IMG/VR virus record: IMGVR_UViG_3300009506_000029
Location: 1 to 61,018 of that record
Direction: 5' to 3' (one strand)
Origin: a virus
Taxonomy: Duplodnaviria; Caudoviricetes
DNA length: 61,018 nt
Shown piece after piece: positions 1 to 61,018 of the stretch. Within the stretch, counting starts at the first letter, position 1, and each line of letters begins with the position of its first letter. A model generated the notes under the pieces. The model saw only the letters and a list, made by a program, of their open reading frames with translations, did not search any database and was not told the DNA's origin. Both the position numbers and the translations under genes were made by a program.

Positions 1-144
1 TGCGATCCGCTCCACATCTCGCGCCGTTTTTTCCACCACTGCCTCTGCCTGCTCGATCGTCGTCACCTGCTCGAACGCGCGCGCGAACCCTGGCCGCACC
101 GCCTCCACTGCGGGCCGCATAAACGGGTGCGCCGGCATCCGGCT
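1..144. repeat. Terminal direct repeat (circular assembly overlap), left copy
   Basis: 1-144 is identical to 60875-61018, and a gene reads in frame across the junction. Confidence 0.97.
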
Positions 145-276
145 TGTCCCCATTTCCTGGAACAACCCGTATTCCACGCCATCAGCCACGAACCGCACCG
201 CCTTGCCCTTGCTCTTGCGGATCAAGCGCTGCAGTTCGCTGTCGTCGATCCGAATCTTGATCGTCGGCCCCGCCAC
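1..276 (-). CDS. HK97 gp10-family tail completion protein, 5' part (continues across the junction to 60800)
   Basis: GTG at 276 overlaps the upstream stop; MAGPTIKIRIDD...YGLFQEMGTSRMPAHPFMRPA motif. Confidence 0.8.
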   Translation of the reverse strand, partial: MAGPTIKIRIDDSELQRLIRKSKGKAVRFVADGVEYGLFQEMGTSRMPAHPFMRPAVEAVRPGFARAFEQVTTIEQAEAVVEKTARDVERIA

Positions 277-644
277 TATTCCAGCCTCCGCAGCATCACC
301 TGTCGCGCCGTTCGGTTGCTGTGTGTCGCCTCGAGCTGAACAATCTCATACGTCAGCCCCTCGTGCACCACGCGCCACTCCGCGTCTACGTCCTGGTCGT
401 GCGCTACGTGCAGCACCCAAGCGCTCTGGCTTGCCACCTGGTTGCCTGACATCGCCTCGCCGAAAGACCCAACGCGCGGCGCCAGCCGGCACGCGACGCT
501 GGTCGCCGTGTCGCTCCACGCTTCTGTCCATCCGCCTTGCCCGTCGCTCGTGCTGGCTACAGCCTGAAATGAGCAGGTATCTGGAAAGTAATCTCCCTGG
601 TCCGCGCGCAGCTGCGCCAGCTCTAGTGTGCTCAGGCTCACCAC
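276..644 (-). CDS. Head closure / head-tail adaptor (SPP1 gp16-like)
   Basis: SDGQGGWTEAW and RVVHEGLTYEIV motifs; position before gp10 and the tail terminator. Confidence 0.75.
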   Translation of the reverse strand: MVSLSTLELAQLRADQGDYFPDTCSFQAVASTSDGQGGWTEAWSDTATSVACRLAPRVGSFGEAMSGNQVASQSAWVLHVAHDQDVDAEWRVVHEGLTYEIVQLEATHSNRTARQVMLRRLE

Positions 645-1171
645 GTGCTCCTGTAGTGTTTCTCGTTCCCGTCAAAGAACTCTTCCGCCCAGTGATCTGG
701 TGGCGTCAGCTCCCAAGACGGCAGCAGCTTGCCGATCATCACCGCGCCCCGCTGCGCCAGGCTCTCGTAACTGCACACCGTGTACGACGTGCTGGCCTTG
801 CCCAACCCGGCGAATATGCGACGATACGCTTCTTGCGCGTTCGTGGCAGCATCTTCGACCGACTCCACGTGTCCATTGCGTACCTGCGAGCGCAAAAGTG
901 CCCACCAGTCTCGCATACAGACCAGCGCGTGCACCGTGTACCTGCCTTCCCGCAACTTGCGCGCCATCGCTTGCACGTTTGGCCACTGTTTGGCATGCGG
1001 CAGGCTGCGCCGCCATACCAGCAGCGGCTCATCTGGCAGAGCTAAGCTATCCAGGCGCTGGCTGTGCCCGCCGTCGCCATAGCACCCGCACATCATCAGG
1101 ATCCGCGTCCACAGCCGCGTGCCCGAGGACTCTGGGCCGAGGACGAGAAATGCACGCCGCTCTATACCCAC
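638..1171 (-). CDS. Sulfotransferase-like P-loop protein
   Basis: LVLGPESSGTRL (5'PSB-like), VCMRD (3'PB-like), CSYESL; probable GTG start at 1171. Confidence 0.6.
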   Translation of the reverse strand: MGIERRAFLVLGPESSGTRLWTRILMMCGCYGDGGHSQRLDSLALPDEPLLVWRRSLPHAKQWPNVQAMARKLREGRYTVHALVCMRDWWALLRSQVRNGHVESVEDAATNAQEAYRRIFAGLGKASTSYTVCSYESLAQRGAVMIGKLLPSWELTPPDHWAEEFFDGNEKHYRSTW

Positions 1172-2022
1172 TCGAACCGCTCCCGCGTCGCGTCGCTCCC
1201 AAACACGTACGGTCTCTGGTCCTCGTACCCCAGCCGCGCGAACTGCTCTGGCGTAAAGTGCATCCCGTTCCGTCCAATGCTCATTCCCCGGTTCACCACG
1301 CACACCGCGCGCTGTAGGCCGGCCGAGTGCACCGCCATGTCCTTACCCCCATCCTGGCTGGTCGCATTCTGCTTCCATCCCTTGCGCCGCCACAGGTCGA
1401 TGATCGCCGCATGCGGCGTGTCCCGGTAGTCCCGCTCGCGCACCAGCGCGTAATACTCTAAAAAGTGCGGGCGGATCTTGCGCCAATGCTCGGACGGAAA
1501 GCACTCCGCCCACCAGTGCGGCGTCCCTAGCTGAATCTCGCCCAGGTGCTGCGCTATCTCGCCCTTGCCGCAGTTCCGCTTGAACCCCAGCGAGAACCCA
1601 AAGACCTCGTCCCATCCTTTGCGCGCCAGCGATCTCTGCCCGCTCTCCAATTGTGCGATCAGCACGTTACACAGGCGCAGCCAGTGAGGTGACACCACCA
1701 CGTCGTCCTCGATCGCCAGCACGTACTCGTAGCGCTCCGTCATCCACTCGTATGCCTCGAACTGGTTGATCGCGATCCCCACGTTGTCCGGCTGCACGTG
1801 CGCCTCTTTGCGTGGCAGCCCGCACCGCTCGAACGTGCGCACGCTGGCGTCTATGGCCGCATCTGTGGCGTGACGTACACCCGAGAATCGGTTCACCGCC
1901 CCGTCTTGCCAGAGGTGAAACGTACAGCACTCGGCCCCGGTGCACTGCGCCAGCGAGCCCAGCAACCGCCGCAGATAATGCGACCTGTCAAACGAGATAA
2001 TCGCTACGCCCAGTCTATCCAC
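1162..2022 (-). CDS. GT-A fold glycosyltransferase
   Basis: VAIISFDRSHYL, WQDG, NVGIA and LAIEDDVV (DxD-like) motifs; GTG at 2022 with GGAGG RBS. Confidence 0.8.
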   Translation of the reverse strand: MDRLGVAIISFDRSHYLRRLLGSLAQCTGAECCTFHLWQDGAVNRFSGVRHATDAAIDASVRTFERCGLPRKEAHVQPDNVGIAINQFEAYEWMTERYEYVLAIEDDVVVSPHWLRLCNVLIAQLESGQRSLARKGWDEVFGFSLGFKRNCGKGEIAQHLGEIQLGTPHWWAECFPSEHWRKIRPHFLEYYALVRERDYRDTPHAAIIDLWRRKGWKQNATSQDGGKDMAVHSAGLQRAVCVVNRGMSIGRNGMHFTPEQFARLGYEDQRPYVFGSDATRERFEWV

Positions 2023-3073
2023 GAATTGCTCCCTCCCATTCCCCTCGCCGCGCCTGCCACGAGAACTCACGTACAAACTCGTCGTATTCAGCCCCGCCCA
2101 GCGCCCGCGCCACGCGCACGCCATCTGCTAACTGCTCTGGCCTGTCCACGAATGTCACAAACGGCCACGCCCACTCCCGGCATCCGCCCTTTGCCGTGGT
2201 CACCACAGCTAGCCCGCTTGCCAGCGCCTCCAGGAACACCTGGCAGAATGTCTCGCTCGTGCTTGCCGACACCAGCACGTCGCCGTGCCCGTATGCCGTG
2301 CCGCACTCTTCGATCGTGTCTGCGCGCGAGGCCGTCACCGAGCCCGTTGCGCGCGCCCGGCGGATCGCGTCCTCGATCGGCGGCATGTCGCGCTGTACGT
2401 CATCCGGTGCGCCCACAAGGTACAACGTGTGTGCCTCGCCCGTCGCCCGCAGCTCTGCAAACGCCTCGATCACTGCCCGCACTCGCTTGCCCGGTGCGAA
2501 CCGACCCACGTACAGCAGCCGCCTTGGCCCGCTGTCCTTTGTCGCTCGCCGCTCGAACCACCCAACGTCCACCAGTCGCGGCAGCACCTTGATCGCGCCG
2601 CCGAACTTGTGCCGCCCGCTGAAATGCTCCGCCCACGAGGGCAGCAGCACGATCATCCGATCCACGTTGGCCAGCAGCTGCGCAATCGTGTGTTCTGTCG
2701 GCGTCTGTGGGCAAAAGACCACCTCGCGCCCCGCCGCGTGCGCCGGCTCGGCCAGCTCCAGCAGGTGCGGGTTTGTACTGTGGATCACCAGCACGTCATA
2801 CTCGAACGTCTGGCAAAAACCCAGCATCTCGTCCGACCAGTACCCGCGCTCTACCTGGAAGCGGTGCACCGTCAAACGCGGATCGCTCGTATCCGCGCCT
2901 GCTGGCATCTCCAGCCACTCATCGTGCGCCGTACGCCCATATCGTGTGCGCGTCATCAGGTGATGCTCAAATGCATCGTGTGTCTGGTGTGACACTGCCC
3001 GCACCCACGACGGCAACCCGCCGATCCGGGGCAAGTAGGACGACGAGGCGTGCAGCAGTCTCAATCGTTCCAC
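2015..3073 (-). CDS. GT4 (GT-B) glycosyltransferase
   Basis: YLPRIGG, LLYVGRFAPGKR, ETFCQVFLEALASGLAVV (EX7E). Confidence 0.9.
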   Translation of the reverse strand: MERLRLLHASSSYLPRIGGLPSWVRAVSHQTHDAFEHHLMTRTRYGRTAHDEWLEMPAGADTSDPRLTVHRFQVERGYWSDEMLGFCQTFEYDVLVIHSTNPHLLELAEPAHAAGREVVFCPQTPTEHTIAQLLANVDRMIVLLPSWAEHFSGRHKFGGAIKVLPRLVDVGWFERRATKDSGPRRLLYVGRFAPGKRVRAVIEAFAELRATGEAHTLYLVGAPDDVQRDMPPIEDAIRRARATGSVTASRADTIEECGTAYGHGDVLVSASTSETFCQVFLEALASGLAVVTTAKGGCREWAWPFVTFVDRPEQLADGVRVARALGGAEYDEFVREFSWQARRGEWEGAIRG

Positions 3074-3618
3074 AGCAACGTCATCCCTCGCCCTGTCGGG
3101 CTACCCTCGGTCAGGACAGACCAACAGTCGAACGCCTCGAACCAGCGTGCGCACTCGACGCGGCCAGTATCGTGCAGCAAGCAGCATCCACCAAAAGCAA
3201 GCAGCTTGGATGCAGCCAGCATACACGCCCCACGCTGCACGCCATCCACCACAATCCAGTCAAACGCGCGTTCTGCCGTGTATGCGAACGGTGCCCATAC
3301 GTAATCGTCACCCGTCGCGTGGTACAAGTCAACCGCCTCCGGCAGGCCTTTCGCTTGTAATCGCCGCACCCACCCCTCGTCATGCTCGATCGCCACCCAC
3401 CGCTCAATACACCCATGCTGGCTCGGGAAATAGACCGTGCTCCAGCCCGCTCCCCACTCCAGGCACGTCTTGGGTGTGCGCTCGCGCAGCAGCCGGTTAT
3501 AGATCCCCAGTTCGTCCGCCTCCAGGCACACGTAGGGAATACCCAAGGCCTCGAACTCGGCCAACTGCCCCGGCGTGAAATGTGGCCTATGCACCATCAG
3601 GCATACTCCGTACACCAC
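3061..3618 (-). CDS. Class I SAM-dependent methyltransferase
   Basis: CLEWGAGWST, AIEHD, FDWIVVDG, LLHD. Confidence 0.85.
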   Translation of the reverse strand: MVYGVCLMVHRPHFTPGQLAEFEALGIPYVCLEADELGIYNRLLRERTPKTCLEWGAGWSTVYFPSQHGCIERWVAIEHDEGWVRRLQAKGLPEAVDLYHATGDDYVWAPFAYTAERAFDWIVVDGVQRGACMLAASKLLAFGGCCLLHDTGRVECARWFEAFDCWSVLTEGSPTGRGMTLLWND

Positions 3619-4154
3619 CCCTTGCGCGGCACATATCGGTCATTCCAGAACACAGCCACCCCGCGATGCTTGTAGTTGCCCGGTCCATCTGGAATCTCGC
3701 CCGGGTAGAGCAGCTTAAAAAACCGAAACGCGCCCCAGCCATCTTGGTAGCTCTGCCGGCCTGCGTCGTGTAGCACGCACACCCCGCGTGGCGCCAGCCG
3801 CTGCGCCGCCGCCCACAAGCACTCCACCCGTCGCTGCCCATCCACCAGGATCATGTTGAACGGTTCCTCGATGTCCGGCAGCGTGACATAGCTCTCTTCC
3901 GGTCTGTGCAAGCAGATCACACGCTCGCCCAGCGCCCGGTCATGGTCCAGAGCCACGTTGACCGCGTGCCAGTATTCCGGCCTGTGTTCGATGCTGATCC
4001 ACGTCTCAACGTACGGCGCGTGCCTGGGCCAGTAGAGCGTGCTTGCTCCCGCGCCCCACTCTAGCACCCGCGCCGGCTGCTGCGTGTCCAGGATCGACTG
4101 TACAATCTCGATCTCTTTGTTTGCCATCCAGGGACGGTCGCGCAGTTTAGCCAC
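3597..4154 (-). CDS. Class I SAM-dependent methyltransferase (paralogue of the neighbouring gene)
   Basis: VLEWGAGAST, SIEH, MILVDG, VLHD. Confidence 0.85.
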   Translation of the reverse strand: MAKLRDRPWMANKEIEIVQSILDTQQPARVLEWGAGASTLYWPRHAPYVETWISIEHRPEYWHAVNVALDHDRALGERVICLHRPEESYVTLPDIEEPFNMILVDGQRRVECLWAAAQRLAPRGVCVLHDAGRQSYQDGWGAFRFFKLLYPGEIPDGPGNYKHRGVAVFWNDRYVPRKGWCTEYA

Positions 4155-5376
4155 CTTTTAGCTCCTCTTCCAGCCTGGTCAGAAACGGGATCCACTTGGT
4201 CTCGATCAGGTGGTTAAAGTCGAACGCCTTGGCCCCCTCGCGCGCCCGCTCTGCCAGGTACTGCCGCGCCTTCTGGCCCTTGTGCATCTCCCACGCCCAC
4301 TGGATTGCCTCGACCAGCTTGTCCACCGGGGCCACGCCGCGCCAGCCGCCCTGTGGCTCCCACTGCCACTGCTCGACCGGGAGGCACTGTCCCGAGAACG
4401 TCAGCTCGGGCATACTCGTACAGCCCAGCGTGATCACCGGCACGCCCGACGCCTGCGCTTCCATGATCGGAATCCCGAACCCCTCCGCCATCGACGGGTG
4501 CATACACACGTCGAAACAGTTATAGATCTCGGCCAGAGCCTGGTCGTCGTATGCGTGACACCACATGCGATGTTGGCACGGAAAGAGCACCGTCGCCCGA
4601 TTGTGGCGCGGCTCCTCTGGATCGTCCACCGTGCTCCACTCCATTGGCGGTCCCATCTCGCTCATGGTTTCGAGCAACTTTGGAAAGTCGAGCCCATCCT
4701 GGCGCTTTGGCGTCAGCGTAGTGTGGATGTAGAGCACGCCCTCGCCGCCGCCGGCCAGCCATCGCTGCCACGCCTGCAAAATCTCGACAAAGCTCTTGCG
4801 GCTCGGGTAGCTCGAATTGGCGGCGACCATCCCGACCGTGAATGTGTCCGGCAGCTCCTGCGACTGCCGCGCAATCTGCTGGTCGCGCGGACGGTACACT
4901 TCCGTGTCCACCCCATGCGGGATATACCGCGCCTGCGGCCACCCGTTCTTGAGCAGTTCGCCGCGGCCCCACTGAGTGAGCGCCAGCGGCGTATGCGCGC
5001 CGTCGATCGCTTTCAAGATCGCGCTGCTGATCGGGTGCGTGTCGATCGGAAAGCGAGGGCACCACGTAAATCCGCGTGGCGTGCCCCAGTTCTCCAGCAG
5101 CCACACGTCCTGCAAGCTGATCACCACGTCCGCCTCGAACGACCGCGCGTGAAACTCGATGATGTCGTTGAAAAACCGATCGCGCGCCATGCCAAAGATG
5201 CGCAGCGGCGTGCCGTCGACTTGCGTCATGGTCGTTGCGCCCTGGTAGCCGTAAAAGCACGCCAGCGCGTTCTGGTGCCCCGCCTCGCTCAAGCGCGGAA
5301 ACAGGTAGCGCCCCGGTTTACCATAACCGCTGTTTGTCCAAGGGCTCGCGCCCGTCCAGAGAATTCTCAGTGCCAT
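4147..5376 (-). CDS. GT4 (GT-B) glycosyltransferase
   Basis: SGYG, IPHGVDTEVY, PSMAEGFGIPIMEAQASGVPVI (EX7E). Confidence 0.92.
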   Translation of the reverse strand: MALRILWTGASPWTNSGYGKPGRYLFPRLSEAGHQNALACFYGYQGATTMTQVDGTPLRIFGMARDRFFNDIIEFHARSFEADVVISLQDVWLLENWGTPRGFTWCPRFPIDTHPISSAILKAIDGAHTPLALTQWGRGELLKNGWPQARYIPHGVDTEVYRPRDQQIARQSQELPDTFTVGMVAANSSYPSRKSFVEILQAWQRWLAGGGEGVLYIHTTLTPKRQDGLDFPKLLETMSEMGPPMEWSTVDDPEEPRHNRATVLFPCQHRMWCHAYDDQALAEIYNCFDVCMHPSMAEGFGIPIMEAQASGVPVITLGCTSMPELTFSGQCLPVEQWQWEPQGGWRGVAPVDKLVEAIQWAWEMHKGQKARQYLAERAREGAKAFDFNHLIETKWIPFLTRLEEELKGG

Positions 5377-5428
5377 CTCGCCTTGCTCCTTTTGCTTGGC
5401 CTACGCATCCGCGCGGGCCATGGTGCAC

Positions 5429-5456
5429 ATTTACGGTTATGATCCTAAGCCGAATC
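5429..5456 (-). promoter_or_regulatory. 28-bp dispersed motif copy
   Basis: Reverse complement GATTCGGCTTAGGATCATAACCGTAAAT, intergenic, upstream of the GT cassette. Confidence 0.7.
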
Positions 5457-5471
5457 ACCCGACCTGTGCCG

Positions 5472-5852
5472 TCAATCCGTCACGTTGTCCACGTCGTCGC
5501 TGTACCCATCTACGCGCGTTACCGATCTCGACCCCGCTCCGCCCCCACTGGCCCCATGCCGCTTGCGCCACTGCAGAGCCTGCGCCGCGTACCCATCCGC
5601 GATCGCCGTCCGGTCCAGGCGCAGCCCGTCTGCCTGGAAGCTCGGATAATGTCGCCACGCTGCCGCCAGCGTCTCGAACCCCGCCGCAACCGCGCACTGC
5701 CACGAGCCCTCTACCGTGATCAGGCCCGTCAACTCGGCGTCTGTAAAGTTCCCGTCACCCGGCTTGGGGCCTGCGCCGCTGGTCGTATCCTGGAGATAGT
5801 AGCGCACTTTGTCCAGGTTCGTGGCCAACGTGCCTGCATACGTGAACGTCAT
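5472..5852 (-). CDS. Head-tail connector / adaptor (gp15-like)
   Basis: MTFTY...LDKVRYYLQDT...FTDAEL pattern; synteny. Confidence 0.7.
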   Translation of the reverse strand: MTFTYAGTLATNLDKVRYYLQDTTSGAGPKPGDGNFTDAELTGLITVEGSWQCAVAAGFETLAAAWRHYPSFQADGLRLDRTAIADGYAAQALQWRKRHGASGGGAGSRSVTRVDGYSDDVDNVTD

Positions 5853-5856
5853 CGCC

Positions 5857-6375
5857 CTAATCCTGCTCGAGATGTAGCTGGAATGTCAGCTTTTCGCCCG
5901 AAACCGGCGTGTACGTGTTCGTGACCTTGACCAGCCCGTACAGCGATTTGCTCGTGTCCTGGCAGCGATACGCCCGCGCCGGCACCGGGCTAGTCGGCGT
6001 CGCATAGCTGTTTCCATTCGCGCCCGCCGTCACGTCCAGATCGCTCCAGTTCGCCGTTCCAATGACATACGCCCCAATGCACTTGGCGGCATCCGCGTCC
6101 GTCAGCGTGAACTCGGCGTTATCCGCCGTCGCCGTCACGCTGTCGTCAAACAAGTACAGTTCCAGCGCCGGCTTGGTGCTCTGGTTTGCCGTTCCGATCA
6201 CAGACACGCCCAGGATACGTCCGCCCAGCCCGACCAGCCGCGCGCACTTGGCAAACGCCAGCGCGCTAAACGAGGCTGTGCCATCACTGAACGCATCGTC
6301 TGCCGCGTACTGCGTTGTGTTCGCCAGGCGCGTATAGCTCGCCTCGACGATCGTGTGCTCTCTACTCAGTACCAT
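5857..6375 (-). CDS. Hypothetical virion-associated beta-rich protein
   Basis: ATG at 6375 with GGAGG RBS; lies within the head module. Confidence 0.6.
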   Translation of the reverse strand: MVLSREHTIVEASYTRLANTTQYAADDAFSDGTASFSALAFAKCARLVGLGGRILGVSVIGTANQSTKPALELYLFDDSVTATADNAEFTLTDADAAKCIGAYVIGTANWSDLDVTAGANGNSYATPTSPVPARAYRCQDTSKSLYGLVKVTNTYTPVSGEKLTFQLHLEQD

Positions 6376-6706
6376 CGCTTGCCTCCACCGCCGCCCGCAC
6401 GTCTGCCAGCGTGATCTTGCCCCCGCGGCCTGACCCCGTGATCGCGTCCAGGTCCAGGTCGTGCGCGGCCGCAAACGCCACCGCGCTCTGCGTCGCTGCC
6501 GGCTGCTGCTGCACCTCGATCGCTGCCTCGGGCGTGCCCGGTGGCTCTTTCAGCGCGCGCGCATTGCGCCTGATCGCGCCCTCTGCCAGCAGCCTCTCGA
6601 TCAGATCGGACGAAAGTTGCCCCTCGCCCAGCGTCGCTCCGCACCGGAACGCCTTGCCCAGGTGGCCAAACTGGAGCCCGTCTGGATTTGTCACAATGTA
6701 GCCCAT
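6362..6706 (-). CDS. Small protein with C-terminal E3-binding (peripheral subunit-binding) domain
   Basis: AVAFAAAHDLDLDAITGSGRGGKITLADV matches the PSBD consensus; ATG at 6706 with GAGG RBS. Confidence 0.8.
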   Translation of the reverse strand: MGYIVTNPDGLQFGHLGKAFRCGATLGEGQLSSDLIERLLAEGAIRRNARALKEPPGTPEAAIEVQQQPAATQSAVAFAAAHDLDLDAITGSGRGGKITLADVRAAVEASDGTE

Positions 6707-6720
6707 ACCCACCTCGCTGT

Positions 6721-6747
6721 GGGGCAGAGGGTATATCCCTCTGCCCC
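6721..6747. other. Perfect 11-bp stem hairpin between genes (no U-tract)
   Basis: GGGGCAGAGGG-tatat-CCCTCTGCCCC. Confidence 0.6.
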
Positions 6748-6756
6748 TGCCCTCGT

Positions 6757-8979
6757 CTAGTACGCGTACAGCACCAAGATGTCGGAAGCCGACTCGTCCG
6801 TGATCCACACGATATAGTCGTTCCCGCTCTCATAGTGCACAAAGTACTCCGTGTACAGCACCAAGTCGTCCCCGTTCTCCGTGTCCACCACCCCCAGCAC
6901 GCCGTGGTCCAGGATCGCCGCGCCCAACGCGTCCTCTTCGGTCGAGTCCCACTTGTACATTGCGTCGATGTACACGTTGAACGCCCCGCCCGCGGCCACA
7001 GCCGCCCCGGCCGCGCTCAGCTCGAACGAGATGTCCGAGATCACGTCTTTGTCCGCGTTCCCTGCCGGCAGGGTGATCTCCACCCACACCCACGTGTTCG
7101 CCGTCGCATAGGCCGGTATGTTGGTTTTCTGCGAGCCGCCGTCGTCCGTCAGGTCAACCACCAGGTCGCCCGCTGTCAGCGTCCGGTCCGCATAGAACCA
7201 GAACCCCATCGACTCGTCGTCTGTCCAGTCCAGGTTCGCCACTGCGTCGTGCGCCCCGTCGCCCTCGTCCGAGTCCGTCGAAAAAGCGATCTTGAGCGAG
7301 GCCGCGCCCTCTTGATAGTAGGTCGCATCGTCCGAGACGGTCACGTCTGCGTCACTCGCCACAAACTCACCGCTCGGCGTATCGTCGTCCAGGTCCACCG
7401 TCTTGCCGGCCGCGGCCCCGTTGGTGCCCTGGTCCAGCCCCTTCATTCTGATCCGCGGCAGGCCGATGAACTCGTTACGCGTGCCCGCGTTCCCGTTCGA
7501 GCTGTCACCAGAGATCGTCACGTCCCCGCTGGCCACCGCCACAGACCCGCCCGAGCTCACAGATAGCGCCGTACCGCTCCCCTTGCTCAGAGTCAGCGTG
7601 TCGGCGATGTCAGCGGTACTGTCTGCGTCCACGGCCCCGTCAAAGTACGCCGCGCCGTCCACCTCCATCGTGCCCTCGACGTAGGCATCGTTCCCGTTCA
7701 TCGTCTCCCCGGCCGTAGCCGGGTTACCTACCGCAAAGTTGCCGGTCGAGATCGCCACGTGCCCTGCCGACGCCACAGTCATCGTGATCGTGCCGTCGGT
7801 CGAGTTGACGATCGTCTCGTCGTTCTGGAGCGTCAGGGTGCCATTCACCTCGGCCCCGCCATTGAACACGGCCAGGCCACCGCTCGAGACCGAGAGCGCG
7901 GTGCCGCTGCCCTTGCTAAACGTCGCGGTATCGGCAATATCGGCCGCGCCGTCCACCTCCAAAGCGCCCTCGCAGTACAGTTGCTCGTCGGTGCCCGCCG
8001 TGACCGCACCGTTTGGCGTACCATTGCCAATGTACACGTACCCAAGCGCGCCCAGGTCTGCCGTTGCAGGGAGAGACAGGGTCCCGCCCGCCGAGATGAT
8101 GACCGCGTCGCCGCTGCCCTTGCTGAACGTCGCCGTGTCGGCAAAGTTCGAGGTGCTATCTGCATCGATCGCGCCGTCAAACTCGGCCTCGTCGTCGACC
8201 TCAAGCACGCCGGCGATGCACACGTCGTTGTCGCCATCCGCGACGCCGCACGTGCCGCCGCCGATGTTGGTCATGCCGCCATCTACGCGCAGCCCGCCGC
8301 CGTTGGGCACGTAGGCCACCGGTGTGGCTGCGTCGCGCACCTCGAGGAGGTTCGAGACACCCGGGCTGTCCACCACAAACGCCGGCTGCGCCGTCGCGAC
8401 CGCCGTCGGGGCCGTCACCACCACGCCGCCGCCGTTGCGCCCGCCGATGATCTCGCTCCCGCCATCGCGCATCGAGAACACCTGGGACACGCCCGCATTG
8501 TCCACCACCAGGGCCGGCTGCGCCGTCGCGACAGCCGTCGGCCCGGTCACGACCACACCGCCGCCGTTGCGAATGCCCATCAGCTCGGTGCTTCCGTCGT
8601 TGAACTCGGCCACCTCGCCGACGCCCGCATTCGACACGTCCAGCGCGGCCTGTGCCGTAGCGATCGTCGTCGGCCCCGCCACGATCACGCGCCCGGTCAC
8701 GGTCTGGTCTCCGGTTTGCGCGATGCTGCCATCTGCGTTGACGTTATAGACCGGCGTCCCGTCGTCTTGCACCTGCAGGCCGACCGCGCTCGCGCTCTTG
8801 TTATTGACCACAAAGCCGGGAGTAGCCGTCAGCGCGTAGGTGGGCACGATCACGTCCATCACGCCCCGCGCGCCGATCGGCATATCCGGCATCGGATAAC
8901 TGACGCCCAAAAAACCCGCGATGATCACCGCCACGGCAATGAGCGCGTACCCGATCCACTTTTTCACTCGTTCGTCCAT
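6757..8979 (-). CDS. Large repeat-rich protein with N-terminal TM helix and C-terminal beta-sandwich/CBM-like region
   Basis: N-terminal WIGYALIAVAVIIAGFLGV; repeated V(A/T)(G/A)PTxxATAQxA and ADT(A/L)TxSKGSG units. Confidence 0.75.
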   Translation of the reverse strand: MDERVKKWIGYALIAVAVIIAGFLGVSYPMPDMPIGARGVMDVIVPTYALTATPGFVVNNKSASAVGLQVQDDGTPVYNVNADGSIAQTGDQTVTGRVIVAGPTTIATAQAALDVSNAGVGEVAEFNDGSTELMGIRNGGGVVVTGPTAVATAQPALVVDNAGVSQVFSMRDGGSEIIGGRNGGGVVVTAPTAVATAQPAFVVDSPGVSNLLEVRDAATPVAYVPNGGGLRVDGGMTNIGGGTCGVADGDNDVCIAGVLEVDDEAEFDGAIDADSTSNFADTATFSKGSGDAVIISAGGTLSLPATADLGALGYVYIGNGTPNGAVTAGTDEQLYCEGALEVDGAADIADTATFSKGSGTALSVSSGGLAVFNGGAEVNGTLTLQNDETIVNSTDGTITMTVASAGHVAISTGNFAVGNPATAGETMNGNDAYVEGTMEVDGAAYFDGAVDADSTADIADTLTLSKGSGTALSVSSGGSVAVASGDVTISGDSSNGNAGTRNEFIGLPRIRMKGLDQGTNGAAAGKTVDLDDDTPSGEFVASDADVTVSDDATYYQEGAASLKIAFSTDSDEGDGAHDAVANLDWTDDESMGFWFYADRTLTAGDLVVDLTDDGGSQKTNIPAYATANTWVWVEITLPAGNADKDVISDISFELSAAGAAVAAGGAFNVYIDAMYKWDSTEEDALGAAILDHGVLGVVDTENGDDLVLYTEYFVHYESGNDYIVWITDESASDILVLYAY

Positions 8980-9071
8980 TCTATTGGACCTCCTCTTGCA
9001 AGCGGGCCGCTAGGGGCCGGGAAAAGGAGAGAAACCCGCCCCCGGTGGCCCTGCGACCCGCTACAATGCTA

Positions 9072-9998
9072 CTAGCTCGGGTTGCAGCCGACGATCCATC
9101 TCCAGTCAGACCACCCGTACGAATAGCGCATATACCCGCGGTATCGCGCCTCCAGCCGGTAGCTGCTGGTGGGGTCCATCGCAAACTCGAGCGGCGCCCG
9201 GTCGATCCACAACAGGTGAATCTTGGCCAACCGCGAGTCGAGCATGAACCACGCATTGGCATCGGTCAGGTAATCCCACATGATCACCCGCGTGCCCCAT
9301 CGCTGCACGATGTTGTCCTGGTAGTTGACCTGGCCCGGCACCTGCGGCGACCCGCCGTTCATCGTGTTGACGATCTGGTTGGCGGTTTCCTCCAGCTCAG
9401 GCGGGACCAGGAGCGTGTCCGGGTTGATCGCCACCAACTGGCCGCGGTCGTCCTTGAACTCGCGCATCAGCCGGCGAACCGTCACCACGTTGTCGTAGGT
9501 CAGCGAGTAGCCCGTGGTATACTCGTTCGTCTGCGTGCTCGCGTTGCTCGGACTGTACGGGTGCCCTGCGCTCTCGCACAGCGGCTGCCCGTCGCCGCCG
9601 GTATAGCTGGTGCTGAATGCGTTGTTGAACACAGACGCCGCGTGTTTCTCGCGGGTCCGTGCCGCGCTCATGGCCAACTGCGCCGGCCGCGCATTGATGA
9701 TGTTGTACTGGTCGTCGTCCACCAGTTTCCGCTCGACCTTGAACCCCTGCACGTACTCGGTATGCGTCAGGGTGGTCTTGTAGCCCTGCTCCAGGTCGTC
9801 GTACTCGATCGCGCCCTCGTAGGCGTTCCAGTCGCTCATCCCGCCGACACCGAGAAAGTACTCGCTCGCCTTGCTGGACGGGATCACGTTGAACAACATC
9901 GGAATCCGCGAGGCCGCCGTCAACTCCGAGAACGTGAGGTTAAAAACCGCCCTCAGTCCCGGTTCAAGAAGTTCTCCAAAATGCTCAGAGATTGCCAT
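9072..9998 (-). CDS. Major capsid protein (Mu gpT-like, HK97 fold)
   Basis: LVDDDQY, GGDGQPL, PDTLLVPPELEETA, WDYLTDANAWF, YSYGWSDWR; position after scaffold and decoration genes. Confidence 0.88.
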   Translation of the reverse strand: MAISEHFGELLEPGLRAVFNLTFSELTAASRIPMLFNVIPSSKASEYFLGVGGMSDWNAYEGAIEYDDLEQGYKTTLTHTEYVQGFKVERKLVDDDQYNIINARPAQLAMSAARTREKHAASVFNNAFSTSYTGGDGQPLCESAGHPYSPSNASTQTNEYTTGYSLTYDNVVTVRRLMREFKDDRGQLVAINPDTLLVPPELEETANQIVNTMNGGSPQVPGQVNYQDNIVQRWGTRVIMWDYLTDANAWFMLDSRLAKIHLLWIDRAPLEFAMDPTSSYRLEARYRGYMRYSYGWSDWRWIVGCNPS

Positions 9999-10027
9999 CG
10001 TCTTTTACTCCTCTATCCCCCAGCGGC

Positions 10028-10483
10028 CTAGCTGGTCCCGTGGAACGTGGTGTTGTTGAATGCCACGTATGCCAGGACGTTACCATCGTCGTCGGTACCG
10101 GTGTCGAACAGGATCAGTGCGCCCGACCCGCTTCCGTCCGCGTCCACGGTGTTGTGATCGACAATGTCGACCGTCTTGTCATACCCGGCGACGATCGCCG
10201 TGCTCGAGGCGTCCATCGAGCAGCGCCACACCTGCCCGCGCGTCACGATCGCCACTTTTAGCTCTGTGTCCTCCGCGACGCTCGCGGTATCGCTCTGCTG
10301 GCAGATTGCGAACACCTCGCCGGCGTTGTTTGCGCCCTTGTCCGCCCGCCCGGCGGTGTCGAGGACCAGCAGGTCTCCAACCCTATAGCCACCGGTGTCT
10401 GCCGCCATCGGCCAGTCCTTGATCAGTGGCGTGGCGTTGGATCCGTCCAGCATATAGGCAAATTCAAAGCCTCTGCTTGCCAT
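10028..10483 (-). CDS. Putative capsid decoration/cement protein
   Basis: 151 aa between scaffold and capsid; VGDLLVL beta-tulip-like pattern. Confidence 0.6.
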   Translation of the reverse strand: MASRGFEFAYMLDGSNATPLIKDWPMAADTGGYRVGDLLVLDTAGRADKGANNAGEVFAICQQSDTASVAEDTELKVAIVTRGQVWRCSMDASSTAIVAGYDKTVDIVDHNTVDADGSGSGALILFDTGTDDDGNVLAYVAFNNTTFHGTS

Positions 10484-10523
10484 TTAGGTATACCTCCGTA
10501 TGGCGGGCGTTTCCACCACCCGC

Positions 10524-11219
10524 CTACTGTTTGTGTTTTGCGTACTCTTCCGGGCTCACGCGCAACTTGCGCGCGATCTCTAGCTCCTCGGCCGTGAGCT
10601 GTGGCCCGCCGTCGCTCCGCTCTCCGCTTCCCGCCCCGCCATCCAGCTTGGGCGCGGGCGGCTTGCCTCGCAGCGGCAGACGCCCGTCGTCGACCAAAGC
10701 CCTGACCGCATCCGCCGCGCCGGTCACCGTGATCCCGTCTTCGCCGATCGCCACACCTGCCAGGTCGGCCAGGTGGTAAGCATCCTCGGGGTGCGCCACG
10801 TTTAGCGCGGATGCCTCCGCCATCAGCGCTGCCCGGATCAAGGTGCTCTGCGCTTTCTGGATCGCCTCGTCTCGCTCGGTCTCCGCTCGCTGCGCGCGCT
10901 CCGTCGCTCGTTGTACGGTTTCCTGCGCTTTTTCCAGCTCGGTCTGCCGTTCCCGCTTGAACTCGTCCAGTTCCCGCAGGCGCTTGTCGAGATCATCCAC
11001 CGACTCGAATCCGCGCTCGCGCAAGAGCTGCCGCGCCATCTGCTCGGCCCGTTGTGGCACGATGCGATTCAAGTCCTCCTGCGTAAAAGTGCGCGCGCTC
11101 TCCCCTGGCTGTTGCCCGCCGCCAGTCGCGTTTGCGGTCGGCGTCCCTGCCGTCCCCGCTTGGGTCTGCGCCTCACCCGCACCAGTCGGTGCGGCCCCGG
11201 TCGTCTGATCCTCAGACAT
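10524..11219 (-). CDS. Capsid scaffolding protein
   Basis: Low-complexity N-terminus, RTFTQEDLNRIV, coiled coil, C-terminal EEYAKHK. Confidence 0.85.
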   Translation of the reverse strand: MSEDQTTGAAPTGAGEAQTQAGTAGTPTANATGGGQQPGESARTFTQEDLNRIVPQRAEQMARQLLRERGFESVDDLDKRLRELDEFKRERQTELEKAQETVQRATERAQRAETERDEAIQKAQSTLIRAALMAEASALNVAHPEDAYHLADLAGVAIGEDGITVTGAADAVRALVDDGRLPLRGKPPAPKLDGGAGSGERSDGGPQLTAEELEIARKLRVSPEEYAKHKQ

Positions 11220-11281
11220 TTCTCTTGTGCCTCCCGCTTTTTACCGTGTGCGTCACGTAAGCCCCGTGTGGGGCGGAAAAC

Positions 11282-11340
11282 AAAAAAAAGCGGGCACCTC
11301 TGGGCCGGGGATTTGCATCCCTGGTCCCAAAAGTGCCCGC
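11282..11340 (-). terminator. Long hairpin plus U-tract (intrinsic terminator/attenuator) before the scaffold-capsid genes
   Basis: GCGGGCAC...GTGCCCGC followed by a T8 run on the minus strand. Confidence 0.75.
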
Positions 11341-11385
11341 TGAAAACTCAGTGAGCGATTCTGTTATCAGGCGGTCACGCGCCTG

Positions 11386-11538
11386 TCACTTGCCCGTCAC
11401 ACTCCTGGCGGCAGCCTTTCGCTTTTTCGCATCCAGAGCAATGATCACGCTCAACCCAACCCACAACGCGCTGGCTGCCAAAAACCCAAACGCAAACCAG
11501 GTCACCTGGCCCGAGATGTAGAGCGTGTAACCGTTCAT
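11386..11538 (-). CDS. Small membrane protein
   Basis: Single TM segment (FAFGFLAASALWVGLSVIIAL); start overlaps upstream stop. Confidence 0.55.
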   Translation of the reverse strand: MNGYTLYISGQVTWFAFGFLAASALWVGLSVIIALDAKKRKAAARSVTGK

Positions 11539-11738
11539 GCGCCCAGCCCGAGCCTGCGCAATGAGAACTTTAGCAAGTCCATCGCTTGTTCGGTGTCGAA
11601 GCCCTCGTCGCGCAAAGCCTTGTAAAAGGCCCATGCATAGCGCGCCATAATCATCGTTCCGGCGATAGCTTGCTCGACGCCCTCAAATTCCTTGATACTG
11701 ATATAGTCATTCAGCGGCTTGTTCTCGTTTTCGCTCAC
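11535..11738 (-). CDS. Small hypothetical protein
   Basis: GTG at 11738 coupled to upstream stop; FYKALRDEGFDTEQAMDL. Confidence 0.6.
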   Translation of the reverse strand: MSENENKPLNDYISIKEFEGVEQAIAGTMIMARYAWAFYKALRDEGFDTEQAMDLLKFSLRRLGLGA

Positions 11739-11914
11739 CTTTTCCTCCGGGGTACAATGCTGCGCTCCATTTGCTCGTGATCCTCGATCCCGCCCAGCGC
11801 CATGATCAGCACCTGGCGGATGCACAGTATCAGTGTACGCCATCGCGCTTGGCGTTTGGCCTCTTGCTCCTCGAGGCGTGTAATTCGCTGCTCCAGCGTC
11901 AGCTCTCCGCTCAC
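11735..11914 (-). CDS. Small coiled-coil hypothetical protein
   Basis: TLEQRITRLEEQ; coupled start/stop. Confidence 0.5.
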   Translation of the reverse strand: MSGELTLEQRITRLEEQEAKRQARWRTLILCIRQVLIMALGGIEDHEQMERSIVPRRKR

Positions 11915-12049
11915 TTGCTCAGCCCCCGCGCCAGCCCGCGCCGGTAGTATTCCCCGTTTGGAGGCCACAACCACGTTGCCAGCCGCACGATCTTGGGCAC
12001 CACCAGGAACAGCGCCAGCGACACAGTCGCCCGCACCCACGCGATCGCT

Positions 12050-12265
12050 CTACTCATACACCACCGTCCCGCCATAGGCCGGCCGCTCGCTCGCTATCAC
12101 GATCGCGCTCTCTGGCGCATCGCATAACGAGCAGCCCTTGGTATCGTCCCGATTCTCGCTTCTCACCTGCCAGTGCGTGCCACATACCTGGCAGTGCGCC
12201 ACGAGGTTCGTCACTGTCGGCGCATTGTCCGCGCTCGTGCAAATGTCGGTCTTGTAGGTAGCCAC
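12050..12265 (-). CDS. Small zinc-ribbon protein
   Basis: CQVC...CSLC. Confidence 0.55.
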   Translation of the reverse strand: MATYKTDICTSADNAPTVTNLVAHCQVCGTHWQVRSENRDDTKGCSLCDAPESAIVIASERPAYGGTVVYE

Positions 12266-12369
12266 CTAGCCTACTCCCATTTCCAGCCCTATGAGCGCGA
12301 GCATCTCGAGCAGCAACGCGATCGCGACCATCGCGCATATCGCCACGCAGCCCCACCCGCCGCGCGCCT

Positions 12370-12696
12370 TCACCGCTCCCGCATCCCCGCCAGCCGCAGC
12401 AGCGCCGTGCTCGTCACCGTGATCCCCGCTGCCCGCATGTTCCGCACGAGGCTGCGCGCCGCCTTGCGTTTGTCGTCTGCCGACACGCCGGTCATCTGGA
12501 AGATGCGACCGGCCGCTGCCCGCAGTGCGCCCTTGTGGATCGGCCCGCCTGGCTGTCCGCGAATCGGCAGCTTGCACAGCGCCTTGACCTTCTCTTGCCC
12601 ACTCGGGTTCGTGTCGATCAAGCACACGCTGCAAAACGCCGCTGCGTCCAGGTCGCTCTCCGGGCTGCTCCAGGTTCCATCCGTGTACTCAGCCAT
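12370..12696 (-). CDS. Hypothetical head-module protein
   Basis: ATG overlaps the MuF stop (TGATG); CLID...KLP...GALRAAAGR. Confidence 0.6.
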   Translation of the reverse strand: MAEYTDGTWSSPESDLDAAAFCSVCLIDTNPSGQEKVKALCKLPIRGQPGGPIHKGALRAAAGRIFQMTGVSADDKRKAARSLVRNMRAAGITVTSTALLRLAGMRER

Positions 12697-13775
12697 CAGT
12701 TCTGCCTTGCCAGCCACCCCGCATACGACCCCACCGGCGCATCCTCACCCAACAGATCGTACAGCGCCCTCGGCACCCAACTGTTGCCCCAGATCGGATC
12801 CGTCACCTTGTGCGGAATGTCGTCCAGCTCAAATCGCCCATCTTTCCACGCCTGCCAACGCCCCACACCCATCATTAGACGCTGTACCTCGTCACTCTGC
12901 CGCAAGAACCAATCCCGGCCCATCTCGCGCGAAAAGTCCGGCTCTGGGACGTCGATGCCCAGCTCTCTGTAGCCCTTGGTCACTGGCAGTAAACAGCACC
13001 TGCCGTTTACGTGGTCGTCCATGTCCTCGTCGAGGCTGTACCGCTTTCCGTCCAGCAGAATGCACGCCAGACACGTCCGCCGATCGTGCGCTGCGCATCG
13101 TTCCCACTCTTTCACCAGCCCACTCGCCCTGTAGCTGTTCAGCGTCGCCGTGCGCCACGCCCGCAGCATCTCCGTACGCGAGATGCTCAGCGCCCGATTC
13201 AGGCCCATCCCGAACCTGTCCCGCAGCTCTCGAGCCAGCCGGCGCGGGTTCCATCCCATCGCCAGCCCCCGCACCAACGCCTTGGCAAAATCGTCGGCCG
13301 CGTCCCCCAGCGCCTGCCGCAACAAGTTCTCCAGCGGCATCCCGTTCTGCAGAAACCCCGCCAGTTGCTCGACTGCCCCGCGCGCCATCCGGTCAAACCG
13401 TGCCGTGATCGATCCTGGCGGGTACATCCCTTCCAGCAAGGCTCTCGCGTTGCGCTCTCCGGCCATGATCGCCTCGCGCATCCCGTCCGTGATCTGCCCG
13501 TCCGCAAACTCGGCGAAACGCGCCATCTCTGTCTCGACCTGGCGCTGGATCGCCTGCATCCGCTCCAGCCGCCAGATGCGCCCCTGGCTCACGTCCTCGC
13601 CACGCTGGCGCATAGCCTCGATCTGGTCCCGCAGCGCGGCAATGTCTGCCTGCAGCCGGCGCCACGTCTCTCCGTAATAACGGACCATCGCTGTCGCCGC
13701 CGCACGCTCCCGGGCCAACAGTTGCGCCCGGAACCGGTTGGACAGCTCGACGACCAGCGGAGTAGGGCCAGGCAT
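12696..13775 (-). CDS. Minor head protein (SPP1 gp7 / MuF)
   Basis: RALSISRTEMLRA, DRRTCLACILLDG, HVNGRC. Confidence 0.9.
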   Translation of the reverse strand: MPGPTPLVVELSNRFRAQLLARERAAATAMVRYYGETWRRLQADIAALRDQIEAMRQRGEDVSQGRIWRLERMQAIQRQVETEMARFAEFADGQITDGMREAIMAGERNARALLEGMYPPGSITARFDRMARGAVEQLAGFLQNGMPLENLLRQALGDAADDFAKALVRGLAMGWNPRRLARELRDRFGMGLNRALSISRTEMLRAWRTATLNSYRASGLVKEWERCAAHDRRTCLACILLDGKRYSLDEDMDDHVNGRCCLLPVTKGYRELGIDVPEPDFSREMGRDWFLRQSDEVQRLMMGVGRWQAWKDGRFELDDIPHKVTDPIWGNSWVPRALYDLLGEDAPVGSYAGWLARQN

Positions 13776-15289
13776 TACTCGGCCATCTCCTCAGCCTCGG
13801 CCGTCTCTTCTGGCTCGCGCTCGTTCGTCCCTCGTCCTTCGTCGTTCGTCTGCCCCCCAAACCCATCCCCGGTGTAACCGCCCTCAAACGCCCGCAGCAG
13901 CTCCCCGCCCAGGTTGCTCTGCGCCATCATTTCCTCGCCCCGCTGCGCGCGCATCTCTGCGATCTCTTGCGCGCTGTAGCCCATCTCGCCCCACAGCGTC
14001 TCGACCGGCACGCCCAGCTCAGCCTTGAGTTTCAGCGCCTCCAGGTGGTCGCGCGCGTTGCGCGTCTCTGGGTCTGCCCATAGCGTATCGAGCTGCGCGA
14101 TCGCGTCCAACTGTTCGCCTGGCACCTGCGCGCCAAACGCATTGTACAAGCGCACCGCCATCCGCATGGCATCCTCCCAGGCGTTGCCAAACGCGACCTG
14201 GCAGCGCTTGACCTTGGCGACGAGCCCCACCTCCTCTTGTTTCAGCGTGCCCTCCGCCGGCCGGTGCCCGCTGACCTGGAAAAACGAGATCGGCGTCCGC
14301 GACACGCGCGCGATCTCCATCACAAACGCGTCAGAGAACGAGATCAGCGGCTGCAGGTTCTCGCCTGGGAAAAACCCCATCGCCGCGCCTTGCTCGCCAC
14401 TCGGTGGTCGCTTCGAGAATACCCACGACCCGGGCGCGATCTCTAGCCCGCTCGGATCGTCCCCGATCATCCAGAAGATGCGAAACGCGGTCGTGTCGGC
14501 CGCTGCCAGCAAGTCGATGATCGCCTTGTTCAGCGCGTTCTGTAGCGGCACCACGCTCTTTAGTTCGCTCTGCCCATAATTGTAACCCTGGCCTTTGTTG
14601 CGGAAATGCACCACTGGCACGCCCAGCGGTTTCCCTGCCTCGTCTACCCACGGAATCGGCCAGCGATCGGCTGGGTCCTCGCGATATGGTTGCCAGTGCC
14701 CGCCGGCCTCTGTCTGGAGATAGACGTACTTTTCGATCCTGTCTGGATAGTACAGGTTACACCGCTTCGCCGCCTGCGCCTCGCCGCTCTCCTCGATCTC
14801 CGTCTCCCACCACTTGGACGCAAACGCGATCCGCCGGCGCTGCTCGCTGCTATAATGCACGCGCACGCCCTCGCTGCCATCGTAGGCGAGCTCGTCCGAG
14901 AACACAGGCCGCCCCTCGTCCTCGTCCCACTCCGCGATCAAGTATGCATCGCCGTCGCGTACCGCCGCCAGGTGGACGATCCCCTGCAAGGCGTCCATCC
15001 GGTTGTCCTGCCACCACCCCCACAGACGCTCGGCCAGTCTGCTATCTGCCGACTTGAACCCCGTCACGTGCAGCCGCTCGGACACCGCGTCGACCACCGT
15101 CGGGCAATGGTTGGCGTTGAACTCGTCGCCCAGCTTGACCTGCAGGTAACGCCGCTGCCGCTCGGTTAGCTGCGTGTTGTGGTCGCCGTCGTAATACTCC
15201 CGCCACGCCACGTAATGCGACTGCCGGTCGCTGTCCTCCGTCGAAAGTGAGTCCAGCATAGATGTCGGATCGTATGGGTCCTCAGACAT
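13775..15289 (-). CDS. Portal protein (SPP1 gp6-like)
   Basis: YYDGDH, NHCPTVVDA, PVVHFRN, GQSEL..V.PLQNALNK; position after terL. Confidence 0.92.
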   Translation of the reverse strand: MSEDPYDPTSMLDSLSTEDSDRQSHYVAWREYYDGDHNTQLTERQRRYLQVKLGDEFNANHCPTVVDAVSERLHVTGFKSADSRLAERLWGWWQDNRMDALQGIVHLAAVRDGDAYLIAEWDEDEGRPVFSDELAYDGSEGVRVHYSSEQRRRIAFASKWWETEIEESGEAQAAKRCNLYYPDRIEKYVYLQTEAGGHWQPYREDPADRWPIPWVDEAGKPLGVPVVHFRNKGQGYNYGQSELKSVVPLQNALNKAIIDLLAAADTTAFRIFWMIGDDPSGLEIAPGSWVFSKRPPSGEQGAAMGFFPGENLQPLISFSDAFVMEIARVSRTPISFFQVSGHRPAEGTLKQEEVGLVAKVKRCQVAFGNAWEDAMRMAVRLYNAFGAQVPGEQLDAIAQLDTLWADPETRNARDHLEALKLKAELGVPVETLWGEMGYSAQEIAEMRAQRGEEMMAQSNLGGELLRAFEGGYTGDGFGGQTNDEGRGTNEREPEETAEAEEMAE

Positions 15290-16739
15290 ATTTCACCGTT
15301 CCAGGTGCCGCGTACTTGGGTTTGAGTACCAACCTGTTGAACGCTCCGCTCGATGCATCGACTTGGTCCATATATGCCCCGTTCGGAAACGCGGCCAGCT
15401 CCTCAATGTAGGCGTGATTCCACGCCCCTTCCAGCAATTTCACATTTCCCGCCTCGGCCTGGGCCGCGAACGGCTCCGCCCGCACGTCCTTGCTCCCTGT
15501 CGGCCGATCGGCAAACACGGCGAATCCGGCCAGATTCTTGATCGTATTCTCTGCGCTCTCTTTGCCGCCGCTGCCTGGCTCCTGCTCGACGTAGACCTCG
15601 ACCTCGCCCCACCGCGCCCGGTCCAGTTCCGCCGTCTGCCGAATGACCACCTCGCGCTCGCCCGCGCTCCACTGCCCCCGCACCACGTCGAGGACAATGT
15701 ACACCTGGCCCCAATACCCGATCAGCACGCCCGCCGTGAACGCACCGGCTCCGCGCGTGCCGCCTTTGTCCCAGTAACGCACCAGCTGGCCGGGCAGCCG
15801 AGGTGCTGCGCGCACGATCTCGAACCAGCTCCGCTTGAAACGGTTTCCCTCCAGCGCCCGCGGCGTGCCCTGGTATTCTGCATACCAGACGTACGTCCCC
15901 ACGTCGCCGGCGATTTCGGCCAACGCCTGCTCGCTGAATCGCCCCGGGCACAAGGCCTCGCCCGGCTGCCGGCCCAGTGGATCGGGCTGTCCCGCCGCCA
16001 GTCCCAGCCGCCGGCACGCGTCGTCCCGCTCCGCCTGGCTCTCGGCCAAAGCCGGCAGGCGTAACACCGTCCACGCGCCTGGATCGTGTGCCAGCAGCCG
16101 GCCCGCCAGGTCGTCCTCGTGCCACCGGGTCATAATCAGGATGATCGCGCCCTCTTCCCAGATGCGCGTCCTAAACGTGCTCCGGTACCATTCCCAGACG
16201 TTGTCCCTGGTCCGCTCGCTCTGTGCCTGCGCCCAGTTCTCGAACGGATCGTCGATGATGCCCAACAGCGCGCCGTGGCCGGTGATCGGCCCGCCCACGC
16301 CGGCAGCCACCAACCCGCCCCGGTGCCCGGCCAGCTCCCAGTGGTCGACCGCCCGGCTGGCCGGGTGCGTGCGCACTCCAAAGAGCTGAGAAAACTCCTG
16401 GCTCTCGACCACGCTGCGCGCCTGCCGGCTCTTGCTGAACGCCAGGCTGGCCGCATAGCTCGTCAAGATGATCGGATCGTCCAGCCTGCGCCCCGCCCAG
16501 AATGCCGGCAGCCGCACGCTGGCCAGCTCGCTCTTGCCGTGCTGCGGAGGCGCGAAAATCATCAGGCGCCGAATGTCGCCGGCGATCACGCGATCCAACG
16601 TCCCCGCCAGCAGCGCGTGCGCTTCCTCGGCCTGGTACTGCGGAAATGTGAACTTGGTAAAGTGCAGTAACGACGAGCGCGCGGCCCTACGCCGCAGGAT
16701 CTCCCGTGCCGCCTCCGCTCGCGAGATCCCCATTTGCAT
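15282..16739 (-). CDS. terL: Terminase large subunit
   Basis: Walker A PPQHGKSE, IIDDP, MTRWHEDDLAG, C-terminal nuclease DQVDA. Confidence 0.96.
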   Translation of the reverse strand: MQMGISRAEAAREILRRRAARSSLLHFTKFTFPQYQAEEAHALLAGTLDRVIAGDIRRLMIFAPPQHGKSELASVRLPAFWAGRRLDDPIILTSYAASLAFSKSRQARSVVESQEFSQLFGVRTHPASRAVDHWELAGHRGGLVAAGVGGPITGHGALLGIIDDPFENWAQAQSERTRDNVWEWYRSTFRTRIWEEGAIILIMTRWHEDDLAGRLLAHDPGAWTVLRLPALAESQAERDDACRRLGLAAGQPDPLGRQPGEALCPGRFSEQALAEIAGDVGTYVWYAEYQGTPRALEGNRFKRSWFEIVRAAPRLPGQLVRYWDKGGTRGAGAFTAGVLIGYWGQVYIVLDVVRGQWSAGEREVVIRQTAELDRARWGEVEVYVEQEPGSGGKESAENTIKNLAGFAVFADRPTGSKDVRAEPFAAQAEAGNVKLLEGAWNHAYIEELAAFPNGAYMDQVDASSGAFNRLVLKPKYAAPGTVKYV

Positions 16740-17211
16740 CGGCCTCGCTCTCCTCGGAGCCGCCGCCGGCGGCGATCGCCATCAGCTCGTCATCTGTCAA
16801 ATCTCGCGTCGTGTGTTGCGAGAATACTTGCCCGGTTACCACCTGTCGTGCAGGTGACTCCGTCCCCAGCAACTTGGCCTCTTGTGCAATGTTCAATCGC
16901 ACCTCAGCCAATTGACCCTGCTTCCACGCAACCTGTCGTGCCAAGCGCAACTCGCGGACCTCTCGCCCACGATTCTCGCGAATCGACGCGTCCAGCATAG
17001 ACAGCCAGCGCGCCTCAATGTCCTGAACATCACTGCCGATGGTGCTTTTGGAAAATGGCTCACCTGTCTCTGGATTGCGTAATCCCCCCTCATTGACCGG
17101 CTTGGCCAGCAGATCAGCGATTTCGCGAATCGTATATCCCTGCACCCGAAGTCGCTCTACCTCGAGCTGGCGTTTTTCGGTGATCCTCGTATAGCCCATT
17201 TGTCCAGTCAT
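16687..17211 (-). CDS. terS: Terminase small subunit
   Basis: N-terminal HTH (GYTIREIA...STIGSDV), AKLLG, DLTDDEL; immediately upstream of terL. Confidence 0.8.
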   Translation of the reverse strand: MTGQMGYTRITEKRQLEVERLRVQGYTIREIADLLAKPVNEGGLRNPETGEPFSKSTIGSDVQDIEARWLSMLDASIRENRGREVRELRLARQVAWKQGQLAEVRLNIAQEAKLLGTESPARQVVTGQVFSQHTTRDLTDDELMAIAAGGGSEESEADANGDLASGGGTGDPAA

Positions 17212-17222
17212 GTGTCCAGCTA

Positions 17223-17250
17223 GATTGCGCTTCGGATCATAAGTCTAATC
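17223..17250 (+). promoter_or_regulatory. 28-bp dispersed motif copy
   Basis: GATTGCGCTTCGGATCATAAGTCTAATC upstream of terS. Confidence 0.75.
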
Positions 17251-17544
17251 GTGCAGCCCGTGCGCGCGTGCCATCGCCGACACGTTCACCATTCGATCCA
17301 CCCGCGCGCTCAGCCCGGGAAACGGTGCCAGGAACTTGGGCACGTCCGCCTCGATCGCCGCGCAGCCCTCGCTCGTTTTCACACAATACCGCCCCAGCGG
17401 CCCGGCGTCCAGTGCCCTGGCCATCAGTGACCACGGCTGTCCATACCCGTCCACGCCGGCCAGGTAAACCAGGTCCCCGCACTCCGCCTCGCCCGACTCA
17501 TATGCCGAGACCGGCAGTGCGATCCAGGGCTGTGCTACGATCAC
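17245..17544 (-). CDS. Small RlpA/3D-like double-psi beta-barrel protein (tentative)
   Basis: WIALP...CGDLVYL...ALDAGP...ADVP pattern; strong GAGGAG RBS. Confidence 0.45.
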   Translation of the reverse strand: MIVAQPWIALPVSAYESGEAECGDLVYLAGVDGYGQPWSLMARALDAGPLGRYCVKTSEGCAAIEADVPKFLAPFPGLSARVDRMVNVSAMARAHGLHD

Positions 17545-17729
17545 GCCCTCTCCTCACCGTGCCGGGCCTACACGTTTGCACCCTCTATCGCCACCCTCCG
17601 CCACTCTCCCTCGGCCCGGCACGGCTCACAAGGAGGAGAAACCCGCCACTGCCCCTGTGGCGCGCTCCGTGGAAGGAACGAGGTTAGGGGGGGGATAACC
17701 AACCTCGCGCCCTCCACGCAGAGCGCCAT

Positions 17730-18788
17730 CTATGACAACCTCTCCAGCAACGCGCGCGCCTCTTCCAAACTGTGACAAAACGTCGCGCCGTCTTTCCAGT
17801 ACACGTGTGCCCCCGAGCCCCGGTGCATGGGCGCCGACAATCCCAGCTCGCGCCCGTACGGATCCCCGATGTTGTACGTGCCGGTCAGCACCGCGTACCG
17901 CTCATGCCCGTGCCGCCAGAACGGCCGGCACACCGTGCCCACGTGCGTGTGCCCGCCCAGGCCAACGTCAAAATCCGTCGATCCCCGCTGCCACCCCACC
18001 TCGATCGCGTGCGTGGCATTAAAGATCGAGCTGTAGCGCCACTTGTGCCGGACCTTGTACCGCCACACGCGCTCGCCCCACACCAGGCGAAAACAGACCT
18101 CGAACCGGTCGTAGAGCACGCGCACATCGTCGCCCAGCAGCCCGCGCAGCAGGTCGATCCCCGCGATCTGGCGCGTCCAGTTCTCGTGATTCCCGGCCAC
18201 CACCCACAGCAAGGATGGCCCCACCATCCGCAGCCAATCTGCAAAGAGCGCGATCTCGGCGTCGAACGGAACGATCTCGTCCCGTTCCAGCGCGGCCAGC
18301 TTGCCCACGATCCAGTTGTTAATTCCGTCCCCGTGATACCCTGCCCACATCCGCGGCGTGTCTCGGATGATCTCCGCGTCCGCCCGCAGCGCCCGGTAAT
18401 CCGTGCTCGCTGCCCCAATGTGCAGATCCGACAGATACGCCAGCGCGAACGGCTCCTCGCCGTGGATCGTGATCGTCTGGTGCTGCCGGCGCCACGCCTG
18501 CTCCTCGGCCTGCAACTGGGCTTTGAACGCCTGCGCCCACAGCTCATCCGGATCGAGCGCGCCGTCCTCGTTCGTCCACCCCTCGATCGTCGGCTCGTCC
18601 GGTTCGCTCTCGGCCTGTTCCTGGCGGCGATTGAGATCCTCCAGGAACCGGTCGCGCGCCTCGAGCGCCGCCTCCGGGCTGTGAAACGTGCCCAGGTACC
18701 GCCCTGGAAGCATCGACGGCGACAAGATCACCCTCCAAGAGTGACTGCCGCTGCGCTGGATATATCTCTCGTCTGGCAGGTCGACCAT
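17730..18788 (-). CDS. Calcineurin-like metallophosphoesterase with N-terminal AP2-like domain
   Basis: SDLHIG, GDGINN, GNHE, RHK and GHTH motifs; N-terminal WRV...YLGTFHSPEAALEARD. Confidence 0.85.
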   Translation of the reverse strand: MVDLPDERYIQRSGSHSWRVILSPSMLPGRYLGTFHSPEAALEARDRFLEDLNRRQEQAESEPDEPTIEGWTNEDGALDPDELWAQAFKAQLQAEEQAWRRQHQTITIHGEEPFALAYLSDLHIGAASTDYRALRADAEIIRDTPRMWAGYHGDGINNWIVGKLAALERDEIVPFDAEIALFADWLRMVGPSLLWVVAGNHENWTRQIAGIDLLRGLLGDDVRVLYDRFEVCFRLVWGERVWRYKVRHKWRYSSIFNATHAIEVGWQRGSTDFDVGLGGHTHVGTVCRPFWRHGHERYAVLTGTYNIGDPYGRELGLSAPMHRGSGAHVYWKDGATFCHSLEEARALLERLS

Positions 18789-18795
18789 ACGTCGC

Positions 18796-19059
18796 CTACG
18801 GTTGTTTTAGACCCAACGCCACCAGAACGACAGAGACGATCCCCAGCCCTCCCTCGATCACCCGCGACCAGGTTGTCCTACTCTCGACCGACCGCAGGCG
18901 TGTTTCGTGATCTGCGTGTCGGCCATCGGCCACCTCGCAATGCTCGCCGAACCGCTCGCCGAGGTGCTTGAACTCCTGGATAAAAAACTCGCGCTGGTGC
19001 TGCAGCTCGCTCCTCAACACCGCGACTGTGACATGATTGTTATCGCTTGCGTCTGGCAC
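18796..19059 (-). CDS. Small coiled-coil plus C-terminal TM protein (XhlA/holin-like)
   Basis: HETRLRSVE coiled coil followed by GGLGIVSVVLVALGL. Confidence 0.55.
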   Translation of the reverse strand: MPDASDNNHVTVAVLRSELQHQREFFIQEFKHLGERFGEHCEVADGRHADHETRLRSVESRTTWSRVIEGGLGIVSVVLVALGLKQP

Positions 19060-19122
19060 GTTGACCCCGATTGGATGACTACACAAAAACCTGGCTCCCC
19101 CAGAGCCAGGCCCGATGATGAC

Positions 19123-19623
19123 TTATACCCGCGCGATCGCGACCTTGACGTTGGTCTGGACGCCGGCCAGCTGTCGCCACCGCTCGACCACGAACTGGAC
19201 GAACACGTCCTCCGGCACCAACGCCAGCGCCGTATCGGCAATAAAGGTCTGGTAGACCTGGCGCGCGGCCCCCTCGACTGCAGCCTGCGGAATCTCGCGC
19301 AAGCGCTTGTTGGTCTCTTCTTTCAACGCATCCAGCACAGACTCGACATAGTCGAGTACTTTTTCGAGCAGCTCGTTCTCCGTCTCCTCGCGGCGCTCGA
19401 GCCACATCCGGAACACCCACACAGCCACCGCCAGCACGACCGAGCAGCCCAACAGGATCAAAAACCACTTGGAGGTCGGATCCAGCCCTTGAGCGCGCAG
19501 GCCCGCCGAGGATGGGGCCAAAACCAACGCCCCGCCAAATCCGCTGAGAAGAGAGAGGATGAACGAGAGGACCTTGATCAAGATGTCCAGCCACTGTGGG
19601 CGAGAGTCAGAATAGGTGCGCAT
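19123..19623 (-). CDS. Two-TM holin-like protein, first late gene
   Basis: ATG at 19623 with GGAG RBS; two hydrophobic helices and a charged helical C-terminus. Confidence 0.55.
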   Translation of the reverse strand: MRTYSDSRPQWLDILIKVLSFILSLLSGFGGALVLAPSSAGLRAQGLDPTSKWFLILLGCSVVLAVAVWVFRMWLERREETENELLEKVLDYVESVLDALKEETNKRLREIPQAAVEGAARQVYQTFIADTALALVPEDVFVQFVVERWRQLAGVQTNVKVAIARV

Positions 19624-19657
19624 ACATTTCTCCTGATCCCCCCACAACTTCGGGTAA

Positions 19658-19730
19658 ATCCTGACATTCTATGTCAGGATTATACCAAATAGTACACTGC
19701 CAAGTCAAGGAAAAATAGAACAGATTTTCT
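19658..19730 (-). promoter_or_regulatory. Late-arm promoter with operator palindrome and LexA-like box
   Basis: TTGACT(19708-19703)-N18-TATAAT(19684-19679); palindrome ATCCTGACAT-tct-ATGTCAGGAT at 19658-19680; AGAACAGATTTTCT at 19717-19730. Confidence 0.75.
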
Positions 19731-19771
19731 ACATTCGCGTGGAAATGTGAGGAGAAACACAGCAGAATAGC

Positions 19772-19844
19772 AAACGGCCCTCGGCTGGGGGAACCGAGGA
19801 CCGTTCTAGGCCCGGTGTATAGAGTCGTCTCCAGTGGGGCCTAG
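19772..19844 (-). ncRNA. Putative ~75-85 nt small RNA (two hairpins, the second terminator-like)
   Basis: Own promoter immediately upstream; stems CTAGGCCC/GGGCCTAG and AACGGTCCTCGG/CCGAGGGCCGTTT; no ORF. Confidence 0.5.
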
Positions 19845-19849
19845 CTGTC

Positions 19850-19879
19850 AGTATAGCACAAACGTTCTTGACAAGTCAA
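19850..19879 (-). promoter_or_regulatory. Promoter with LexA-like box in the spacer
   Basis: TTGACT-N18-TATACT; AGAACGTTTGTGCT at 19868-19855. Confidence 0.7.
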
Positions 19880-19895
19880 GGTCCGAGAGAGGTTT

Positions 19896-19923
19896 CTTTT
19901 GCATTAGGATCATAAGCCGAATC
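19896..19923 (+). promoter_or_regulatory. 28-bp dispersed motif copy
   Basis: ...CATTAGGATCATAAGCCGAATC between divergent promoters. Confidence 0.75.
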
Positions 19924-19952
19924 AATTTAAGGTTGGAGAGGCAAAACTGAGG

Positions 19953-19981
19953 TTGACATCCGGGTGGGGGTGTGGTAAAAT
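19953..19981 (+). promoter_or_regulatory. Sigma70-type promoter for xis
   Basis: TTGACA-N17-TAAAAT with extended TG. Confidence 0.8.
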
Positions 19982-20023
19982 ACGCATACCACACTTTCAG
20001 CAGATGCAATGAGAGGCAAATGG

Positions 20024-20230
20024 ATGACAGGTAAGAACGTTTTGAAAGTATCCGAGCTCGCTGATCGCCTTGGAGTAGAGCGCACTACTGTCATTCGTTG
20101 GATCAATGACGGGCATTTCCCGGGCGCATACAAGATAGGGCCATCGGTCAACAGTCCCTTTGTGATTCCCATGGAAGACGTGATTGCCTTCGAGGAAAAA
20201 CTGCAAGGACGTCAACCAGAGTCTATCTAA
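20024..20230 (+). CDS. xis: Excisionase-like HTH_17 protein
   Basis: LKVSELADRLGVERTTVIRWINDGHFP; adjacent to attP. Confidence 0.75.
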   Translation: MTGKNVLKVSELADRLGVERTTVIRWINDGHFPGAYKIGPSVNSPFVIPMEDVIAFEEKLQGRQPESI

Positions 20231-20239
20231 AACACAAAT

Positions 20240-20271
20240 GGGGCCGCCGGTGCTGACACACCGACGGCCCC
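20240..20271 (-). terminator. Hairpin terminator downstream of the attP tRNA fragment
   Basis: GGGGCCG...CGGCCCC stem with a T-rich tail on the minus strand. Confidence 0.65.
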
Positions 20272-20327
20272 TATTCGACGCTCACCCATTCGCTGCTCGT
20301 TAACAACTACATAGGCTTTTTGCGTCT

Positions 20328-20377
20328 AGTGAGCCACATAGGACTCGAACCTATAACCCGCTGATTAAGAGTCAGCT
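20328..20377 (-). other. attP: attP core: 3' half of tRNA-Lys(CTT)
   Basis: Reverse complement AGCTGACTCTTAATCAGCGGGTTATAGGTTCGAGTCCTATGTGGCTCAC gives anticodon arm (CTT), T arm and 3' acceptor strand; no 5' half; abuts the integrase stop. Confidence 0.88.
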
Positions 20378-21323
20378 ACTCACTTAACACCTCGATCGCC
20401 GGCGAGTACCGCGCGTGCTGCGCAGCGACCTCTGCGTCTCGGAAGCCCAGGTATACCCGCGTCGTCTCGCTCGACTGGTGCCCCAGGATGCGCCGCAACG
20501 TCTCCACGTCCCCGCCGTTCTGGATGTAGCCCTTGGCAAACGTGTGCCGCCAGATGTGACACAGCTTGCGTTTCATCGGCACGCCGGCCAGCACCACGCG
20601 CCGGCGCATCATCTGGTTGAGCCCGTTTGGCGTCAGCGGCTCGCACGTCAGCGCTCGGCCGCGCACAGCCACAAACACTGTGCGTGCACGCTCCGGCCGC
20701 ACCGTGATCCAGTCCTGGACCAGGACCATCGCCGGCACGCTCACCGGCACGATTCGATCCGCGTGGCTCTTGGACCACTCCGCCCGCACGCGCACCGCGC
20801 CGTGTTCGCCGTCCCACACTAGGCATCCCATTGGGCACGCGCACACCTCGCCCGCCCGCAGGCCTGTGTCGAGCATCAAGCCCACGATCGCCCGGTCGCG
20901 AATTCCCACCGGGCACGTATCACACGTGCCTAGGATCGCCCGCACCTCGTCCGGCGTCCAGGTATCTGGCAGCCGGCGCTCCACGCGCACGCGCCGCCGG
21001 TCGGCCATAGGGTTGACCTCGATCCAACCTTCGGCCACACAAAACGAGCCGAACGCCCGCAGCGCGCGATCGTACGCGGCGACAGTGGAACGCGAGATCT
21101 CACCCGCCTGGACGCGCCGGGCCAGGTGCGCGAAAAAGCGGCGCACCGCCCCGCGGTCCACGGCATCCATCCCCACCGCCCCGCCCACAAAGCGGACAAA
21201 GCCGCCCACGTGCGTGCGGTAAAAGCGGATCGATGCCGGCCGGAGCAGGTTCGACTCGCGGTCGAGCACGAACTCGTTGAAAGCATCCGCCAGTCTCATC
21301 TGGCGGCAGCCGAGAGCGGGCAA
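20376..21323 (-). CDS. int: Tyrosine integrase
   Basis: DTGLRAGE (R), K, HIWRH (HxxR), LGH, TRVY (Y); start may be ATG at 21299. Confidence 0.95.
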   Translation of the reverse strand: MPALGCRQMRLADAFNEFVLDRESNLLRPASIRFYRTHVGGFVRFVGGAVGMDAVDRGAVRRFFAHLARRVQAGEISRSTVAAYDRALRAFGSFCVAEGWIEVNPMADRRRVRVERRLPDTWTPDEVRAILGTCDTCPVGIRDRAIVGLMLDTGLRAGEVCACPMGCLVWDGEHGAVRVRAEWSKSHADRIVPVSVPAMVLVQDWITVRPERARTVFVAVRGRALTCEPLTPNGLNQMMRRRVVLAGVPMKRKLCHIWRHTFAKGYIQNGGDVETLRRILGHQSSETTRVYLGFRDAEVAAQHARYSPAIEVLSE

Positions 21324-21355
21324 TGATTCCCCCCGAGACGCTCGCTCTCCCCCTT

Positions 21356-21384
21356 ATCATATCACAGATCCGAGCCGCGATCAA
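21356..21384 (-). promoter_or_regulatory. Probable integrase promoter
   Basis: TTGATC-N17-TATGAT on the minus strand. Confidence 0.55.
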
Positions 21385-21410
21385 TATACGTTCGGATCAT
21401 AATCTGAAAG
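21383..21410 (+). promoter_or_regulatory. 28-bp dispersed motif copy
   Basis: AATATACGTTCGGATCATAATCTGAAAG between int and parM. Confidence 0.7.
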
Positions 21411-21546
21411 GAGGTGAACCGGCAGCCACATTACACACCCATCGCAAGCGGGCACGCCCCCGAGACGTGCCCGCCCCAAAACGTACATTATAGCGCCCCT
21501 GATTCTACAGGACAAAACCCTGTAGGTAGACACGATAGGAGGATCC

Positions 21547-22554
21547 GTGAACACAAAGCCCCTGACCCAAACCATCGGCCTCGACCTGGGGGGCGGCGCC
21601 CTCAAGCTCTATGGCCCCTCGGGTGGCGTCGAGCTGCCCGCCCACGTCGCCTCTGCCGGCCAGCGCGTGCATCGCGCCCGGGCTGCTGGCCTGCGCACGC
21701 TCAAGCCGCCCATGCGCGTGCTGACCGGTGGCACAGGCTTTTACGTCGGCCTCGGTGCCCACGATTGGGGCCGCCCGGTCGAGAACCTGGGCGACGAGCG
21801 CTTTGCCGGCTCGCCCGAGGTCCAGGCCCTGCTCTATGCCGGCATCTCGCGCTACGACGAAGAGTGCTCTCAGCTCTTCGACGTCGACTTTGTCGTCGGC
21901 CTCACCCAATCCGCCTTCCTGACCGACGTCGGCGGCAACGTGCGCGGCTGGCTCGCCGGTTCGCACGCCTGGTGCACCGAACCCGCCGGCCGCCTCGACC
22001 CCGACCCGGTCGATCACTTTCTGCACGTCCACCAGGTCAACGTCACCAGCCAGGCTGCCGGCGCTCTCTTTGACTACTTTCTCGACGACCGCGGCGCATT
22101 TATTCCCCGGCGCAAGCCGGCTTTTAAGCAAGAGATCGGCATCGTCTCGGTTGGCATGAACACCCTCGAGCTGCTGGTCCTGCGCAACGGCGCGACCATC
22201 GAGCGTTTCACCGACTCGGTCACCGCCGGCGTGCGCCGTATGCTCGAGATCTGCGACCCGTCCGATCACTACTCGCGCGGTGATCTCGACACCATGCTCC
22301 GCCGCGGCCAGCTCGACTACAAGGCAGCCCTGCCCATCTGGGCTGCCGAGATCTATGGCCACATCGAGCGACGTTGGGGGTCCGCGTTCCGCCGCTTTGC
22401 CGCGATCATCGTCGTCGGCGGCGGCGTCCTGCTCCTCAACAGCGAGCTGACCGCTCGTCTCAACGGCAAAGCCTACGTGCCAGACGAACCGGTCCTGGCC
22501 GTCGCGCGCGGGCTCTACAAGCTCGGCCTGCAGCGCAGCCGGCGGGGGAAATGA
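21547..22554 (+). CDS. parM: ParM/StbA-family actin-like ATPase
   Basis: Phosphate-1 IGLDLGGGALK, phosphate-2 VSVGMNTLEL, adenosine IVVGGGV; AGGAGG RBS. Confidence 0.88.
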   Translation: MNTKPLTQTIGLDLGGGALKLYGPSGGVELPAHVASAGQRVHRARAAGLRTLKPPMRVLTGGTGFYVGLGAHDWGRPVENLGDERFAGSPEVQALLYAGISRYDEECSQLFDVDFVVGLTQSAFLTDVGGNVRGWLAGSHAWCTEPAGRLDPDPVDHFLHVHQVNVTSQAAGALFDYFLDDRGAFIPRRKPAFKQEIGIVSVGMNTLELLVLRNGATIERFTDSVTAGVRRMLEICDPSDHYSRGDLDTMLRRGQLDYKAALPIWAAEIYGHIERRWGSAFRRFAAIIVVGGGVLLLNSELTARLNGKAYVPDEPVLAVARGLYKLGLQRSRRGK

Positions 22555-22555
22555 C

Positions 22556-22792
22556 GTGACCAGGCGCGGCCGCCCTCGCCGGGATCGCCAGCCCGTCGTC
22601 TACAGCGTCAAGCTCGTGCTCTACCCGGGCGAGGACGACGATCTGATCTCCTATCTGGAAGCCGCGCCGAATCGCAAGCGCGCCGCCGCCGTCAAAACGG
22701 CCATGCGCAGCGGGAACATTGACGCCGCCGACCTGGGCGATCTGCCTGACGACGACGAGCTGCTCGACGCGTTCGAGAGTCTATTGATCTGA
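22556..22792 (+). CDS. ParR-like small DNA-binding adaptor
   Basis: Directly after parM; beta-helix-helix pattern (YSVKLVLYPGEDDDLISYL...VKTAMR) with an acidic tail. Confidence 0.65.
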   Translation: MTRRGRPRRDRQPVVYSVKLVLYPGEDDDLISYLEAAPNRKRAAAVKTAMRSGNIDAADLGDLPDDDELLDAFESLLI

Positions 22793-22809
22793 CACACGAG
22801 GTTCATCTG

Positions 22810-23547
22810 ATGAAACGAACGACCTATCACATCCAATCGAATACCACGGCCCAGCCGGCACCGACACCAGCGCCATCATCCCGCCCCACCAGCGCCCTCG
22901 GCGAGCGCATTCGTGCCGCACTCTATTCCGGCCTGGCTGTCTGCCTGGCGCTCTTTCTCATCCTGCCCGGAGGATACGCAGCCATCGTCCACAAGCCCCA
23001 TCTGCCGATCGTCACAGGCCTGGCCGCCGCTTCTGTCGTGCTCAGCCTGCTCTTTTCCTGCTATCTGGTCGTCTCCTGGTCGATCCAGACCGCCAGCCGG
23101 GACTGGCGCGTCGATCACCAAGAGCGCATTCGGCGCTGGAAACTCGAGGACGAGGACCGCGACCTGGCCTGGGCACAGCTCGCTCACGACACGGAACAGC
23201 CGCAAGAGACTACGCCCGATCTATCGTGGATACACGGTCTCGCACTCAAGTTGCTCGAGCGCCACTACAAGGGCCAGAAAATCACCCGCGCCGCGTGTAC
23301 CAAGGCCAACCTTTGCACCCAGCCCGAGTGGAACCTGATCAATCAGATCTGGAAGGCGATCGGGTTCAAGCGTGACAACTCGCTCGCCCTGCCCGACACG
23401 TTGGAGATCGCCTGGGCACGCTGGAATCAGCAAGTCGTCGTAGACCACACGACCATCAACTGCAAGCGCCGCCCCAGCCCGCGCGCGCCGATCGCGCGCT
23501 TTGACATCGATCCAGACACGCTGACAGAACGACCCAAGGTCCTATGA
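22810..23547 (+). CDS. Two-TM membrane protein with C-terminal soluble domain
   Basis: Two hydrophobic segments in the N-terminal half. Confidence 0.65.
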   Translation: MKRTTYHIQSNTTAQPAPTPAPSSRPTSALGERIRAALYSGLAVCLALFLILPGGYAAIVHKPHLPIVTGLAAASVVLSLLFSCYLVVSWSIQTASRDWRVDHQERIRRWKLEDEDRDLAWAQLAHDTEQPQETTPDLSWIHGLALKLLERHYKGQKITRAACTKANLCTQPEWNLINQIWKAIGFKRDNSLALPDTLEIAWARWNQQVVVDHTTINCKRRPSPRAPIARFDIDPDTLTERPKVL

Positions 23548-23675
23548 TAATATGCGTCATAAAAAGGATGCGAATTTTAAGACGCAACAAAAGCAGTTCG
23601 GTTTCGGTTTTGGTTTCCGGCCCAACCGGTCCAAATCCATCAACTGGTCCTCAAGGAGAGTGGGGGGAGTAGCCC

Positions 23676-23706
23676 TCTCTAATTTTTGGATCGCCTGTAC
23701 GTTATA
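23676..23706 (+). promoter_or_regulatory. Putative phage-sigma promoter 1
   Basis: TCTCTAA-N17-CGTTATA followed by GGAGG RBS. Confidence 0.75.
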
Positions 23707-23724
23707 GACAAGAGGGAGGACGTT

Positions 23725-24084
23725 ATGAAACGAAACACTGGCCCCGCCCCGCTGCCGGGCGTCACGATCGAGGATGACGGCCTGTCCGTGCGCGGATTCG
23801 CAATGCTCGCGCTCAGCGCCGGAACATTGATATTGTCCATCGCGATCGCGGTGGCCATCTGGCGTATCAGCGCCGGCATCAAGTGGGCGCTGATCCTCCT
23901 GGCCAGCGGCAGTGCCGCCGAGATGGCCTTCGTCGGCCTGGGCATCTATCGCCGTCACGAGCTCGCCGGTCGCGCCCAGCTCGTTGAGGCCCAGGGCCGC
24001 GCAGACGAGGCCCGCGCGCGTGGGCAGGCCCAGGTCCTCGCCGCCCGTTTGTCGCACGCCTTGCCCGAACGAGGAGGACGATAA
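23725..24084 (+). CDS. Two-TM membrane protein
   Basis: ATG at 23725 with GGAGG RBS; two hydrophobic helices. Confidence 0.7.
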   Translation: MKRNTGPAPLPGVTIEDDGLSVRGFAMLALSAGTLILSIAIAVAIWRISAGIKWALILLASGSAAEMAFVGLGIYRRHELAGRAQLVEAQGRADEARARGQAQVLAARLSHALPERGGR

Positions 24085-24404
24085 TGGCCCTGGATGTCTA
24101 TTTCAGGCGTGACATAGCCAACATCCTGCGGGCAACAGCCTGCGCCAGCGAGGGCGCCGCTGGCCTGGCGCTCGAGCTGCTGGGGGACGCCAGTCTGGTC
24201 GATGACGCCACGCTGAGTGGCGCCGGGGTCCCACAGGAACGGCTGCTGCAGGTCTACCGCCAGGGCGTGCGACATGCGCTGGTCTCGGTGGGACTCGCGT
24301 TCGGCCTCGAACCCGTAGGGATCGCCGCCCCACCCCGCCCGGGTGTCTCCCCTCCCCTGGCCGGCCTGCTCTGGGCCGAAGCCCCGCCGAAGGCCGAGCG
24401 ATGA
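24084..24404 (+). CDS. Hypothetical protein
   Basis: GGAGG RBS; coupled start. Confidence 0.65.
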   Translation: MALDVYFRRDIANILRATACASEGAAGLALELLGDASLVDDATLSGAGVPQERLLQVYRQGVRHALVSVGLAFGLEPVGIAAPPRPGVSPPLAGLLWAEAPPKAER

Positions 24405-24592
24405 CAGACCTGGACTCCTTGCTTGACGTACTCCTCCCAGTTTTCGCGATCTCGGCCATCCTGCTGACGGGGTTCAACCTGCTTTGCACGCCCCGCTCGC
24501 ACCGGAAAGCCCGCCGGGCGCTGCGCCGGCAGCGGCGTGATACCCGGAGGGAGGCACGGCGAAAAGCGCGGGAGAAAAGCAAAGATGAATAG
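24401..24592 (+). CDS. Small TM protein with basic tail
   Basis: ATGA overlap; one TM segment plus an Arg-rich C-terminus. Confidence 0.55.
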   Translation: MTDLDSLLDVLLPVFAISAILLTGFNLLCTPRSHRKARRALRRQRRDTRREARRKAREKSKDE

Positions 24593-24660
24593 AACAAATG
24601 TCCTTGACTTGGACCTTGTCATTTTGGTACAATGTGAAAAGCTGACATCTTTTGTCAGCT
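24591..24660 (+). promoter_or_regulatory. Promoter with LexA-like box and CTGACA-N5-TGTCAG operator
   Basis: AGAACAAATGTCCT at 24591-24604; TTGACT-N18-TACAAT at 24604-24633; AGCTGACA-tcttt-TGTCAGCT at 24640-24660. Confidence 0.7.
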
Positions 24661-24690
24661 TATCCCGCCGGGTACTATAGGGAGACATCG

Positions 24691-24981
24691 ATGCCCTTTG
24701 CTATGCAAGACACCCTATTCGGCGGCCCGCCTGTCGTTTCCGGTGACGTCATTACTCGCCTAAAGTACATCCTCACCGAACACCTCAAGGCGCGCGATTC
24801 CTACACAGCCGCAATAGCCCCCTGGCTCGAGCTCGATAGACTGAGCCCTGCTCTGCGTCAGGCCCTGCCTGGCAACCCCGGCCATCCACAGCTTGCGAGC
24901 TGTGTGATCGCGCCAGCCGCTTTCCAGAAATGGTTCGTCCGCCACGCCACAGCACCCATCCGGCAGGACAAGGGAGATTAG
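24691..24981 (+). CDS. Hypothetical protein
   Basis: ATG at 24691 with GGAG RBS, downstream of a promoter. Confidence 0.55.
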   Translation: MPFAMQDTLFGGPPVVSGDVITRLKYILTEHLKARDSYTAAIAPWLELDRLSPALRQALPGNPGHPQLASCVIAPAAFQKWFVRHATAPIRQDKGD

Positions 24982-24983
24982 AT

Positions 24984-25011
24984 GATTCGGTTTATGATCC
25001 GAACGTAAAAA
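24984..25011 (-). promoter_or_regulatory. 28-bp dispersed motif copy
   Basis: Reverse complement ...ACGTTCGGATCATAAACCGAATC. Confidence 0.75.
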
Positions 25012-25054
25012 GGCCGGATCTGAAGGCCTCTTGGGGGAGAGTTCAGATCCGGCC
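25012..25054. terminator. 13-bp stem hairpin with A-run on the left (minus-strand terminator-like)
   Basis: GGCCGGATCTGAA...TTCAGATCCGGCC. Confidence 0.55.
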
Positions 25055-25163
25055 GCCACACCGGGGGAAAGGTGCAACGAATCTCGCTGCCGTGTAGTCA
25101 TCCCTTCACCTTTCCTGGACACATTATAACAGTTTTTTAACCGAGGCACAAGGAAGGCTCTAA

Positions 25164-25469
25164 ATGGACAGAAAAAGCATCAAAAAGTACATCGGATTTT
25201 TGCTGGCCGAGTTGGGCTGGGGATCCCTGCTCGCGCTCTTTTTGCAGCATACTCGCCCTGGGCAATACCTGGCCAACCGGCGGGCCTGGCTCGCAGTCGT
25301 GATCGGCGTCGCCGGCACGCAAGCCATCTCGCTACCTGTCGCCGGTGGACGGGGCGTGATCGTGGGCACCCTCGCCTTCGCCTTCAGCGCGATCGGCATA
25401 GTGGCCCGCTCCCTGGTCAACGAGCAGCGCCTGGAAAGGGTTCTGCACGATGCCACGCACAAAACCTAG
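25164..25469 (+). CDS. Three-TM small membrane protein
   Basis: Hydrophobic segments; AGGAAGG RBS. Confidence 0.6.
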   Translation: MDRKSIKKYIGFLLAELGWGSLLALFLQHTRPGQYLANRRAWLAVVIGVAGTQAISLPVAGGRGVIVGTLAFAFSAIGIVARSLVNEQRLERVLHDATHKT

Positions 25470-25740
25470 ACCCTACACCCGTTGGGCTGCGCTGGATGCA
25501 ATTCGCGACGTCGACGGCATCCGTGCGCTGACCGAGACCATGATCGAGCGAATGCTGGCCGGCACGCGAGAGGACGAGCTCGCCGAGATCGTTCTCCATA
25601 TCCGCCAGCTCATTGACACCCTGCGCGATCGGCTGCTCACCTTTCGCGACGGCCCCGACCTGGAGCAGATCGTCGAGTGGGTGTTTCAAGACGAGGCGTT
25701 GCTCTGCCTGATCGTGCATAGGCTAGAAGAGGACGAGTAA
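25450..25740 (+). CDS. Hypothetical helical protein
   Basis: ORF with phage-like codon usage. Confidence 0.55.
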   Translation: MPRTKPRPYTRWAALDAIRDVDGIRALTETMIERMLAGTREDELAEIVLHIRQLIDTLRDRLLTFRDGPDLEQIVEWVFQDEALLCLIVHRLEEDE

Positions 25741-25774
25741 CGCATTCAGACGAATCATACGTAAAGGCATCACC

Positions 25775-26929
25775 ATGGACGAGCAAAACCAATCCTTCTC
25801 TTTCCGTTGGGGCATAGACGTTCTCGACTGTGGATCGACCAGCTTCCCGAACCATTTCTGGCGGGTCTATCACCAGGTCCTGACCAAGGAGGAGTGGCTC
25901 TTTATCTGCCATCTGGCCACCTACAAGTACGAGTCCGGGCGCGGTGAATGCCGCCCCAGCCTGCACACCGTCGCGGCAGAGATGGGCTACAAGAACGTGC
26001 GCTCTGTCCAAAAGCTCCGCGCGGCGCTCGAAGAGAAAACGTACCAAGACGCCCCTTTGCTCGTCGTTCGCGCCCGTACAGGTCACCCCAACCTGTACGA
26101 CTTTAGCGGGCTCAGCCGGTGCCTGGTCGCGCTCAGCCTCCAAGAAGGGGATGAATCCCAGTTCACCCCTGAACCACAGTTCGCCCCCCCCATGAATCCC
26201 AGTTCATCCCCCCATGAATCCCAGTTCATCCCCCCCATGAACTGTGGTTCGCCCGAAGAATCAAATCAAGATCAAATCAAGAATGATGATCATGATGGAT
26301 CTGCCTTGACTGATTTGATCGATCTGGCCGGCTTGCATTCCAAGACAGCGCGAGCCATCCTCGCTCATTATGGGGCAGAGGGTGCGACTCGCTGGCTCGC
26401 TTTCGTTCTCGACGAACACAAGGCCAATCCCGCCGCTTACCTGTACACCTGTTGTGTCAAAAAACACGATCCGCCTCCGGCCTCGCTCCACCTTGTCGAC
26501 GCGCAGTCTATCCTGGCCCGTATTCGGCAGACCGACGAGTCTACACCGTCCGAGCCGCCGCCCTGGGCTACATCTCTTCCCGAGCCGCCGCTCGAGATTC
26601 GGCAATACTGGCGCGCTTGCCAGTCTGAGCTTGAACTCCAAATGACCCGCGCCAGTTATGATACCTGGATCAGATCGCTCACCATACAAAGCCTGGATCG
26701 TGATGCCTGCACGGCCACGCTCCAGGCGCCCAACTCCTACATTGCCGAATGGATCACCAAGCGACTGGCGGCGCCCATCATCCGCACAATGGCCGGCGTG
26801 GCCGAGCTCGACGCCGATGCGTTCACGTTCACATGCACGGTGGCCGCCTCGGATCGAGACGCGGCCGAGGAGGAGGCCGTCGACCAACCTGCACCGGAGG
26901 AAACTGTGCCGGAGGAGATGAGGTTTTGA
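25775..26929 (+). CDS. Replication initiator: N-terminal wHTH plus C-terminal DnaA N-terminal-like domain
   Basis: CRPSLHTVAAEMG wHTH; WRACQSELELQMTRASYDTWIR...APNSYIAEWITKRL (DnaA_N-like); internal iterons. Confidence 0.85.
   Translation: MDEQNQSFSFRWGIDVLDCGSTSFPNHFWRVYHQVLTKEEWLFICHLATYKYESGRGECRPSLHTVAAEMGYKNVRSVQKLRAALEEKTYQDAPLLVVRARTGHPNLYDFSGLSRCLVALSLQEGDESQFTPEPQFAPPMNPSSSPHESQFIPPMNCGSPEESNQDQIKNDDHDGSALTDLIDLAGLHSKTARAILAHYGAEGATRWLAFVLDEHKANPAAYLYTCCVKKHDPPPASLHLVDAQSILARIRQTDESTPSEPPPWATSLPEPPLEIRQYWRACQSELELQMTRASYDTWIRSLTIQSLDRDACTATLQAPNSYIAEWITKRLAAPIIRTMAGVAELDADAFTFTCTVAASDRDAAEEEAVDQPAPEETVPEEMRF
26151..26251. repeat. Iterons / probable replication origin inside the initiator gene
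   Basis: ATGAATCCCAGTTCA at 26151, 26192 and 26214, variants at 26169 and 26237, then A-rich ATCAAATCAAG x2. Confidence 0.8.
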
Positions 26930-27162
26930 TGTACACCCTCACCCCCGCACAGGAACGTATCGTCGACGGCATCCGCACCTACTGGGACGAGAACCACATT
27001 CCGCCCACCGTGCGCGACGTGCGCGACCAGGTCGGCCTGGCCTCCACGGCCACCGTGCAATACCACCTCGACAACCTCGAGGACCTCGGCGTCATCGAGC
27101 GCACGCCCGGCGCGATGCGCTCGATCCGCCTTGCACAACCACATACAGGAGGTATCCAATGA
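26929..27162 (+). CDS. LexA DNA-binding-domain-only protein
   Basis: LTPAQERIVDGI...PPTVRDVRDQVGLASTATVQYHLDNLEDLGVIER...RSIRL; no peptidase domain. Confidence 0.85.
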   Translation: MYTLTPAQERIVDGIRTYWDENHIPPTVRDVRDQVGLASTATVQYHLDNLEDLGVIERTPGAMRSIRLAQPHTGGIQ

Positions 27163-27965
27163 CCACCCCCACCCGCTACGGCTGTATCTACCAGCCCGCC
27201 GGCCGTGCTGCTGAATACGCCCCCTGGGCGCTCAACCTCTATCGGGGCTGCGACCACGGTTGTGTTTACTGCTACGCGCCTTCGATTCTAAGGATGGATC
27301 GTAGCACGTTTCACGCCGCCGCCGCTCCGCGCAAGGACATCCTGCACAAGGTCGAGCAGGCTGCCCGCCTGGCCAGCGGCCACGTCGAGCGCGTCCTGCT
27401 TTCGTTCACCAGCGATCCCTACCAGCATCTGGACGCGCAGACCGGCATCACGCGCCAGGCGATCGAGATCCTCCACCGAAACGGCATCCAGGTCACCATC
27501 CTCACCAAGGGCGGCGCCCGCTCCATGCGCGACCTGGACCTGCTCGGCCCCGGCGACGCCTACGCCATCACCCTCGCCGTCCGTGAGGAGCGCCGCGCCG
27601 AATGGGAGCCCCACGCGGCCCCGATCGCCGAGCGCGTCCTCGTGCTCCAGGAGGCCTGCCGGCGCGGCCTCGAGACCTGGGTCTCGTTCGAGCCGGTCAT
27701 CTGGCCGCACGACACCTATGGTCTGTTTGTGCTCGTCCACGAGTGGATCACCCACTGCAAGGTTGGCCCGCTCAATTACGTCGGTCGACTGCCGGATCGC
27801 CTGAAAAGCCAGGTCCCTGCCCTCACCGACGCCGATTGGCGCACATTTGCCGAGATGTTCCAGCATTTCTGTCATCGCGTCAACGTGGAGTGCTACCTCA
27901 AGCAAGAGCTGCGGGACCGGATCGCGCAGGCTCCGCCGGACGATCCGAAAGTAATGAGATTATGA
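27159..27965 (+). CDS. Radical SAM protein (SplB/Rv2578c-like)
   Basis: NLYRGCDHGCVYCYA, SDPYQ, ILTK, SFEPVI. Confidence 0.88.
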   Translation: MTTPTRYGCIYQPAGRAAEYAPWALNLYRGCDHGCVYCYAPSILRMDRSTFHAAAAPRKDILHKVEQAARLASGHVERVLLSFTSDPYQHLDAQTGITRQAIEILHRNGIQVTILTKGGARSMRDLDLLGPGDAYAITLAVREERRAEWEPHAAPIAERVLVLQEACRRGLETWVSFEPVIWPHDTYGLFVLVHEWITHCKVGPLNYVGRLPDRLKSQVPALTDADWRTFAEMFQHFCHRVNVECYLKQELRDRIAQAPPDDPKVMRL

Positions 27966-28276
27966 ACACAATCGCAATGGGCACCTCGCCCCACACTATC
28001 CGTGCTCTCAACTACTGGCCCCCCGGCACCGGCAGCAAGGCTTGCGTCCTGGCCATCTTTCGCCGTGCCTGCCTCGACTGCGTCCAGGGCTCGCCCGAGC
28101 AGGCCGCCGACGCAGTCCTCTTTCTCTGCAGCGACAACGCCGAGAACTGGGCCACCTGGCTCGACGTTCCCGTCGAGGACCTCGTCGCCCTCGCTCGCCG
28201 CTGCTGGGCCTACACCCGCGCGCGTTTTCACGAGCTGACCCTGGATGATCTCCAAGGTCAAGGGCTAGACGACTGA
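27962..28276 (+). CDS. Hypothetical protein
   Basis: ATGA-coupled start at 27962. Confidence 0.5.
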   Translation: MNTIAMGTSPHTIRALNYWPPGTGSKACVLAIFRRACLDCVQGSPEQAADAVLFLCSDNAENWATWLDVPVEDLVALARRCWAYTRARFHELTLDDLQGQGLDD

Positions 28277-28611
28277 TGCACGTTTACCAGATGGGCGATT
28301 TTATCGGCGGCGTGCCGCAAGGCCGGACGCACGCCCGGCATAGGTACGACACCTGTCCCCGCTGTGATCAGCGCAAGCGCGCAGATGCCAAACTGTGTAG
28401 AACGTGCAGCAACAAGCAGCGCACGATGGACCAGGCCGAAAAGCTAGATCGGCACGCCCGTTTCGAGCTCGCTCTTGCCTCCGGCTGCTACACTCTCGAC
28501 GAGCTGCGCGCCCGGGCGCGTGAGGGCAGGTTGCCGACCCGGGGCGAGATTCTCTGCAAGCGCTGGTGGAAGGTCACCGGCGAGGCATTGAATGAGGAGG
28601 GTACATTGTGA
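28276..28611 (+). CDS. Zinc-finger-like hypothetical protein
   Basis: CPRC...CRTC. Confidence 0.6.
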   Translation: MHVYQMGDFIGGVPQGRTHARHRYDTCPRCDQRKRADAKLCRTCSNKQRTMDQAEKLDRHARFELALASGCYTLDELRARAREGRLPTRGEILCKRWWKVTGEALNEEGTL

Positions 28612-28802
28612 GCGACATCGAGATCGTCCGCGCCTGCTTGCAGCATTGGCGCGGGTTTGCGCTGGGCCTGCGTTACGCTGGCTTGATGGAAAAGCTGAAT
28701 GAAACCGAATGCGCGATCGAGGCCCTCAACCGGATCGCCTCCCCGCGCTTTACCTGGGAGCCACGCGAGGATGCGCCCTCGACCCAAGACGCGCGGCAAT
28801 AA
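28608..28802 (+). CDS. Small hypothetical protein
   Basis: GGAGG RBS; coupled start. Confidence 0.55.
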   Translation: MSDIEIVRACLQHWRGFALGLRYAGLMEKLNETECAIEALNRIASPRFTWEPREDAPSTQDARQ

Positions 28803-28833
28803 AAAAGCGGCGTGTGTGTCCGCACGCCGCTTT
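28801..28833. terminator. Bidirectional intrinsic terminator
   Basis: AAAGCGGCGTG...CACGCCGCTTT between convergent genes. Confidence 0.8.
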
Positions 28834-28851
28834 AGGGAGCTCTTTAACAAC

Positions 28852-29538
28852 CTATAGCGCCGTCACGCTCTCGTCCAGCGGCTCGTCCGGCTGCCCGCTG
28901 AAATCGATCTCGAAGCTGAAATCCTCACCCACGCTGTCAAAGTTCTCGTCGTGGGCCGCATTGAACTTAAACGTCAACCTCTCCACGTCGACCATCGTGA
29001 CGCCGGCCGGGAAGGGGTACCAAAACCCGCCCACCTTGGACACGTCCGCATAGATCTCGCCGCCGACTTGGTCCAGCCCGGCAATTCCAGACGACGACCA
29101 CACAATGTCAGCTTGGCGGGTCCCATTCGGTCCGGACACGATCACGGTACACTGGTCCGGGTACACGCTCAGCGTCTGGCCCGAGCCGTTGCGCAAGACC
29201 ATGATAAACTCTCCGACCAGCGTGGCCGCCTCGTAATCCTCGCCCATCTCGTCAAAGTCGCTGTCCATCTCCCGGCTCAGCCATACCTTATCGGCTACGA
29301 CCGCGCGCCGCAGATCGACGATCAGCGCGTCCTCCGTGCCCTGCGTGCCAATGTGGTTCACAGCCATCCGCTTGGACTGTCCGCTCTCCGCGACCGGCAC
29401 AGGTGTCGCAGTCGATGGCACAGGCGTCGCGGTAGGTGCCGTCTCTTTCACAATCTGTTGTGCCGGGGTTGCTGGTGTCGAGCATCCGGCCGCGATGACG
29501 ACCACAACGACCAGGACGATCCATCTCACACGTTTCAC
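28852..29538 (-). CDS. Lipoprotein (candidate superinfection-exclusion or lysogenic-conversion factor)
   Basis: GTG at 29538 with GGAGG RBS; KRVRWIVLVVVVVIAAG-C lipobox; Thr/Pro linker. Confidence 0.8.
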   Translation of the reverse strand: MKRVRWIVLVVVVVIAAGCSTPATPAQQIVKETAPTATPVPSTATPVPVAESGQSKRMAVNHIGTQGTEDALIVDLRRAVVADKVWLSREMDSDFDEMGEDYEAATLVGEFIMVLRNGSGQTLSVYPDQCTVIVSGPNGTRQADIVWSSSGIAGLDQVGGEIYADVSKVGGFWYPFPAGVTMVDVERLTFKFNAAHDENFDSVGEDFSFEIDFSGQPDEPLDESVTAL

Positions 29539-29572
29539 GGTATCCTCCTCTGGTGAGTGCAAGCGCACAGCG

Positions 29573-29869
29573 TCACGACTCGCGCAGGACATGGTATCCA
29601 GGCCTCGGCTCGTCGTAGGTGAAGGGAGCATTGCCGGTCGGGGAATCGCCCTCGATCCACAACAGGTCATTGGGCGTGCAGCCCAGGGCGTTGCAGATGC
29701 GCTCGAGGACGTCGAGGGTGATGCCAACCTGCTCGTTATTTGCCATCCTCGATAACGTAGACGTGGAGACCCGGGCTTGTTCGCTCAACAGTCTATAGGT
29801 CACTCTGATACCCTGACGATCGCCGGCTATGGCCATCTGAGACCGTAACTTGAATCTAGCCTGACCCAT
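29573..29869 (-). CDS. XRE-family (HTH_26) repressor
   Basis: LSEQARVSTSTLSRMANN...LDVLERICNALGCTPNDLL. Confidence 0.88.
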   Translation of the reverse strand: MGQARFKLRSQMAIAGDRQGIRVTYRLLSEQARVSTSTLSRMANNEQVGITLDVLERICNALGCTPNDLLWIEGDSPTGNAPFTYDEPRPGYHVLRES

Positions 29870-29902
29870 AGTTTCCTCCCTCGGGTATTGACTATCAAGC
29901 CC

Positions 29903-30013
29903 AGTATACCATAATCTGTCTGTCTATGTCAATACATACCACGCGCCAATAGGGCCACTTTTCCCATCTGCACAAATTGCCTCTTGACAAGACATATCGA
30001 ACTATGGTACAAT
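29903..30013. promoter_or_regulatory. Divergent promoters (genetic switch region)
   Basis: Minus strand TTGACA(29932-29927)-N18-TATACT; plus strand TTGACA(29984-29989)-N18-TACAAT(30008-30013). Confidence 0.75.
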
Positions 30014-30165
30014 ACTATCGATGGGCCGATACATTTCCATCTAAAAAGAGAGGCCGGGTGCGCCAACACCCAGCCTCAGCGCCAAGAATCAAAACCAGTC
30101 ACAGTCAAGACCCTGGCAGCCACATGATACCACACCAGGCGGTCAGGGTCAAACAGGAGGACCCA

Positions 30166-30717
30166 ATGCTGACCACAGGCCAGCCGCTGACCGCCAATCA
30201 GCGCCAAAAGCTCACCGACTTGCAGCCGTATTTAAAGAGAATCGCGCACAACATCGTCGCCACGCACTACTCCGGCCAGGACCCCGACGACCTGCTCCAA
30301 ACGATGAACGCGGCCATCTGCGAACAAGCCGCCCGCGCCCCCGAGTTCCTGGACCAGACCCCCGGCTACATCACCCGCAAGGCCGCCTGGGCCGCCCGGG
30401 ACTACTGCCGGCACGAGCAGTACGGCCGCAACCTCGCGACCCTCAGCCTGGACGCTTCCGGTCCCGACGGCGACAGCTCGCTCGCCGAGGTCATCCCCGC
30501 CCCGCTCGCCGACCTCGATCTGCCGATCGACGTCGCCCGCGCCCTGGCCACGCTCAGCCAGAAGCGGCAACAGATCGTTGCGATGCTGGCCGCCGGCCTC
30601 CAGCGCAAAGAGATCGCCGCACACTTTGGGGTCAAATCGGCCACATTGGCGTGGGATTACCAGAAGATTCGGTCTGCACTACAGCCGGTCTACGCGGCCG
30701 TGCAGGCAGGGAGGTAG
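30166..30717 (+). CDS. Phage-encoded sigma70/ECF-like sigma factor
   Basis: Region 2 (DPDDLLQ...YITRKAAWAARDYCR) and region 4 (LATLSQKRQQIVAMLAAGLQRKEIAAHFGV); AGGAGG RBS before ATG at 30166. Confidence 0.82.
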   Translation: MLTTGQPLTANQRQKLTDLQPYLKRIAHNIVATHYSGQDPDDLLQTMNAAICEQAARAPEFLDQTPGYITRKAAWAARDYCRHEQYGRNLATLSLDASGPDGDSSLAEVIPAPLADLDLPIDVARALATLSQKRQQIVAMLAAGLQRKEIAAHFGVKSATLAWDYQKIRSALQPVYAAVQAGR

Positions 30718-30720
30718 ACG

Positions 30721-31509
30721 ATGGAACCCACATCCGCTTCGGTCTACACATTCGAGTTTCGCTGGCAAGACGCCCATCACCAGACCCAACTACGCAAGCG
30801 CTATGTGCCCATCGCCGAGCTGTGGCCCAAGTTTGACCTCGCTGCCGACTGGCGGCGAGGTGGCAAGCCCAGCGATGTCCGCACCGTCTCCTTTTACGGT
30901 CCCGGGATTTCTCGCTCGCTCTGTGATGAGCTCGCGCGCGACCGCCTGCGCGAGGTGCTCGAGCCGCTTGGCCTCGTGCCCCTGGAGCCGGCCTATGTCG
31001 GCCTCCTTTGGGCCAGGCTCGACGGTGAGGACGGGTACCACCTCTACAAGGTCCGCTCAGAGAGCGTGATACTGGAGGGGTTTGAGAGACCCTACCTGAT
31101 CCACCACGGCCTCGAGCAGGTGGACGACGACAAGGTCGACCAGGCCTTCTGGTGGGCACAGGAAAAATGCTGGATGTCTCGCGGGATCTGGCTTAACGAT
31201 TGCCCGGCCCTGGTTTTCATGGGCAACCATCTGACATGCTGGCAAGCCCTGGAAGATATTTCCGAGGTGGCGCGGCATTTTGTGAATGGCCGGCCGCTCC
31301 TGGCCAAGGTGCGCTACGACTACCGAGGCAAGGAGAACCGCTATCCCTATATGCGCCCCACCCGGCTGCGCGCGCGCATCCAGGACCTGCGCAGCCGCTA
31401 CCCGCGCGCGACAGAGGACCTGGCCATCGTTCCGACCGAGGTCCTGCGGCGCGAGTACGGTGAAGGCCTGCCCACCGGGATCAGCCCCACGCCGGCGCTG
31501 GCTGGATAG
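30721..31509 (+). CDS. Hypothetical protein
   Basis: GGAGG RBS; 262-aa ORF. Confidence 0.7.
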   Translation: MEPTSASVYTFEFRWQDAHHQTQLRKRYVPIAELWPKFDLAADWRRGGKPSDVRTVSFYGPGISRSLCDELARDRLREVLEPLGLVPLEPAYVGLLWARLDGEDGYHLYKVRSESVILEGFERPYLIHHGLEQVDDDKVDQAFWWAQEKCWMSRGIWLNDCPALVFMGNHLTCWQALEDISEVARHFVNGRPLLAKVRYDYRGKENRYPYMRPTRLRARIQDLRSRYPRATEDLAIVPTEVLRREYGEGLPTGISPTPALAG

Positions 31510-31594
31510 ATTCAGATTCGGATCATAATCCAAATCGCTTGACTTGGACAGCGCGACTTTGATATGATAGAGTCGCAGATAGAACAGAGGTTCT
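31509..31594 (+). promoter_or_regulatory. 28-bp motif, promoter and perfect LexA (SOS) box
   Basis: GATTCAGATTCGGATCATAATCCAAATC at 31509-31536; TTGACT(31539)-N18-TATGAT; AGAACAGAGGTTCT at 31581-31594 over the RBS. Confidence 0.8.
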
Positions 31595-31597
31595 AGT

Positions 31598-32302
31598 ATG
31601 GAAGACAACACGATGCTGATTACCAAGCTGGTCCTCCGGCCCGACAACCACGTCGATCTGTACGGGCGCGGGCACAAGTACAAAGACCTGACCCTCTTTG
31701 ACGCCACCGACCTGGCCGACGTCGGTATCGACGTGTCCGATCTGCAGCCCGGCGTCGAGACCCCGTGCCGGTTCATAGCCGAGTACGAGCTCTCCGACAA
31801 GCTGAACCAGTCGGGCAACCCGTACAAGGACGTGGTCGCGCTGCGGCCGGTGGGTGGGGGCAGCGTCCGGCAATCCGCGCCGGCGTCGGCCCCGGCCGGC
31901 GACGCGATCCTGGCCGAGCTGCGCGCGATCCGCGCCGAGCTGGCTCGGATGCACCGACTGATGGCCCAGGCGCTGGCCTCTGGCAGCTTGGACGACGCGC
32001 CCGGTACTGTCGACGTCGAGCCCACCGAACCGATCCCGGACACCGACGAGCCGCCGGACGAGGACGGCGCGGAAGTCGTGGAAGCCGCCGGCGCCACACC
32101 GCATCCGCTCAGCGATGCGATGGCCAAGCGGATGTTTATGTCGATGGCCGGCGATGCTGTCCGAGGCGGCGTGGACCACGCCCAAGTCAACACGCTGATG
32201 GCCGATGCGCGCACCACCACCGGCTGGCGCGACGCGCTCGAGGCGCTGCAGGCGCTGATCGAGCAGGCCGACGATCCCGAATCGGAGCTGGAGGCGGTAT
32301 GA
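31598..32302 (+). CDS. Hypothetical protein (probably SOS-controlled)
   Basis: 234-aa ORF behind the LexA box; beta-rich N-terminus and acidic linker. Confidence 0.7.
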   Translation: MEDNTMLITKLVLRPDNHVDLYGRGHKYKDLTLFDATDLADVGIDVSDLQPGVETPCRFIAEYELSDKLNQSGNPYKDVVALRPVGGGSVRQSAPASAPAGDAILAELRAIRAELARMHRLMAQALASGSLDDAPGTVDVEPTEPIPDTDEPPDEDGAEVVEAAGATPHPLSDAMAKRMFMSMAGDAVRGGVDHAQVNTLMADARTTTGWRDALEALQALIEQADDPESELEAV

Positions 32303-32943
32303 GTGAGAGGCCGATCCTGTTCAGCGGAAAGATGGTACGGGCCATTCTCGATGGACGAAAGACACAGACCCGGAGAGTGATCAAGCCGCAACACATCAAG
32401 CTCGACGGGGGCGGACATCCGTACATTGATATGGGCCATCCTGACGAGTGGGATGGTGCTGGTTTACGTCGCGACGTTCGCTGCCCCTACGGTCAACCAG
32501 GCGATCGCCTGTGGGTGCGCGAGACGTGGGCAACGCCCGGTAACTATGACGACATCAAACCGTCCGAGCTGTCCGCGTCTTGCTTCACGCACGCAGATCT
32601 AGCCTACCGCGCCACGGAGCCGTACGGAGATGCATACTACAGGTGGCGTCCATCCATCTTTATGCCGCGTTGGATCTCGCGCATCACACTGACCGTTACG
32701 AGCGTGCGCGTACAGCGAGTGCAGAATATCGTGCCTATGGACTGCTACGCCGAGGGCGCCTACACGGCGCAAGACATCACGAACGCCTATCATGGCCTGC
32801 GCTGCTGGGGCCAGCAGCTAGAGATAGAGTTTGCTTTGCAGTCATTCAAGCAACTATGGAACTCGATCAACGCGAAACGCGGATCTGGGTGGGATACTAA
32901 CCCCTGGGTGTGGGTAATCTCATTTGCGCGAGATACACTCTAG
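32299..32943 (+). CDS. ASCH/PUA-related phage protein
   Basis: RPILFSGKMVRAILDGRKTQTRR, GDRLWVRETW, WRPSIFMPRW, NPWVWVISF. Confidence 0.85.
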   Translation: MSERPILFSGKMVRAILDGRKTQTRRVIKPQHIKLDGGGHPYIDMGHPDEWDGAGLRRDVRCPYGQPGDRLWVRETWATPGNYDDIKPSELSASCFTHADLAYRATEPYGDAYYRWRPSIFMPRWISRITLTVTSVRVQRVQNIVPMDCYAEGAYTAQDITNAYHGLRCWGQQLEIEFALQSFKQLWNSINAKRGSGWDTNPWVWVISFARDTL

Positions 32944-32974
32944 TCTCTAACTTTTGAGGCGCCCATTCGTTATA
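32944..32974 (+). promoter_or_regulatory. Putative phage-sigma promoter 2
   Basis: TCTCTAA-N17-CGTTATA. Confidence 0.75.
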
Positions 32975-32999
32975 AGGCAGACCAAACCAGGAGACGCCA

Positions 33000-33653
33000 A
33001 TGGCAACACTACGAGTCGCACAGATCAACCCATCGTCCTACGTCGACGGCCCCGGCCGGCGCGCCGTGCTCTACCTGGCCGGCTGCCCGATCCAGTGCCC
33101 AGGCTGCCAGTCCCGGCACCTGTGGCCAGAGGACAACGAGCCCGGTCACGCCGGGCTCGCGATGGACGTCGACGAGGTGGCCGCCAGGCTGCTCGACACC
33201 GGCCTGCCCGTAACGATCTCAGGCGGAGAACCCCTCGCGCAGGCCGCCGCGGTCGCCGAGCTGCTGATCGAGCTCAGGATCCAGCAGCCCGAGGTGCACA
33301 TCGTCGTCTACACCGGGTTCGTGGTCGAGGACATTCTCGACACGCTGACCCAAGCGACGCCCGAGATTGGGGTGATCCTCCAATTCGCCAACGTCCTGGT
33401 CGACGGCCCGTTCCAGCCCGAGGACGACCACGATTGGGTACAGTGGCGCGGGTCCCGCAACCAGCGCCCGATCGATCTACGCGCTACCTGGGCGCAAGCC
33501 TGGCGATTTCTCGCCCTGCTGGACTGGGACACGCCGACTCTGACGGTCACCACAGACGGCGATCTGGTTGGCGCGGCCGGTACGATGGCCGAGCTGTTTG
33601 AGCCGGAAGCCGTGACCCCCGCGCGAATGTGCGGCCAGACCAAACCTGTGTAG
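33000..33653 (+). CDS. NrdG-like radical SAM / 4Fe-4S activase-family protein
   Basis: VDGPGRRAVLYLAGCPIQCPGCQS, TISGGEPL, YTG, LVDGPF, RGSRNQR. Confidence 0.9.
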   Translation: MATLRVAQINPSSYVDGPGRRAVLYLAGCPIQCPGCQSRHLWPEDNEPGHAGLAMDVDEVAARLLDTGLPVTISGGEPLAQAAAVAELLIELRIQQPEVHIVVYTGFVVEDILDTLTQATPEIGVILQFANVLVDGPFQPEDDHDWVQWRGSRNQRPIDLRATWAQAWRFLALLDWDTPTLTVTTDGDLVGAAGTMAELFEPEAVTPARMCGQTKPV

Positions 33654-33680
33654 TTGTTTCTCCTCCTGTGGATAGAGGAA

Positions 33681-33708
33681 GCCGGGGTGGGGTGGCGCCC
33701 ATCCCGGC
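33681..33708. terminator. Hairpin after the radical SAM gene
   Basis: GCCGGGGTGGG...CCCATCCCGGC. Confidence 0.45.
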
Positions 33709-33728
33709 CCCTCGAATCGCCAAGTCGG

Positions 33729-33787
33729 TCTCTAATTTCCGGCGCCGTCGCGCGTTTTAGATTCAGATTCTGAACCTAATCTGAATC
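33729..33787 (+). promoter_or_regulatory. Putative phage-sigma promoter 3 directly followed by a 28-bp motif copy
   Basis: TCTCTAA-N17-CGTTTTA at 33729-33759; GATTCAGATTCTGAACCTAATCTGAATC at 33760-33787. Confidence 0.75.
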
Positions 33788-33804
33788 ACACACAGGAGGA
33801 TATT

Positions 33805-35106
33805 GTGAGCGCCAGAGCCATACTAGAGGACTTGATGGATACGGACGCAGTCATAGAGGAAGCCGAGAACATCGTCAACCGGCGCCGGCGCGAGACCGCC
33901 GATCGCCTGGGCGTAGACGAAAGCAAGGTACACACGCACCGCCTCGAGCTGCGCAAGCTCCGCGAGGCTGGCCTGCTGATCGATCTCGACATCCACGGCA
34001 TCTCGATGTTCAGCGTCCGCACCACCTACGCTGAGCTGGGTATCAGCGCCGAGGACGTGCGCACCAAGCGGCTGCGCGCCGGCAGCAAAGACCTCTTCCC
34101 CGACTATAGCCGGAAACTCCGCTCCCTCGAGGCCCGCGCCCGCCAGAACCTGGCCAAGTACAGCCACGTCATCCCCGCGTTTGGCCAGTACCGCTGGCTG
34201 CCCTGGACAGCGTACCCCGAGTTTCGCGAGCAGCACGACCTGATCCTGGCCGAGCTGGCCGCGACCAAGGCGGAGCTGATCGGCAGGTACGATGCCCTCT
34301 ACGAGGAAAACCGCGCCTACTTTGAGCAGGTCGCCCTGCGCGCCTGGCGGGATCTGCGCGCCGGGTTTGCCGACCCGGACCACGCGATGATCGTCACCAC
34401 CGACCATACGGAGTTTGGCCCGGGCGAAGAAGGCCGCTTTGTCGAGTACGTGGTCCAGAAGGCGCTGGGCCGGATGCCTCTACCTGACGAGATCCGCGAC
34501 AGCGTGCGGATCGACTACAAAACCTCGATCCTCTACTCCGAGGCCGAGATCGCCGCCGACCAGGCCGCACTGGAGCAGGCCGAGGCCGAACGCGCACAAG
34601 CCCAACTCGCGCACGCCGAGGCTGCCCAGGCCGCCTTCGAGATCGAGCTTCAGGAGCGCGAGGCGGAGAGCCAGGCCCAGGCGCGGCTCTCTGCCTACCG
34701 CCGCGCCGAGCTCGATCATGCCCGGAGACAATTGGCTGAGATGGGCAGCCCGATCCAGGATGCCCTCGACGGCCTGCGCGCCAACCTCTACGACGCCGTC
34801 CACACGCTGCTGGCCGGCCTGCGCAAAAACACGACGTTCCGCGGCAAGGCCGGCGCCAAGGCCGCCGATCTCTATGCCTACTGGCAAAAGCTGAACGGCG
34901 GCCTGCTGCAAGACGTCGACCTCGAGCAGGCGCTGGCCAGCCTGGACCGGGAAATGCAATCGTACCAGGCAGCCGGTACGGAAGCCCGCCAGGTGCGGAT
35001 CGGCGACATCGAGGCTCAACTCACCGAGATCGCCACCCTGACCGCCGAGTCCGCCCGCCGCATTCGCCGCGAGTCCGACAGCCGCGCGTCGATGCTGGAG
35101 CTATGA
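33805..35106 (+). CDS. DUF3150-like protein with coiled-coil C-terminus
   Basis: LIDLDIHG...ELGI...AGSKDLFP...EARARQNL...FGQYRWLP pattern; AGGAGG RBS. Confidence 0.6.
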   Translation: MSARAILEDLMDTDAVIEEAENIVNRRRRETADRLGVDESKVHTHRLELRKLREAGLLIDLDIHGISMFSVRTTYAELGISAEDVRTKRLRAGSKDLFPDYSRKLRSLEARARQNLAKYSHVIPAFGQYRWLPWTAYPEFREQHDLILAELAATKAELIGRYDALYEENRAYFEQVALRAWRDLRAGFADPDHAMIVTTDHTEFGPGEEGRFVEYVVQKALGRMPLPDEIRDSVRIDYKTSILYSEAEIAADQAALEQAEAERAQAQLAHAEAAQAAFEIELQEREAESQAQARLSAYRRAELDHARRQLAEMGSPIQDALDGLRANLYDAVHTLLAGLRKNTTFRGKAGAKAADLYAYWQKLNGGLLQDVDLEQALASLDREMQSYQAAGTEARQVRIGDIEAQLTEIATLTAESARRIRRESDSRASMLEL

Positions 35107-35107
35107 A

Positions 35108-35653
35108 ATGGACTCAGTTCAACTGGACTTTCTATCGGAATTGCACCTCCCGCCCGTCTGGGTGGCACCTATTCCCGGTGGATATGGACATTGGTGTTGT
35201 CCACACTGTAGAGATGCGTCTCGTGGTTTTGATGCATCTCTTTCATTCTCAGACAATCACCGCCGGATAGGTCACTGCCGCTATTGCAGCTATGAACACC
35301 AGTTCGATCAGCCATACGGCCAAACCCCGAATCATTATCCTGAGACACATCAGGAGCCTAGGAGTCTGACGCGTGTTCGCACTGGATTTCCGAAAGTCTG
35401 CCCGGCGGCTTACACCGACCTGGTTTGTGGGGCCAATTGCGAATCGTGCGCATGCTGCCAAGTCGATGCGCGCCTGCATTGGCGCTGTGACCACCCAGGC
35501 TATCAGCAAGCTCCTGGCATACACTGGTGCTTGGGATGCGGCATCGAGCTTGGCCCTTGGGCGGAGGCCCATCACTGGCCCTATTGTGGTGGGCCAACCA
35601 ACCGATGCTTGAGAGATGCTGATACCGTGGAGACCTCAGAAAGGACATGTTGA
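35108..35653 (+). CDS. Cys-rich hypothetical protein
   Basis: Multiple CxxC pairs. Confidence 0.55.
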   Translation: MDSVQLDFLSELHLPPVWVAPIPGGYGHWCCPHCRDASRGFDASLSFSDNHRRIGHCRYCSYEHQFDQPYGQTPNHYPETHQEPRSLTRVRTGFPKVCPAAYTDLVCGANCESCACCQVDARLHWRCDHPGYQQAPGIHWCLGCGIELGPWAEAHHWPYCGGPTNRCLRDADTVETSERTC

Positions 35654-35845
35654 ATGGACGAAAGCGCCCGCAAGCGATTTGCTGACAAGTTCGGCCTGCC
35701 CTCAGGGCAGGTCCGAACGTTCGACGAGCTATCTGCTCACGAAAAGGAGGACGTGCGTCGCTGCTATTCCCTGCACAATGCACGCCTCTACGTCTACGCG
35801 GTCAAGGCCGCTGGCGGCCTGGTCGTGAAACGGTTCCGGTTGTAG
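35654..35845 (+). CDS. Small hypothetical protein
   Basis: AAGGA RBS. Confidence 0.55.
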   Translation: MDESARKRFADKFGLPSGQVRTFDELSAHEKEDVRRCYSLHNARLYVYAVKAAGGLVVKRFRL

Positions 35846-35887
35846 TCGTTCCGAGAATGTGGATACGCAGAAAGAAGCGGGGGTGAT

Positions 35888-36067
35888 ATGGTTGGGACGG
35901 TGGCGGCAGCACTGTTGGCCCTTTGGATCGTATTCAAGATGATCCAGATCGTGGTGGAATCTGTTGGGAACGGCTGTGCTGGCAGAATATGGGCTCTGCT
36001 TGCGATTGCATTTGGTAGTGCGCTTTTGATCGGGATAGCTTTCTTAGCGCAGGGCGTCAGGTGGTGA
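35888..36067 (+). CDS. Small two-TM protein (below the ORF-track cut-off)
   Basis: MVGTVAAALLALWIVFKMIQ...LAIAFGSALLIGIAFL; GGGGG RBS. Confidence 0.5.
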   Translation: MVGTVAAALLALWIVFKMIQIVVESVGNGCAGRIWALLAIAFGSALLIGIAFLAQGVRW

Positions 36068-36145
36068 TCCGATTGTGACCGAGCCAGCCGAACGGCCCGC
36101 GTCCAAACGTTCCCGCACGCGCGCGGCAATGTTGGAGGTATAAAC

Positions 36146-36463
36146 ATGCTCATTTGGAGCGTCAAGCCCAAGCTCGATCGCACAGTGAAATATCACCTCG
36201 CCCACGGTCTGCGCAGAGCCAGCGTGCGCACCTGGCACCTGGCTCTGCTGCTGGATATGTTGGACCGGTCCCGGCTTGATGCGGCTGTGCACGGGATGCT
36301 TAGACGAGACCTGGCAACAAAGATCGCAAGAGACGCCAGCCGTCTTGAGCACATTCGCCGTACGGCTCTGTCCGCTATTGCCAGATCCGCCGACACGGCC
36401 GATCTGCTCGATGCTTTGCGCCAGATCGCGGCCATAGCCGACCTCGACACTGATAAGCATTAG
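36146..36463 (+). CDS. Hypothetical protein
   Basis: GGAGGT RBS. Confidence 0.6.
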   Translation: MLIWSVKPKLDRTVKYHLAHGLRRASVRTWHLALLLDMLDRSRLDAAVHGMLRRDLATKIARDASRLEHIRRTALSAIARSADTADLLDALRQIAAIADLDTDKH

Positions 36464-36479
36464 GAACACAAGCTGAATG

Positions 36480-36510
36480 TCTCTAATTTCCTATCCGCCT
36501 ATGCGTTATA
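36480..36510 (+). promoter_or_regulatory. Putative phage-sigma promoter 4
   Basis: TCTCTAA-N17-CGTTATA. Confidence 0.75.
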
Positions 36511-36538
36511 TGTGCAACTACCATAGGAGGGACTTACA

Positions 36539-38113
36539 ATGAAGGTGAACAAGTTGACTGCTATCCAACAGCTCGATGTGTTTATCCGCGCTCGATACCC
36601 GGTGATCTGGATCGTCACGCAGGAGGAGAGCCGCGTCGAGTCCGCCGTTCTCGGTCTGCTGGCAACCGGCAAGCACCACCACAAAGAGGCCCTTACCTGG
36701 ACCATCAGCCGGGGCGTGCGGCTGGCCAGCGCGCCCGGCGAGGAGTATGGGCCGCAGGACCCGATCAGCGCGCTCCAATGGTTCGGCACCTACGGGGCTA
36801 CCGAGGACCAGCCCGCCGGCACGCCGGCCGTGGCCATTTTCAAAGACCTCGATCCCTATTTTCAGGACCCGCGCGTGGTGCGGGCGCTGCGAGACGTGAT
36901 TACCGACATCACCAGCACCCAGCGTACACTGATCGTCATCGCGCCGGCGCTGCAGGTCCCCGAGTCCTGCAAACGCCAGGTTGCAGTGATCGATTGGTCG
37001 CTTCCCACCGTCGACGAGCTGGCCGGCATGCTGGACGACTTTATCACCGATCTGCCCACCGCGGTCGAGTGCAGCCTCAACGGCGAGCGCGAGCAGATTG
37101 CCAAGGCTCTCTGCGGCCTGACCTGGTTTCAGGCCCAGTCCGTGCTGGCCACCGCCGTGATTGCCACTGGACGACTGGACGGCGCCGCCGTTGACTTTAT
37201 CATCACAGAGAAGGCGCGGCTCGTCCGGGAGAGCGGCCTACTCGAGTTCTTTCAGCCCGAAGGTCTCCCCGAGATCGGCGGTCTGGACGTGCTCAAAGCG
37301 TACCTGGCCCGCCGGCGCCGGTCTTTCACAGATCAGGCGCGCGCGTACGGTGTTCCGACACCCAAGGGCCTGCTCCTTGTTGGCGTCCCCGGGTGCGGCA
37401 AGTCCCTGGCTTGCAAGTCGCTGGCCAAGCTCTGGCGGTTGCCTTTGATCCGCCTCGACGTCGGCGCGTTGATGGGTTCGCTTGTTGGTCAGTCCGAGGC
37501 GAACCTCCGCCAGGCGCTGCAGGTCGCGGAATCATCCAGCCCTTGCATCCTCTGGCTGGACGAGATCGAAAAAGGCCTCGCCGGCGTCAAGTCGAGCGGC
37601 AGCACGGACGGCGGCACGACGGCCAGGGTCTTTGGAACACTCCTGACCTGGCTGCAGGAAAAGACCGCGCCGGTCTACGTGGTAGCCACCAGCAACGACA
37701 TCAGCGCGCTGCCGGCTGAACTGCTGCGCGCGGGGCGGTTCGACGAGACATTTTTCGTCGACCTGCCGACGGCCGACGAGCGCCGCGAGATCTGGACCAT
37801 CCATATCGCAAAGGCCAATCGCGACCCCGCCGGCTTTGATCTGGAGGCGCTCGTGCAGGTCTCCGACGGTTACAACGGCGCGGAGATCGAAACCGCGGTG
37901 GGGGATGCGCTGATCAAGGGGTTTGACGAGGACCGCGAGATTGTAACAGATGATCTGGCCATTGCCATCACCGGGCGTGTACCGTTGACCAAGACGATGG
38001 AAGAGCAGATTGTCGCGCTGCGCAGATGGGCTGCTCACCGCGCCAAACCGGCCAGCCGGCCCCAGGTGGCCCAGGCTGAAGCCAAGAGCCGGGCCGCGAC
38101 GCTGGATCTGTAG
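36539..38113 (+). CDS. Ycf46-like AAA+ ATPase
   Basis: IRARYPVIWIVTQEESR N-domain; GVPGCGKSL, LWLDEIEKG, ATSND, PAELLRAGRFDE. Confidence 0.92.
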   Translation: MKVNKLTAIQQLDVFIRARYPVIWIVTQEESRVESAVLGLLATGKHHHKEALTWTISRGVRLASAPGEEYGPQDPISALQWFGTYGATEDQPAGTPAVAIFKDLDPYFQDPRVVRALRDVITDITSTQRTLIVIAPALQVPESCKRQVAVIDWSLPTVDELAGMLDDFITDLPTAVECSLNGEREQIAKALCGLTWFQAQSVLATAVIATGRLDGAAVDFIITEKARLVRESGLLEFFQPEGLPEIGGLDVLKAYLARRRRSFTDQARAYGVPTPKGLLLVGVPGCGKSLACKSLAKLWRLPLIRLDVGALMGSLVGQSEANLRQALQVAESSSPCILWLDEIEKGLAGVKSSGSTDGGTTARVFGTLLTWLQEKTAPVYVVATSNDISALPAELLRAGRFDETFFVDLPTADERREIWTIHIAKANRDPAGFDLEALVQVSDGYNGAEIETAVGDALIKGFDEDREIVTDDLAIAITGRVPLTKTMEEQIVALRRWAAHRAKPASRPQVAQAEAKSRAATLDL

Positions 38114-38116
38114 AGA

Positions 38117-38160
38117 TCTCTAATTTTGGTCTGCCCCATACGTTATAGGGGCAGACCAAA
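38117..38160 (+). promoter_or_regulatory. Putative phage-sigma promoter 5 embedded in a 13-bp inverted repeat
   Basis: TCTCTAA-N17-CGTTATA; TTTGGTCTGCCCC...GGGGCAGACCAAA flanks the -10. Confidence 0.75.
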
Positions 38161-38173
38161 CCAGGAGGATCAC

Positions 38174-38584
38174 GTGAGCAACTATCGCAAACTCAAAACA
38201 CAGTACACCAGCCGCGTGCACCTGCGCGCCGCGCTCCAGGCCACCGGCGTTATTTTTGAGGAAGTTCGACCGGGACAGACAGAGTCAACTCTCTATGGCT
38301 ACGAGAACGACGAACGCTCAGAGACCGCGACCTTTGTCGTTCGTCGCGATCAGATCGGGCGCCTGTCCAATGACATCGGCTGGCACTGGGACGGATCGCA
38401 GTTTGTCGAGATCGTCAGCGAGTGGGATCACCACGTGAGCAAGTGCTCAGAGATTCGCCAGACCGTGCGCCGCGAGTACGCCTACGCTGCGACCGTGTCG
38501 CAGGCGCAAGCCAAAGGCTACCGGACCGAGCGGATCGACCTTCCCACCGGCGTCATCCAGATCAAGGTCACAGGGAGGATCTAA
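38174..38584 (+). CDS. DUF1257 (Ycf35-like) protein
   Basis: MSNY..LKTQ...L.AAL, LYGY, NDIGW...F..I.SEWD, EYA, AQAKGY; GTG at 38174 with AGGAGG RBS. Confidence 0.8.
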   Translation: MSNYRKLKTQYTSRVHLRAALQATGVIFEEVRPGQTESTLYGYENDERSETATFVVRRDQIGRLSNDIGWHWDGSQFVEIVSEWDHHVSKCSEIRQTVRREYAYAATVSQAQAKGYRTERIDLPTGVIQIKVTGRI

Positions 38585-38808
38585 TGCAAGAGTTCACACT
38601 GACCATCACGATTAGCGCAGATGGCGAGACCGTCGAGGGCGAGGTGTCTGGTATCAAGGGCAAGCGGTGCTCCGACGTCGCCGCGCTCTTGGACAAGGTG
38701 GGCGAGGAGACCGAGCACCGCCACACCGCGGACTATGACGCGCCCGAGCCGGTGCAGCTCCACATCGGATCGGCGGCCGGCACGTTGAGCCTCGGGCGGG
38801 GCGGGTAG
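38584..38808 (+). CDS. DUF2997 protein
   Basis: ITISADGETV..EV.GIKG..C...T.DY; coupled to DUF1257. Confidence 0.78.
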   Translation: MQEFTLTITISADGETVEGEVSGIKGKRCSDVAALLDKVGEETEHRHTADYDAPEPVQLHIGSAAGTLSLGRGG

Positions 38809-38812
38809 GCCC

Positions 38813-39046
38813 ATGCCGCCCCGCCTTGCCGACCTCAAAGCCCAGGCCCAGGAGCACTACCGCGCGCCGCTGCACTGGATCGATGCGACGCCGACGCACG
38901 CCTGGGCCGACGTCGACCATCACGTCGTCAGTGTGATGGTCGACCCGCCCGAGGGGCAGCCGCATATCGTTATCATCCGCGGCCGGCACACCGAGCCGCT
39001 CAAGCCGACGCTGGAGACAGCGCGACAGCTCGCTTTCAAGTTGTAG
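38813..39046 (+). CDS. Small hypothetical protein
   Basis: ORF within the operon. Confidence 0.5.
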   Translation: MPPRLADLKAQAQEHYRAPLHWIDATPTHAWADVDHHVVSVMVDPPEGQPHIVIIRGRHTEPLKPTLETARQLAFKL

Positions 39047-39073
39047 ACGTGGGGGGAGGAAAAAGGAGTTTCG

Positions 39074-39355
39074 ATGGTTGTCGAATGGAGCACGTTTGTT
39101 CACCAACCCACGCCTGTGCAGGCCTTTCAGTGGGACGGCAGTTGTATCCCGCCCGATGCCTTTTCCCCAGAGGACCGGGCGCGGTTCGGGCTCAAGGTCG
39201 TCGGACACAAGTTGTCCATCATGACCCGGCGCGGCCTGGCCTATGCAGATGCCGGGGATTGGATCGTGTTCGATACGAGCCGCGGTGAGGTATGGCCGAT
39301 CAAGCCCGATACATTCGGAAAGGTGTATACGTGCACACAACAAGCGATTCGCTAG
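39074..39355 (+). CDS. Common small phage protein (PGDYG-like)
   Basis: VQAFQWDG...ADAGDWIV...GEVWPIKPDTFGKVY. Confidence 0.7.
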   Translation: MVVEWSTFVHQPTPVQAFQWDGSCIPPDAFSPEDRARFGLKVVGHKLSIMTRRGLAYADAGDWIVFDTSRGEVWPIKPDTFGKVYTCTQQAIR

Positions 39356-39822
39356 CCTACATCCCTCGTCACGCAGACTTGCCGCCACGTACCATCGTCC
39401 TGCCGGCCTGGCTGACCCCGGCCTTTGCTGCCCGGTGGCTGAAAGCCGGCGACCTCGCTGAGCACCCGCGTGGCGGCCAGTCGTACAGCCAGCTCGAGCG
39501 CTACCGGGCCATTGCCGCCGGCGTGGATTGGAGTCCTCGGCGCAGATGCCAGCTTACCTGGCAAGAGCCTTACACCGGCCACTATCTGGCCGATCTGGTC
39601 GCAGAGGCCGAGGCAGAGAAAGCAGCCGACGACGCCGAGCGTGGCGCTCCTGGAAACGATAACGGCCACGATCCCCGGCTCGCGTTCTGGCATATCGCCA
39701 AACGCGCGATCGCAGACGGCGACTTGTCCCCGAGAACCGTCAACGCCCTCGCCCGCCAGGCGCACGATCGAGATGGGTGGGGGAGTGCACTGGAGCAGCT
39801 CAGAGAGAGAGTGCAGAAATGA
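39292..39822 (+). CDS. Hypothetical protein (true start probably further downstream)
   Basis: ORF coupled to the rusA-like start. Confidence 0.5.
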   Translation: MADQARYIRKGVYVHTTSDSLAYIPRHADLPPRTIVLPAWLTPAFAARWLKAGDLAEHPRGGQSYSQLERYRAIAAGVDWSPRRRCQLTWQEPYTGHYLADLVAEAEAEKAADDAERGAPGNDNGHDPRLAFWHIAKRAIADGDLSPRTVNALARQAHDRDGWGSALEQLRERVQK

Positions 39823-40196
39823 CTCCGATCCGGCTCTCTATCTCTGGTCAGCCACCGCGAAAAAGCAACAGCCGGCGCATCGTGCGCGACGCCCGCAGTG
39901 ATCGCCCGCGTGTGATCAAGAGCGCGAAGGCGATCGAATGGACGCTCTCCGCCTTGTGCCAGATCCCGGATGATGCCAGGCTGCAAGTTGGCAGTCCAGA
40001 CCGACCACTCGCAATCACGTTCTGGGTCCGCTACGCCTCGCGCCGGCCCGATCTCTCCGTCGAGCTGATCCTCGACACGCTGCAAAAGGCCGGCGTGATC
40101 GCCGACGATCGCTATGTGTTCGAGACCCACGCCTACAAGGAAATCGACCGCGAGAACCCTGGCGTGGAGGTCCTGATCGAGGAGGCTCAACTATGA
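39819..40196 (+). CDS. rusA: RusA-like Holliday junction resolvase
   Basis: GQPPRKSN, RRPDL, DTLQKAGVIADDRYV, NPGVEVLI. Confidence 0.8.
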   Translation: MTPIRLSISGQPPRKSNSRRIVRDARSDRPRVIKSAKAIEWTLSALCQIPDDARLQVGSPDRPLAITFWVRYASRRPDLSVELILDTLQKAGVIADDRYVFETHAYKEIDRENPGVEVLIEEAQL

Positions 40197-40402
40197 CGAT
40201 CCGTGTGATGGTAATGCTGGTTGCACTTGGCGCGCTCTACCTGCTCCTCTTTCTTGGCCTGTGCGTGCTGCTCTACATCCTGGCCTACGGCCTGGCGCTG
40301 TGGTGTGTCCAGCAAGATACCGACCGCGCCGAGCGCGAGCTGGAGCAGCGCTTTGACCGCGACCTCGACGGCTGGATCGCCGAGTTGGGCGTCGAGGATT
40401 AG
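40193..40402 (+). CDS. Small TM protein
   Basis: GGAGG RBS; hydrophobic N-terminus. Confidence 0.55.
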   Translation: MTIRVMVMLVALGALYLLLFLGLCVLLYILAYGLALWCVQQDTDRAERELEQRFDRDLDGWIAELGVED

Positions 40403-40429
40403 ATTAGAATTATGATCCTAATGCAGATG
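40402..40429 (-). promoter_or_regulatory. 28-bp dispersed motif copy
   Basis: Reverse complement CATCTGCATTAGGATCATAATTCTAATC. Confidence 0.75.
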
Positions 40430-40440
40430 CGGAGGCGGTA

Positions 40441-40761
40441 ATGACGTTTGAGGAATGGTTGGAGACGGATACAGGTAAGACATTGCAGGCGTTACAGCAC
40501 AGTTGGTCGGGCATGGTGGAGGAGTTGCATACCGTGTTTGGCCAGTGGATGATGGAGACAACCCAGAAGCTGGTGCCAGCGATGCGTGGCCTGGCGGAGG
40601 CGTTTGAGCGGATGAAAGCCGAGACTCGCTCTTTTGCTTATGGCACATTGAGACGATACGGGGTACCGCACTGGATGGCACGGTTGGCAGCAAGGGCCAT
40701 GCCGTTTGATTTGGCGTGGCGATTGGCTGAGAAGGCGTCCGCTAGTAGGAGTAGACAATGA
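40441..40761 (+). CDS. Hypothetical protein
   Basis: GGAGG RBS. Confidence 0.65.
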   Translation: MTFEEWLETDTGKTLQALQHSWSGMVEELHTVFGQWMMETTQKLVPAMRGLAEAFERMKAETRSFAYGTLRRYGVPHWMARLAARAMPFDLAWRLAEKASASRSRQ

Positions 40762-41201
40762 ACAGAATGAGAATCAGCTTTGATCTTGATCGCTGGCTTG
40801 ACATTGTTCGCCAGGCATTCCCACAGGTGAACCGTGAACAAACCAAAGTCGTGTACGTGGATCAGATAGAATGTCGGTTCGCCGTGGTTCCGCCCGTACT
40901 GGTTACATCGGCCTATGATGAGGTGCGCCGCCGCCCAGGATGGCGCGCGCGGCTATTGCGCATCGGCGGCGAATTATTCGGCGTGCGCAAATGGTATGAT
41001 CGCGGAATGGCAATCAAGCACATACCAGAGATGTACTATCGCGAGCGCACGATTGAACTCCGCTCATTTGCTGGTCCTGCGAATGCGTGTGGTTTAGGCA
41101 TGCCAGGAGAGCAAGCTGTGATCTGTATGGGCTATGATGCCGAGACAGACACGCTTCTGGTCAACCGTGAGAGAACATACATCTATGGCGGCCTAATCTG
41201 A
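40758..41201 (+). CDS. Hypothetical protein
   Basis: AGGAG RBS; ATGA coupling. Confidence 0.65.
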   Translation: MNRMRISFDLDRWLDIVRQAFPQVNREQTKVVYVDQIECRFAVVPPVLVTSAYDEVRRRPGWRARLLRIGGELFGVRKWYDRGMAIKHIPEMYYRERTIELRSFAGPANACGLGMPGEQAVICMGYDAETDTLLVNRERTYIYGGLI

Positions 41202-41402
41202 TGAACACCACCGAACCGATCCAAGCTGTCACCGTGGGCTACTTTGTCGGCGACGAGCAGCCGACGTATGCAGAGATGGCCGCAGAAACGCCGCGTGCGT
41301 ATATGCGGGTGTGGTGCGCACGGAATGGGATTGAGGGGGAGAGGGAAGCGGCGTGATGGATTCCGCTAATGTGGACACGCGGCATAGCCGCAGAAAGGCA
41401 AA

Positions 41403-41648
41403 GTGATGGACGAGGAATTGCAAGTCAGGTTACACATTGAGGAAAGCAATGAGATTCGCTCTATCTCTATCAGCGCGAACATACTGTTTTTGCTCATCGA
41501 ATCCGGCACCAATGATCTGTATGCTGCGCAAGAGGTGGCTGAGCGAGAGGACCGTGGTCGAGCTATCCGCAACGGCCAGAACGTGATGGCATGGCTGAGG
41601 CCCATCGATCCCGGTGATGCAGAGATTTCAGATGCAGATCAGGATTAG
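41403..41648 (+). CDS. Hypothetical protein (cassette 1)
   Basis: Flanked by dif-like sites at 41360 and 41655. Confidence 0.55.
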   Translation: MMDEELQVRLHIEESNEIRSISISANILFLLIESGTNDLYAAQEVAEREDRGRAIRNGQNVMAWLRPIDPGDAEISDADQD

Positions 41649-41659
41649 CCAAGAGTTCC

Positions 41660-41690
41660 GATAAGTTGACTACTCGGCAGTAGTCAACGA
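41660..41690. repeat. 31-bp palindromic repeat, copy 1
   Basis: GATAAGTTGACTACTCGGCAGTAGTCAACGA, identical to 42344-42374. Confidence 0.9.
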
Positions 41691-41766
41691 TTGAACGAAT
41701 GATGCTCTTGTACGGTGCGGAACAGGATCGAGGCGGTTCCGCTAATGTGGATACTAGGAGGCGACG

Positions 41767-42345
41767 ATGACTAAAATATACGCCCAGTTGCCACCAAATG
41801 TGACGGATCCAGTGGAGACGCGTGCTTGCTATAGGCATCGGCGTGATGCTAGTCGAGATAGCTTTTTGGCGTTGCCCTGGCGATTGGAAGATATGGTTGG
41901 CTCAATCTGGCGAAACATCTGGACTGGTGGTGTCTTTGAATGTCAGCATGTAGATGTAGAAGATCCGGTGCATCGGCCAACAGAATCTGTAAAGATGCTT
42001 GGGACCTGGACGCACATTTCGCTCCAGTATCCTGGGTATCTTGGGCTGTGGTGGTCACCTGATCGCTATGTAATTGACTATGCTGCTCGAGTAGACCATT
42101 TGCCACCATTGGTCTCTCTGTCTTGGATGTATGTCGAGCTATTGCATGTGCGGGAGAACATTGCTCAACACGAAGCTGAGTTGGTGAGAGATGCGAATGT
42201 CTACAGGCAAAGGACGCTGGAGCGTGATCGGTCAGAGGAGAGTCTGCTGCTGGAATCGATCCAGCGATTCGCCGGCAAGCACGCTCTGCCTGTGAGAACT
42301 GATATTCTGAATCTTGGACACGTGGGCCAATTGGCTTTGTTCTGA
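41767..42345 (+). CDS. Hypothetical protein (cassette 2)
   Basis: AGGAGG RBS lies inside the left site and the stop codon inside the right site. Confidence 0.65.
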   Translation: MTKIYAQLPPNVTDPVETRACYRHRRDASRDSFLALPWRLEDMVGSIWRNIWTGGVFECQHVDVEDPVHRPTESVKMLGTWTHISLQYPGYLGLWWSPDRYVIDYAARVDHLPPLVSLSWMYVELLHVRENIAQHEAELVRDANVYRQRTLERDRSEESLLLESIQRFAGKHALPVRTDILNLGHVGQLALF

Positions 42346-42374
42346 TAAGTTGACTACTCGGCAGTAGTCAACGA
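42344..42374. repeat. 31-bp palindromic repeat, copy 2
   Basis: Identical to 41660-41690. Confidence 0.9.
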
Positions 42375-42517
42375 AACCGGCAGCGCGATACTCCAGGGTG
42401 GGGGAGGGCGCACCAGCACGCGAGACATATCTCTATGTCCGATAACAAACGTTACCGGACATAGACGAAACAGGCCGATACAGCCCTCCCCCACTGCCGG
42501 AAGCGCCAGATCAAAGG

Positions 42518-43009
42518 ATGGTTTCTGACGTGGTCAGCAACGTGCTCTTTAGCTCTAACGATCAAGGCCTTGAAACGCCCCAGTGGTTGTTTGATTTGTT
42601 GGACGCTGAATACAAGTTCACACTCGACGTCTGTGCAACGAAAAAAACCGCGAAGTGCTGGAACTACTATACTCCAGCCGATAACGGGCTTCGGCGTAGA
42701 TGGGAGGGTTCTGTTTGGTGCAATCCTCCCTACGGTCGAGATATTGGATTGTGGACCGCGCGCGCCGTCCACCAGATCCACTACAAGCGCCTCCAGAGAG
42801 CCGTGTTTCTTTTGCCTGTGCGGACTGATACCAGATGGTGGCACGATACAGTGATGCACGGCGCAAAAGTGCTACGGTTCATTGATGGGAGGCTGCGCTT
42901 TGTCGGCACAAAGGGCTCCGCGCCATTTCCCAGCGTGATCGTGGTCTATAGCCACGGCCTGTACCCGCTCCACATCGGGCCGTCTATCTCTGCACGCGGC
43001 CGGCATTAG
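42518..43009 (+). CDS. Phage DNA N6-adenine methyltransferase (phage Dam-type)
   Basis: ETPQWLF, FTLDVCA, NGL, WCNPPYG, LLPVRTDTRWW. Confidence 0.9.
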   Translation: MVSDVVSNVLFSSNDQGLETPQWLFDLLDAEYKFTLDVCATKKTAKCWNYYTPADNGLRRRWEGSVWCNPPYGRDIGLWTARAVHQIHYKRLQRAVFLLPVRTDTRWWHDTVMHGAKVLRFIDGRLRFVGTKGSAPFPSVIVVYSHGLYPLHIGPSISARGRH

Positions 43010-43031
43010 ACTTATGATCACAGGCACAATC
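43004..43031 (-). promoter_or_regulatory. 28-bp dispersed motif copy at the early/late convergence point
   Basis: Reverse complement GATTGTGCCTGTGATCATAAGTCTAATG. Confidence 0.6.
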
Positions 43032-43037
43032 CAGCCT

Positions 43038-43781
43038 CTACTCTACCACCCACCGCAGGCCGCGCAGCACCTCTCGCAGCGCGGCCTTTACCGTTTCTAT
43101 GTCGCATCCCTCGCCGCACTGTTGGCAATCCTCGCATTCTGGACACTCGCCGCCCACCTCGACGCGCTCGAGCGCGCAGTTGTCCACGTATGCCGCATTG
43201 TTCTTGACTGGATAGTTTGGCACGCTGCCCACGGCCACGCGCACGCGATCGCTCCACGCTTGGAACACGACCTCGACCTGGTGCCACTGCCGATAGGATG
43301 CCCACGGTTGTTGTTGCCCCCAGATCATCGTAGAATCGAACACGCCGGCATTCCAGGGGTTTGCGCCCACCCGCACGGCGAGCTGCCCGTCCGGTTCTGA
43401 GATCGCGTACGCCTGGCACGAGAACCGATACCACGCGCCGGCCTCGACGTTGACGGTCTGGTGGATTGCGGCATAGTGGCGGGCAAACGTGGTAAACCAT
43501 CGCTGTGACTTGCCCGAGACGACGATCTGCTGCTCTGGCTTGAACTCTGGACGGTAGCACGGTGCTCGGCACCAGCGGTCATCCCCGCTCATATAGCTGT
43601 AGTCCCAGCCCGTCGCAACCTCGACCTCTTGGGCCTCGCGTACCGTAAAGCCTCCGTCAAAGTTCGCGTTTTGCAGGACCGGCCCCGATTGTGCCCAGCT
43701 CTGCGGCAAAGACACGCAGCACACCAGCAACGTTACCAAGAGAATCGAGAAACGGACGCCTTTTGCTGTAATCCTGTTCAT
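43038..43781 (-). CDS. Secreted carbohydrate-binding (galactose-binding-fold-like) protein
   Basis: Signal peptide ending SWA-Q; LQNANFDG...GW...YVDNCAL; Cys-rich tail. Confidence 0.7.
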   Translation of the reverse strand: MNRITAKGVRFSILLVTLLVCCVSLPQSWAQSGPVLQNANFDGGFTVREAQEVEVATGWDYSYMSGDDRWCRAPCYRPEFKPEQQIVVSGKSQRWFTTFARHYAAIHQTVNVEAGAWYRFSCQAYAISEPDGQLAVRVGANPWNAGVFDSTMIWGQQQPWASYRQWHQVEVVFQAWSDRVRVAVGSVPNYPVKNNAAYVDNCALERVEVGGECPECEDCQQCGEGCDIETVKAALREVLRGLRWVVE

Positions 43782-43920
43782 AGCTCGCTCCTAGCTTGTT
43801 GCACGCCGCACACTTGTAGAGATGCGCCGTACCTTGCTCATTGGTCACCGTAAGCACCAGCAGCACAGCACCGCCGCATGTGCAGCGGTCGCCTGTTTTG
43901 CGGCCGTGATGGGTAATCAC
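43657..43920 (-). CDS. Small Cys-containing hypothetical protein (3' end overlaps the next gene; uncertain)
   Basis: GTGA coupling; CTC...CAAC. Confidence 0.3.
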   Translation of the reverse strand: MITHHGRKTGDRCTCGGAVLLVLTVTNEQGTAHLYKCAACNKLGASYEQDYSKRRPFLDSLGNVAGVLRVFAAELGTIGAGPAKREL

Positions 43921-44990
43921 TGCTCGCCTAGTAGCGCTCTGCCAGCAAACTCGATCCGGTCTGCCAGGCTCGCCGCCGTCGCCTCGAGCTGCCGTATCCG
44001 CGCTTCTGTCTGCGCCACCTGCACCTCCAACAGCGCCAGCCGCGTGTCTCGTTCCGTTTCCTCGTCCGGCTCCGTTGGCTGTTCAGGTTCTGTAACTGGC
44101 GGCTGCGTCAGATGCAGCTCGACGGCATGCATAAAGTCCGCAATAACCGCCGGCTTGTCCTTGATGATCCACTTGTCCGTCTGCCACCGATAGAGCGCGA
44201 GGCACGAGATTGGCCGATCTGAGTGCGAATCGTTCCAATCCGCGATCTCTAAGTATGCCTCGACCACAAACTCTGTATCGACGTCCGTCCACGCGCCGCC
44301 CGCGTTAAACTCTGTGATGTAGACGGGCTTGCCTCTGTGCGCCGGCGCGATCGCGTTCATCCAGTCCCTGTAACAGCGAAACCCGTTGTGGTACTGATTG
44401 AACGCCTCTCCCGGCTTGCCCATCCGGTCCTCGCTGGTCACCGCGGCCGGCGTCTGTGCTCGTGCGTAGGCGTGCAAGGCAAAGCCATCTATATGCGCCG
44501 GCAGGTAGGATTGCACGTCGCGGAAATACTGCACCCAGTCGCCCGACTCGTTGTCTTGGTACGTGGTCTGGTTGTTGTACGGGGCGATCGCGGCCAGCAG
44601 CACCTCGTCTTGCTCGTGGTCCGGCAGCGCGTGGATCGCATTCCGACACATGCTGTAACACTGTGCGTACTGGCCTGGCAGAATAGGCTTGCCGTCTGGA
44701 CGCTCTTGGCTGTGGTTCGGCTCATTGCCGATGATCCACCGCGAGCAGTTCTTGCTTGCCGCGACAAAGTTCGCAACGCGCGCGGAAAACGAGCCGTACC
44801 ACGCCTCGTTTGGAATCGTACCCGCTTTTCCGTATCCGTTGTTTAGCCGCACGATCGGCATCTGTCGCAGCTCGCTGTAATCCGCTCCGCCTTTGTCGTT
44901 CGGACTGTGGCCGATGCCCTCCGTCAATACTACATAGCCCGGCGGATAGTCCAGATCGTTTTTGCCATGAATGGCGTAAAGAGCGATCAT
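43917..44990 (-). CDS. Clan GH-A glycoside hydrolase-like protein (candidate endolysin) with C-terminal coiled coil
   Basis: PIVRL, IIGNEPN (acid/base), FALHAY, PVYITEFN (nucleophile), LYRW; ATG at 44990 with GGAGG RBS. Confidence 0.75.
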   Translation of the reverse strand: MIALYAIHGKNDLDYPPGYVVLTEGIGHSPNDKGGADYSELRQMPIVRLNNGYGKAGTIPNEAWYGSFSARVANFVAASKNCSRWIIGNEPNHSQERPDGKPILPGQYAQCYSMCRNAIHALPDHEQDEVLLAAIAPYNNQTTYQDNESGDWVQYFRDVQSYLPAHIDGFALHAYARAQTPAAVTSEDRMGKPGEAFNQYHNGFRCYRDWMNAIAPAHRGKPVYITEFNAGGAWTDVDTEFVVEAYLEIADWNDSHSDRPISCLALYRWQTDKWIIKDKPAVIADFMHAVELHLTQPPVTEPEQPTEPDEETERDTRLALLEVQVAQTEARIRQLEATAASLADRIEFAGRALLGEQ

Positions 44991-46414
44991 CCCATCGCCT
45001 CCACCTCTAGCGCATACTGCTTGCCCACCTCCAGCTCGATCGCCCGGTGCGCGCCTGTCTCCATGTCGTGCACGGCAAGCACGATACGCGGCGTATCGCT
45101 TGGCGGCTCTGGTACGGGCACAACTGGCGACACGCACAGCGCCAGCGCTCCGTCAAATGCTGGAAGGTTGACTAGGTCAAGCGCTCCGTGTGCTGCTACT
45201 GCCGTATCGTTTGCCACCTGCTGCCCGGTTATCCAATCAAACACGCGCGCGCTGTAGTTCCCATCGTTCAGACCATACACCGTGAGCGCCTTGTCGCCGT
45301 CACTGTCCCAGGTCGCAAACGCGGTTACATGGCGTCCGTCGCCCCAGGATGACACAAGTTGCAAGCCGTCGCCCTTGATCCCGTCGTCGTAGGCCCATCC
45401 GCGTCCGACCCAGCCGTCGAGGCCCACGTGCTGCGCAAACTCCCACGTCACGCCGGCGATCTCGCTCATCTGTGGACTGGCCGTGCCGTACCATGCGCGC
45501 CAGTTGCCTCGAGGCCGGATCTCTGGCCACCGCAGCGCATAGCCGCCTAACTCGCCACAGAGAGCGGCCCACTCGCGAGCCTTAGATAGAGTATAAGGTT
45601 CAGGTTCTGGCGCGTCGTATGGCGCTGGCACCTCCGGCCGTGGGATCCAGGGCGCATATTGCTCGATGCGCACCGGGATTTTGCAGTATTCCTGACAAGC
45701 GCGCAGCCACACGAGCTGATCGGTCAGCGTCCCGCCGTACCAGTTGATCAGCGCAAAGTCCAGGGAGGGCGCACAAAACGGCTCATTGCGCACATCGCCC
45801 GGAAACCGGCCCAGCCCCTTCGGGGCAAAGATTTGCCCGTTGCCTACTGGCGCATGGTGGACGCTATGCACGTACTCGGCCATCGTTTCCACCCACTGTA
45901 CGAGGATGCTGCGCACGCGACTGGTGTATTCGTCGTTCCAGCCGCTTGCGCCGAGAAACTCAGGCGTACACAATCCGCTACCCATCTCTGCGCACAGCTC
46001 CCATGCGCCGACCGTATCGCCCAGCGCTTCGCAAATAGCGACAATCCGTGCTTGCGCAGCAGCGATCGCGCGCTGCTCTGTAAACGCGCTGTTTGCGTTG
46101 ACAAGCCACCCGCCGTTACACACGTTCCAAACATTCGCGCCCCAGCCCCTTGTAAACTCCTCATTTCCAAACGCCACGACGTGAAAGCGCACGCCGTGCG
46201 CACGTGCCGCCTCGACGATCGGCGCGGCTTGTGCGATCCACTCCGCCGGATCGTACAACTTGACGCGCAGTTTGTTCACGCCTGCCGCCTCGAGCTGTGC
46301 AAAGAACGCATCCAGCGCCATCTCCGGTTCGAGAGCTGCCGGCGCCAGGTTATTCGGAAACTCCTGGCCTGCGCGGAACAGCTCGACTGCATTGTATCCA
46401 CGTGTGAGATTCAT
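44987..46414 (-). CDS. GH5-like TIM-barrel glycoside hydrolase-like protein with C-terminal beta domain
   Basis: GVNKLRV, AWELCAE, LDFALINWY, PVRIEQY. Confidence 0.6.
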   Translation of the reverse strand: MNLTRGYNAVELFRAGQEFPNNLAPAALEPEMALDAFFAQLEAAGVNKLRVKLYDPAEWIAQAAPIVEAARAHGVRFHVVAFGNEEFTRGWGANVWNVCNGGWLVNANSAFTEQRAIAAAQARIVAICEALGDTVGAWELCAEMGSGLCTPEFLGASGWNDEYTSRVRSILVQWVETMAEYVHSVHHAPVGNGQIFAPKGLGRFPGDVRNEPFCAPSLDFALINWYGGTLTDQLVWLRACQEYCKIPVRIEQYAPWIPRPEVPAPYDAPEPEPYTLSKAREWAALCGELGGYALRWPEIRPRGNWRAWYGTASPQMSEIAGVTWEFAQHVGLDGWVGRGWAYDDGIKGDGLQLVSSWGDGRHVTAFATWDSDGDKALTVYGLNDGNYSARVFDWITGQQVANDTAVAAHGALDLVNLPAFDGALALCVSPVVPVPEPPSDTPRIVLAVHDMETGAHRAIELEVGKQYALEVEAMG

Positions 46415-46424
46415 TGTTCTCTCC

Positions 46425-46808
46425 TTAGCTGAGCACGGTCAATTGCTCCGCACCCCATACCCCGTTCACCACACAGATCAGCCACAGCGTAGCACCCCCG
46501 TCCGCATCGTCGATCACACCTCGCACCCCATCGCCCAGGCTGGCCGCTCCGAACGCGGTCACGCACTGCGCGGCAGTTGGCGGGTTGCCCACATCGGCCG
46601 TGCTCATGGGCACCTCGATCCCCACGCGGCTCGCGTCCAGGATACCGTTTCCGTCAAAGTGTGCCAGGTTGCCCGCCTCGTTGCCGGCCGCGCCCGGATG
46701 GCTGCGCTCGAGCGTGCGCACCCTCCGCTCGAGCTCCTCGATCCGCTCGATCAGGTTATGCGAGATCGCCATTCGAGCCACCAGGCTGTGGTGGTGATTT
46801 TGTCCCAT
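46425..46808 (-). CDS. Small tail-associated protein
   Basis: LIERIEELERRVRTLE coiled coil; follows the Tal-like gene. Confidence 0.6.
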   Translation of the reverse strand: MGQNHHHSLVARMAISHNLIERIEELERRVRTLERSHPGAAGNEAGNLAHFDGNGILDASRVGIEVPMSTADVGNPPTAAQCVTAFGAASLGDGVRGVIDDADGGATLWLICVVNGVWGAEQLTVLS

Positions 46809-48994
46809 CAGTCATTCTCTTTCACGACCAACTGGCAGCGCCCGCTCTCGGGATCGTACTCGCGCCCCAGCACGCGCACCAGGTGATTGTAGCCGCCAAA
46901 TCCGTAACTATGCAGCCAGACCCGCACCGTATCGCCTACGTCATAGTCCGCAAACAATGCCGGCGCCTTGTCCAGCGCGCTCAGCGTCAAGATACTCTGC
47001 GGGTCTTTGTATTGGTCCACAAGTGTGTCCGAGATTGCCGTCAGCGCTGCCTGCTCTTCCAGATCACTGTGTGCCTCGTGCCCCTCGCGTCGCCCGTATG
47101 CCGCGATGCTCGCGCTATCGCTGTCTGTGCCTGTCAGCCTCTCGTCGCCCCAAGTGCTGCCGGCCCCGACTGCTGTCCAGACGTTCACGATTGGACCTTG
47201 CTCTGCTAGTTGCACGTCTACCGCGTTGTGCCCCTCGATCAATGCTGCGGCTGCCTTGGTGCTTCCCCGCTCTTGGTAAAAGTTCGCTGTAAAAACGATC
47301 GAACCTCCCGACTTTGACGCCACAATACAGTAGTCATAATCTGCCAGACGCTGGATGAGCAGGTCCTGCGTGATTTGCAGCAGATCGTCGTAGTGATAGG
47401 TTACCGCGAACGCTGACCCTCCTGTCCAGATTGTGCCCGCCGCAATTCCTGTGTCCTCGACTCCATTGGCATCTGCCAGCAACGTCTGAAAGATTGTGCC
47501 GGGTGTGCTACCGGTGAATTCCTTGGTCTTGCCTGTTCTGCGCGTGCCCAGAATGTACTCGCCCGAATAGGCCGTACATGTGATCGTGCCGTCTGCGTTC
47601 CATGTGCGTGGCACGTCGATCATCCCGCCCCAGTCCGGCAGCCCATTCTCAAACTGAAACAGCACTCGGTTCCCAAACCCAAGGTAATCCTCCGTCGCCT
47701 TGGCGTCGGATTGCGCGATCGTGAATTCTGCCCGGCCAATCGCGTTCAGTCTCCACGAGACCGGGCCAATGTCCACCTCCAGCTCTGCCAGCAGCCGCCC
47801 GGTTGTGTCGCCGACCAGGCAGCGCACTCCTGGTGCGACACTGATAGACGGCAGGTTGTTGCCGATCACAAACAGGAACGTCGGCGCAGTAATGGCCACC
47901 ACGCTCGTCGCCGTCGGGGCTACGGCCATCGAGCCGAGGACCACCGTCGGTGCAACCGTAGACGGGACCACGGTCAACGCGCTTGGCGTAACCGTCATCG
48001 ATCCCAAAACAGTGGTCGGCGCGACCACGCCCGTCACCACTGTCAGCGCGCTGGGCGTAACGGTCATCGATCCCAACACGGTAGTAGGTGCAATCGTCGA
48101 CGCTACCGCCGTGATGGCCGCTGGCGTCAACCAGAACCCACTCGCGATGCTTGGATTGACGACAGTCGCCACCGCGCTGATCGCGGCCGGCGCAACAGTC
48201 ATACTCCCCAGGACCGTCGTAGGCGCCACGCTGGCCATCACTGCGCTGATCGCCGTTGGCGTCACAGATACACTGCCCAGCACGACGGTAGGCGCTACCA
48301 CCGCAGCGACGACGGTCAGGGCGCTTGGAGCCACTGTAATCCCGGCCTCTCCGATCTCGTTCCCGTCGTCGTTGATGACAAACTCGTCCATAAAGAACGT
48401 GCCGGACGTCCCCGCGTCTAGCTGGTCCAGCCCGTACCAGATATAAGAGAGATCGTCGAACGCGTCGTAGACGTCTACGCCAGCCCAATCCTCCAGGCTC
48501 ACGCTGTCCAACCACACCTCAAACGTGCCATCGTTGGCTGCTGCGCCCGATGCCTGGACGCACTCGACCTCGACATAGTGTTCCGCGTCTGACACGGTGG
48601 TCACGTTCGTGTCCAATATGCCTGCGTCGTTATAGACTGCGGTCACGAGCTGATAGCCCGTGCCCGAGACATATTTGAGACGTAACGAGACCAGCAGCCA
48701 CGGCGCACCCGACAGCACGAGGTCGAGAAAATGAAACTCGTCATTGTTCGCCATCGTCAGCGTGTGGGGATGAAAGTAGGTCCGAAACCGCACGATACCA
48801 CTACCAGGCGCAGAGAGCCCCTCATACAGGTAGATGTCTGTCTGGTCGTCTATGTTGAACAGCAGCCCATACGCCGAGTCGCCCAGTGCCGCCGTATCGG
48901 AAACGGACAAATCCGTACCATCGACGTGCGAATCATCGTCCCAGCCTGCCGACCAGGCCCCGCTGTTAAAGTTGTCGCTGAAAATCTCGGCCAT
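46808..48994 (-). CDS. Baseplate hub / Tal-like protein with N-terminal ConA/LamG-like domain and ~23-aa repeats
   Basis: C-terminal SWRLNAIGRAEF...SIAAYGRREG...YDVGDTVRV; repeats of TVxPSAxTxV...VAPTTVLGS. Confidence 0.75.
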   Translation of the reverse strand: MAEIFSDNFNSGAWSAGWDDDSHVDGTDLSVSDTAALGDSAYGLLFNIDDQTDIYLYEGLSAPGSGIVRFRTYFHPHTLTMANNDEFHFLDLVLSGAPWLLVSLRLKYVSGTGYQLVTAVYNDAGILDTNVTTVSDAEHYVEVECVQASGAAANDGTFEVWLDSVSLEDWAGVDVYDAFDDLSYIWYGLDQLDAGTSGTFFMDEFVINDDGNEIGEAGITVAPSALTVVAAVVAPTVVLGSVSVTPTAISAVMASVAPTTVLGSMTVAPAAISAVATVVNPSIASGFWLTPAAITAVASTIAPTTVLGSMTVTPSALTVVTGVVAPTTVLGSMTVTPSALTVVPSTVAPTVVLGSMAVAPTATSVVAITAPTFLFVIGNNLPSISVAPGVRCLVGDTTGRLLAELEVDIGPVSWRLNAIGRAEFTIAQSDAKATEDYLGFGNRVLFQFENGLPDWGGMIDVPRTWNADGTITCTAYSGEYILGTRRTGKTKEFTGSTPGTIFQTLLADANGVEDTGIAAGTIWTGGSAFAVTYHYDDLLQITQDLLIQRLADYDYCIVASKSGGSIVFTANFYQERGSTKAAAALIEGHNAVDVQLAEQGPIVNVWTAVGAGSTWGDERLTGTDSDSASIAAYGRREGHEAHSDLEEQAALTAISDTLVDQYKDPQSILTLSALDKAPALFADYDVGDTVRVWLHSYGFGGYNHLVRVLGREYDPESGRCQLVVKEND

Positions 48995-49001
48995 TGGCCC
49001 T

Positions 49002-49514
49002 CTACAAAACTACGCCCAGCTTGTACCGCCCCTCCGGATCCCGCTTGATGTGTAGGCCGACGCGGGTACCTGTGGCCAGAGTCAGCTCGCGAGAGAACCA
49101 CTTGCGGGCCAGCTCCAGCGCCTGCGCGCGGGCGAGCAAATAGGCCTCGCTTGCGCCTGGCGAATACGGCTCAAGCGCGTATAGCCACGCCTCGGCTGGC
49201 ATTCTGCGCGCCTCGTCGTAGAATCTGCGAAGCGCTCTGTCTCCCGGCCGATCTTTTGTCTGCAGCTGCTCCAGAATGTGCGCAATCGTCGGCGGATACA
49301 TCCGATGCGGCTCAGTCTCATACCAGGTGTACGGCTGTGCAAGCACTCGCTCTCGTTCCTCGTCACCTGCGGCCTGCGCGACCTCTGGCGCCGCGCCTCT
49401 GTCAATCTCGCGCGCGATCGCCTCGGCACGAGCGTTTGCGGCCCGCACCTCCAACGCACGGCGATCCTGCTCTGTGCGTGCCTCGTCCATGTCCACATAA
49501 GCCAGGACGTTCAT
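49002..49514 (-). CDS. Hypothetical protein
   Basis: GGAGG RBS. Confidence 0.6.
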   Translation of the reverse strand: MNVLAYVDMDEARTEQDRRALEVRAANARAEAIAREIDRGAAPEVAQAAGDEERERVLAQPYTWYETEPHRMYPPTIAHILEQLQTKDRPGDRALRRFYDEARRMPAEAWLYALEPYSPGASEAYLLARAQALELARKWFSRELTLATGTRVGLHIKRDPEGRYKLGVVL

Positions 49515-49532
49515 AACTGCCTCCGACTTGGT

Positions 49533-49979
49533 TTATGATTCGTTGATCCTGATCTCGAGGTCCTGCAGGGTCAGCGTCTGCCCGTCACTGATCGTCCTGT
49601 TGCTTGACAGGTCCCAGTACGCATAGACGTCCCGCGCGCTGTCTGACGTGTTGTCGTCCGTCAGCACTGCATACCGTGCCCCGGCAATGCTCCCTCCGCT
49701 CGCCGTCCACACCACGTCTTTAACTTGCACCAGGCCGCGGTCGTTTGTGTCATCCTCGGTCAGCGTGTCAAAATCCGTCGCGTTGCGGCTCAATTGGTAC
49801 CCGCCCGCGCTATACCCATTCCCTGCGCTGATCTCGGTCAGGTCGCTCGCGACGTTTGTATCTGCGGTCGGCGCTGTGGCCGACGTGACCAACCGCACGT
49901 AAAAGTTGGTCGGGATCGCGTTGTTTCTGAAAACGTGATCCAGGATGTTGAACTTGCCCCGATTTGTCACTCCTGCCAT
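49533..49979 (-). CDS. Minor tail structural protein
   Basis: MAGVTN.GK...FYVRL...TEISAGNGYSAGG...VWTASGGSI...GQTLTL pattern. Confidence 0.7.
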   Translation of the reverse strand: MAGVTNRGKFNILDHVFRNNAIPTNFYVRLVTSATAPTADTNVASDLTEISAGNGYSAGGYQLSRNATDFDTLTEDDTNDRGLVQVKDVVWTASGGSIAGARYAVLTDDNTSDSARDVYAYWDLSSNRTISDGQTLTLQDLEIRINES

Positions 49980-50827
49980 TTCATAGACTCCTCATAGCCG
50001 AGTTTCATCAGCCACGTGTCCCCGCCCTCTCTGCGAAACGCTGCGACGTGCTCTTGCTTGAACACCTCGCGCCACCCGCCCACCTTGCCCTCACGAAACG
50101 TCACCGACGCACTCGTGTTTCCTTTTCGTTTGACCGCTTCCTCTGCAAAGCGGTTTAGCGCTCCCTCGTCTACTTTGATGCGTTCTTGCGCTTCCTCGAA
50201 CGAGTCGAACACCCGTGTCATCCCGTACCCGATCAGTCTGACCGCTTCCTCGTACGGGTTCGCCAAGGCGTCCTCGTACCGTACCGAGTGCACCCACCCA
50301 CAGTCAATCCACGGAGCATACTCGGCCCAGCGTTTCACTACGCCGGGGAATGGTCCAAGTCCCTCGATCACCGCCAGAAGCACTGCATCAAATCCACCTT
50401 CCATCTCAAGTAATCTGTATGCGTCTTTGCCCGGGTGATGATGCGAACCATCCGTAGCCAGGATGTGATGCGCCTGGCTGACTGCTACGTCGCGCAGGTC
50501 TCTGTATATGAACACAGTTGCTATCCCAGACAGGTCTAGCCAGTGCGCGATCTCTTCGTTGTACCCTGTGTGTCCCTTCATGTAACAGCCCGCTCGGGTC
50601 CTGGCTGCCAGGGCACAGAACGTCTCCGCGCTTTTGGTCTGCATCGACCAGCCGTTCGCGATGTACGTTCCCATCCACTCGTTCGTCTGCCGGATTCCAT
50701 CTCCAGGCATGGGCGTGCAAACAACCTGTACCATCTGCTCGATCATGTGCAGGCCGCTCTTGGGAAACCCGCACAAATAATACTTTGGGCGGATCTCCCT
50801 GTCGTTTGCAACGTGATACCAGTACAT
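49967..50827 (-). CDS. PAPS-dependent sulfotransferase (Sulfotransfer_1-like)
   Basis: GFPKSGLH (5'PSB), YRDLRDVAVS (3'PB), VRYEDA, FREGKVGGWR. Confidence 0.9.
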   Translation of the reverse strand: MYWYHVANDREIRPKYYLCGFPKSGLHMIEQMVQVVCTPMPGDGIRQTNEWMGTYIANGWSMQTKSAETFCALAARTRAGCYMKGHTGYNEEIAHWLDLSGIATVFIYRDLRDVAVSQAHHILATDGSHHHPGKDAYRLLEMEGGFDAVLLAVIEGLGPFPGVVKRWAEYAPWIDCGWVHSVRYEDALANPYEEAVRLIGYGMTRVFDSFEEAQERIKVDEGALNRFAEEAVKRKGNTSASVTFREGKVGGWREVFKQEHVAAFRREGGDTWLMKLGYEESMKWQE

Positions 50828-53070
50828 CAGTACACCCCGTCCAGCGTGCGCCAGATGCCACCCGAACAGTTGTAGGTCTCGACCTGGCCATCGCCATCAT
50901 AGTCGTACTGTACCTGGCTGGACTCGTAGGTCACGCTCACCCCAGCGCCCAGCAGCTCTGCTGTCTCGGCGCAGATGCGCGCTTCCAGCGGCCAGGGCCA
51001 AAGCGGCACCTCCCCGATCTCGCCTTCCACAGACTGGTAGAGCACCAGCGCGCCGATATCTGATATCACTTGCGATCCTAACAGATATGCTCCGTTGCCA
51101 TACTGATCGGTTTGGTAGCCTGGATCGATCTGCGTCTCATTTGTCCCGGCCTGCGTTCCGCTGTACAGTGTGTCCACGTCCCAGAAGTTGTTATCGTGAT
51201 GGTCCAGGCTGACATTGATCTCGCTGTAGTCGGCCACTGCCAGCCCCGTACTTGCATCCACGATGGACGAGTTCGTCAGACTGCCGACGATGTCAAACCA
51301 GGGGTTGCTGCCGTCGTGGCTTACTCTGTATGCCGCCTGGTGATGCACGAGCGTGAGGTGATCTGCTGTGAAAGCGTCGTCCGCGCGCTGAAAAACGCCG
51401 CTGTAGGGAGTGCCGTATCCCTGACCGGTCTCGTTCCCGATCAGCACCGTGTTCTGGACGCTGTTCTCGTGTAGCTGCTGATTTGCCGAGATGACATTCA
51501 GACCATGATAGTCGTAGCCCACAAGCACACTTCCAATGAGCGCGTTCCGGTCCACTCTGTCCGTGTCCCGGTTCCAGGTCGCGTACCAATATTGTCCGGC
51601 GTCGACATAGATGTCTGACGGCGCGCGTGCGCCGACAAAGTTCTCGAGCAGCGTGTCTGCGCTGCCGTACACTTGAAACATGTCGGCGCCCTGCAGCGTT
51701 CCATTGGTCACGTAGCGCCCGAAAAACCGTCTTGCCGTAACCCGATCGCTCTCGTACACCAGTAGAGGGTTCCTGCCTCGTCCGGTCGCCGCGCAATCCT
51801 CCAGCAGAACATCTTGCACCCGGTAGATCTCTACGATGTGATCCGAGTAGTCTGGCCCGGCCTCATAAGCTGTCACGCGATCCATGACGACGTCGCTCGA
51901 TCCGTTGATAGATACCACCATGTCCTGGCTGTGGTGGCAGGTCACCCCTCGCAGCGTCACGTTTGAGGCTCCCGACAAGCTGCACGTCGGACATAGGCCG
52001 CTCGAGCACGGCTCCAGCCTTCCGTCAAATCGCGCGCCGCCATCCGTCTCCGAGACGATCTCTAGCGGAGCGCTCGCGCTGCACGATGCTGAGATCAATA
52101 GCCGCGCATAGGTTCCGTCTGGGATCGCGATCTGCTGCCCGCAGTAGGACGATCCAATCTCGATCACGCTGCCAGGTGACGGCGTAATCGTCGGGAACGG
52201 CGTTGCTGTAGGCTGCGCCGTTGCCGTCGGCGTACTGGTCGCAGTGGGTATTGCCGTCGCCGTTTGTGTCGCCGTTGGCGTGTTTGTCGGCTCTGGCGTG
52301 TTGGTCGACGTCGGCGCCGGCGTCGACGTCGGCACTCCCTCGACCGCTACGATCCGCACCGCATCCGCGACCACCCCCCGCTCTCCTGTCTCGCAGTCAT
52401 CCGACACGTATACTGTGCCGAGCCCCTCGAATGCCCATACACCCAGCAGATTCCACTGCCCGCCGTTCAGCGTCTGGTCCACGCGCACCGTCGTCTCTCC
52501 GCCTGCGTGAATCACCGTGTACGGCACATCATGCGGTCTCCAGCTTGACGCAAACCACCACGCATACACCTCATACGTGCCCGAGGGCACCTCGAACGTC
52601 CACCCCGCCCGATCCGATCCGCCACCCAGCATCACGTTTGATCGATGATTCGGTCCCCATAACTGCTCGTGCGGCTCTCCGCCGTTGTCCCACAAGATCC
52701 AGTCATCCTGCCCCACCTCGACAAACCAGCCCGGCGAGGTGTCATTGTCGAGGACCATGTCTATCGGTTCCTGTGTTGGCGTACTGGTCACTGTCGGCGT
52801 GCTTGTTGGCACTGGCGTACTCGTTGCCGTCGGCGTGTTCGTTGGCACAGGCGTACTGGTCACTGTCGGCGTGCTCGTCGGCGCCACCGTGCTCGTCTCC
52901 GTCGGCGCCACCGTCGCCGTCGGCTCGCACGGCACGCACGTCGCACACTGTACGGCCACGCTCTCCCCTGGCAGCAGCACGATAGCCGGCGCCTGGGCCA
53001 CTACCAACCATAATCCGCCCATCGCCAACAGGATCGCTGCGCCGATCGCCGCCTGTTTTACTCGCTTCAT
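50827..53070 (-). CDS. Secreted modular protein: Thr/Pro linkers, golvesin/Xly CBD-like domain, right-handed beta-helix
   Basis: Signal peptide; TATPT repeats; YEVYAWW...RVDQ..NGGQWNLLG...VVADAVR; pectate-lyase-like repeats. Confidence 0.8.
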   Translation of the reverse strand: MKRVKQAAIGAAILLAMGGLWLVVAQAPAIVLLPGESVAVQCATCVPCEPTATVAPTETSTVAPTSTPTVTSTPVPTNTPTATSTPVPTSTPTVTSTPTQEPIDMVLDNDTSPGWFVEVGQDDWILWDNGGEPHEQLWGPNHRSNVMLGGGSDRAGWTFEVPSGTYEVYAWWFASSWRPHDVPYTVIHAGGETTVRVDQTLNGGQWNLLGVWAFEGLGTVYVSDDCETGERGVVADAVRIVAVEGVPTSTPAPTSTNTPEPTNTPTATQTATAIPTATSTPTATAQPTATPFPTITPSPGSVIEIGSSYCGQQIAIPDGTYARLLISASCSASAPLEIVSETDGGARFDGRLEPCSSGLCPTCSLSGASNVTLRGVTCHHSQDMVVSINGSSDVVMDRVTAYEAGPDYSDHIVEIYRVQDVLLEDCAATGRGRNPLLVYESDRVTARRFFGRYVTNGTLQGADMFQVYGSADTLLENFVGARAPSDIYVDAGQYWYATWNRDTDRVDRNALIGSVLVGYDYHGLNVISANQQLHENSVQNTVLIGNETGQGYGTPYSGVFQRADDAFTADHLTLVHHQAAYRVSHDGSNPWFDIVGSLTNSSIVDASTGLAVADYSEINVSLDHHDNNFWDVDTLYSGTQAGTNETQIDPGYQTDQYGNGAYLLGSQVISDIGALVLYQSVEGEIGEVPLWPWPLEARICAETAELLGAGVSVTYESSQVQYDYDGDGQVETYNCSGGIWRTLDGVY

Positions 53071-53086
53071 CTCGCTCTTGCTCCTT

Positions 53087-55222
53087 TTAGTAGTAGCGCG
53101 CAATGTATGCCACCGTTACGGTAACGCCCGTCGTGCCTGTGTCGTCAAACTGGATCGTATTGTTGCCTGGGTCCAGCTTGAGCCAGTCTCGGCGCGGGCC
53201 CCCCGTCAGCGTCAGTGCCTGGAACTGTGACGACTCGTCTCCCTTATCGGTCACCGTCTTGGCATCCGTGTCCACCTCGATCGAGTCGTTCACGTCCATC
53301 TGGTAAGCCAGCTCGATCGCCTTGCTGGTCGTGTTGTTGGTCACCGTACACGCCAGGTTGTAGGCCGGCGTAGACTCGCTGCCGATCGTGACCGCCGGCG
53401 TGTTCGAGCTGTTGAGCGTCATCGTGCAATCCGCCGCCTCAACCCACGTGCGGTAGTTGGCCACGCTCCAGCCTTGCAGCAGAGACAGAGCAATGTACAG
53501 GCTCCCCGTCGTCAGCGCCTCGTTGTCGCTCCACGCCTCCCAGTTGCTCGCTCCTGCCGGGGCCGGGATGGCGTATTCCGTGGTCCAATTGGAGCCATTG
53601 GTGCTGCTCTGGACCGCGCTGGACCAGTGCCCTGTCTCCTCAGCGTACTTTTCGCCGTTGGAAAAGTTGACGTTTGTAAATCCACATGGGTTGTACAACT
53701 GGAGACGGCCCGCGTGATCATAGGCCGGATCGATCCCGATCTCGACCCACGGATCCGCGCCCGCGCCTCGGTTCCCGCCATAGAATGTTGGCGAGCCGCT
53801 GATCACGCTCTGCGTCCACTGCCCTGTCCGCAGCCCGTCGTCTTCGCCAAATTCCTCGTATACCCATGACGTGTTCGTCGAGTGGTCCAGCTCGAACGCC
53901 GGTTCGTAGTCCGAGTCCACGCTGGGCGCCGAGGCAGCATAGTTGCCGTACTTGAGCCAAATGTCGTGCTGCACCCACCAGCACGCGTCGCTTGCGCTGT
54001 GCGCGCCCGCGCTGCTCCCCTTGGCGGCACGTGTCACACCCGAAAACGTCTTGGTCGCGTCGCTCTTGGAGGTGTAGGTGAAATACTCCGAGTTTACGCA
54101 CAGGATGCCTGTAGACGGCGCGCCCGTGGTCGCCTCGTTCACCGTGATCGACGTAACCGTGTCACCCGCGCCGATGCCGGATGTGATGGTACCCGCCCAC
54201 GCTGCACTCCAGTTCAGGTTCACCCACGCCTTGGTGGTTGCCGTGTCCATCCCGTCCAGCCAACGATCGACCTCTGTCCCGTCCACCTCCACGCGCAAGT
54301 CTGCGCCGTTGGCCAGCATCTTGGACAGTGCCACAGTATCCCCGTCCAAGTGGTTTACGTCGCTCGTGCCGCCGATCCCGCGTGTAACCCCGGTCAGGTC
54401 ATTTCCACTCTTGCCTGTCCAGGAAACCTGCTCGTCCCCGTTCACCCCGTCTGTGATGTACGCCATTCCCGAGGTGGGGAAACTGGCCGCGCTGGCCAGC
54501 GTGATCGTCGCCGCGGCCTGTGCCAGCGCGCCGTTGAGTGTCGTGGTGGTTGCCGTCTCGACCAACGCATCTGTGTCCAGCGAGTCGTCGCACACGTCCG
54601 TCGGGTAGTTCGAGAACGCCGCGGACACGCGCCAGCGGATGGCCACGAACCGCCGGTAGATGTACCCGCTCCCGCTCTTGGCTGCCGTCGGCTTGACTGT
54701 GATGGTTGGATATGCGTCATCTGTGCCCGCATTGCTAACCGTCGTTGTCTGTCCGCTCGCCGTCACGCCCCACACAGTCGTGCTCGTGCTTGTCGACCGC
54801 CATCGCACGTCGCCGTGCACTATCAGGCTCACCAGGAATGCCTCGGCTACGGCAGCCACATCGCCCACCAGCGGAAGGCAGCTCGTGCAGATCGCGCTTA
54901 CGTAGCGGTCTTTGCTCCCATCGCTGTCCTCGATGATGAACGTCTTGGGCGTTTCGTCCTCTGGATCAAACCAGCGCAACAGTTGATCGCGCAGCGTGTA
55001 CACACTGGACGAGTTTACAATTCGCACGATGAACCGAATCTCGCGCCCGCTGCGCTCGATCCCGCTGACCAGCGGGTGCCGGCCGTGCCGTGCAACCAGG
55101 TTCGCGCCTACGTTCGGCAAGCCCCACTCACTGCCCGGGCGTACGCCTGCCTCGTAGCTCGTCCCGTCATTGATATTGTGCCCGTCGAACGACACAATGC
55201 TGAGGTTCGTGACAATGCTCAC
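53087..55222 (-). CDS. Distal tail (Dit)-like protein with large insertions
   Basis: Follows the tape measure; NAGTDDAYPTITV and C-terminal WLKLDPGNNTIQF; internal GVTRG/GVTRA fibre-like modules. Confidence 0.75.
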   Translation of the reverse strand: MSIVTNLSIVSFDGHNINDGTSYEAGVRPGSEWGLPNVGANLVARHGRHPLVSGIERSGREIRFIVRIVNSSSVYTLRDQLLRWFDPEDETPKTFIIEDSDGSKDRYVSAICTSCLPLVGDVAAVAEAFLVSLIVHGDVRWRSTSTSTTVWGVTASGQTTTVSNAGTDDAYPTITVKPTAAKSGSGYIYRRFVAIRWRVSAAFSNYPTDVCDDSLDTDALVETATTTTLNGALAQAAATITLASAASFPTSGMAYITDGVNGDEQVSWTGKSGNDLTGVTRGIGGTSDVNHLDGDTVALSKMLANGADLRVEVDGTEVDRWLDGMDTATTKAWVNLNWSAAWAGTITSGIGAGDTVTSITVNEATTGAPSTGILCVNSEYFTYTSKSDATKTFSGVTRAAKGSSAGAHSASDACWWVQHDIWLKYGNYAASAPSVDSDYEPAFELDHSTNTSWVYEEFGEDDGLRTGQWTQSVISGSPTFYGGNRGAGADPWVEIGIDPAYDHAGRLQLYNPCGFTNVNFSNGEKYAEETGHWSSAVQSSTNGSNWTTEYAIPAPAGASNWEAWSDNEALTTGSLYIALSLLQGWSVANYRTWVEAADCTMTLNSSNTPAVTIGSESTPAYNLACTVTNNTTSKAIELAYQMDVNDSIEVDTDAKTVTDKGDESSQFQALTLTGGPRRDWLKLDPGNNTIQFDDTGTTGVTVTVAYIARYY

Positions 55223-55231
55223 GCCCTACTC

Positions 55232-58200
55232 CTATACCGTCAGCGCCTGCAGTTGGTAGAGCAAGTCGTCGGCCCGCCGTACCCCGTTCAGCACCAGGTC
55301 GCCGTGGATGTGCAGCTCTGTCCCTCGATCGATCGTCGTCGTACTGCCGCCGGCGCGTAGGTGCGCCAGTTCTGCCAGGCGGCCGGTGAACAATCGCTCC
55401 ACATCTGCCATGCCGCGCTCCAGGCCCACACCAACGCCCTCGGCCATCGGGCGCCCGATCTCGCGCTCCGTCGCCCGGCTCGGCGACCCCGCGTCGATCG
55501 CGTCTCGCGCGGCCTGCATCGCAACCAGCACCGCCCGTTGCAGTGTCCAAGCCAGTGCCCCTTGTCGCTGCCAGACCCCGCGGATCATTCCGTCGATGAA
55601 CGACTGTCCCAGGCTCTCCCATCCCCCCATCCTCAAGATCGAACTCTGGATCGATCGCAGCGTGCCTATCATCTCGCGGTACATCTCGATCAGCCCTGCC
55701 ACCGTCGCGTCGATCGCCGCGTCCCACATCTGCTGGGTCCACGTCACAAACCAATGTCGGAACTCGCTCCACAGCCGCGTCACATCTCGAATGAACGCGC
55801 CAATGGCTTCCGTAGCATCATCCGTCTCGCGCCGCGTAATATCCACCACCGCGTCCCACATTTGCTCTGTCCAGGTCACCATCCAGTGCCTGAACTCGCT
55901 CCAGGCCTGCGTGGACTGGCGCACCAGCTCGTCGATCTCGCCCGTGAATCCCTCCCGTGCCCCGCGCGCAGTCTCCTCGACTTTTTGTCGCAGGTCTGGC
56001 TGCGCCTGTCGCTGGATCGCCTCCCCGATCTTCCAGAACGAGTCCACCGTCTCAGCTATGTTCTCATTCGTAACACGGCGCAGCTCCGTCGAGTATCCGT
56101 CGTCCATTTCCCGCACCACGTTCTCTGCCACTCGCCGCAAGTCCGGCTGCGCCTGTCGCCGTACCAGCTCGCCGATCTCCCAAAACGAGCGCGCTGTCTG
56201 TGCGACCATTCGCGGCGTCTGGTGCTGCATCTCCTCCGTCATGCCCTCGCCCACGCCCTCGGCGATAGGCACGCCGATCTGCTCTCGTGCTACAGTGGAC
56301 GGCGAGTGAATGCCCATCGCGTTGCGCGCCGCCTGGATCGCGTTGCGCACCGCGTTCGCCGCTCGGTCTGCCAATGCCCGCGCTCTGCTCATAATTCCGC
56401 TTGCGACTCCATCGATCATCGCCCGCCCCACACCGCCCCAGTCCGGTGCTCTAAACGCGCTCAGCACGTTCTGGATCGCTGTGCGAATGTTTGTCAGCAC
56501 TGTCTCGAGCGCGGATCTGATCACGGCCTGAATCGCCGTCCACGCCTGCGACAGCAGCGTCCGCACCGTCTCCCACGCCTGCCGCCACTGCTGCTGTACC
56601 GTCGAGAGCCACTGTTGCAACTGGGCGCGTAACGTGTTCCAAGCTGCTACCAGCACCCGCGATATCTCTGCCCATACCTGTGACAAAAACGTCGACACCG
56701 CCGTCCACGCTGTCTGCCACTGCTGCAAGATAGAGGCCAGCCACGTTGTGATCTGTGTCAAGATCGCAACCAACGCCGACTCGATCGCCGGCCTGATAAG
56801 CTGTTCCCATACGTCCCGCACAAACTCGTAGATCAGCGTCCAGATCTCTTGGAACGAGGCCAGAATCGCCCGCAGGTCCTCCCCGATCAGCGCGTCAATC
56901 GCGCCCAGCACCGTCGTGATCGTCGTCTGGATCGTGTTCCAGATCCCTGTCACAAACTCTGACACTGCCGTCCAGATTGTGGTGAACGTCGTCTGGATGG
57001 CCGTCATGGCCGTGGTAATCGCTGCGCTCACGGTTGTCAGCGCTGTCTGGATCGCCGCCTGGATGTTCGTCCATGCCGTCTGGATCGCCGTCAAGATAGC
57101 CTGCCACGCTAGCTCTACGATCTGGCGAGCGAGATCCCAGTTTGCTTGCCACATGGCCGTGACCTGCGCCCAAGTCGTACCGAAAAACCCCGCGATCCAG
57201 TTCAAAAATGCCAGCGCGATCTCTTGTACCCCTGCAATCGCGTTCTGGACGATGGATTGCAGCGTTTCCCACGCGCCGGCCCAGTCTCCTGCTACCATCT
57301 GCAAAAAGAGCGTCCCCATACTGAGCGCTGTGTCAAGAAAGAGTTGCAGGATTGGCTGCACTACCTGCCACATCGCGCCGATCTGCTCGGACACGTATCC
57401 CCACACCTCGCCGATCACCCGCACATAGTTCTCGATCAGCGGCCCGTTTGCCTCGAACCACGCCGCGATCTGGTCCAGCGCGTTCTGTACAAATGGCACC
57501 ACGTTTGCGGCCAGGTCGGCCAGCACCTCGCGAAACCGATCAAAGAGCGTTGCCGCCGTCTCGCGAATCGCCGGGCCGTACTGTGCCCACCACGCCCCCA
57601 TCCGCTCGAGAAAGCCCTGGAACGTCTGCACCACTGGCCCGAGCATCTGGAGTCCGCCGCCCAGTCCATCTATCCAGCCCGTGATCATATCAGCCATTTG
57701 GGAGCCGAATAGCTGTTCGAGAGTAAAGTACAAGCCCTCTATCAGTGCTGACGTGTCTCCGCCGAATGCCATCATTAGCGCATTGGCTAGGGGTTCCAGT
57801 GCCGAAACGATGTTCGAGAACGCCTCGGCGATTGCCGGCCCATAGCGGTCTACCATCTCCGCCGCCCAGCTCGCGAAACTGGTCAGCACCGGCAGCAACG
57901 CCTCCCCCAGCGTGATCTTGAGCGTCTCGATCGTGCCCTCGAGCGCCTCCATTTGCCCGGCAAACGTCGCACCTTTTGCCGCTGCTTGCTCCTGAATGCC
58001 AGCCGCATTGGCTGTGGCCTCGGCCATCGCGTTCCAGCCCTCTACGCCCTCGCCTAGCAAGGTCTGGAGAGCCTTCATACCATAGGTGCCCGCGATAGTC
58101 TGGACGTACTGGTTTCTTTGCTCCTCCGTGAGATTGCGCGTAACAGGGATCAATCCGCCCTGCGCCTCTTCGAGCGTCTTGATGACATCGGCTGAGTTGC

Positions 58201-59299
58201 TTAACTGGCTTTGGTACTTTGCCAGACTTGTCTCTGACAGAATTTTGATCCCGGCTTGATGATTGCGAATGGCAACGGTTGCGGCCTCGTAAGACTTTTT
58301 GGCATCATTGAGTAACTGTGTCTGCGCCTCGTTCAGTGGGTTAACGGCCTCGTAGGTTGTAATCGTGCCGTTCATTGCTTCGTCGAACTGGGCAATGATG
58401 TCAGGCAGGCTTTTCATGTTACCTGCCGCGTCGTACAGTTCGATCCCCAGTTGTTCGAGAGCCTCTGTCACGGCCGGCGTCGTGCGCATCATATTTGTCA
58501 GCATCGACTTGAGTGCCGTGCCAGCCTCTGCGCCCTGAATACCGCGCGTGCTCAGGATGGCGAGCGCGTTGTTAGTATCTTGGAGAGAGAACCCGAACGC
58601 TGCTGCTGTCGGGCCGATCGTTTTCAACGCCTCCGCCAGCCCGGTCACTTCAGCCACGCTTGCGTCAGCAGCCTGAACCATATTATTCATTGCCTGGTTG
58701 ACAAAATCTGCCCGCTCGGCCTCCGTCTCCAGCTCGCTACCGAATGATGCAAGCGCAATCGCCGCCAGGTCCGACGCCTGCACCATGTCTAGCTCTGTCG
58801 CTGCTGCCAGGTCGATCGCCGCCCGCAGCGCGCCGCCCAACTGCGCGCCCTCCTCGAGATATCCGTTAAAGTCGCCAAAGATCTCCGTTGTCGAAAGGCC
58901 GGCTTTGAACAACCCGGTCATCGCGTCTGCAGCCCCTGTCGCCGACACGCCCAACAACCTCGTATCGCCGCCCACCGCGATCGCCGCGTCGTGCAGCTTG
59001 TCCATCGACAAGCCGGTGCTGCTCGCGGCGATCGCCAGGCCGGCCATCTGGCTCTCAAACTCACCCGCCAGCCCCACCATGTCCCCCGCTGCACCCAGCG
59101 CCGACTGCCCCAGGTTTTTCAACGCCCCCACGGCAGCAGTCATCAGCCCGCCTGTGAACACACCCAAAGCCGTGCCCATCACAGACTGGATACCGCTCCC
59201 GGCCTGCCGGATCTGCCCCTGCGCCTGAGAGAGCCCCTTGTTCAGTTTGGAGAGATCAGCCCCGATCTCTGCGTACAGCGATGCGATCTGTGTTGCGAT
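55232..59299 (-). CDS. Tape measure protein (probable ATC start at 59299)
   Basis: TP901-like core (GAEAGTALKSML), Trp-periodic helical repeats, GIHSPS; in-frame N-terminal ATQIASLYAEIGAD upstream of the annotated 59182 start. Confidence 0.92.
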   Translation of the reverse strand: MATQIASLYAEIGADLSKLNKGLSQAQGQIRQAGSGIQSVMGTALGVFTGGLMTAAVGALKNLGQSALGAAGDMVGLAGEFESQMAGLAIAASSTGLSMDKLHDAAIAVGGDTRLLGVSATGAADAMTGLFKAGLSTTEIFGDFNGYLEEGAQLGGALRAAIDLAAATELDMVQASDLAAIALASFGSELETEAERADFVNQAMNNMVQAADASVAEVTGLAEALKTIGPTAAAFGFSLQDTNNALAILSTRGIQGAEAGTALKSMLTNMMRTTPAVTEALEQLGIELYDAAGNMKSLPDIIAQFDEAMNGTITTYEAVNPLNEAQTQLLNDAKKSYEAATVAIRNHQAGIKILSETSLAKYQSQLSNSADVIKTLEEAQGGLIPVTRNLTEEQRNQYVQTIAGTYGMKALQTLLGEGVEGWNAMAEATANAAGIQEQAAAKGATFAGQMEALEGTIETLKITLGEALLPVLTSFASWAAEMVDRYGPAIAEAFSNIVSALEPLANALMMAFGGDTSALIEGLYFTLEQLFGSQMADMITGWIDGLGGGLQMLGPVVQTFQGFLERMGAWWAQYGPAIRETAATLFDRFREVLADLAANVVPFVQNALDQIAAWFEANGPLIENYVRVIGEVWGYVSEQIGAMWQVVQPILQLFLDTALSMGTLFLQMVAGDWAGAWETLQSIVQNAIAGVQEIALAFLNWIAGFFGTTWAQVTAMWQANWDLARQIVELAWQAILTAIQTAWTNIQAAIQTALTTVSAAITTAMTAIQTTFTTIWTAVSEFVTGIWNTIQTTITTVLGAIDALIGEDLRAILASFQEIWTLIYEFVRDVWEQLIRPAIESALVAILTQITTWLASILQQWQTAWTAVSTFLSQVWAEISRVLVAAWNTLRAQLQQWLSTVQQQWRQAWETVRTLLSQAWTAIQAVIRSALETVLTNIRTAIQNVLSAFRAPDWGGVGRAMIDGVASGIMSRARALADRAANAVRNAIQAARNAMGIHSPSTVAREQIGVPIAEGVGEGMTEEMQHQTPRMVAQTARSFWEIGELVRRQAQPDLRRVAENVVREMDDGYSTELRRVTNENIAETVDSFWKIGEAIQRQAQPDLRQKVEETARGAREGFTGEIDELVRQSTQAWSEFRHWMVTWTEQMWDAVVDITRRETDDATEAIGAFIRDVTRLWSEFRHWFVTWTQQMWDAAIDATVAGLIEMYREMIGTLRSIQSSILRMGGWESLGQSFIDGMIRGVWQRQGALAWTLQRAVLVAMQAARDAIDAGSPSRATEREIGRPMAEGVGVGLERGMADVERLFTGRLAELAHLRAGGSTTTIDRGTELHIHGDLVLNGVRRADDLLYQLQALTV

Positions 59300-59321
59300 A
59301 GCCTACATCCTCATTCCACCC

Positions 59322-59543
59322 CTACCGTCTGCCTCGCGCTCGACTTGCCTTGCGCTGCTCTTGCGCGATCGCCGTGTCTGCCGACTGCATCACGTCGATG
59401 ATCTCTATCACCTCTTGCACGCCCAGCGCGTCCACATACTCGAGCTCCCATCCGAACCGCTCGCACAGCCACAGCCGCCAATAGGTCCACGGCAGCGGCT
59501 TGCCGAACCGGATACCTAGGTAGACGCGCTTCCCGCTTCCCCC
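59322..59543 (-). CDS. Tail assembly chaperone -1 frameshift extension
   Basis: LCERFGWELEYVDAL in the -1 frame after slippery G GGG GAA. Confidence 0.8.
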   Translation of the reverse strand, partial: GGSGKRVYLGIRFGKPLPWTYWRLWLCERFGWELEYVDALGVQEVIEIIDVMQSADTAIAQEQRKASRARGRR

Positions 59544-59839
59544 GAGGCACTGTCCCCGCCCATCATCTTGCCCAGCGTCTTGCTCACCTCGCGCACCAAC
59601 GGGATCAGCTCGCGAAACAGGTCCAGATTGCCGTACGCCTTTTCGTCCGACGGTTCGCCCGGGAACTCCCAATCCTCGATCAGCCGAGGCAGCACCGGGA
59701 CGATCTTTTGCAGATCGAACCCGGCCTCCTCATCTTGCCGCGCAAACGACATCAAGACGTTTGGCAAGTCCCAGTTTTCTTTTGCTGGAAACCTGGACTT
59801 GACCGTCACGCCCTTGCCGTTGATCGTAAACGTGCTCAT
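59516..59839 (-). CDS. Tail assembly chaperone
   Basis: Between tail tube and tape measure; AGGAG RBS. Confidence 0.8.
   Translation of the reverse strand: MSTFTINGKGVTVKSRFPAKENWDLPNVLMSFARQDEEAGFDLQKIVPVLPRLIEDWEFPGEPSDEKAYGNLDLFRELIPLVREVSKTLGKMMGGDSASGEAGSAST
59537..59543 (-). other. Programmed -1 frameshift slippery site GGGGGAA
   Basis: TCG GGG GAA near the end of the chaperone; the -1 frame is open to 59322. Confidence 0.75.
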
Positions 59840-59869
59840 AGACTCTCCTTTTATCCGCGCGCCTGTCTG

Positions 59870-60262
59870 CTAGTACGTGTCGTCGGTCACGGCCCCGCTG
59901 AATTGCCACTCGATGTCCGCAACCACCAGATCCGCGTACTCCATCGACCTTTCGCGAGTCGACACGATCGCATTGACGTAGTGCCGTGGTTTGGTCGCCG
60001 CAGTGCCTTCCGGTCCCCACTCCAGAGTACCTTCCGTCCCTGGCACCAGCGCGCCCCATGTCCCGGTGTCCCCGGACTGAACGACGATCGTCGCGCTTGC
60101 CGTGCCATCCTTGAGCGTAGTCAGATACGTCCGCGCGGTGTCTGATCCCGCGCTCTGGTCGACCAGGTTCATCTCTTCCGAGTCGGAGAAAGACCTGTAA
60201 TCCGTATCCAGCACCTTGCTCCCAAAGACCAGGTACAAGTTCGTACCCGTGATTCCTGCCAT
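59870..60262 (-). CDS. Major tail (tube) protein
   Basis: YLTTLKDGTAS, WGPEG, WQFSGAVT; GGAGG RBS. Confidence 0.82.
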   Translation of the reverse strand: MAGITGTNLYLVFGSKVLDTDYRSFSDSEEMNLVDQSAGSDTARTYLTTLKDGTASATIVVQSGDTGTWGALVPGTEGTLEWGPEGTAATKPRHYVNAIVSTRERSMEYADLVVADIEWQFSGAVTDDTY

Positions 60263-60288
60263 TTTTGGCCTCCATTTGAATTGTGATC

Positions 60289-60353
60289 ACAAAACAAAAC
60301 GGCGCACCCCGGATGGCAGACAAGCTCTCTTATCTGCTCTCCATGATGCGCCG
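60289..60353 (-). terminator. Long hairpin plus U-rich tail before the tail tube gene
   Basis: CGGCGCA...TGCGCCG then TTTTGTTTTG on the minus strand. Confidence 0.7.
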
Positions 60354-60401
60354 CCAGATGATTCCAGTAGCGATGTAGAGACGGGATAATCCGCCCTTCT
60401 G

Positions 60402-60803
60402 TTAATCGTCGATGCGCACCCGCACGTAGTGCCCGCAGTGATACACCACGTCCCCGGTGCCCGTGACCTCTGTCGCTTGCACCTCGTCCTCGCATCGCAT
60501 GTAGATATTGGTGTACCCGCTTACCGTCAGCGTCGATCCGTTCAGGCAGTCCACGATCAATGCGTCGATTGTGCCCGCCTTTTTGCTCTCGCCCGCCACG
60601 CCCTTGACCATGTAGACATGGCTCTGCAGGTCGCTCGGGTTCTGGTTCTCGTGCCCGCCGCCGGCGTGAAAAAAGACCACATAGGGCAGCGCCTGCCCCT
60701 GTGGCGCGTGCCGGTTATAGACTGCCGTCTCTCCGCCCAGCTCTGCGATCAGCGCCGTGTCTGCGACGAGCGCGCTGAACAGCCCTGCCTCAATGCCGTT
60801 CAC
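60402..60803 (-). CDS. Tail terminator (DUF3168-like)
   Basis: LFSALVADTAL...VYNRHAPQGQALPYVVF. Confidence 0.82.
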   Translation of the reverse strand: MNGIEAGLFSALVADTALIAELGGETAVYNRHAPQGQALPYVVFFHAGGGHENQNPSDLQSHVYMVKGVAGESKKAGTIDALIVDCLNGSTLTVSGYTNIYMRCEDEVQATEVTGTGDVVYHCGHYVRVRIDD

Positions 60804-61018
60804 GGGTTCACGTCTCCATTGATCACGTGGATGCTGTTTCTAAGCGCGCCCGTGTCGACCGGAGCATTTTGCTTTGCGATCCGCTCCACATCTCGCGCCG
60901 TTTTTTCCACCACTGCCTCTGCCTGCTCGATCGTCGTCACCTGCTCGAACGCGCGCGCGAACCCTGGCCGCACCGCCTCCACTGCGGGCCGCATAAACGG
61001 GTGCGCCGGCATCCGGCT
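60800..61018 (-). CDS. HK97 gp10-family protein, 3' part
   Basis: PAHPFMRPA...AKQNAPVDTGALRNSI. Confidence 0.8.
   Translation of the reverse strand, partial: SRMPAHPFMRPAVEAVRPGFARAFEQVTTIEQAEAVVEKTARDVERIAKQNAPVDTGALRNSIHVINGDVNP
60875..61018. repeat. Terminal direct repeat (circular assembly overlap), right copy
   Basis: Identical to 1-144. Confidence 0.97.

Follow-up and report, generated by a model that had tools for sequence, protein, structure and literature searches.

Five copies of a bipartite element, TCTCTAA-N17-CGTT(A/T)TA, stand before five gene units of a tailed phage and probably represent a single, phage-specific promoter class that the phage-encoded ECF-type sigma factor recognises (a reading to which we give a probability of about 0.7, judged from sequence). 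The element recurs at orthologous places in relatives that carry the sigma gene, and the sigma protein has an ECF-type predicted fold; a class of phage-sigma promoters is therefore the best reading. Several of the sites most likely drive a module of AAA, DUF1257, DUF2997 and DUF3150 genes. The window analysed is the whole 61-kb genome (IMGVR_UViG_3300009506_000029, 61,018 nt), and its relevant features are listed in Table 1.

Results

A bipartite element precedes five gene units

Scanning the entire record for TCTCTAA-N17-CGTTWTA returned exactly five matches (P1–P5), five on the forward and none on the reverse strand. The reversed pattern, used as a control, matched neither strand, and 100 dinucleotide-preserving shuffles gave a mean of 0.00 exact matches (largest 0). 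Tolerating two mismatches added no site in the record (shuffle mean 0.07, largest 2), and a looser scan (spacer of 15–19 nt, at most three mismatches in total) found elsewhere in the record just three-mismatch matches. All five sites are intergenic and oriented like the gene that follows, whose start codon is in each case preceded by a GGAGG-like ribosome-binding site. The spacer is constant in length and variable in sequence; a T-rich tract follows the first block, and CGT opens the second. The layout of a sigma-dependent promoter (two blocks, fixed spacing, intergenic position, co-orientation, proximity to a ribosome-binding site) is thus present at 5/5 sites, where no other promoter-like hexamers were found. 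The whole-record scan and shuffles thereby bear out the first-pass annotation, which had described five forward, intergenic copies with a 17-nt spacer. That annotation also called the genes behind them non-adjacent; four of the five sites lie within one contiguous 5.2-kb stretch, so this is true only of P1. The virion genes, on the reverse strand, lack the motif.

Table 1. Features of the phage genome; distances are counted between second block and start codon.
Feature	Position	Strand	Remarks
P1, TCTCTAA-N17-CGTTATA	23676..23706	+	18 nt before ATG 23725
119-aa protein gene	23725..24084	+	two hydrophobic segments (by eye), no family
106-aa protein gene	24084..24404	+	conserved target of P1
63-aa protein gene	24401..24592	+	one hydrophobic segment, basic tail (by eye)
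Sigma70-type promoter	29984..30013	+	TTGACA-18-TACAAT, TG extension, 11/12 positions; upstream of sigma gene
Sigma-gene leader, two hairpins	30014..30165	+	RNAalifold
Sigma gene	30166..30717	+	divergent ECF-type sigma factor (fold predicted), 183 aa
262-aa protein gene	30721..31509	+	no family; always adjoins sigma gene
P2, TCTCTAA-N17-CGTTATA	32944..32974	+	25 nt before ATG 33000
NrdG-like radical SAM activase gene	33000..33653	+	217 aa; Fer4_12, phrog_626
P3, TCTCTAA-N17-CGTTTTA	33729..33759	+	45 nt before GTG 33805
Remote DUF3150 homologue gene	33805..35106	+	433 aa; profile-profile comparison
Cys-rich 181-aa protein gene	35108..35653	+	no family; in P3 unit
P4, TCTCTAA-N17-CGTTATA	36480..36510	+	28 nt before ATG 36539; orthologous upstream regions aligned
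Ycf46-like AAA+ ATPase gene	36539..38113	+	PF00004, phrog_8638
P5, TCTCTAA-N17-CGTTATA	38117..38147	+	26 nt before GTG 38174
DUF1257 (Ycf35 family) gene	38174..38584	+	136 aa; PF06868
DUF2997 gene	38584..38808	+	74 aa; PF11211
Further P5-downstream genes	38813..43400	+	incl. RusA 39777-40196, Dam 42518-43009

The element is kept in related phages

The 7-N17-7 arrangement is kept at orthologous positions in four further sigma-bearing lineages, with block letters that are uniform inside each genome and different between genomes. Relative G001 (84% identical to this phage in the AAA protein, 73% in sigma) has five sites, ordered as in this phage and placed ahead of the orthologous genes; they read TCCCTAA/TGTTATA (one CCCCTAA), and both letter changes are identical at every site. 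L052 carries four TCTCTAA/CGTTATA sites (before the radical SAM, DUF3150-like, AAA and DUF1257 genes), L051/L053 two ACCCTAA/CGTTATA sites, and L054 three TTGGACA-N17-TTTATAK sites (before the radical SAM, DUF3150-like and AAA genes). The scan of genome and relatives thus adds to the five sites here 14 further ones across G001, L052, L051 and L054, one with an 18-nt spacer. In a collection of viral contigs more than one match was found in G001 only, and single matches in 16 other contigs. All three matches to the L054-type motif with 0–1 mismatches in its 2.3-Mb MAG lie on the phage-like contig.

Sigma gene and motif occur together in G001, L052, L051/L053 and L054, but not in L048, whose sigma is 63% identical, yet is followed by neither motif nor module genes in the 5.5 kb downstream. 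The CGT that the first-pass annotation gave as typical of ECF −10 elements opens the second block in this phage, L052 and L051/L053; G001 and L054 have not kept it.

The phage encodes a predicted divergent ECF-type sigma factor

On its predicted structure, the sigma protein is a divergent ECF-type factor with a sigma2-linker-sigma4 fold. The AF2 model (pLDDT 77.9) has helices at residues 10-88 and 118-182 around a disordered stretch (89-114), an architecture without regions 1 and 3. Its best PDB matches in Foldseek are the ECF sigmas L, E and H (6dv9_F, 6jbq_F, 6kon_F), at probability 1.00 with E only ~4e-3 and TM ~0.3; the best viral (BFVD) match is named 'Sigma70-ECF' (E 3.1e-5, probability 1.00). 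The earlier ECF-like assignment therefore holds for the fold and for the full-length profile alignment (TIGR02937, E 4.9e-6, residues 20-173 of 183 against 7-162 of 165), but the scores fall below the curated cutoffs of TIGR02937 (26.3 versus 42.9 bits) and Sigma70_r4_2 (20.8 versus 25.7 bits). Pfam gave no Sigma70_r2 match; phrog_1740 matched at 8.6e-7.

The region-4 recognition helix is most divergent in L054, whose first block also differs most. This phage and L052 share the same motif despite several differing residues in that helix, which argues against a simple residue-to-base code. The sigma genes of L052 and L049 carry an additional base between sigma2 and sigma4 that breaks the reading frame; L052 nevertheless retains four intact sites.

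A sigma70-type promoter (TTGACA...TAnnnT) stands before the sigma gene in four of the six lineages inspected (this phage, G001, L051 and L054). Folded over five lineages, the conserved leader with its two hairpins has 21 pairs, and compensatory changes are seen in 7. Directly after the sigma gene, orthologues of the 262-aa protein occur in G001, L051/L053, L052 and L054, that is, in every lineage with sequence there. This protein matched no family, DNA-binding families included, and nothing in the Atlas; no recognisable anti-sigma partner was found.

In the cascade we propose, the host polymerase, carrying the primary sigma, would first transcribe the phage sigma gene from the TTGACA/TACAAT promoter. 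The phage sigma would redirect core polymerase to TCTCTAA-N17-CGTTATA, and a delayed set of five units would then be switched on: three small genes (P1), the NrdG-like radical SAM gene (P2), the DUF3150-like gene with small genes (P3), the Ycf46-like AAA+ ATPase (P4), and DUF1257 and DUF2997 with ~5 kb more (P5).

What reads the element

The co-variation of the motif points to a co-evolving reader without saying which, and would also fit a phage factor other than sigma. The element might be bound by another phage regulator, for instance the 262-aa protein or an activator, or be read by a host alternative sigma, with the phage sigma having other targets. The constant place of the 262-aa gene beside the sigma gene and the persistence of the L052 sites behind a broken sigma frame speak for such a reader, as does a second, palindromic motif in these intergenic regions, a sign of further signals there at the DNA or RNA level. 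However, an asymmetric, co-oriented element with a fixed 17-nt spacer, at promoter distance from the ribosome-binding site, is typical of sigma recognition and not of a dimeric regulator. The absence of other promoter-like hexamers at the sites, the lack of a DNA-binding family match for the 262-aa protein and the confinement of the L054-type motif to the phage-like contig of its MAG point the same way, and we regard another reader as rather unlikely.

Repeats of this kind could also mark sites of recombination or the boundaries of mosaic segments, or act in RNA, for example as hairpins for processing or stability at the ends of genes. Sites 4 and 5 are indeed bracketed by inverted repeats of 9 and 13 bp; the perfect 13-bp repeat (38125-38137 / 38148-38160) encloses the second block of P5, and G001 retains it with one compensatory change. 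A 10-bp inverted repeat lies directly 3′ of P3 (33760-33787). P2 begins immediately after a stop codon, and the phrog_874 gene ahead of it is missing in G001. Yet bracketing repeats occur at only 2/5 sites and are absent from L052, both conserved blocks fall in single-stranded loop or flank instead of stem, the spacer varies in sequence while its length is fixed, and an Rfam search found no family match. A role outside transcription thus seems highly improbable, and promoters read by the phage sigma remain our preferred explanation.

The genes behind the element

Profile scores confirmed the radical SAM, AAA, DUF1257 and DUF2997 genes that had been named. The AAA protein (PF00004 at 2.1e-29, phrog_8638 at 3.4e-141) combines a family-specific N-terminal domain (residues 1–244) with a classic-clade AAA domain (~245–505), the composition of Ycf46-like proteins. 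DUF1257 and DUF2997 exceed their gathering scores (PF06868, 32.8 versus 22.2 bits; PF11211, 28.9 versus 24.1 bits). Their corrected starts are GTG 38174 and ATG 38584, the latter overlapping the DUF1257 stop. The two proteins are predicted to bind each other, with a complex score of 0.86 against 0.00 for the best of three controls; this mark was reached by 58/80 solved complexes and 2/110 mismatched pairs. Contact agreement was 98% or higher, and partner pLDDT did not fall below 76. Within 38813..43400 no new promoter or terminator rose above shuffle level.

The DUF3150-like call stands by profile-profile comparison but not by direct Pfam match. PF11348 did not match the 433-aa protein at E ≤0.01, nor anything in the whole record at E ≤10, and none of 28 homologues carries it. 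In hhalign, its family aligned with six phage DUF3150 proteins, from six places passing PF11348, at a probability of 95.3% (E 2.4e-8, 176 columns), and DUF3150 occurs in 15–18% of the members among its Atlas neighbours. Orthologues of the Cys-rich 181-aa protein exist in G001 and L052.

Behind P2, the radical SAM protein has both Fer4_12 (7.7e-26) and radical SAM domains, scores below the NrdG equivalog cutoff (TIGR02491, 99.5 versus 126.1 bits), and is accompanied by no match to the NRDD profile of NrdD anywhere in the record. P2 orthologues precede this gene in G001, L052, L051/L053 and L054. At P1, the orthologous site of G001 (position 10429) directly precedes an orthologue, 63% identical, of the 106-aa protein, which has no family match; the 119-aa gene is missing there and present in L054 at 48% identity.

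The AAA, DUF1257, DUF2997 and DUF3150 genes stand together in six large phage contigs that are otherwise unrelated and, judged by their sequences, form a conserved, uncharacterised module related to cyanobacterial and plastid ycf46/ycf35. A DUF1257–DUF2997 heterodimer may work with the classic-clade, substrate-threading AAA+ enzyme. The first-pass annotation had gone further, making all motif-driven genes, membrane and radical SAM genes included, one co-regulated physical machine whose members the shared promoter defines. If the promoter reading holds, the genes are co-regulated; the four-gene clustering, the predicted DUF1257–DUF2997 binding and the contiguity of AAA, radical SAM and DUF1257 genes in G009/G010 are in favour. 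That last lineage, however, is the only further one in which Fer4_12 adjoins AAA (2/11 other AAA-bearing contigs). The membrane cluster has no gene-context support, and its first gene is absent from G001. That the shared promoter defines membership is not supported: P5 also heads ~5 kb of other genes, RusA and Dam among them. Corndog-type mycobacteriophages have the AAA gene without detectable partners. We consider a single machine of all these proteins unlikely; what survives of the claim is the four-gene module.

Comparison with known systems

In its two-domain sigma2-linker-sigma4 build the predicted protein resembles the bacterial ECF (group 4) sigmas E, L and H, although, unlike them, it misses the curated cutoffs and has no recognisable anti-sigma partner. 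ECF promoters consist of two parts, usually a first block with GGAAC and a second that opens with CGT. The element shares this two-part layout, the T-rich tract behind its first block and the CGT that opens its second, but GGAAC is missing from its first block, and G001 and L054 have lost the CGT. It also differs from the sigma-promoter element of phiEco32, which is a single block. PMC4331800 describes the promoters that phage-encoded sigmas use as typically well conserved, though few. In phiEco32 and phage 7-11, as apparently here, a small phage sigma is expressed early and serves a later gene class from a small set of well-conserved promoters. Unlike in those phages, the virion genes here are not under the motif. 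A megablast of 10 kb gave no match, and no close sequence relative of the sigma was found among named phages. Bacillus phage SPO1 uses the host primary sigma for early genes and then phage sigmas for later classes (PMC13401047), an order we also infer here, whereas the one sigma gene found in this phage apparently serves one module and not all middle and late genes.

The AAA protein resembles that of Corndogvirus (for example Firecracker gp100) over its full length (32% identity over 2–524, E ~1e-77), but the neighbours of Corndog-type AAA genes have no DUF1257, DUF2997 or DUF3150 match. Its residues 1–260 match cyanobacterial AAA proteins of ~500 aa (27–31% identity, E 1e-19 to 1e-26, 96% coverage), presumably Ycf46, and the N-terminal domain is shared with them. 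Unlike in the cyanobacterial cluster, the phage DUF1257–DUF2997 pair sits with the AAA and DUF3150 genes, no ferredoxin was seen, and a radical SAM gene is nearby in this phage's lineage and in G009/G010. The adjacency of the DUF1257 and DUF2997 genes is shared with cyanobacterial cluster g, DUF2997-ycf35(DUF1257)-fed7, as described in PMC4284462.

Results

A two-block element precedes five gene groups

The window, 61,018 bp long and about 62% G+C, is a complete virus record that carries a 144-bp terminal direct repeat. Its virion genes lie on the - strand, and a + strand block (21547-43400) encodes an actin-like partition protein, an HTH/DnaA_N protein, two radical SAM proteins, a small sigma factor, an AAA+ ATPase, DUF1257, DUF2997, RusA and Dam. 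Megablast of positions 30000-40000 found no match to any named phage at the DNA level.

The element TCTCTAA-N17-CGTTWTA, proposed in the first-pass annotation as a promoter shared by several genes, occurs five times in the window (sites P1-P5, see table), only on the + strand, and not at all in shuffled sequence. As that annotation had it, all five sites are intergenic and shortly precede a ribosome-binding site: they end 18, 25, 45, 28 and 26 nt ahead of a start codon with a GGAGG-like RBS. Allowing two mismatches revealed no further site, a looser scan elsewhere gave three-mismatch matches only, and no copy was found among the - strand virion genes. The genes concerned had been called non-adjacent, which is true only for P1; the other four sites are confined to 32944-38147, where the genes they precede form a single continuous block.

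Features of the window and of related contigs (window coordinates unless a contig is named)
Feature	Position	Strand	Remark
P1	23676	+	three small genes (119, 106, 63 aa) follow
P2	32944	+	NrdG-like radical SAM gene follows
P3	33729	+	433-aa DUF3150-like gene follows
P4	36480	+	AAA gene follows
P5	38117	+	DUF1257 and DUF2997 genes follow
Sites in G001	10429, 20418, 21620, 24089, 25725		before orthologues of the 106-aa, radical SAM, 433-aa, AAA and DUF1257 genes, respectively
Inverted repeat at P5	38125-38137 / 38148-38160		brackets second block; 13 bp, perfect
Inverted repeat at P4	36495-36503 / 36522-36530		brackets second block; 9 bp, 89%
P2 leader of relatives	G001 20449-20500 (L024); L052:3211-3260		…CACCTACCCGG.C.GAGACGCGGACTGACCACCGA…; absent from window
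Sigma gene	30166-30717	+	183 aa; 262-aa gene adjoins downstream
Sigma-gene leader	30014-30165; L023:18146-18303; L047, L049, L054		two conserved hairpins
Extra base in sigma gene	L052:200-300; L049:1990-2090		between sigma2 and sigma4
Second motif GATTNGGATCATAATCCNAATC	17229, 19902, 24984, 31515, 33760, 40402		intergenic quasi-palindrome, 22 nt; degenerate copy near 36455
Second motif in G001	2916, 19628, 24065		among at least 8 copies at <=3 mismatches
Sigma70-type promoter	24604-24680		TTGACT-18-TACAAT; 9-bp hairpin AAGCTGACA/TGTCAGCTT directly after
Portal	13775-15289	-	virion gene
Large terminase	15282-16739	-	virion gene
Tape measure	55232-59182	-	virion gene
Partition protein	21547-22554		actin-like, ALP/ParM-type
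HTH_36+DnaA_N protein	25775-26929		
Second radical SAM protein	27159-27965		PF04055 at 6e-10, phrog_13321; 65% identity in G001
Imperfect tandem repeats	52250-52924, 47897-48298	-	periods 18 nt, 69 nt; within large genes
Borderline Rfam tRNA match	20330-20393	-	29.4 bits (gathering score 29)
Insert in L009	11586-13026		NYN-domain and LAGLIDADG homing-endonuclease genes, between AAA and DUF1257

The second blocks of P4 and P5 are bracketed by inverted repeats. That of P5 is kept in G001, the closest relative, with a compensatory change; it could serve as a protein site or, as RNA, fold only in transcripts that read through from the AAA gene. A second intergenic motif, GATTNGGATCATAATCCNAATC, occurs at six places in the window at <=3 mismatches (none in shuffles), mostly after a stop codon; one copy fills the P3 5′ leader, and in both G001 and the metagenome contig L052 a copy closely precedes P4. 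Possible roles of the motif are as an operator bound by a dimeric regulator or as an RNA hairpin.

Several observations concern the rest of the genome. The partition and HTH_36+DnaA_N proteins may hint at a plasmid-like prophage state. The second radical SAM gene lies outside the motif-driven block. The large - strand genes with tandem repeats are probably tail or fibre genes; among them, only 50827-53103 had a PHROG match, a weak one. Rfam at gathering threshold gave nothing on the window, L052, L024 and L054 beyond the borderline tRNA match in the window, where ARAGORN found no tRNA.

The element diverges between genomes at the same gene positions

In G001 (79,955 bp) the AAA protein is 84% and the sigma factor 73% identical to those of the window, and tblastn found orthologues, in the same order, for 18 of the 39 window + strand proteins queried. 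Its five sites all read TCCCTAA-N17-TGTTATA, except for CCCCTAA in one, and because they share one reading, both letter differences from the window are identical at every site. Four sites of the window type occur in L052, ahead of the radical SAM, 433-aa, AAA and DUF1257 genes. In L051/L053 (sigma 47% identical) the 262-aa gene is preceded by ACCCTAA-N18-CGTTATA and the radical SAM gene by ACCCTAA-N17-CGTTATA. The syntenic contig L054 (sigma 43% identical), from a Dehalococcoidia MAG, carries TTGGACA-N17-TTTATAT/G about 340 nt ahead of the radical SAM gene and directly ahead of the 433-aa and AAA genes (shuffle mean 0.24); the 2.3-Mb MAG contains three matches with 0-1 mismatch, all on this contig. 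The label of this MAG is also the only host lead, and its binning may be wrong. The 5.5 kb of L048 (sigma 63% identical) contain none of the four motif versions and no module genes, that is, AAA, DUF1257, DUF2997 or DUF3150-like; L047, L049 and L050 are not long enough for a verdict. When 2.9 million viral contigs were scanned with the extended motif, more than one match was found only in G001, and 16 others had one match each. G001 and L052 share an additional P2 leader, without Rfam match, and have a gap of 190-480 nt between P2 and the radical SAM gene.

The phage sigma factor and its leader

The 183-aa sigma factor showed a full-length alignment with the sigma70-ECF superfamily profile (E 4.9e-6, below the profile cutoff), matched a PHROGs sigma family at 8.6e-7, and gave in Pfam a sub-threshold region-4 match only. 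An AF2 model built from 14 relatives consists of four helices (residues 10-88), a disordered linker (89-114) and another four helices (118-182). With this model, Foldseek ranked ECF sigmas first in the PDB (sigma L, 6dv9_F, E 3.9e-3, probability 1.00, TM 0.30, a low TM being expected because the two domains are mobile) and phage sigmas first in BFVD (top match 'Sigma70-ECF', E 3.1e-5; four matches at E <=1e-3). The adjoining 262-aa protein could not be assigned to a known family by Pfam, PHROG, NCBIfam, PADLOC or Atlas.

About 180 nt upstream of the sigma gene is a TTGACA-18-TACAAT promoter, with equivalents in G001, L051 and L054 and none in the stretches seen of L047 and L049. The two hairpins of the leader are conserved in five lineages, with compensatory changes in 7 of 21 pairs; this pattern suggests that sigma synthesis is controlled at the RNA level. 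No Rfam family was found in the window or L054 leaders, the two of the five sources scanned.

Module proteins

The DUF1257 and DUF2997 assignments both pass Pfam, and in the AAA protein the AAA domain is indeed of the classic clade and resembles Cdc48/p97 D2 most closely; the protein's N-terminal domain is common to cyanobacterial AAA proteins of about 500 aa. The DUF3150 assignment of the 433-aa protein was not supported by a direct Pfam match and stands on its family profile, which matched six phage DUF3150 proteins with a probability of 95.3% (E 2.4e-8). The AF2 model of this protein (pLDDT 72.9) matches generic helical bundles only: the best E in Foldseek against the PDB was at least 0.33, and VIA wide gave Z up to 11.3 for residues ~297-418 only, a Z value of the size common for helical bundles. 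An ESCRT-III-like identity was unsupported (a single CdvB2 row, probability 0.08), and tblastn with a phage DUF3150 protein gave no match in named phages.

The DUF2997 start overlaps the DUF1257 stop. Complex prediction for the two proteins scored 0.86, and the best of three controls scored 0.00. Among solved complexes 58 of 80 attain this mark, and among mismatched pairs 2 of 110 (rough counts here, where our own alignments were used). The runs had at least 98% of contacts in common, with partner pLDDT at least 76, and in the predicted interface the C-terminal strand of DUF1257 would pair with the N-terminal strand of DUF2997. Profile searches of solved structures returned no match for DUF1257 and only E >=0.3 for DUF2997. 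PADLOC did not identify a known defence system, giving only generic IetA/TRIP13 AAA-domain matches. The window phage has no NrdD for the radical SAM protein to activate.

The module recurs in other phages

Among 11 other AAA-bearing viral contigs, DUF1257 was found in seven by Pfam and in an eighth (L008) by phmmer, DUF2997 in six, and DUF3150 in the same six (6/12 with Firecracker included). Each of the five records with a completeness of 90% or more carries DUF2997, DUF3150 and DUF1257 (the last by Pfam in four and by phmmer in G003). The six module contigs are partly redundant: L010 and L012 are almost the same, and the DUF3150 proteins of L008 and L017 share 59% identity. In the six, the genes are found on one strand within ~1-9 kb of AAA, and in L009 the order DUF3150-AAA-DUF1257-DUF2997 is that of the window. 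In the large phages, no family was found for the genes separating DUF1257 from DUF2997, except for the LAGLIDADG insert in L009. The ~265-aa neighbours of AAA in L011 and L013 are 36% identical to each other and unrelated to Firecracker gp99.

Discussion

We consider it probable, at about 70%, that the sites are a promoter class recognised by the co-evolving phage sigma. Several properties point to a phage-borne reader that co-evolves with its sites: the element is asymmetric, has a fixed spacer and is always co-oriented with a gene at promoter distance; its copies are few, near-identical and absent from the rest of the sole available cellular genome; and the motif letters differ between genomes and never within one. 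The sigma factor is the only recognisable candidate reader conserved in all five lineages. A caveat is that L052 keeps four intact sites despite a frame-shifted sigma gene. In L052 and L049 one extra base puts the continuation of region 4 in the +1 frame, a pattern that a genuine frameshift, a pseudogene or an error of assembly could explain. A further caveat is that region-4 residues showed no simple match to first-block letters.

What the promoters say about function is a separate matter. The first-pass annotation had joined all the genes behind the sites into one machine. Clustering in other AAA-bearing contigs lends independent support to a functional link among AAA, DUF1257, DUF2997 and DUF3150. 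An NrdG-like radical SAM gene lies between AAA and DUF1257 in G009/G010, whereas the other nine contigs lack it or have it far from AAA; G001 has no counterpart of the 119-aa membrane gene after P1; downstream of P5 come RusA, Dam and other genes too, and no additional promoter or terminator there exceeds shuffle level; and Corndog-type mycobacteriophages have a full-length AAA relative without detectable partners. Because these facts limit the single-machine reading, we take promoter sharing to mark a timing class and cross-phage clustering to mark the module. Tentatively, and with less than even confidence, we propose that a Ycf46-like AAA+ unfoldase, a DUF1257-DUF2997 heterodimer and a DUF3150 helical protein, in some lineages with an NrdG-like radical SAM protein lacking NrdD, may form one machine in this 61-kb siphovirus-like phage and in 150-210-kb phages, homologous to cyanobacterial and plastid ycf46/ycf35 and here under a private co-evolving sigma/promoter pair.

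To our knowledge, no part of the module (Ycf46-like AAA, DUF1257/Ycf35, DUF2997, DUF3150) has a known function, and we know of no explanation for the role of the ycf46/ycf35 genes of cyanobacteria and plastids, long a puzzle. In full-text searches of the literature we found no account of a phage AAA/DUF1257/DUF2997/DUF3150 cluster. The pairing of DUF2997 with ycf35, beside fed7, is reported in cyanobacteria (PMC4284462), and DUF2997 is reported in some viruses (bioRxiv 10.1101/2025.10.13.678797). The promoters point to a four-gene module recurring in unrelated phages, and a small phage version, with its predicted DUF1257-DUF2997 pair, could open ycf35/ycf46 function to direct testing. Five related genomes in which the motif has diverged naturally into four versions, at matching gene positions, are also a test set for specificity change in small sigmas, and a possible source of orthogonal sigma/promoter pairs.

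In layout the motif also resembles ECF promoters, in that a T-rich tract follows its first block, CGT opens its second and 17 nt separate the two. The sigma/promoter switch itself is of a familiar kind: phage sigmas with few but well-conserved promoters are described for phiEco32 and 7-11 (PMC4331800) and likewise for SPO1 (PMC13401047).

Follow-up and report, generated by a model that had tools for sequence, protein, structure and literature searches.

A short junction site at accessory-gene boundaries in three mosaic phages: recombination site or control site?

The gain and loss of small accessory genes in phage variable regions is largely unexplained, and many of these genes act in defence or counter-defence. 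Juhala and Hendrix reportedly described the morons of lambdoid phages in 2000. In integrons, a long imperfect palindrome (attC) lies behind each cassette and differs between cassettes. Integron cassettes have also been reported in phages (PMC9892861). The PeSLs (promoter-early stem-loops) of T4-type phages are described as conserved regulatory cassettes that flank ORFans in hyperplastic regions, with recombination between copies and mini-circles (PMC2839356), and have been proposed, and partly shown, to be crossover points at which ORFans are added, deleted or swapped, possibly via small circles (PMC2839356; PMC4122927). Outside T4-type phages, the literature searched ties no conserved boundary element to such turnover. 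The dif site is defined as two arms with a 6-bp spacer between them (PMC2958812). An account of Xer sites describes the inner TTAT as decisive for XerC/D binding and cutting and a common central region as needed for exchange between partner sites; its passages on Acinetobacter report that xrs cassettes formed no excisable modules (PMC11705084).

The window analysed here is a stretch of 61,018 nucleotides that represents the entire 61-kb genome of an uncultured temperate phage with a 144-bp terminal repeat. This phage also encodes a ParM-like partition gene. An earlier note on the sequence described two single-gene cassettes bracketed by dif-like sites and proposed an integron-like gene-capture array. 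The five sequences it listed sit where it placed them, and each gene indeed has the same left motif and a near-identical right block. The following genes are found around these sequences.

35840..36454, + strand, block present in the window and absent from the related phage G011: site L3, a 59-aa gene and a 105-aa gene
41406..41648, + strand, cassette gene 1: 80 aa from the ATG at 41406, no family, GC3 0.58
41767..42345, + strand, cassette gene 2: 192 aa, GC3 0.51
42518..43009, + strand, Dam-type N6-adenine DNA methyltransferase, the final gene of the rightward operon

The two cassette genes are unrelated (BLASTP E 22), as the note had held. The first could alternatively start at a GTG (41403), and the second belongs to an unnamed family of ~200 aa, which two other proteins carry as a fusion behind N6 DNA methylase domains. 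A protein atlas contained no usable match for either cassette protein. Their GC3 (0.58 and 0.51) contrasts with 0.73-0.85 in the conserved early genes, which agrees with the view of the cassettes as lower in GC, but the low-GC stretch spans ~40200 to 42900 and is thus wider than both genes. Foreign composition is a general feature of the genes behind these sites in the window and G011, where GC3 is 0.51-0.70, compared with 0.73-0.85 in the shared early genes. The block at 35840-36454 carries a membrane-like 59-aa gene (35888-36067, GC3 0.60) and the 105-aa gene (36146-36463). The Dam gene has no promoter-like motif of its own.

The left and right motifs belong to one group. L3, L1, L2, R1 and R2 are copies of a single 25-nt junction-site (J site) family and align without gaps. 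The consensus is TTCCGMTAA, six variable bases and TACKCGGMA, and its arms are partly inverted copies of each other.

35848..35872, + strand, L3: GTTCCGAGAA TGTGGA TACGCAGAA, 26.8 bits with the arms-only profile
41360..41384, + strand, L1: ATTCCGCTAA TGTGGA CACGCGGCA, beginning 3 nt past the stop of a 51-aa gene
41655..41690, + strand, R1: J site 41655-41679, GTTCCGATAA GTTGAC TACTCGGCA, plus an extra arm, with a perfect hairpin at 41665-41688
41691..41735, + strand, spacer between R1 and L2: 45 nt, with neither a repeat nor a sigma-70-like promoter
41736..41760, + strand, L2: GTTCCGCTAA TGTGGA TACTAGGAG, the start codon lying 6 nt beyond its end
42339..42374, + strand, R2: J site 42339-42363 plus a hairpin at 42349-42372

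The left motif TTCCGCTAATGTGGA occurs as exact copies at 41361 and 41737, and 17 of 18 bases are alike between 41361-41378 and 41737-41754. Another small gene has a third copy, with two mismatches, upstream of it at 35849. Taken by itself, the 10-mer GTTCCGMTAA shows no genome-wide enrichment, with six matches at up to one mismatch versus 3.5 expected (14 of 100 shuffles reach six); four of the six fall in this 1.1 kb. An arms-only profile built from four sites of G011 ranks the five window sites first (28.1-19.1 bits), with the next best window match at 12.7 bits and a maximum of 18.2 over 100 shuffles. Conversely, a profile of the five window sites finds six matches of at least 19.2 bits in G011, versus 0.02 expected. 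L1 and L2 share 15 of 16 bases of left arm and centre, and 4 of 9 in the right arm.

All nine sites of the window and G011 overlap the stop codon of the upstream gene or begin no more than 6 nt after it, all are oriented with transcription, and seven end 6-24 nt before the next start codon. L3, for instance, has its first base 2 nt past the stop of a 63-aa gene, and 15 nt separate its end from the start codon of the 59-aa gene. The ribosome-binding site and stop codon of cassette 2 had been placed within the sites; the stop TGA (42343-42345) does lie inside R2, and the ribosome-binding site AGGAGG (41756-41761) overlaps the right arm of L2. Dyad complementarity about the centre extends to 45 of 90 arm positions in these nine sites (slid controls 16-30) and to 41 of 60 in the six sites of a third phage, G012 (slid controls 10-26). 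The inner end of the left arm reads ATAA, CTAA or GAA. That of the right arm reads TACT, TACG or CACG at the nine window and G011 sites and TAAT, TACT, TAAC or AACT in G012, and TTAT occurs in none.

The centres fall into classes that are kept across phages, TGTGGA at four sites and GTTGAC at three. Sites of one class stand in direct order in the window (L3, L1 and L2 with TGTGGA; R1 and R2 with GTTGAC), and the L and R sites around one gene share only two of six centre bases. In the L class, the most conserved stretch is the centre itself, AATGTGGAYAC. It matches a DnaA box at 8 of 9 bases, but such matches are not enriched (7 versus 4.9 expected), and this candidate was rejected. A sigma-70 scan found nothing usable in or before the J sites and no conserved -35; by our reading, L1 and L2 contain a -10-like GCTAAT that lacks the key A.

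R1 and R2 are larger than the other sites and agree in 35 of 36 nt. Their exact part of 31 nt is the sole 31-mer repeated in the genome outside the terminal repeat, and the 24-nt core occurs twice versus never in 100 shuffles. Each block consists of GTTCYGATAA followed by a perfect 10-bp hairpin, GTTGACTACT-CGGC-AGTAGTCAAC, which the earlier note had overlooked. The hairpins fold as RNA with z scores of -3.3 and -2.6 and have no T run; canonical terminators with a GC stem and T run occur elsewhere in this phage. Such a stem-loop is present at only two of the nine window and G011 sites. The extension AGTAGTCAAC is common to R1 and R2 and missing from G011 sites c and d, so we conclude from the sequence comparison that R1 and R2 are recent copies of each other, and their identity stops sharply at both edges. 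A possible R remnant directly upstream of L3 was rejected as not significant, with 155 of 500 shuffles scoring as high.

To the right, the variable region is anchored by a structured element upstream of the methylase gene.

42379..42501, + strand, structured element: -50.1 kcal/mol, z -6.2

Its outer stem (42398-42409/42483-42494) encloses a palindrome at 42432-42465 with 15-nt arms that are 93% complementary, and is extended by CCGGCAG/CTGCCGG (42379-42385/42495-42501, read by eye). The element is kept in G011 with compensatory changes, upstream of a different methylase gene, and Rfam gave no match over 41200-42600. The palindrome, nested in this larger structure, is part of a separate conserved element that is distinct from the J family. 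The sequence at 42436, once counted as a third site, is not a family member, since its TCCGATAA is not kept in G011. Further conserved intergenic control motifs precede unrelated genes in this genome, namely a promoter-like family with four copies and palindromes that G011 retains at syntenic positions; shared control boxes are thus a habit of this phage.

Comparison with G011 places the sites in a region of complete gene turnover. G011 encodes early proteins up to 84% identical to those of the window phage; at the corresponding genome position, its four J sites stand between accessory genes that are wholly unlike. From RusA to the structured element, the stretch in which the J-site clusters lie, the window and G011 have no gene in common, whereas 22 window proteins match G011 outside it. 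G012 shares only ~8 proteins with the window phage, several of which are missing from G011, and has six J sites. One small conserved early protein, of 101 aa (25164-25469), is common to all three phages. These point both ways relative to rough gene calls, and all six centres differ from one another. The same motif between quite different accessory genes in related phages identifies it as a marker of cassette boundaries, which may be either a recombination site or a control site.

One gain or loss separates the window phage from G011. The 615-bp block at 35840-36454 is in the window and not in G011; the 63-aa gene and the AAA ATPase gene that flank it lie 88 nt apart in L068. The earlier note had suggested comparing related phages for gain or loss exactly at the sites, and the left edge of the block does lie 8 nt before L3. 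However, neither the right edge (-4.9 bits) nor the empty locus (4.7 bits) has a J site, so this event was not a site-by-site exchange. Several junctions between variable genes, in both variable regions, have no J site.

Searches beyond the three phages returned little. The exact hairpin and the degenerate left motif each had no match in viral contigs. The hairpin with a free loop matched two metagenome contigs and one genome contig, in AT-rich unrelated contexts that lack the core, and we regard these as chance. No close relatives were found in viral contigs via the 147-aa flank gene, gene 2, A1 or A2. Cultured phages gave no DNA match and no tblastn match for the gene 2, 147-aa or 433-aa proteins, and tblastn with 17 cassette and flank proteins of the window phage and G011 gave no non-self match in all DNA examined. 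Public contigs encode homologues of gene 2 (P0001, 44%, 4650 nt), of gene 1 (P0005 and P0006, 80% and 75%, 752 and 925 nt) and of the 147-aa flank gene (P0002 and P0003, 99% and 69%, 5480 and 4896 nt); a further homologue is P0010 (1261 nt). TerL is <60% identical to that of cultured phages (42% for the best among the matches listed). It has relatives at 58 loci with up to 68% identity, and Dam and RusA were each found in none of five long contigs of these relatives, which indicates that they share only packaging genes.

Our preferred reading, held tentatively and with less than even confidence, is that the J site is a protein-binding junction box carried by moron-like units and that it also acts as a crossover patch in the manner of PeSLs. 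A DNA-binding protein encoded by phage or host, sequence-specific and probably dimeric, may bind the site. It would occupy the short gap between a stop codon and the next ribosome-binding site, ahead of accessory units that comprise one to three genes of foreign composition, and would travel as the head of such units. A 5-bp stem with a 12-nt loop would be weak as RNA (by estimate rather than computation), which favours recognition as DNA. The same 25-36 bp stand in one orientation at many junctions of the window phage and G011 and could thus also be patches for general recombination, at which units are swapped, added or deleted. At 25-36 bp, such patches would be towards the short end of what homologous recombination uses, which counts against this reading.

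The duplicated R block is best explained by one recent event, in which a circle or misaligned partner that brought the spacer, L2 and gene 2 recombined inside R, so that a copy of R now stands on either side. A single crossover of this kind is favoured by the lineage-specific hairpin extension and the 35/36 identity. Protein binding, a regulatory role and recombination at the J sites are suggested by these sequence patterns, and several observations count against the junction-box reading. R1 and R2 have no gene following them, and a role as gene head alone does not explain them. A dimeric regulator is not expected to constrain the centre, as a recombinase or promoter would, yet the centres form discrete classes. 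There is also no evident promoter at the sites, the G012 sites occur in both orientations and the 615-bp indel is one-sided.

The sites could alternatively serve control only, as operators, stoperator-like roadblocks or transcription-factor sites before accessory genes, with a turnover that is unrelated and due to illegitimate or flank-homology recombination. We give this a minor share of our belief. It would account for the placement of seven of nine sites just ahead of a start codon, the orientation of all nine with transcription, the peak of L-class conservation at the centre and the strong retention of the site across phages while its surroundings change. The many siteless junctions in both variable regions and the one-sided indel at L3 are likewise in its favour, as are mycobacteriophage stoperators, described as asymmetric, placed in short intergenic spaces and oriented with transcription (PMC9283540). 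That account gives >20 genome-wide sites for the L5 repressor (PMC9283540), however, and here there are five, at accessory units only. R1 and R2 lie behind genes with none after them, and their identity, which includes the loop and the lineage-specific extension, exceeds the needs of binding and points to a recent copy event. Nor is a common phage-encoded regulator obvious, given how few proteins G012 shares with the window phage and that several of these are absent from G011.

A further possibility, which we consider unlikely, is that J sites are tyrosine-recombinase core sites for host Xer or a small Xer-like phage enzyme, which would bind the arms and use the 6-bp centre as the overlap region. 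Units bounded by sites with the same centre would leave as circles and integrate into matching sites of other phages, in an integron- or pdif-like way. The geometry is that of the published dif definition (PMC2958812), with partly inverted arms of 9-10 bp around exactly 6 bp, and to this extent the sites are dif-like as the earlier note proposed; but their right arm reads TACT or TACG and lacks the inner TTAT that Xer sites keep (PMC11705084). The centre classes common to several phages, with same-class sites in direct order, fit a recombinase well. So do L1 and L2, which are alike in left arm and centre and differ in the right arm, as expected from exchange at the centre with different cassettes. 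Further support comes from ORFs that enter the left arm and stop inside the site, from the sharp edges of the R block and from the six different centres of G012, which would prevent self-rearrangement.

As the enzyme, the earlier note proposed host XerC or the tyrosine recombinase of the phage.

20376..21323, - strand, only tyrosine recombinase of the phage

Its best family matches are XerC, XerA and XerD, which speaks for the recombinase reading, but it scores far below every Xer cut-off (120 versus 335 bits). Two integron-integrase models, with cut-offs of 265 and 435 bits, score it at 52 and 41. No evidence links the enzyme to the J sites: it lies 21 kb away beside a tRNA-Lys-like site (20330-20393) that is unlike them (0.07-0.89 of random windows score as well). 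A likeness of L, R or P sites to this tRNA-like site was rejected as not significant, and tRNA-like sites adjoining the recombinase genes of G011 and G012 were not found. A search of the phage for a second recombinase found no resolvase and no Y1 transposase.

The arrangement of the sites poses further difficulties for a recombinase. Sites stand at accessory-gene boundaries and enclose different genes in G011, as a gene-capture array would have it, but the L and R centres differ, so that L and R should not recombine with each other under tyrosine-recombinase rules. Exchange between L3 and L1 would delete 5.5 kb that include the AAA ATPase and RusA. The L3 indel has no partner site, its empty locus is siteless and the G012 sites run in both orientations. 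The Acinetobacter xrs cassettes, on the published description, are not excisable modules either (PMC11705084).

Recombinant joints were sought in Logan contigs as the read evidence, in which holes in cover (over 40416-41618 in run X2 and elsewhere) carry no meaning. Neither an L1xL2 nor an R1xR2 joint is listed for these contigs, although such joints may exist all the same, and contig breaks at 41689 and 42345 are the response of the assembler to the repeated 31-mer. The sole joint near the cassette, from 41770 to 42340 in one contig, is an ambiguous hint of a cassette 2 variant. Its two sides have no letters in common, and it is not centre-to-centre, which weakens the case for a recombinase.

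The boldest form of this idea is that the temperate-phage lineage runs a lox/dif-like cassette exchange, with J sites as cores of an Xer-type recombinase of host or phage and centres as compatibility classes. We think this improbable. If true, phages would capture, stack and trade accessory genes of the anti-restriction type in the form of small circles, by means of an integron analogue native to phages that uses neither integron integrase nor attC.

A plain moron layout, with the left motif as promoter, the right hairpin as terminator and the likeness of L and R due to chance, would suit the upstream motif, downstream stem-loop and deviating composition of each gene in a temperate phage, but it is very improbable given that L has no sigma-70-like promoter, the hairpins have no T run, unlike the canonical terminators of this phage, the hairpin arm is missing from the G011 sites, L and R belong to one family in three phages, and strong termination at R2 would deprive the Dam gene, itself without a promoter-like motif, of transcription.

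Three phages from environmental samples, mosaic in other respects, have a short, well-defined site in common at their accessory-gene junctions. It is laid out like a recombinase site or a dimer-binding site, which provides a concrete, testable handle, and J sites could be used to find cassette boundaries in metagenomic phages. Should the site be only a control box, it would still be a new regulatory motif of phages, tying unrelated morons to a single regulator.

Among known systems, PeSLs resemble the J sites as short conserved intergenic repeats in a hyperplastic region, where the flanked ORFans differ between relatives. However, a PeSL is ~100 bp long with a strong sigma-70-like promoter and a terminator stem-loop, whereas the J site measures 25 bp, has dyad arms around a 6-bp centre and lacks a recognisable promoter; only two copies have a stem-loop. 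PeSL phages are T4-type and the J phage is temperate and siphovirus-like; recombination is partly shown for PeSLs and inferred for J sites. Morons are similar in that single genes or small gene sets of deviating composition sit between genes that are neighbours in a relative. The block at 35840-36454 fits this pattern, with flanking genes 88 nt apart in L068. GC3 is 0.51-0.68 versus 0.73-0.85. Classical morons bring their own promoter and terminator, whereas here unrelated units have one conserved head motif.

The dif, pdif and xrs sites are alike in their partly inverted arms, 6-bp centre and left inner ATAA/CTAA (PMC11705084; PMC2958812), and pdif and xrs sites, as described, also flank accessory genes at several positions per replicon and have centre compatibility classes (PMC11705084). 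The J sites differ in that the right inner TTAT is missing, the symmetry lies in outer rather than inner arm positions, the arms measure 9-10 bp instead of 11 bp and pairs are direct, whereas pdif pairs are mostly inverted. Stoperators likewise are conserved sites in very short intergenic spaces that overlap gene ends and have a transcription-linked orientation, as do the sites of the window and G011, but they are described as 13-bp asymmetric monomer sites with >20 copies genome-wide (PMC9283540), and the J site has five copies, a dyad and a place at accessory units, with mixed orientation in G012 by rough gene calls. Finally, the array is reminiscent of integrons in its uniform orientation and in promoterless-looking single genes that each end in a recombination-like site, with an L-type site at the head and R-type sites after it, much like attI and then attC. 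There is no integron integrase (52 bits at best versus 265), the J sites are 25 bp compared with the long folded attC, and R1 and R2, in contrast to attC sites, are near-identical (35/36).

All of the sequences that the earlier note listed between 41360 and 42465 are present there in the window. At 41361 and 41737 the left motif agrees exactly for 15 nt, and at 17 of 18 bases when 18 nt are compared; a third copy with two mismatches lies at 35848, ahead of another small low-GC3 gene. The right block, 36 nt long, starts at 41655 and again at 42339, and the two copies differ at one base; its exact 31 nt are the sole repeated 31-mer in the genome outside the terminal repeat. It comprises a core of 10 nt and, behind it, a perfect hairpin (10-bp stem, 4-nt loop) that the earlier note overlooked. 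The two bracketed genes, gene 1 (41406-41648) and gene 2 (41767-42345), are unrelated to each other on comparison, as had been claimed, and neither has a Pfam or PHROG family. Their GC3 is 0.58 and 0.51, respectively, compared to 0.73-0.85 for conserved early genes. A mini-ORF of 23 codons (ATGATG..., 41699-41770, plus strand) crosses the left site of gene 2 (L2) and terminates in an ATGA that overlaps the gene 2 start; its last base, 41770, is also the base of a contig joint in the source run.

The left sites (L1-L3) and right sites (R1, R2) align without gaps over about 25 nt as [G/A]TTCCGMTAA, six bases and TACKCGGMA; we refer to them as J sites. The L-R likeness is modest within the window genome alone. 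A 26-nt L2 query retrieves R1 (18/26) as its best non-L match in the genome, with a background maximum of 16, and a 30-nt R1 query finds L2 and L3 at 18/30, not above the background maximum of 19. The decisive support for a single L/R family comes from other phages.

Most searches for relatives came back empty. The 433-aa early protein led to one viral contig of 79,955 nt (G011) that is collinear with the window across the early region and matches 25 of the 71 queried window proteins. Identities reach 80% for the 433-aa protein, 84% for the AAA ATPase, 78% for RusA, 73% for the sigma-like protein and 55% for the recombinase; the structural genes mostly differ. Beyond RusA and the end of a short conserved gene, the two phages have nothing in common up to a conserved structured element before a methylase gene. 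The window encodes proteins of 106, 147, 51, 80 and 192 aa in this variable stretch. In G011 it holds the gene for a C5 cytosine methylase along with seven small ones (A-G), of which a single one matches ASCH, weakly, and the rest are unnamed. The G011 stretch contains four J sites on the coding strand.

J sites in the variable stretch of G011
Site a, after the methylase: GCTCCTATAA TGTGGA TACGCGGAA
Site b, between genes A and B: GCGCCGCTAA GAAAGA TACTCAGAA
Site c, between genes B and C: ATTCCGATAA GTAGAA TACTCGGCG
Site d, between genes D and E: GATCCGATAA GTTGAC TACTCGGAA

Cross-genome profiles were built from the arms alone, ignoring the centre, with 100 shuffles as control. The profile of the five window sites gives six G011 matches at 19.2-27.4 bits, where shuffle maxima average 14.3 and a mean of 0.02 matches reach 19. 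Conversely, the profile of the four G011 sites places the five window sites on top (19.1-28.1 bits; next match 12.7, largest shuffle 18.2). At 39465 and 79351 on the minus strand, G011 has two additional, less certain candidates, one of which may fall within an ORF.

At 61,018 bp, the window covers an entire IMG/VR virus record, which has a direct terminal repeat of 144 bp; its DNA occurs in runs from marine sediment metagenomes. The sequence looks like that of a temperate tailed phage, and no close cultured phage was found. The minus strand encodes packaging and lysogeny genes (large terminase, SPP1-type portal, Mu-F-like protein, tyrosine recombinase). A long rightward operon (~21.5-43.0 kb) includes a ParM/actin-like partition gene, a replication initiator (HTH and DnaA_N), radical-SAM genes, a sigma-like protein, an AAA ATPase, RusA and, last, a Dam methylase.

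Features of the window discussed in the text
20330-20393, minus strand: tRNA-like stretch, Rfam tRNA at 29.4 bits (borderline, gathering score 29), abutting the 3' end of the recombinase gene
21547-22554, plus strand: ParM/ALP actin-like partition ATPase (Pfam ALP_N, MreB-like_C; PHROG partition protein)
22556-22792, plus strand: 78-aa gene, next after the ParM-like gene
27159-27965 and 33000-33653, plus strand: two radical-SAM-type genes, both conserved in G011, the second with Fer4_12
23669, 32937, 36473 and 38110, plus strand: promoter-like family TCTCTAAyTTy ... CGTTATA, each 12-20 nt ahead of RBS/start codon
42379-42501 (20364-20480 in locus L068 of G011): structured element of ~120 nt, a long G-rich/C-rich outer stem around a hairpin with 15-bp arms
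55232-59182, minus strand: 1316-aa protein, part of it common with G012, a third phage

The ParM-like gene together with the recombinase suggests a plasmid-prophage lifestyle or the use of actin-like filaments. Three to four tandem iterons of ~22 nt each, resembling CCCCCCATGAATCCCAGTTCAT, lie at 26151-26235 within the initiator gene (25775-26929) and are likely the origin of replication. The radical-SAM-type genes may act in DNA base modification; the Fer4_12 domain of the second is as in 7-carboxy-7-deazaguanine synthase-like enzymes. Large minus-strand genes with in-frame tandem repeats (7555-8650, 47897-48298 and 52229-52925; periods 18, 69 and 132 nt) presumably encode tail or fibre proteins.

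Gene 1 has two homologues (80% and 75%), and gene 2 has one close homologue in a set of 5.8 billion proteins (44%, with the first six and the last residues alike). The 192-aa protein of gene 2 defines a family, for which a profile search recovered 93 cluster representatives at E <=0.001. Among the ten longer matches scanned of these 93, two (P0020 and P0054) carry the gene 2 domain fused behind N6 DNA methylase-type domains. Given these fusions, the Dam methylase in the window and the two methylases in G011, gene 2 would fit a DNA-modification or anti-restriction neighbourhood.

A profile scan of 707,589 bases from loci other than those of the window and G011 returned three matches of at least 19 bits, all within locus L052. 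The whole contig (G012) is 42,587 nt long with terminal repeats. Allowing up to two mismatches, TCCGMTAA-N6-WAMTCGG matches it six times, against once for the backwards-read control. All six are intergenic by our own gene calls, which are rough for both G011 and G012; they have six different centres and mixed orientation relative to genes. This brings the firm J sites to 15 in three phages. G012 has only 8 of the 71 queried window proteins: terminase, portal, Mu-F, a distant recombinase (27%), the ParM-like protein and its 78-aa neighbour (52% and 65%, both absent from G011), a 101-aa protein and part of the 1316-aa protein. As so few proteins are common, we conclude that the site predates any single gene module or moves more freely, and its reader would be either a host protein or one of the very few common phage proteins.

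Placement is regular in the window and G011. At all nine sites the orientation is the reading direction of the genes, and the upstream stop codon lies no more than 6 nt before the site start or inside the site (gene 2; G011 genes A, B and D). The next start codon follows 6-24 nt beyond the site end at seven of the nine. The exceptions are R1 and R2, where an extra arm, AGTAGTCAAC, makes the hairpin and no gene lies directly behind. G011 sites c and d have the right arm of R1/R2, and d also the same centre, neither with the extra hairpin arm. Genes behind sites have a GC3 of 0.51-0.70 versus 0.73-0.85 and are compositionally foreign in both phages.

The arms have partial dyad symmetry about the middle of the 6-bp centre. 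Complementary positions number 45 of 90 over these nine sites, against 16-30 in slid controls, and 41 of 60 in G012, against 10-26. Folded as RNA, the site would form a 5-bp stem closed by a 12-nt loop, which we judge, rather than compute, to be too weak to matter; the simplest reading is thus a site read as DNA by a putative dimer. On indirect arguments, we tentatively favor a control box with a second role as crossover patch.

A control box and nothing else is rather unlikely. Placement speaks for it too, and it would leave the turnover of the site-rich stretch to other causes.

A sigma-70 promoter scan ruled out the J sites as promoters of that type. The promoter-like family (TCTCTAAT... 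CGTTATA, four copies, each ahead of an RBS and start) differs from J sites and may be read by the phage sigma-like protein (29977-30717); two copies have a common 18-nt leader (32976 and 38150), and the family is kept in G011 ahead of the AAA ATPase gene. Canonical TTGACT-N17-TATACT promoters also occur. The R1/R2 hairpins lack the T run of the phage's clear terminators, and if R2 were a strong terminator, the Dam gene would be cut off. AT-richer GATTC/GAATC-type palindromes occupy intergenic gaps at 17221, 19894, 31507, 33758 and, partly, 40395. Two are kept at syntenic junctions in G011, adjoining promoter-like sequences, and so look like operators; their half-site loosely resembles a J-site arm, yet the palindromes score below 11 bits with the J profile.

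A true recombinase site is slightly less probable again. The earlier note had called the sites Xer/dif-like, and the layout agrees with this, as dif is defined in PMC2958812 by two arms and a 6-bp spacer. According to PMC11705084, XerC/D binding and cutting are set by the inner ATAA-centre-TTAT. J sites match this on the left only; the right arm starts TACT or TACG. Centres fall into TGTGGA (L1, L2, L3, a), GTTGAC (R1, R2, d) and two singletons. The L and R sites bracketing one gene differ at four of six centre bases. Tyrosine-recombinase rules would allow only like-with-like exchange, and an L3 x L1 exchange would then remove essential-looking genes. The phage has one tyrosine recombinase, with best family matches to XerC, XerA and XerD far under cut-offs; no resolvase or Y1 transposase was found in it. 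The tRNA-like stretch, whose anticodon loop reads Lys-CTT by eye, is the probable attP and bears no significant likeness to J sites; no such stretch was found beside the G011 or G012 recombinase gene. A clear terminator (GC-stem and T-run, ~20228-20270) follows the tRNA-like stretch of the window. J sites are absent from the vicinity of the recombinase gene in both the window and G011; in G012 one lies 218 nt upstream of that gene.

Gain or loss of cassettes exactly at the sites, which the earlier note proposed to look for in related phages, is seen in part. The whole site-rich stretch is turned over between the window and G011. Block 35840-36454 (L3 and two genes), whose left edge is 8 nt ahead of L3, is missing from G011, where a 63-aa gene and the AAA ATPase gene lie 88 nt apart. 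Against a clean exchange from site to site, there is no site at the right edge of the block (-4.9 bits) or at the empty G011 locus (4.7 bits), and several junctions in both variable stretches have no J site.

R1 and R2 agree at 35 of 36 bases, including the loop and the hairpin arm that is missing from the relative's sites, and the identity ends abruptly on both sides. We infer that they are recent copies of each other. The simplest route would be a crossover within R between the genome and a circle or misaligned partner bearing spacer, L2, gene 2 and R, which would leave R on both sides of the insert. Homology (31-36 nt) or a recombinase could have driven it; the data fit either.

Read-level evidence is from Logan contigs, which drop rare forms. 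Source-run contigs break at 41689 and 42345, as expected from the repeated 31-mer. One source-run contig connects 41770, just past the gene 2 ATG, to 42340, the second base of R2, with a shorter side of 20 letters and zero common letters at the joint; a variant in which L2 and R2 enclose a different gene body, or none, may lie behind it. A 354-nt sister-run contig aligns to 41736-42078 with 42 differences and begins at the first base of L2, so a diverged cassette 2 allele with the same left site exists. A 210-nt contig of another study is identical to 41312-41521, spanning L1. No L1-to-L2 or R1-to-R2 joint occurs among these contig joints.

The palindrome at 42432-42465, counted as a third site by the earlier note, falls outside the J family; its half-site TCCGATAA is TCTTATAA in G011. 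It is nested in a larger fold (42390-42500; -50.1 kcal/mol, z -6.2, equalled by 0 of 200 shuffles), and G011 has the same design in the same place (-41.2 kcal/mol, z -3.9). The methylase genes directly downstream belong to different families in the two phages. Both have identical sequence in the outer part of the hairpin, and 5 of 23 predicted pairs are kept via compensatory, two-sided changes. Judging from these sequences, the palindrome belongs to a distinct conserved element that anchors the variable stretch on its right side. This element has no Rfam match; methylase expression could depend on it as a regulatory RNA or as a cruciform that binds protein.

Keyword searches without supplements turned up no account of dyad 9-6-9 junction sites where accessory genes meet in temperate phages, which is short of proof that none exists. 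Integron cassettes, which PMC9892861 reports from phages too, are alike in part of their features and fail in others, and so are morons, pdif/xrs modules and stoperators (PMC9283540). The nearest known system (PMC2839356 and PMC4122927) is the PeSL of T4-type phages, which has the same role in a hyperplastic region but differs in anatomy and in the kind of phage.
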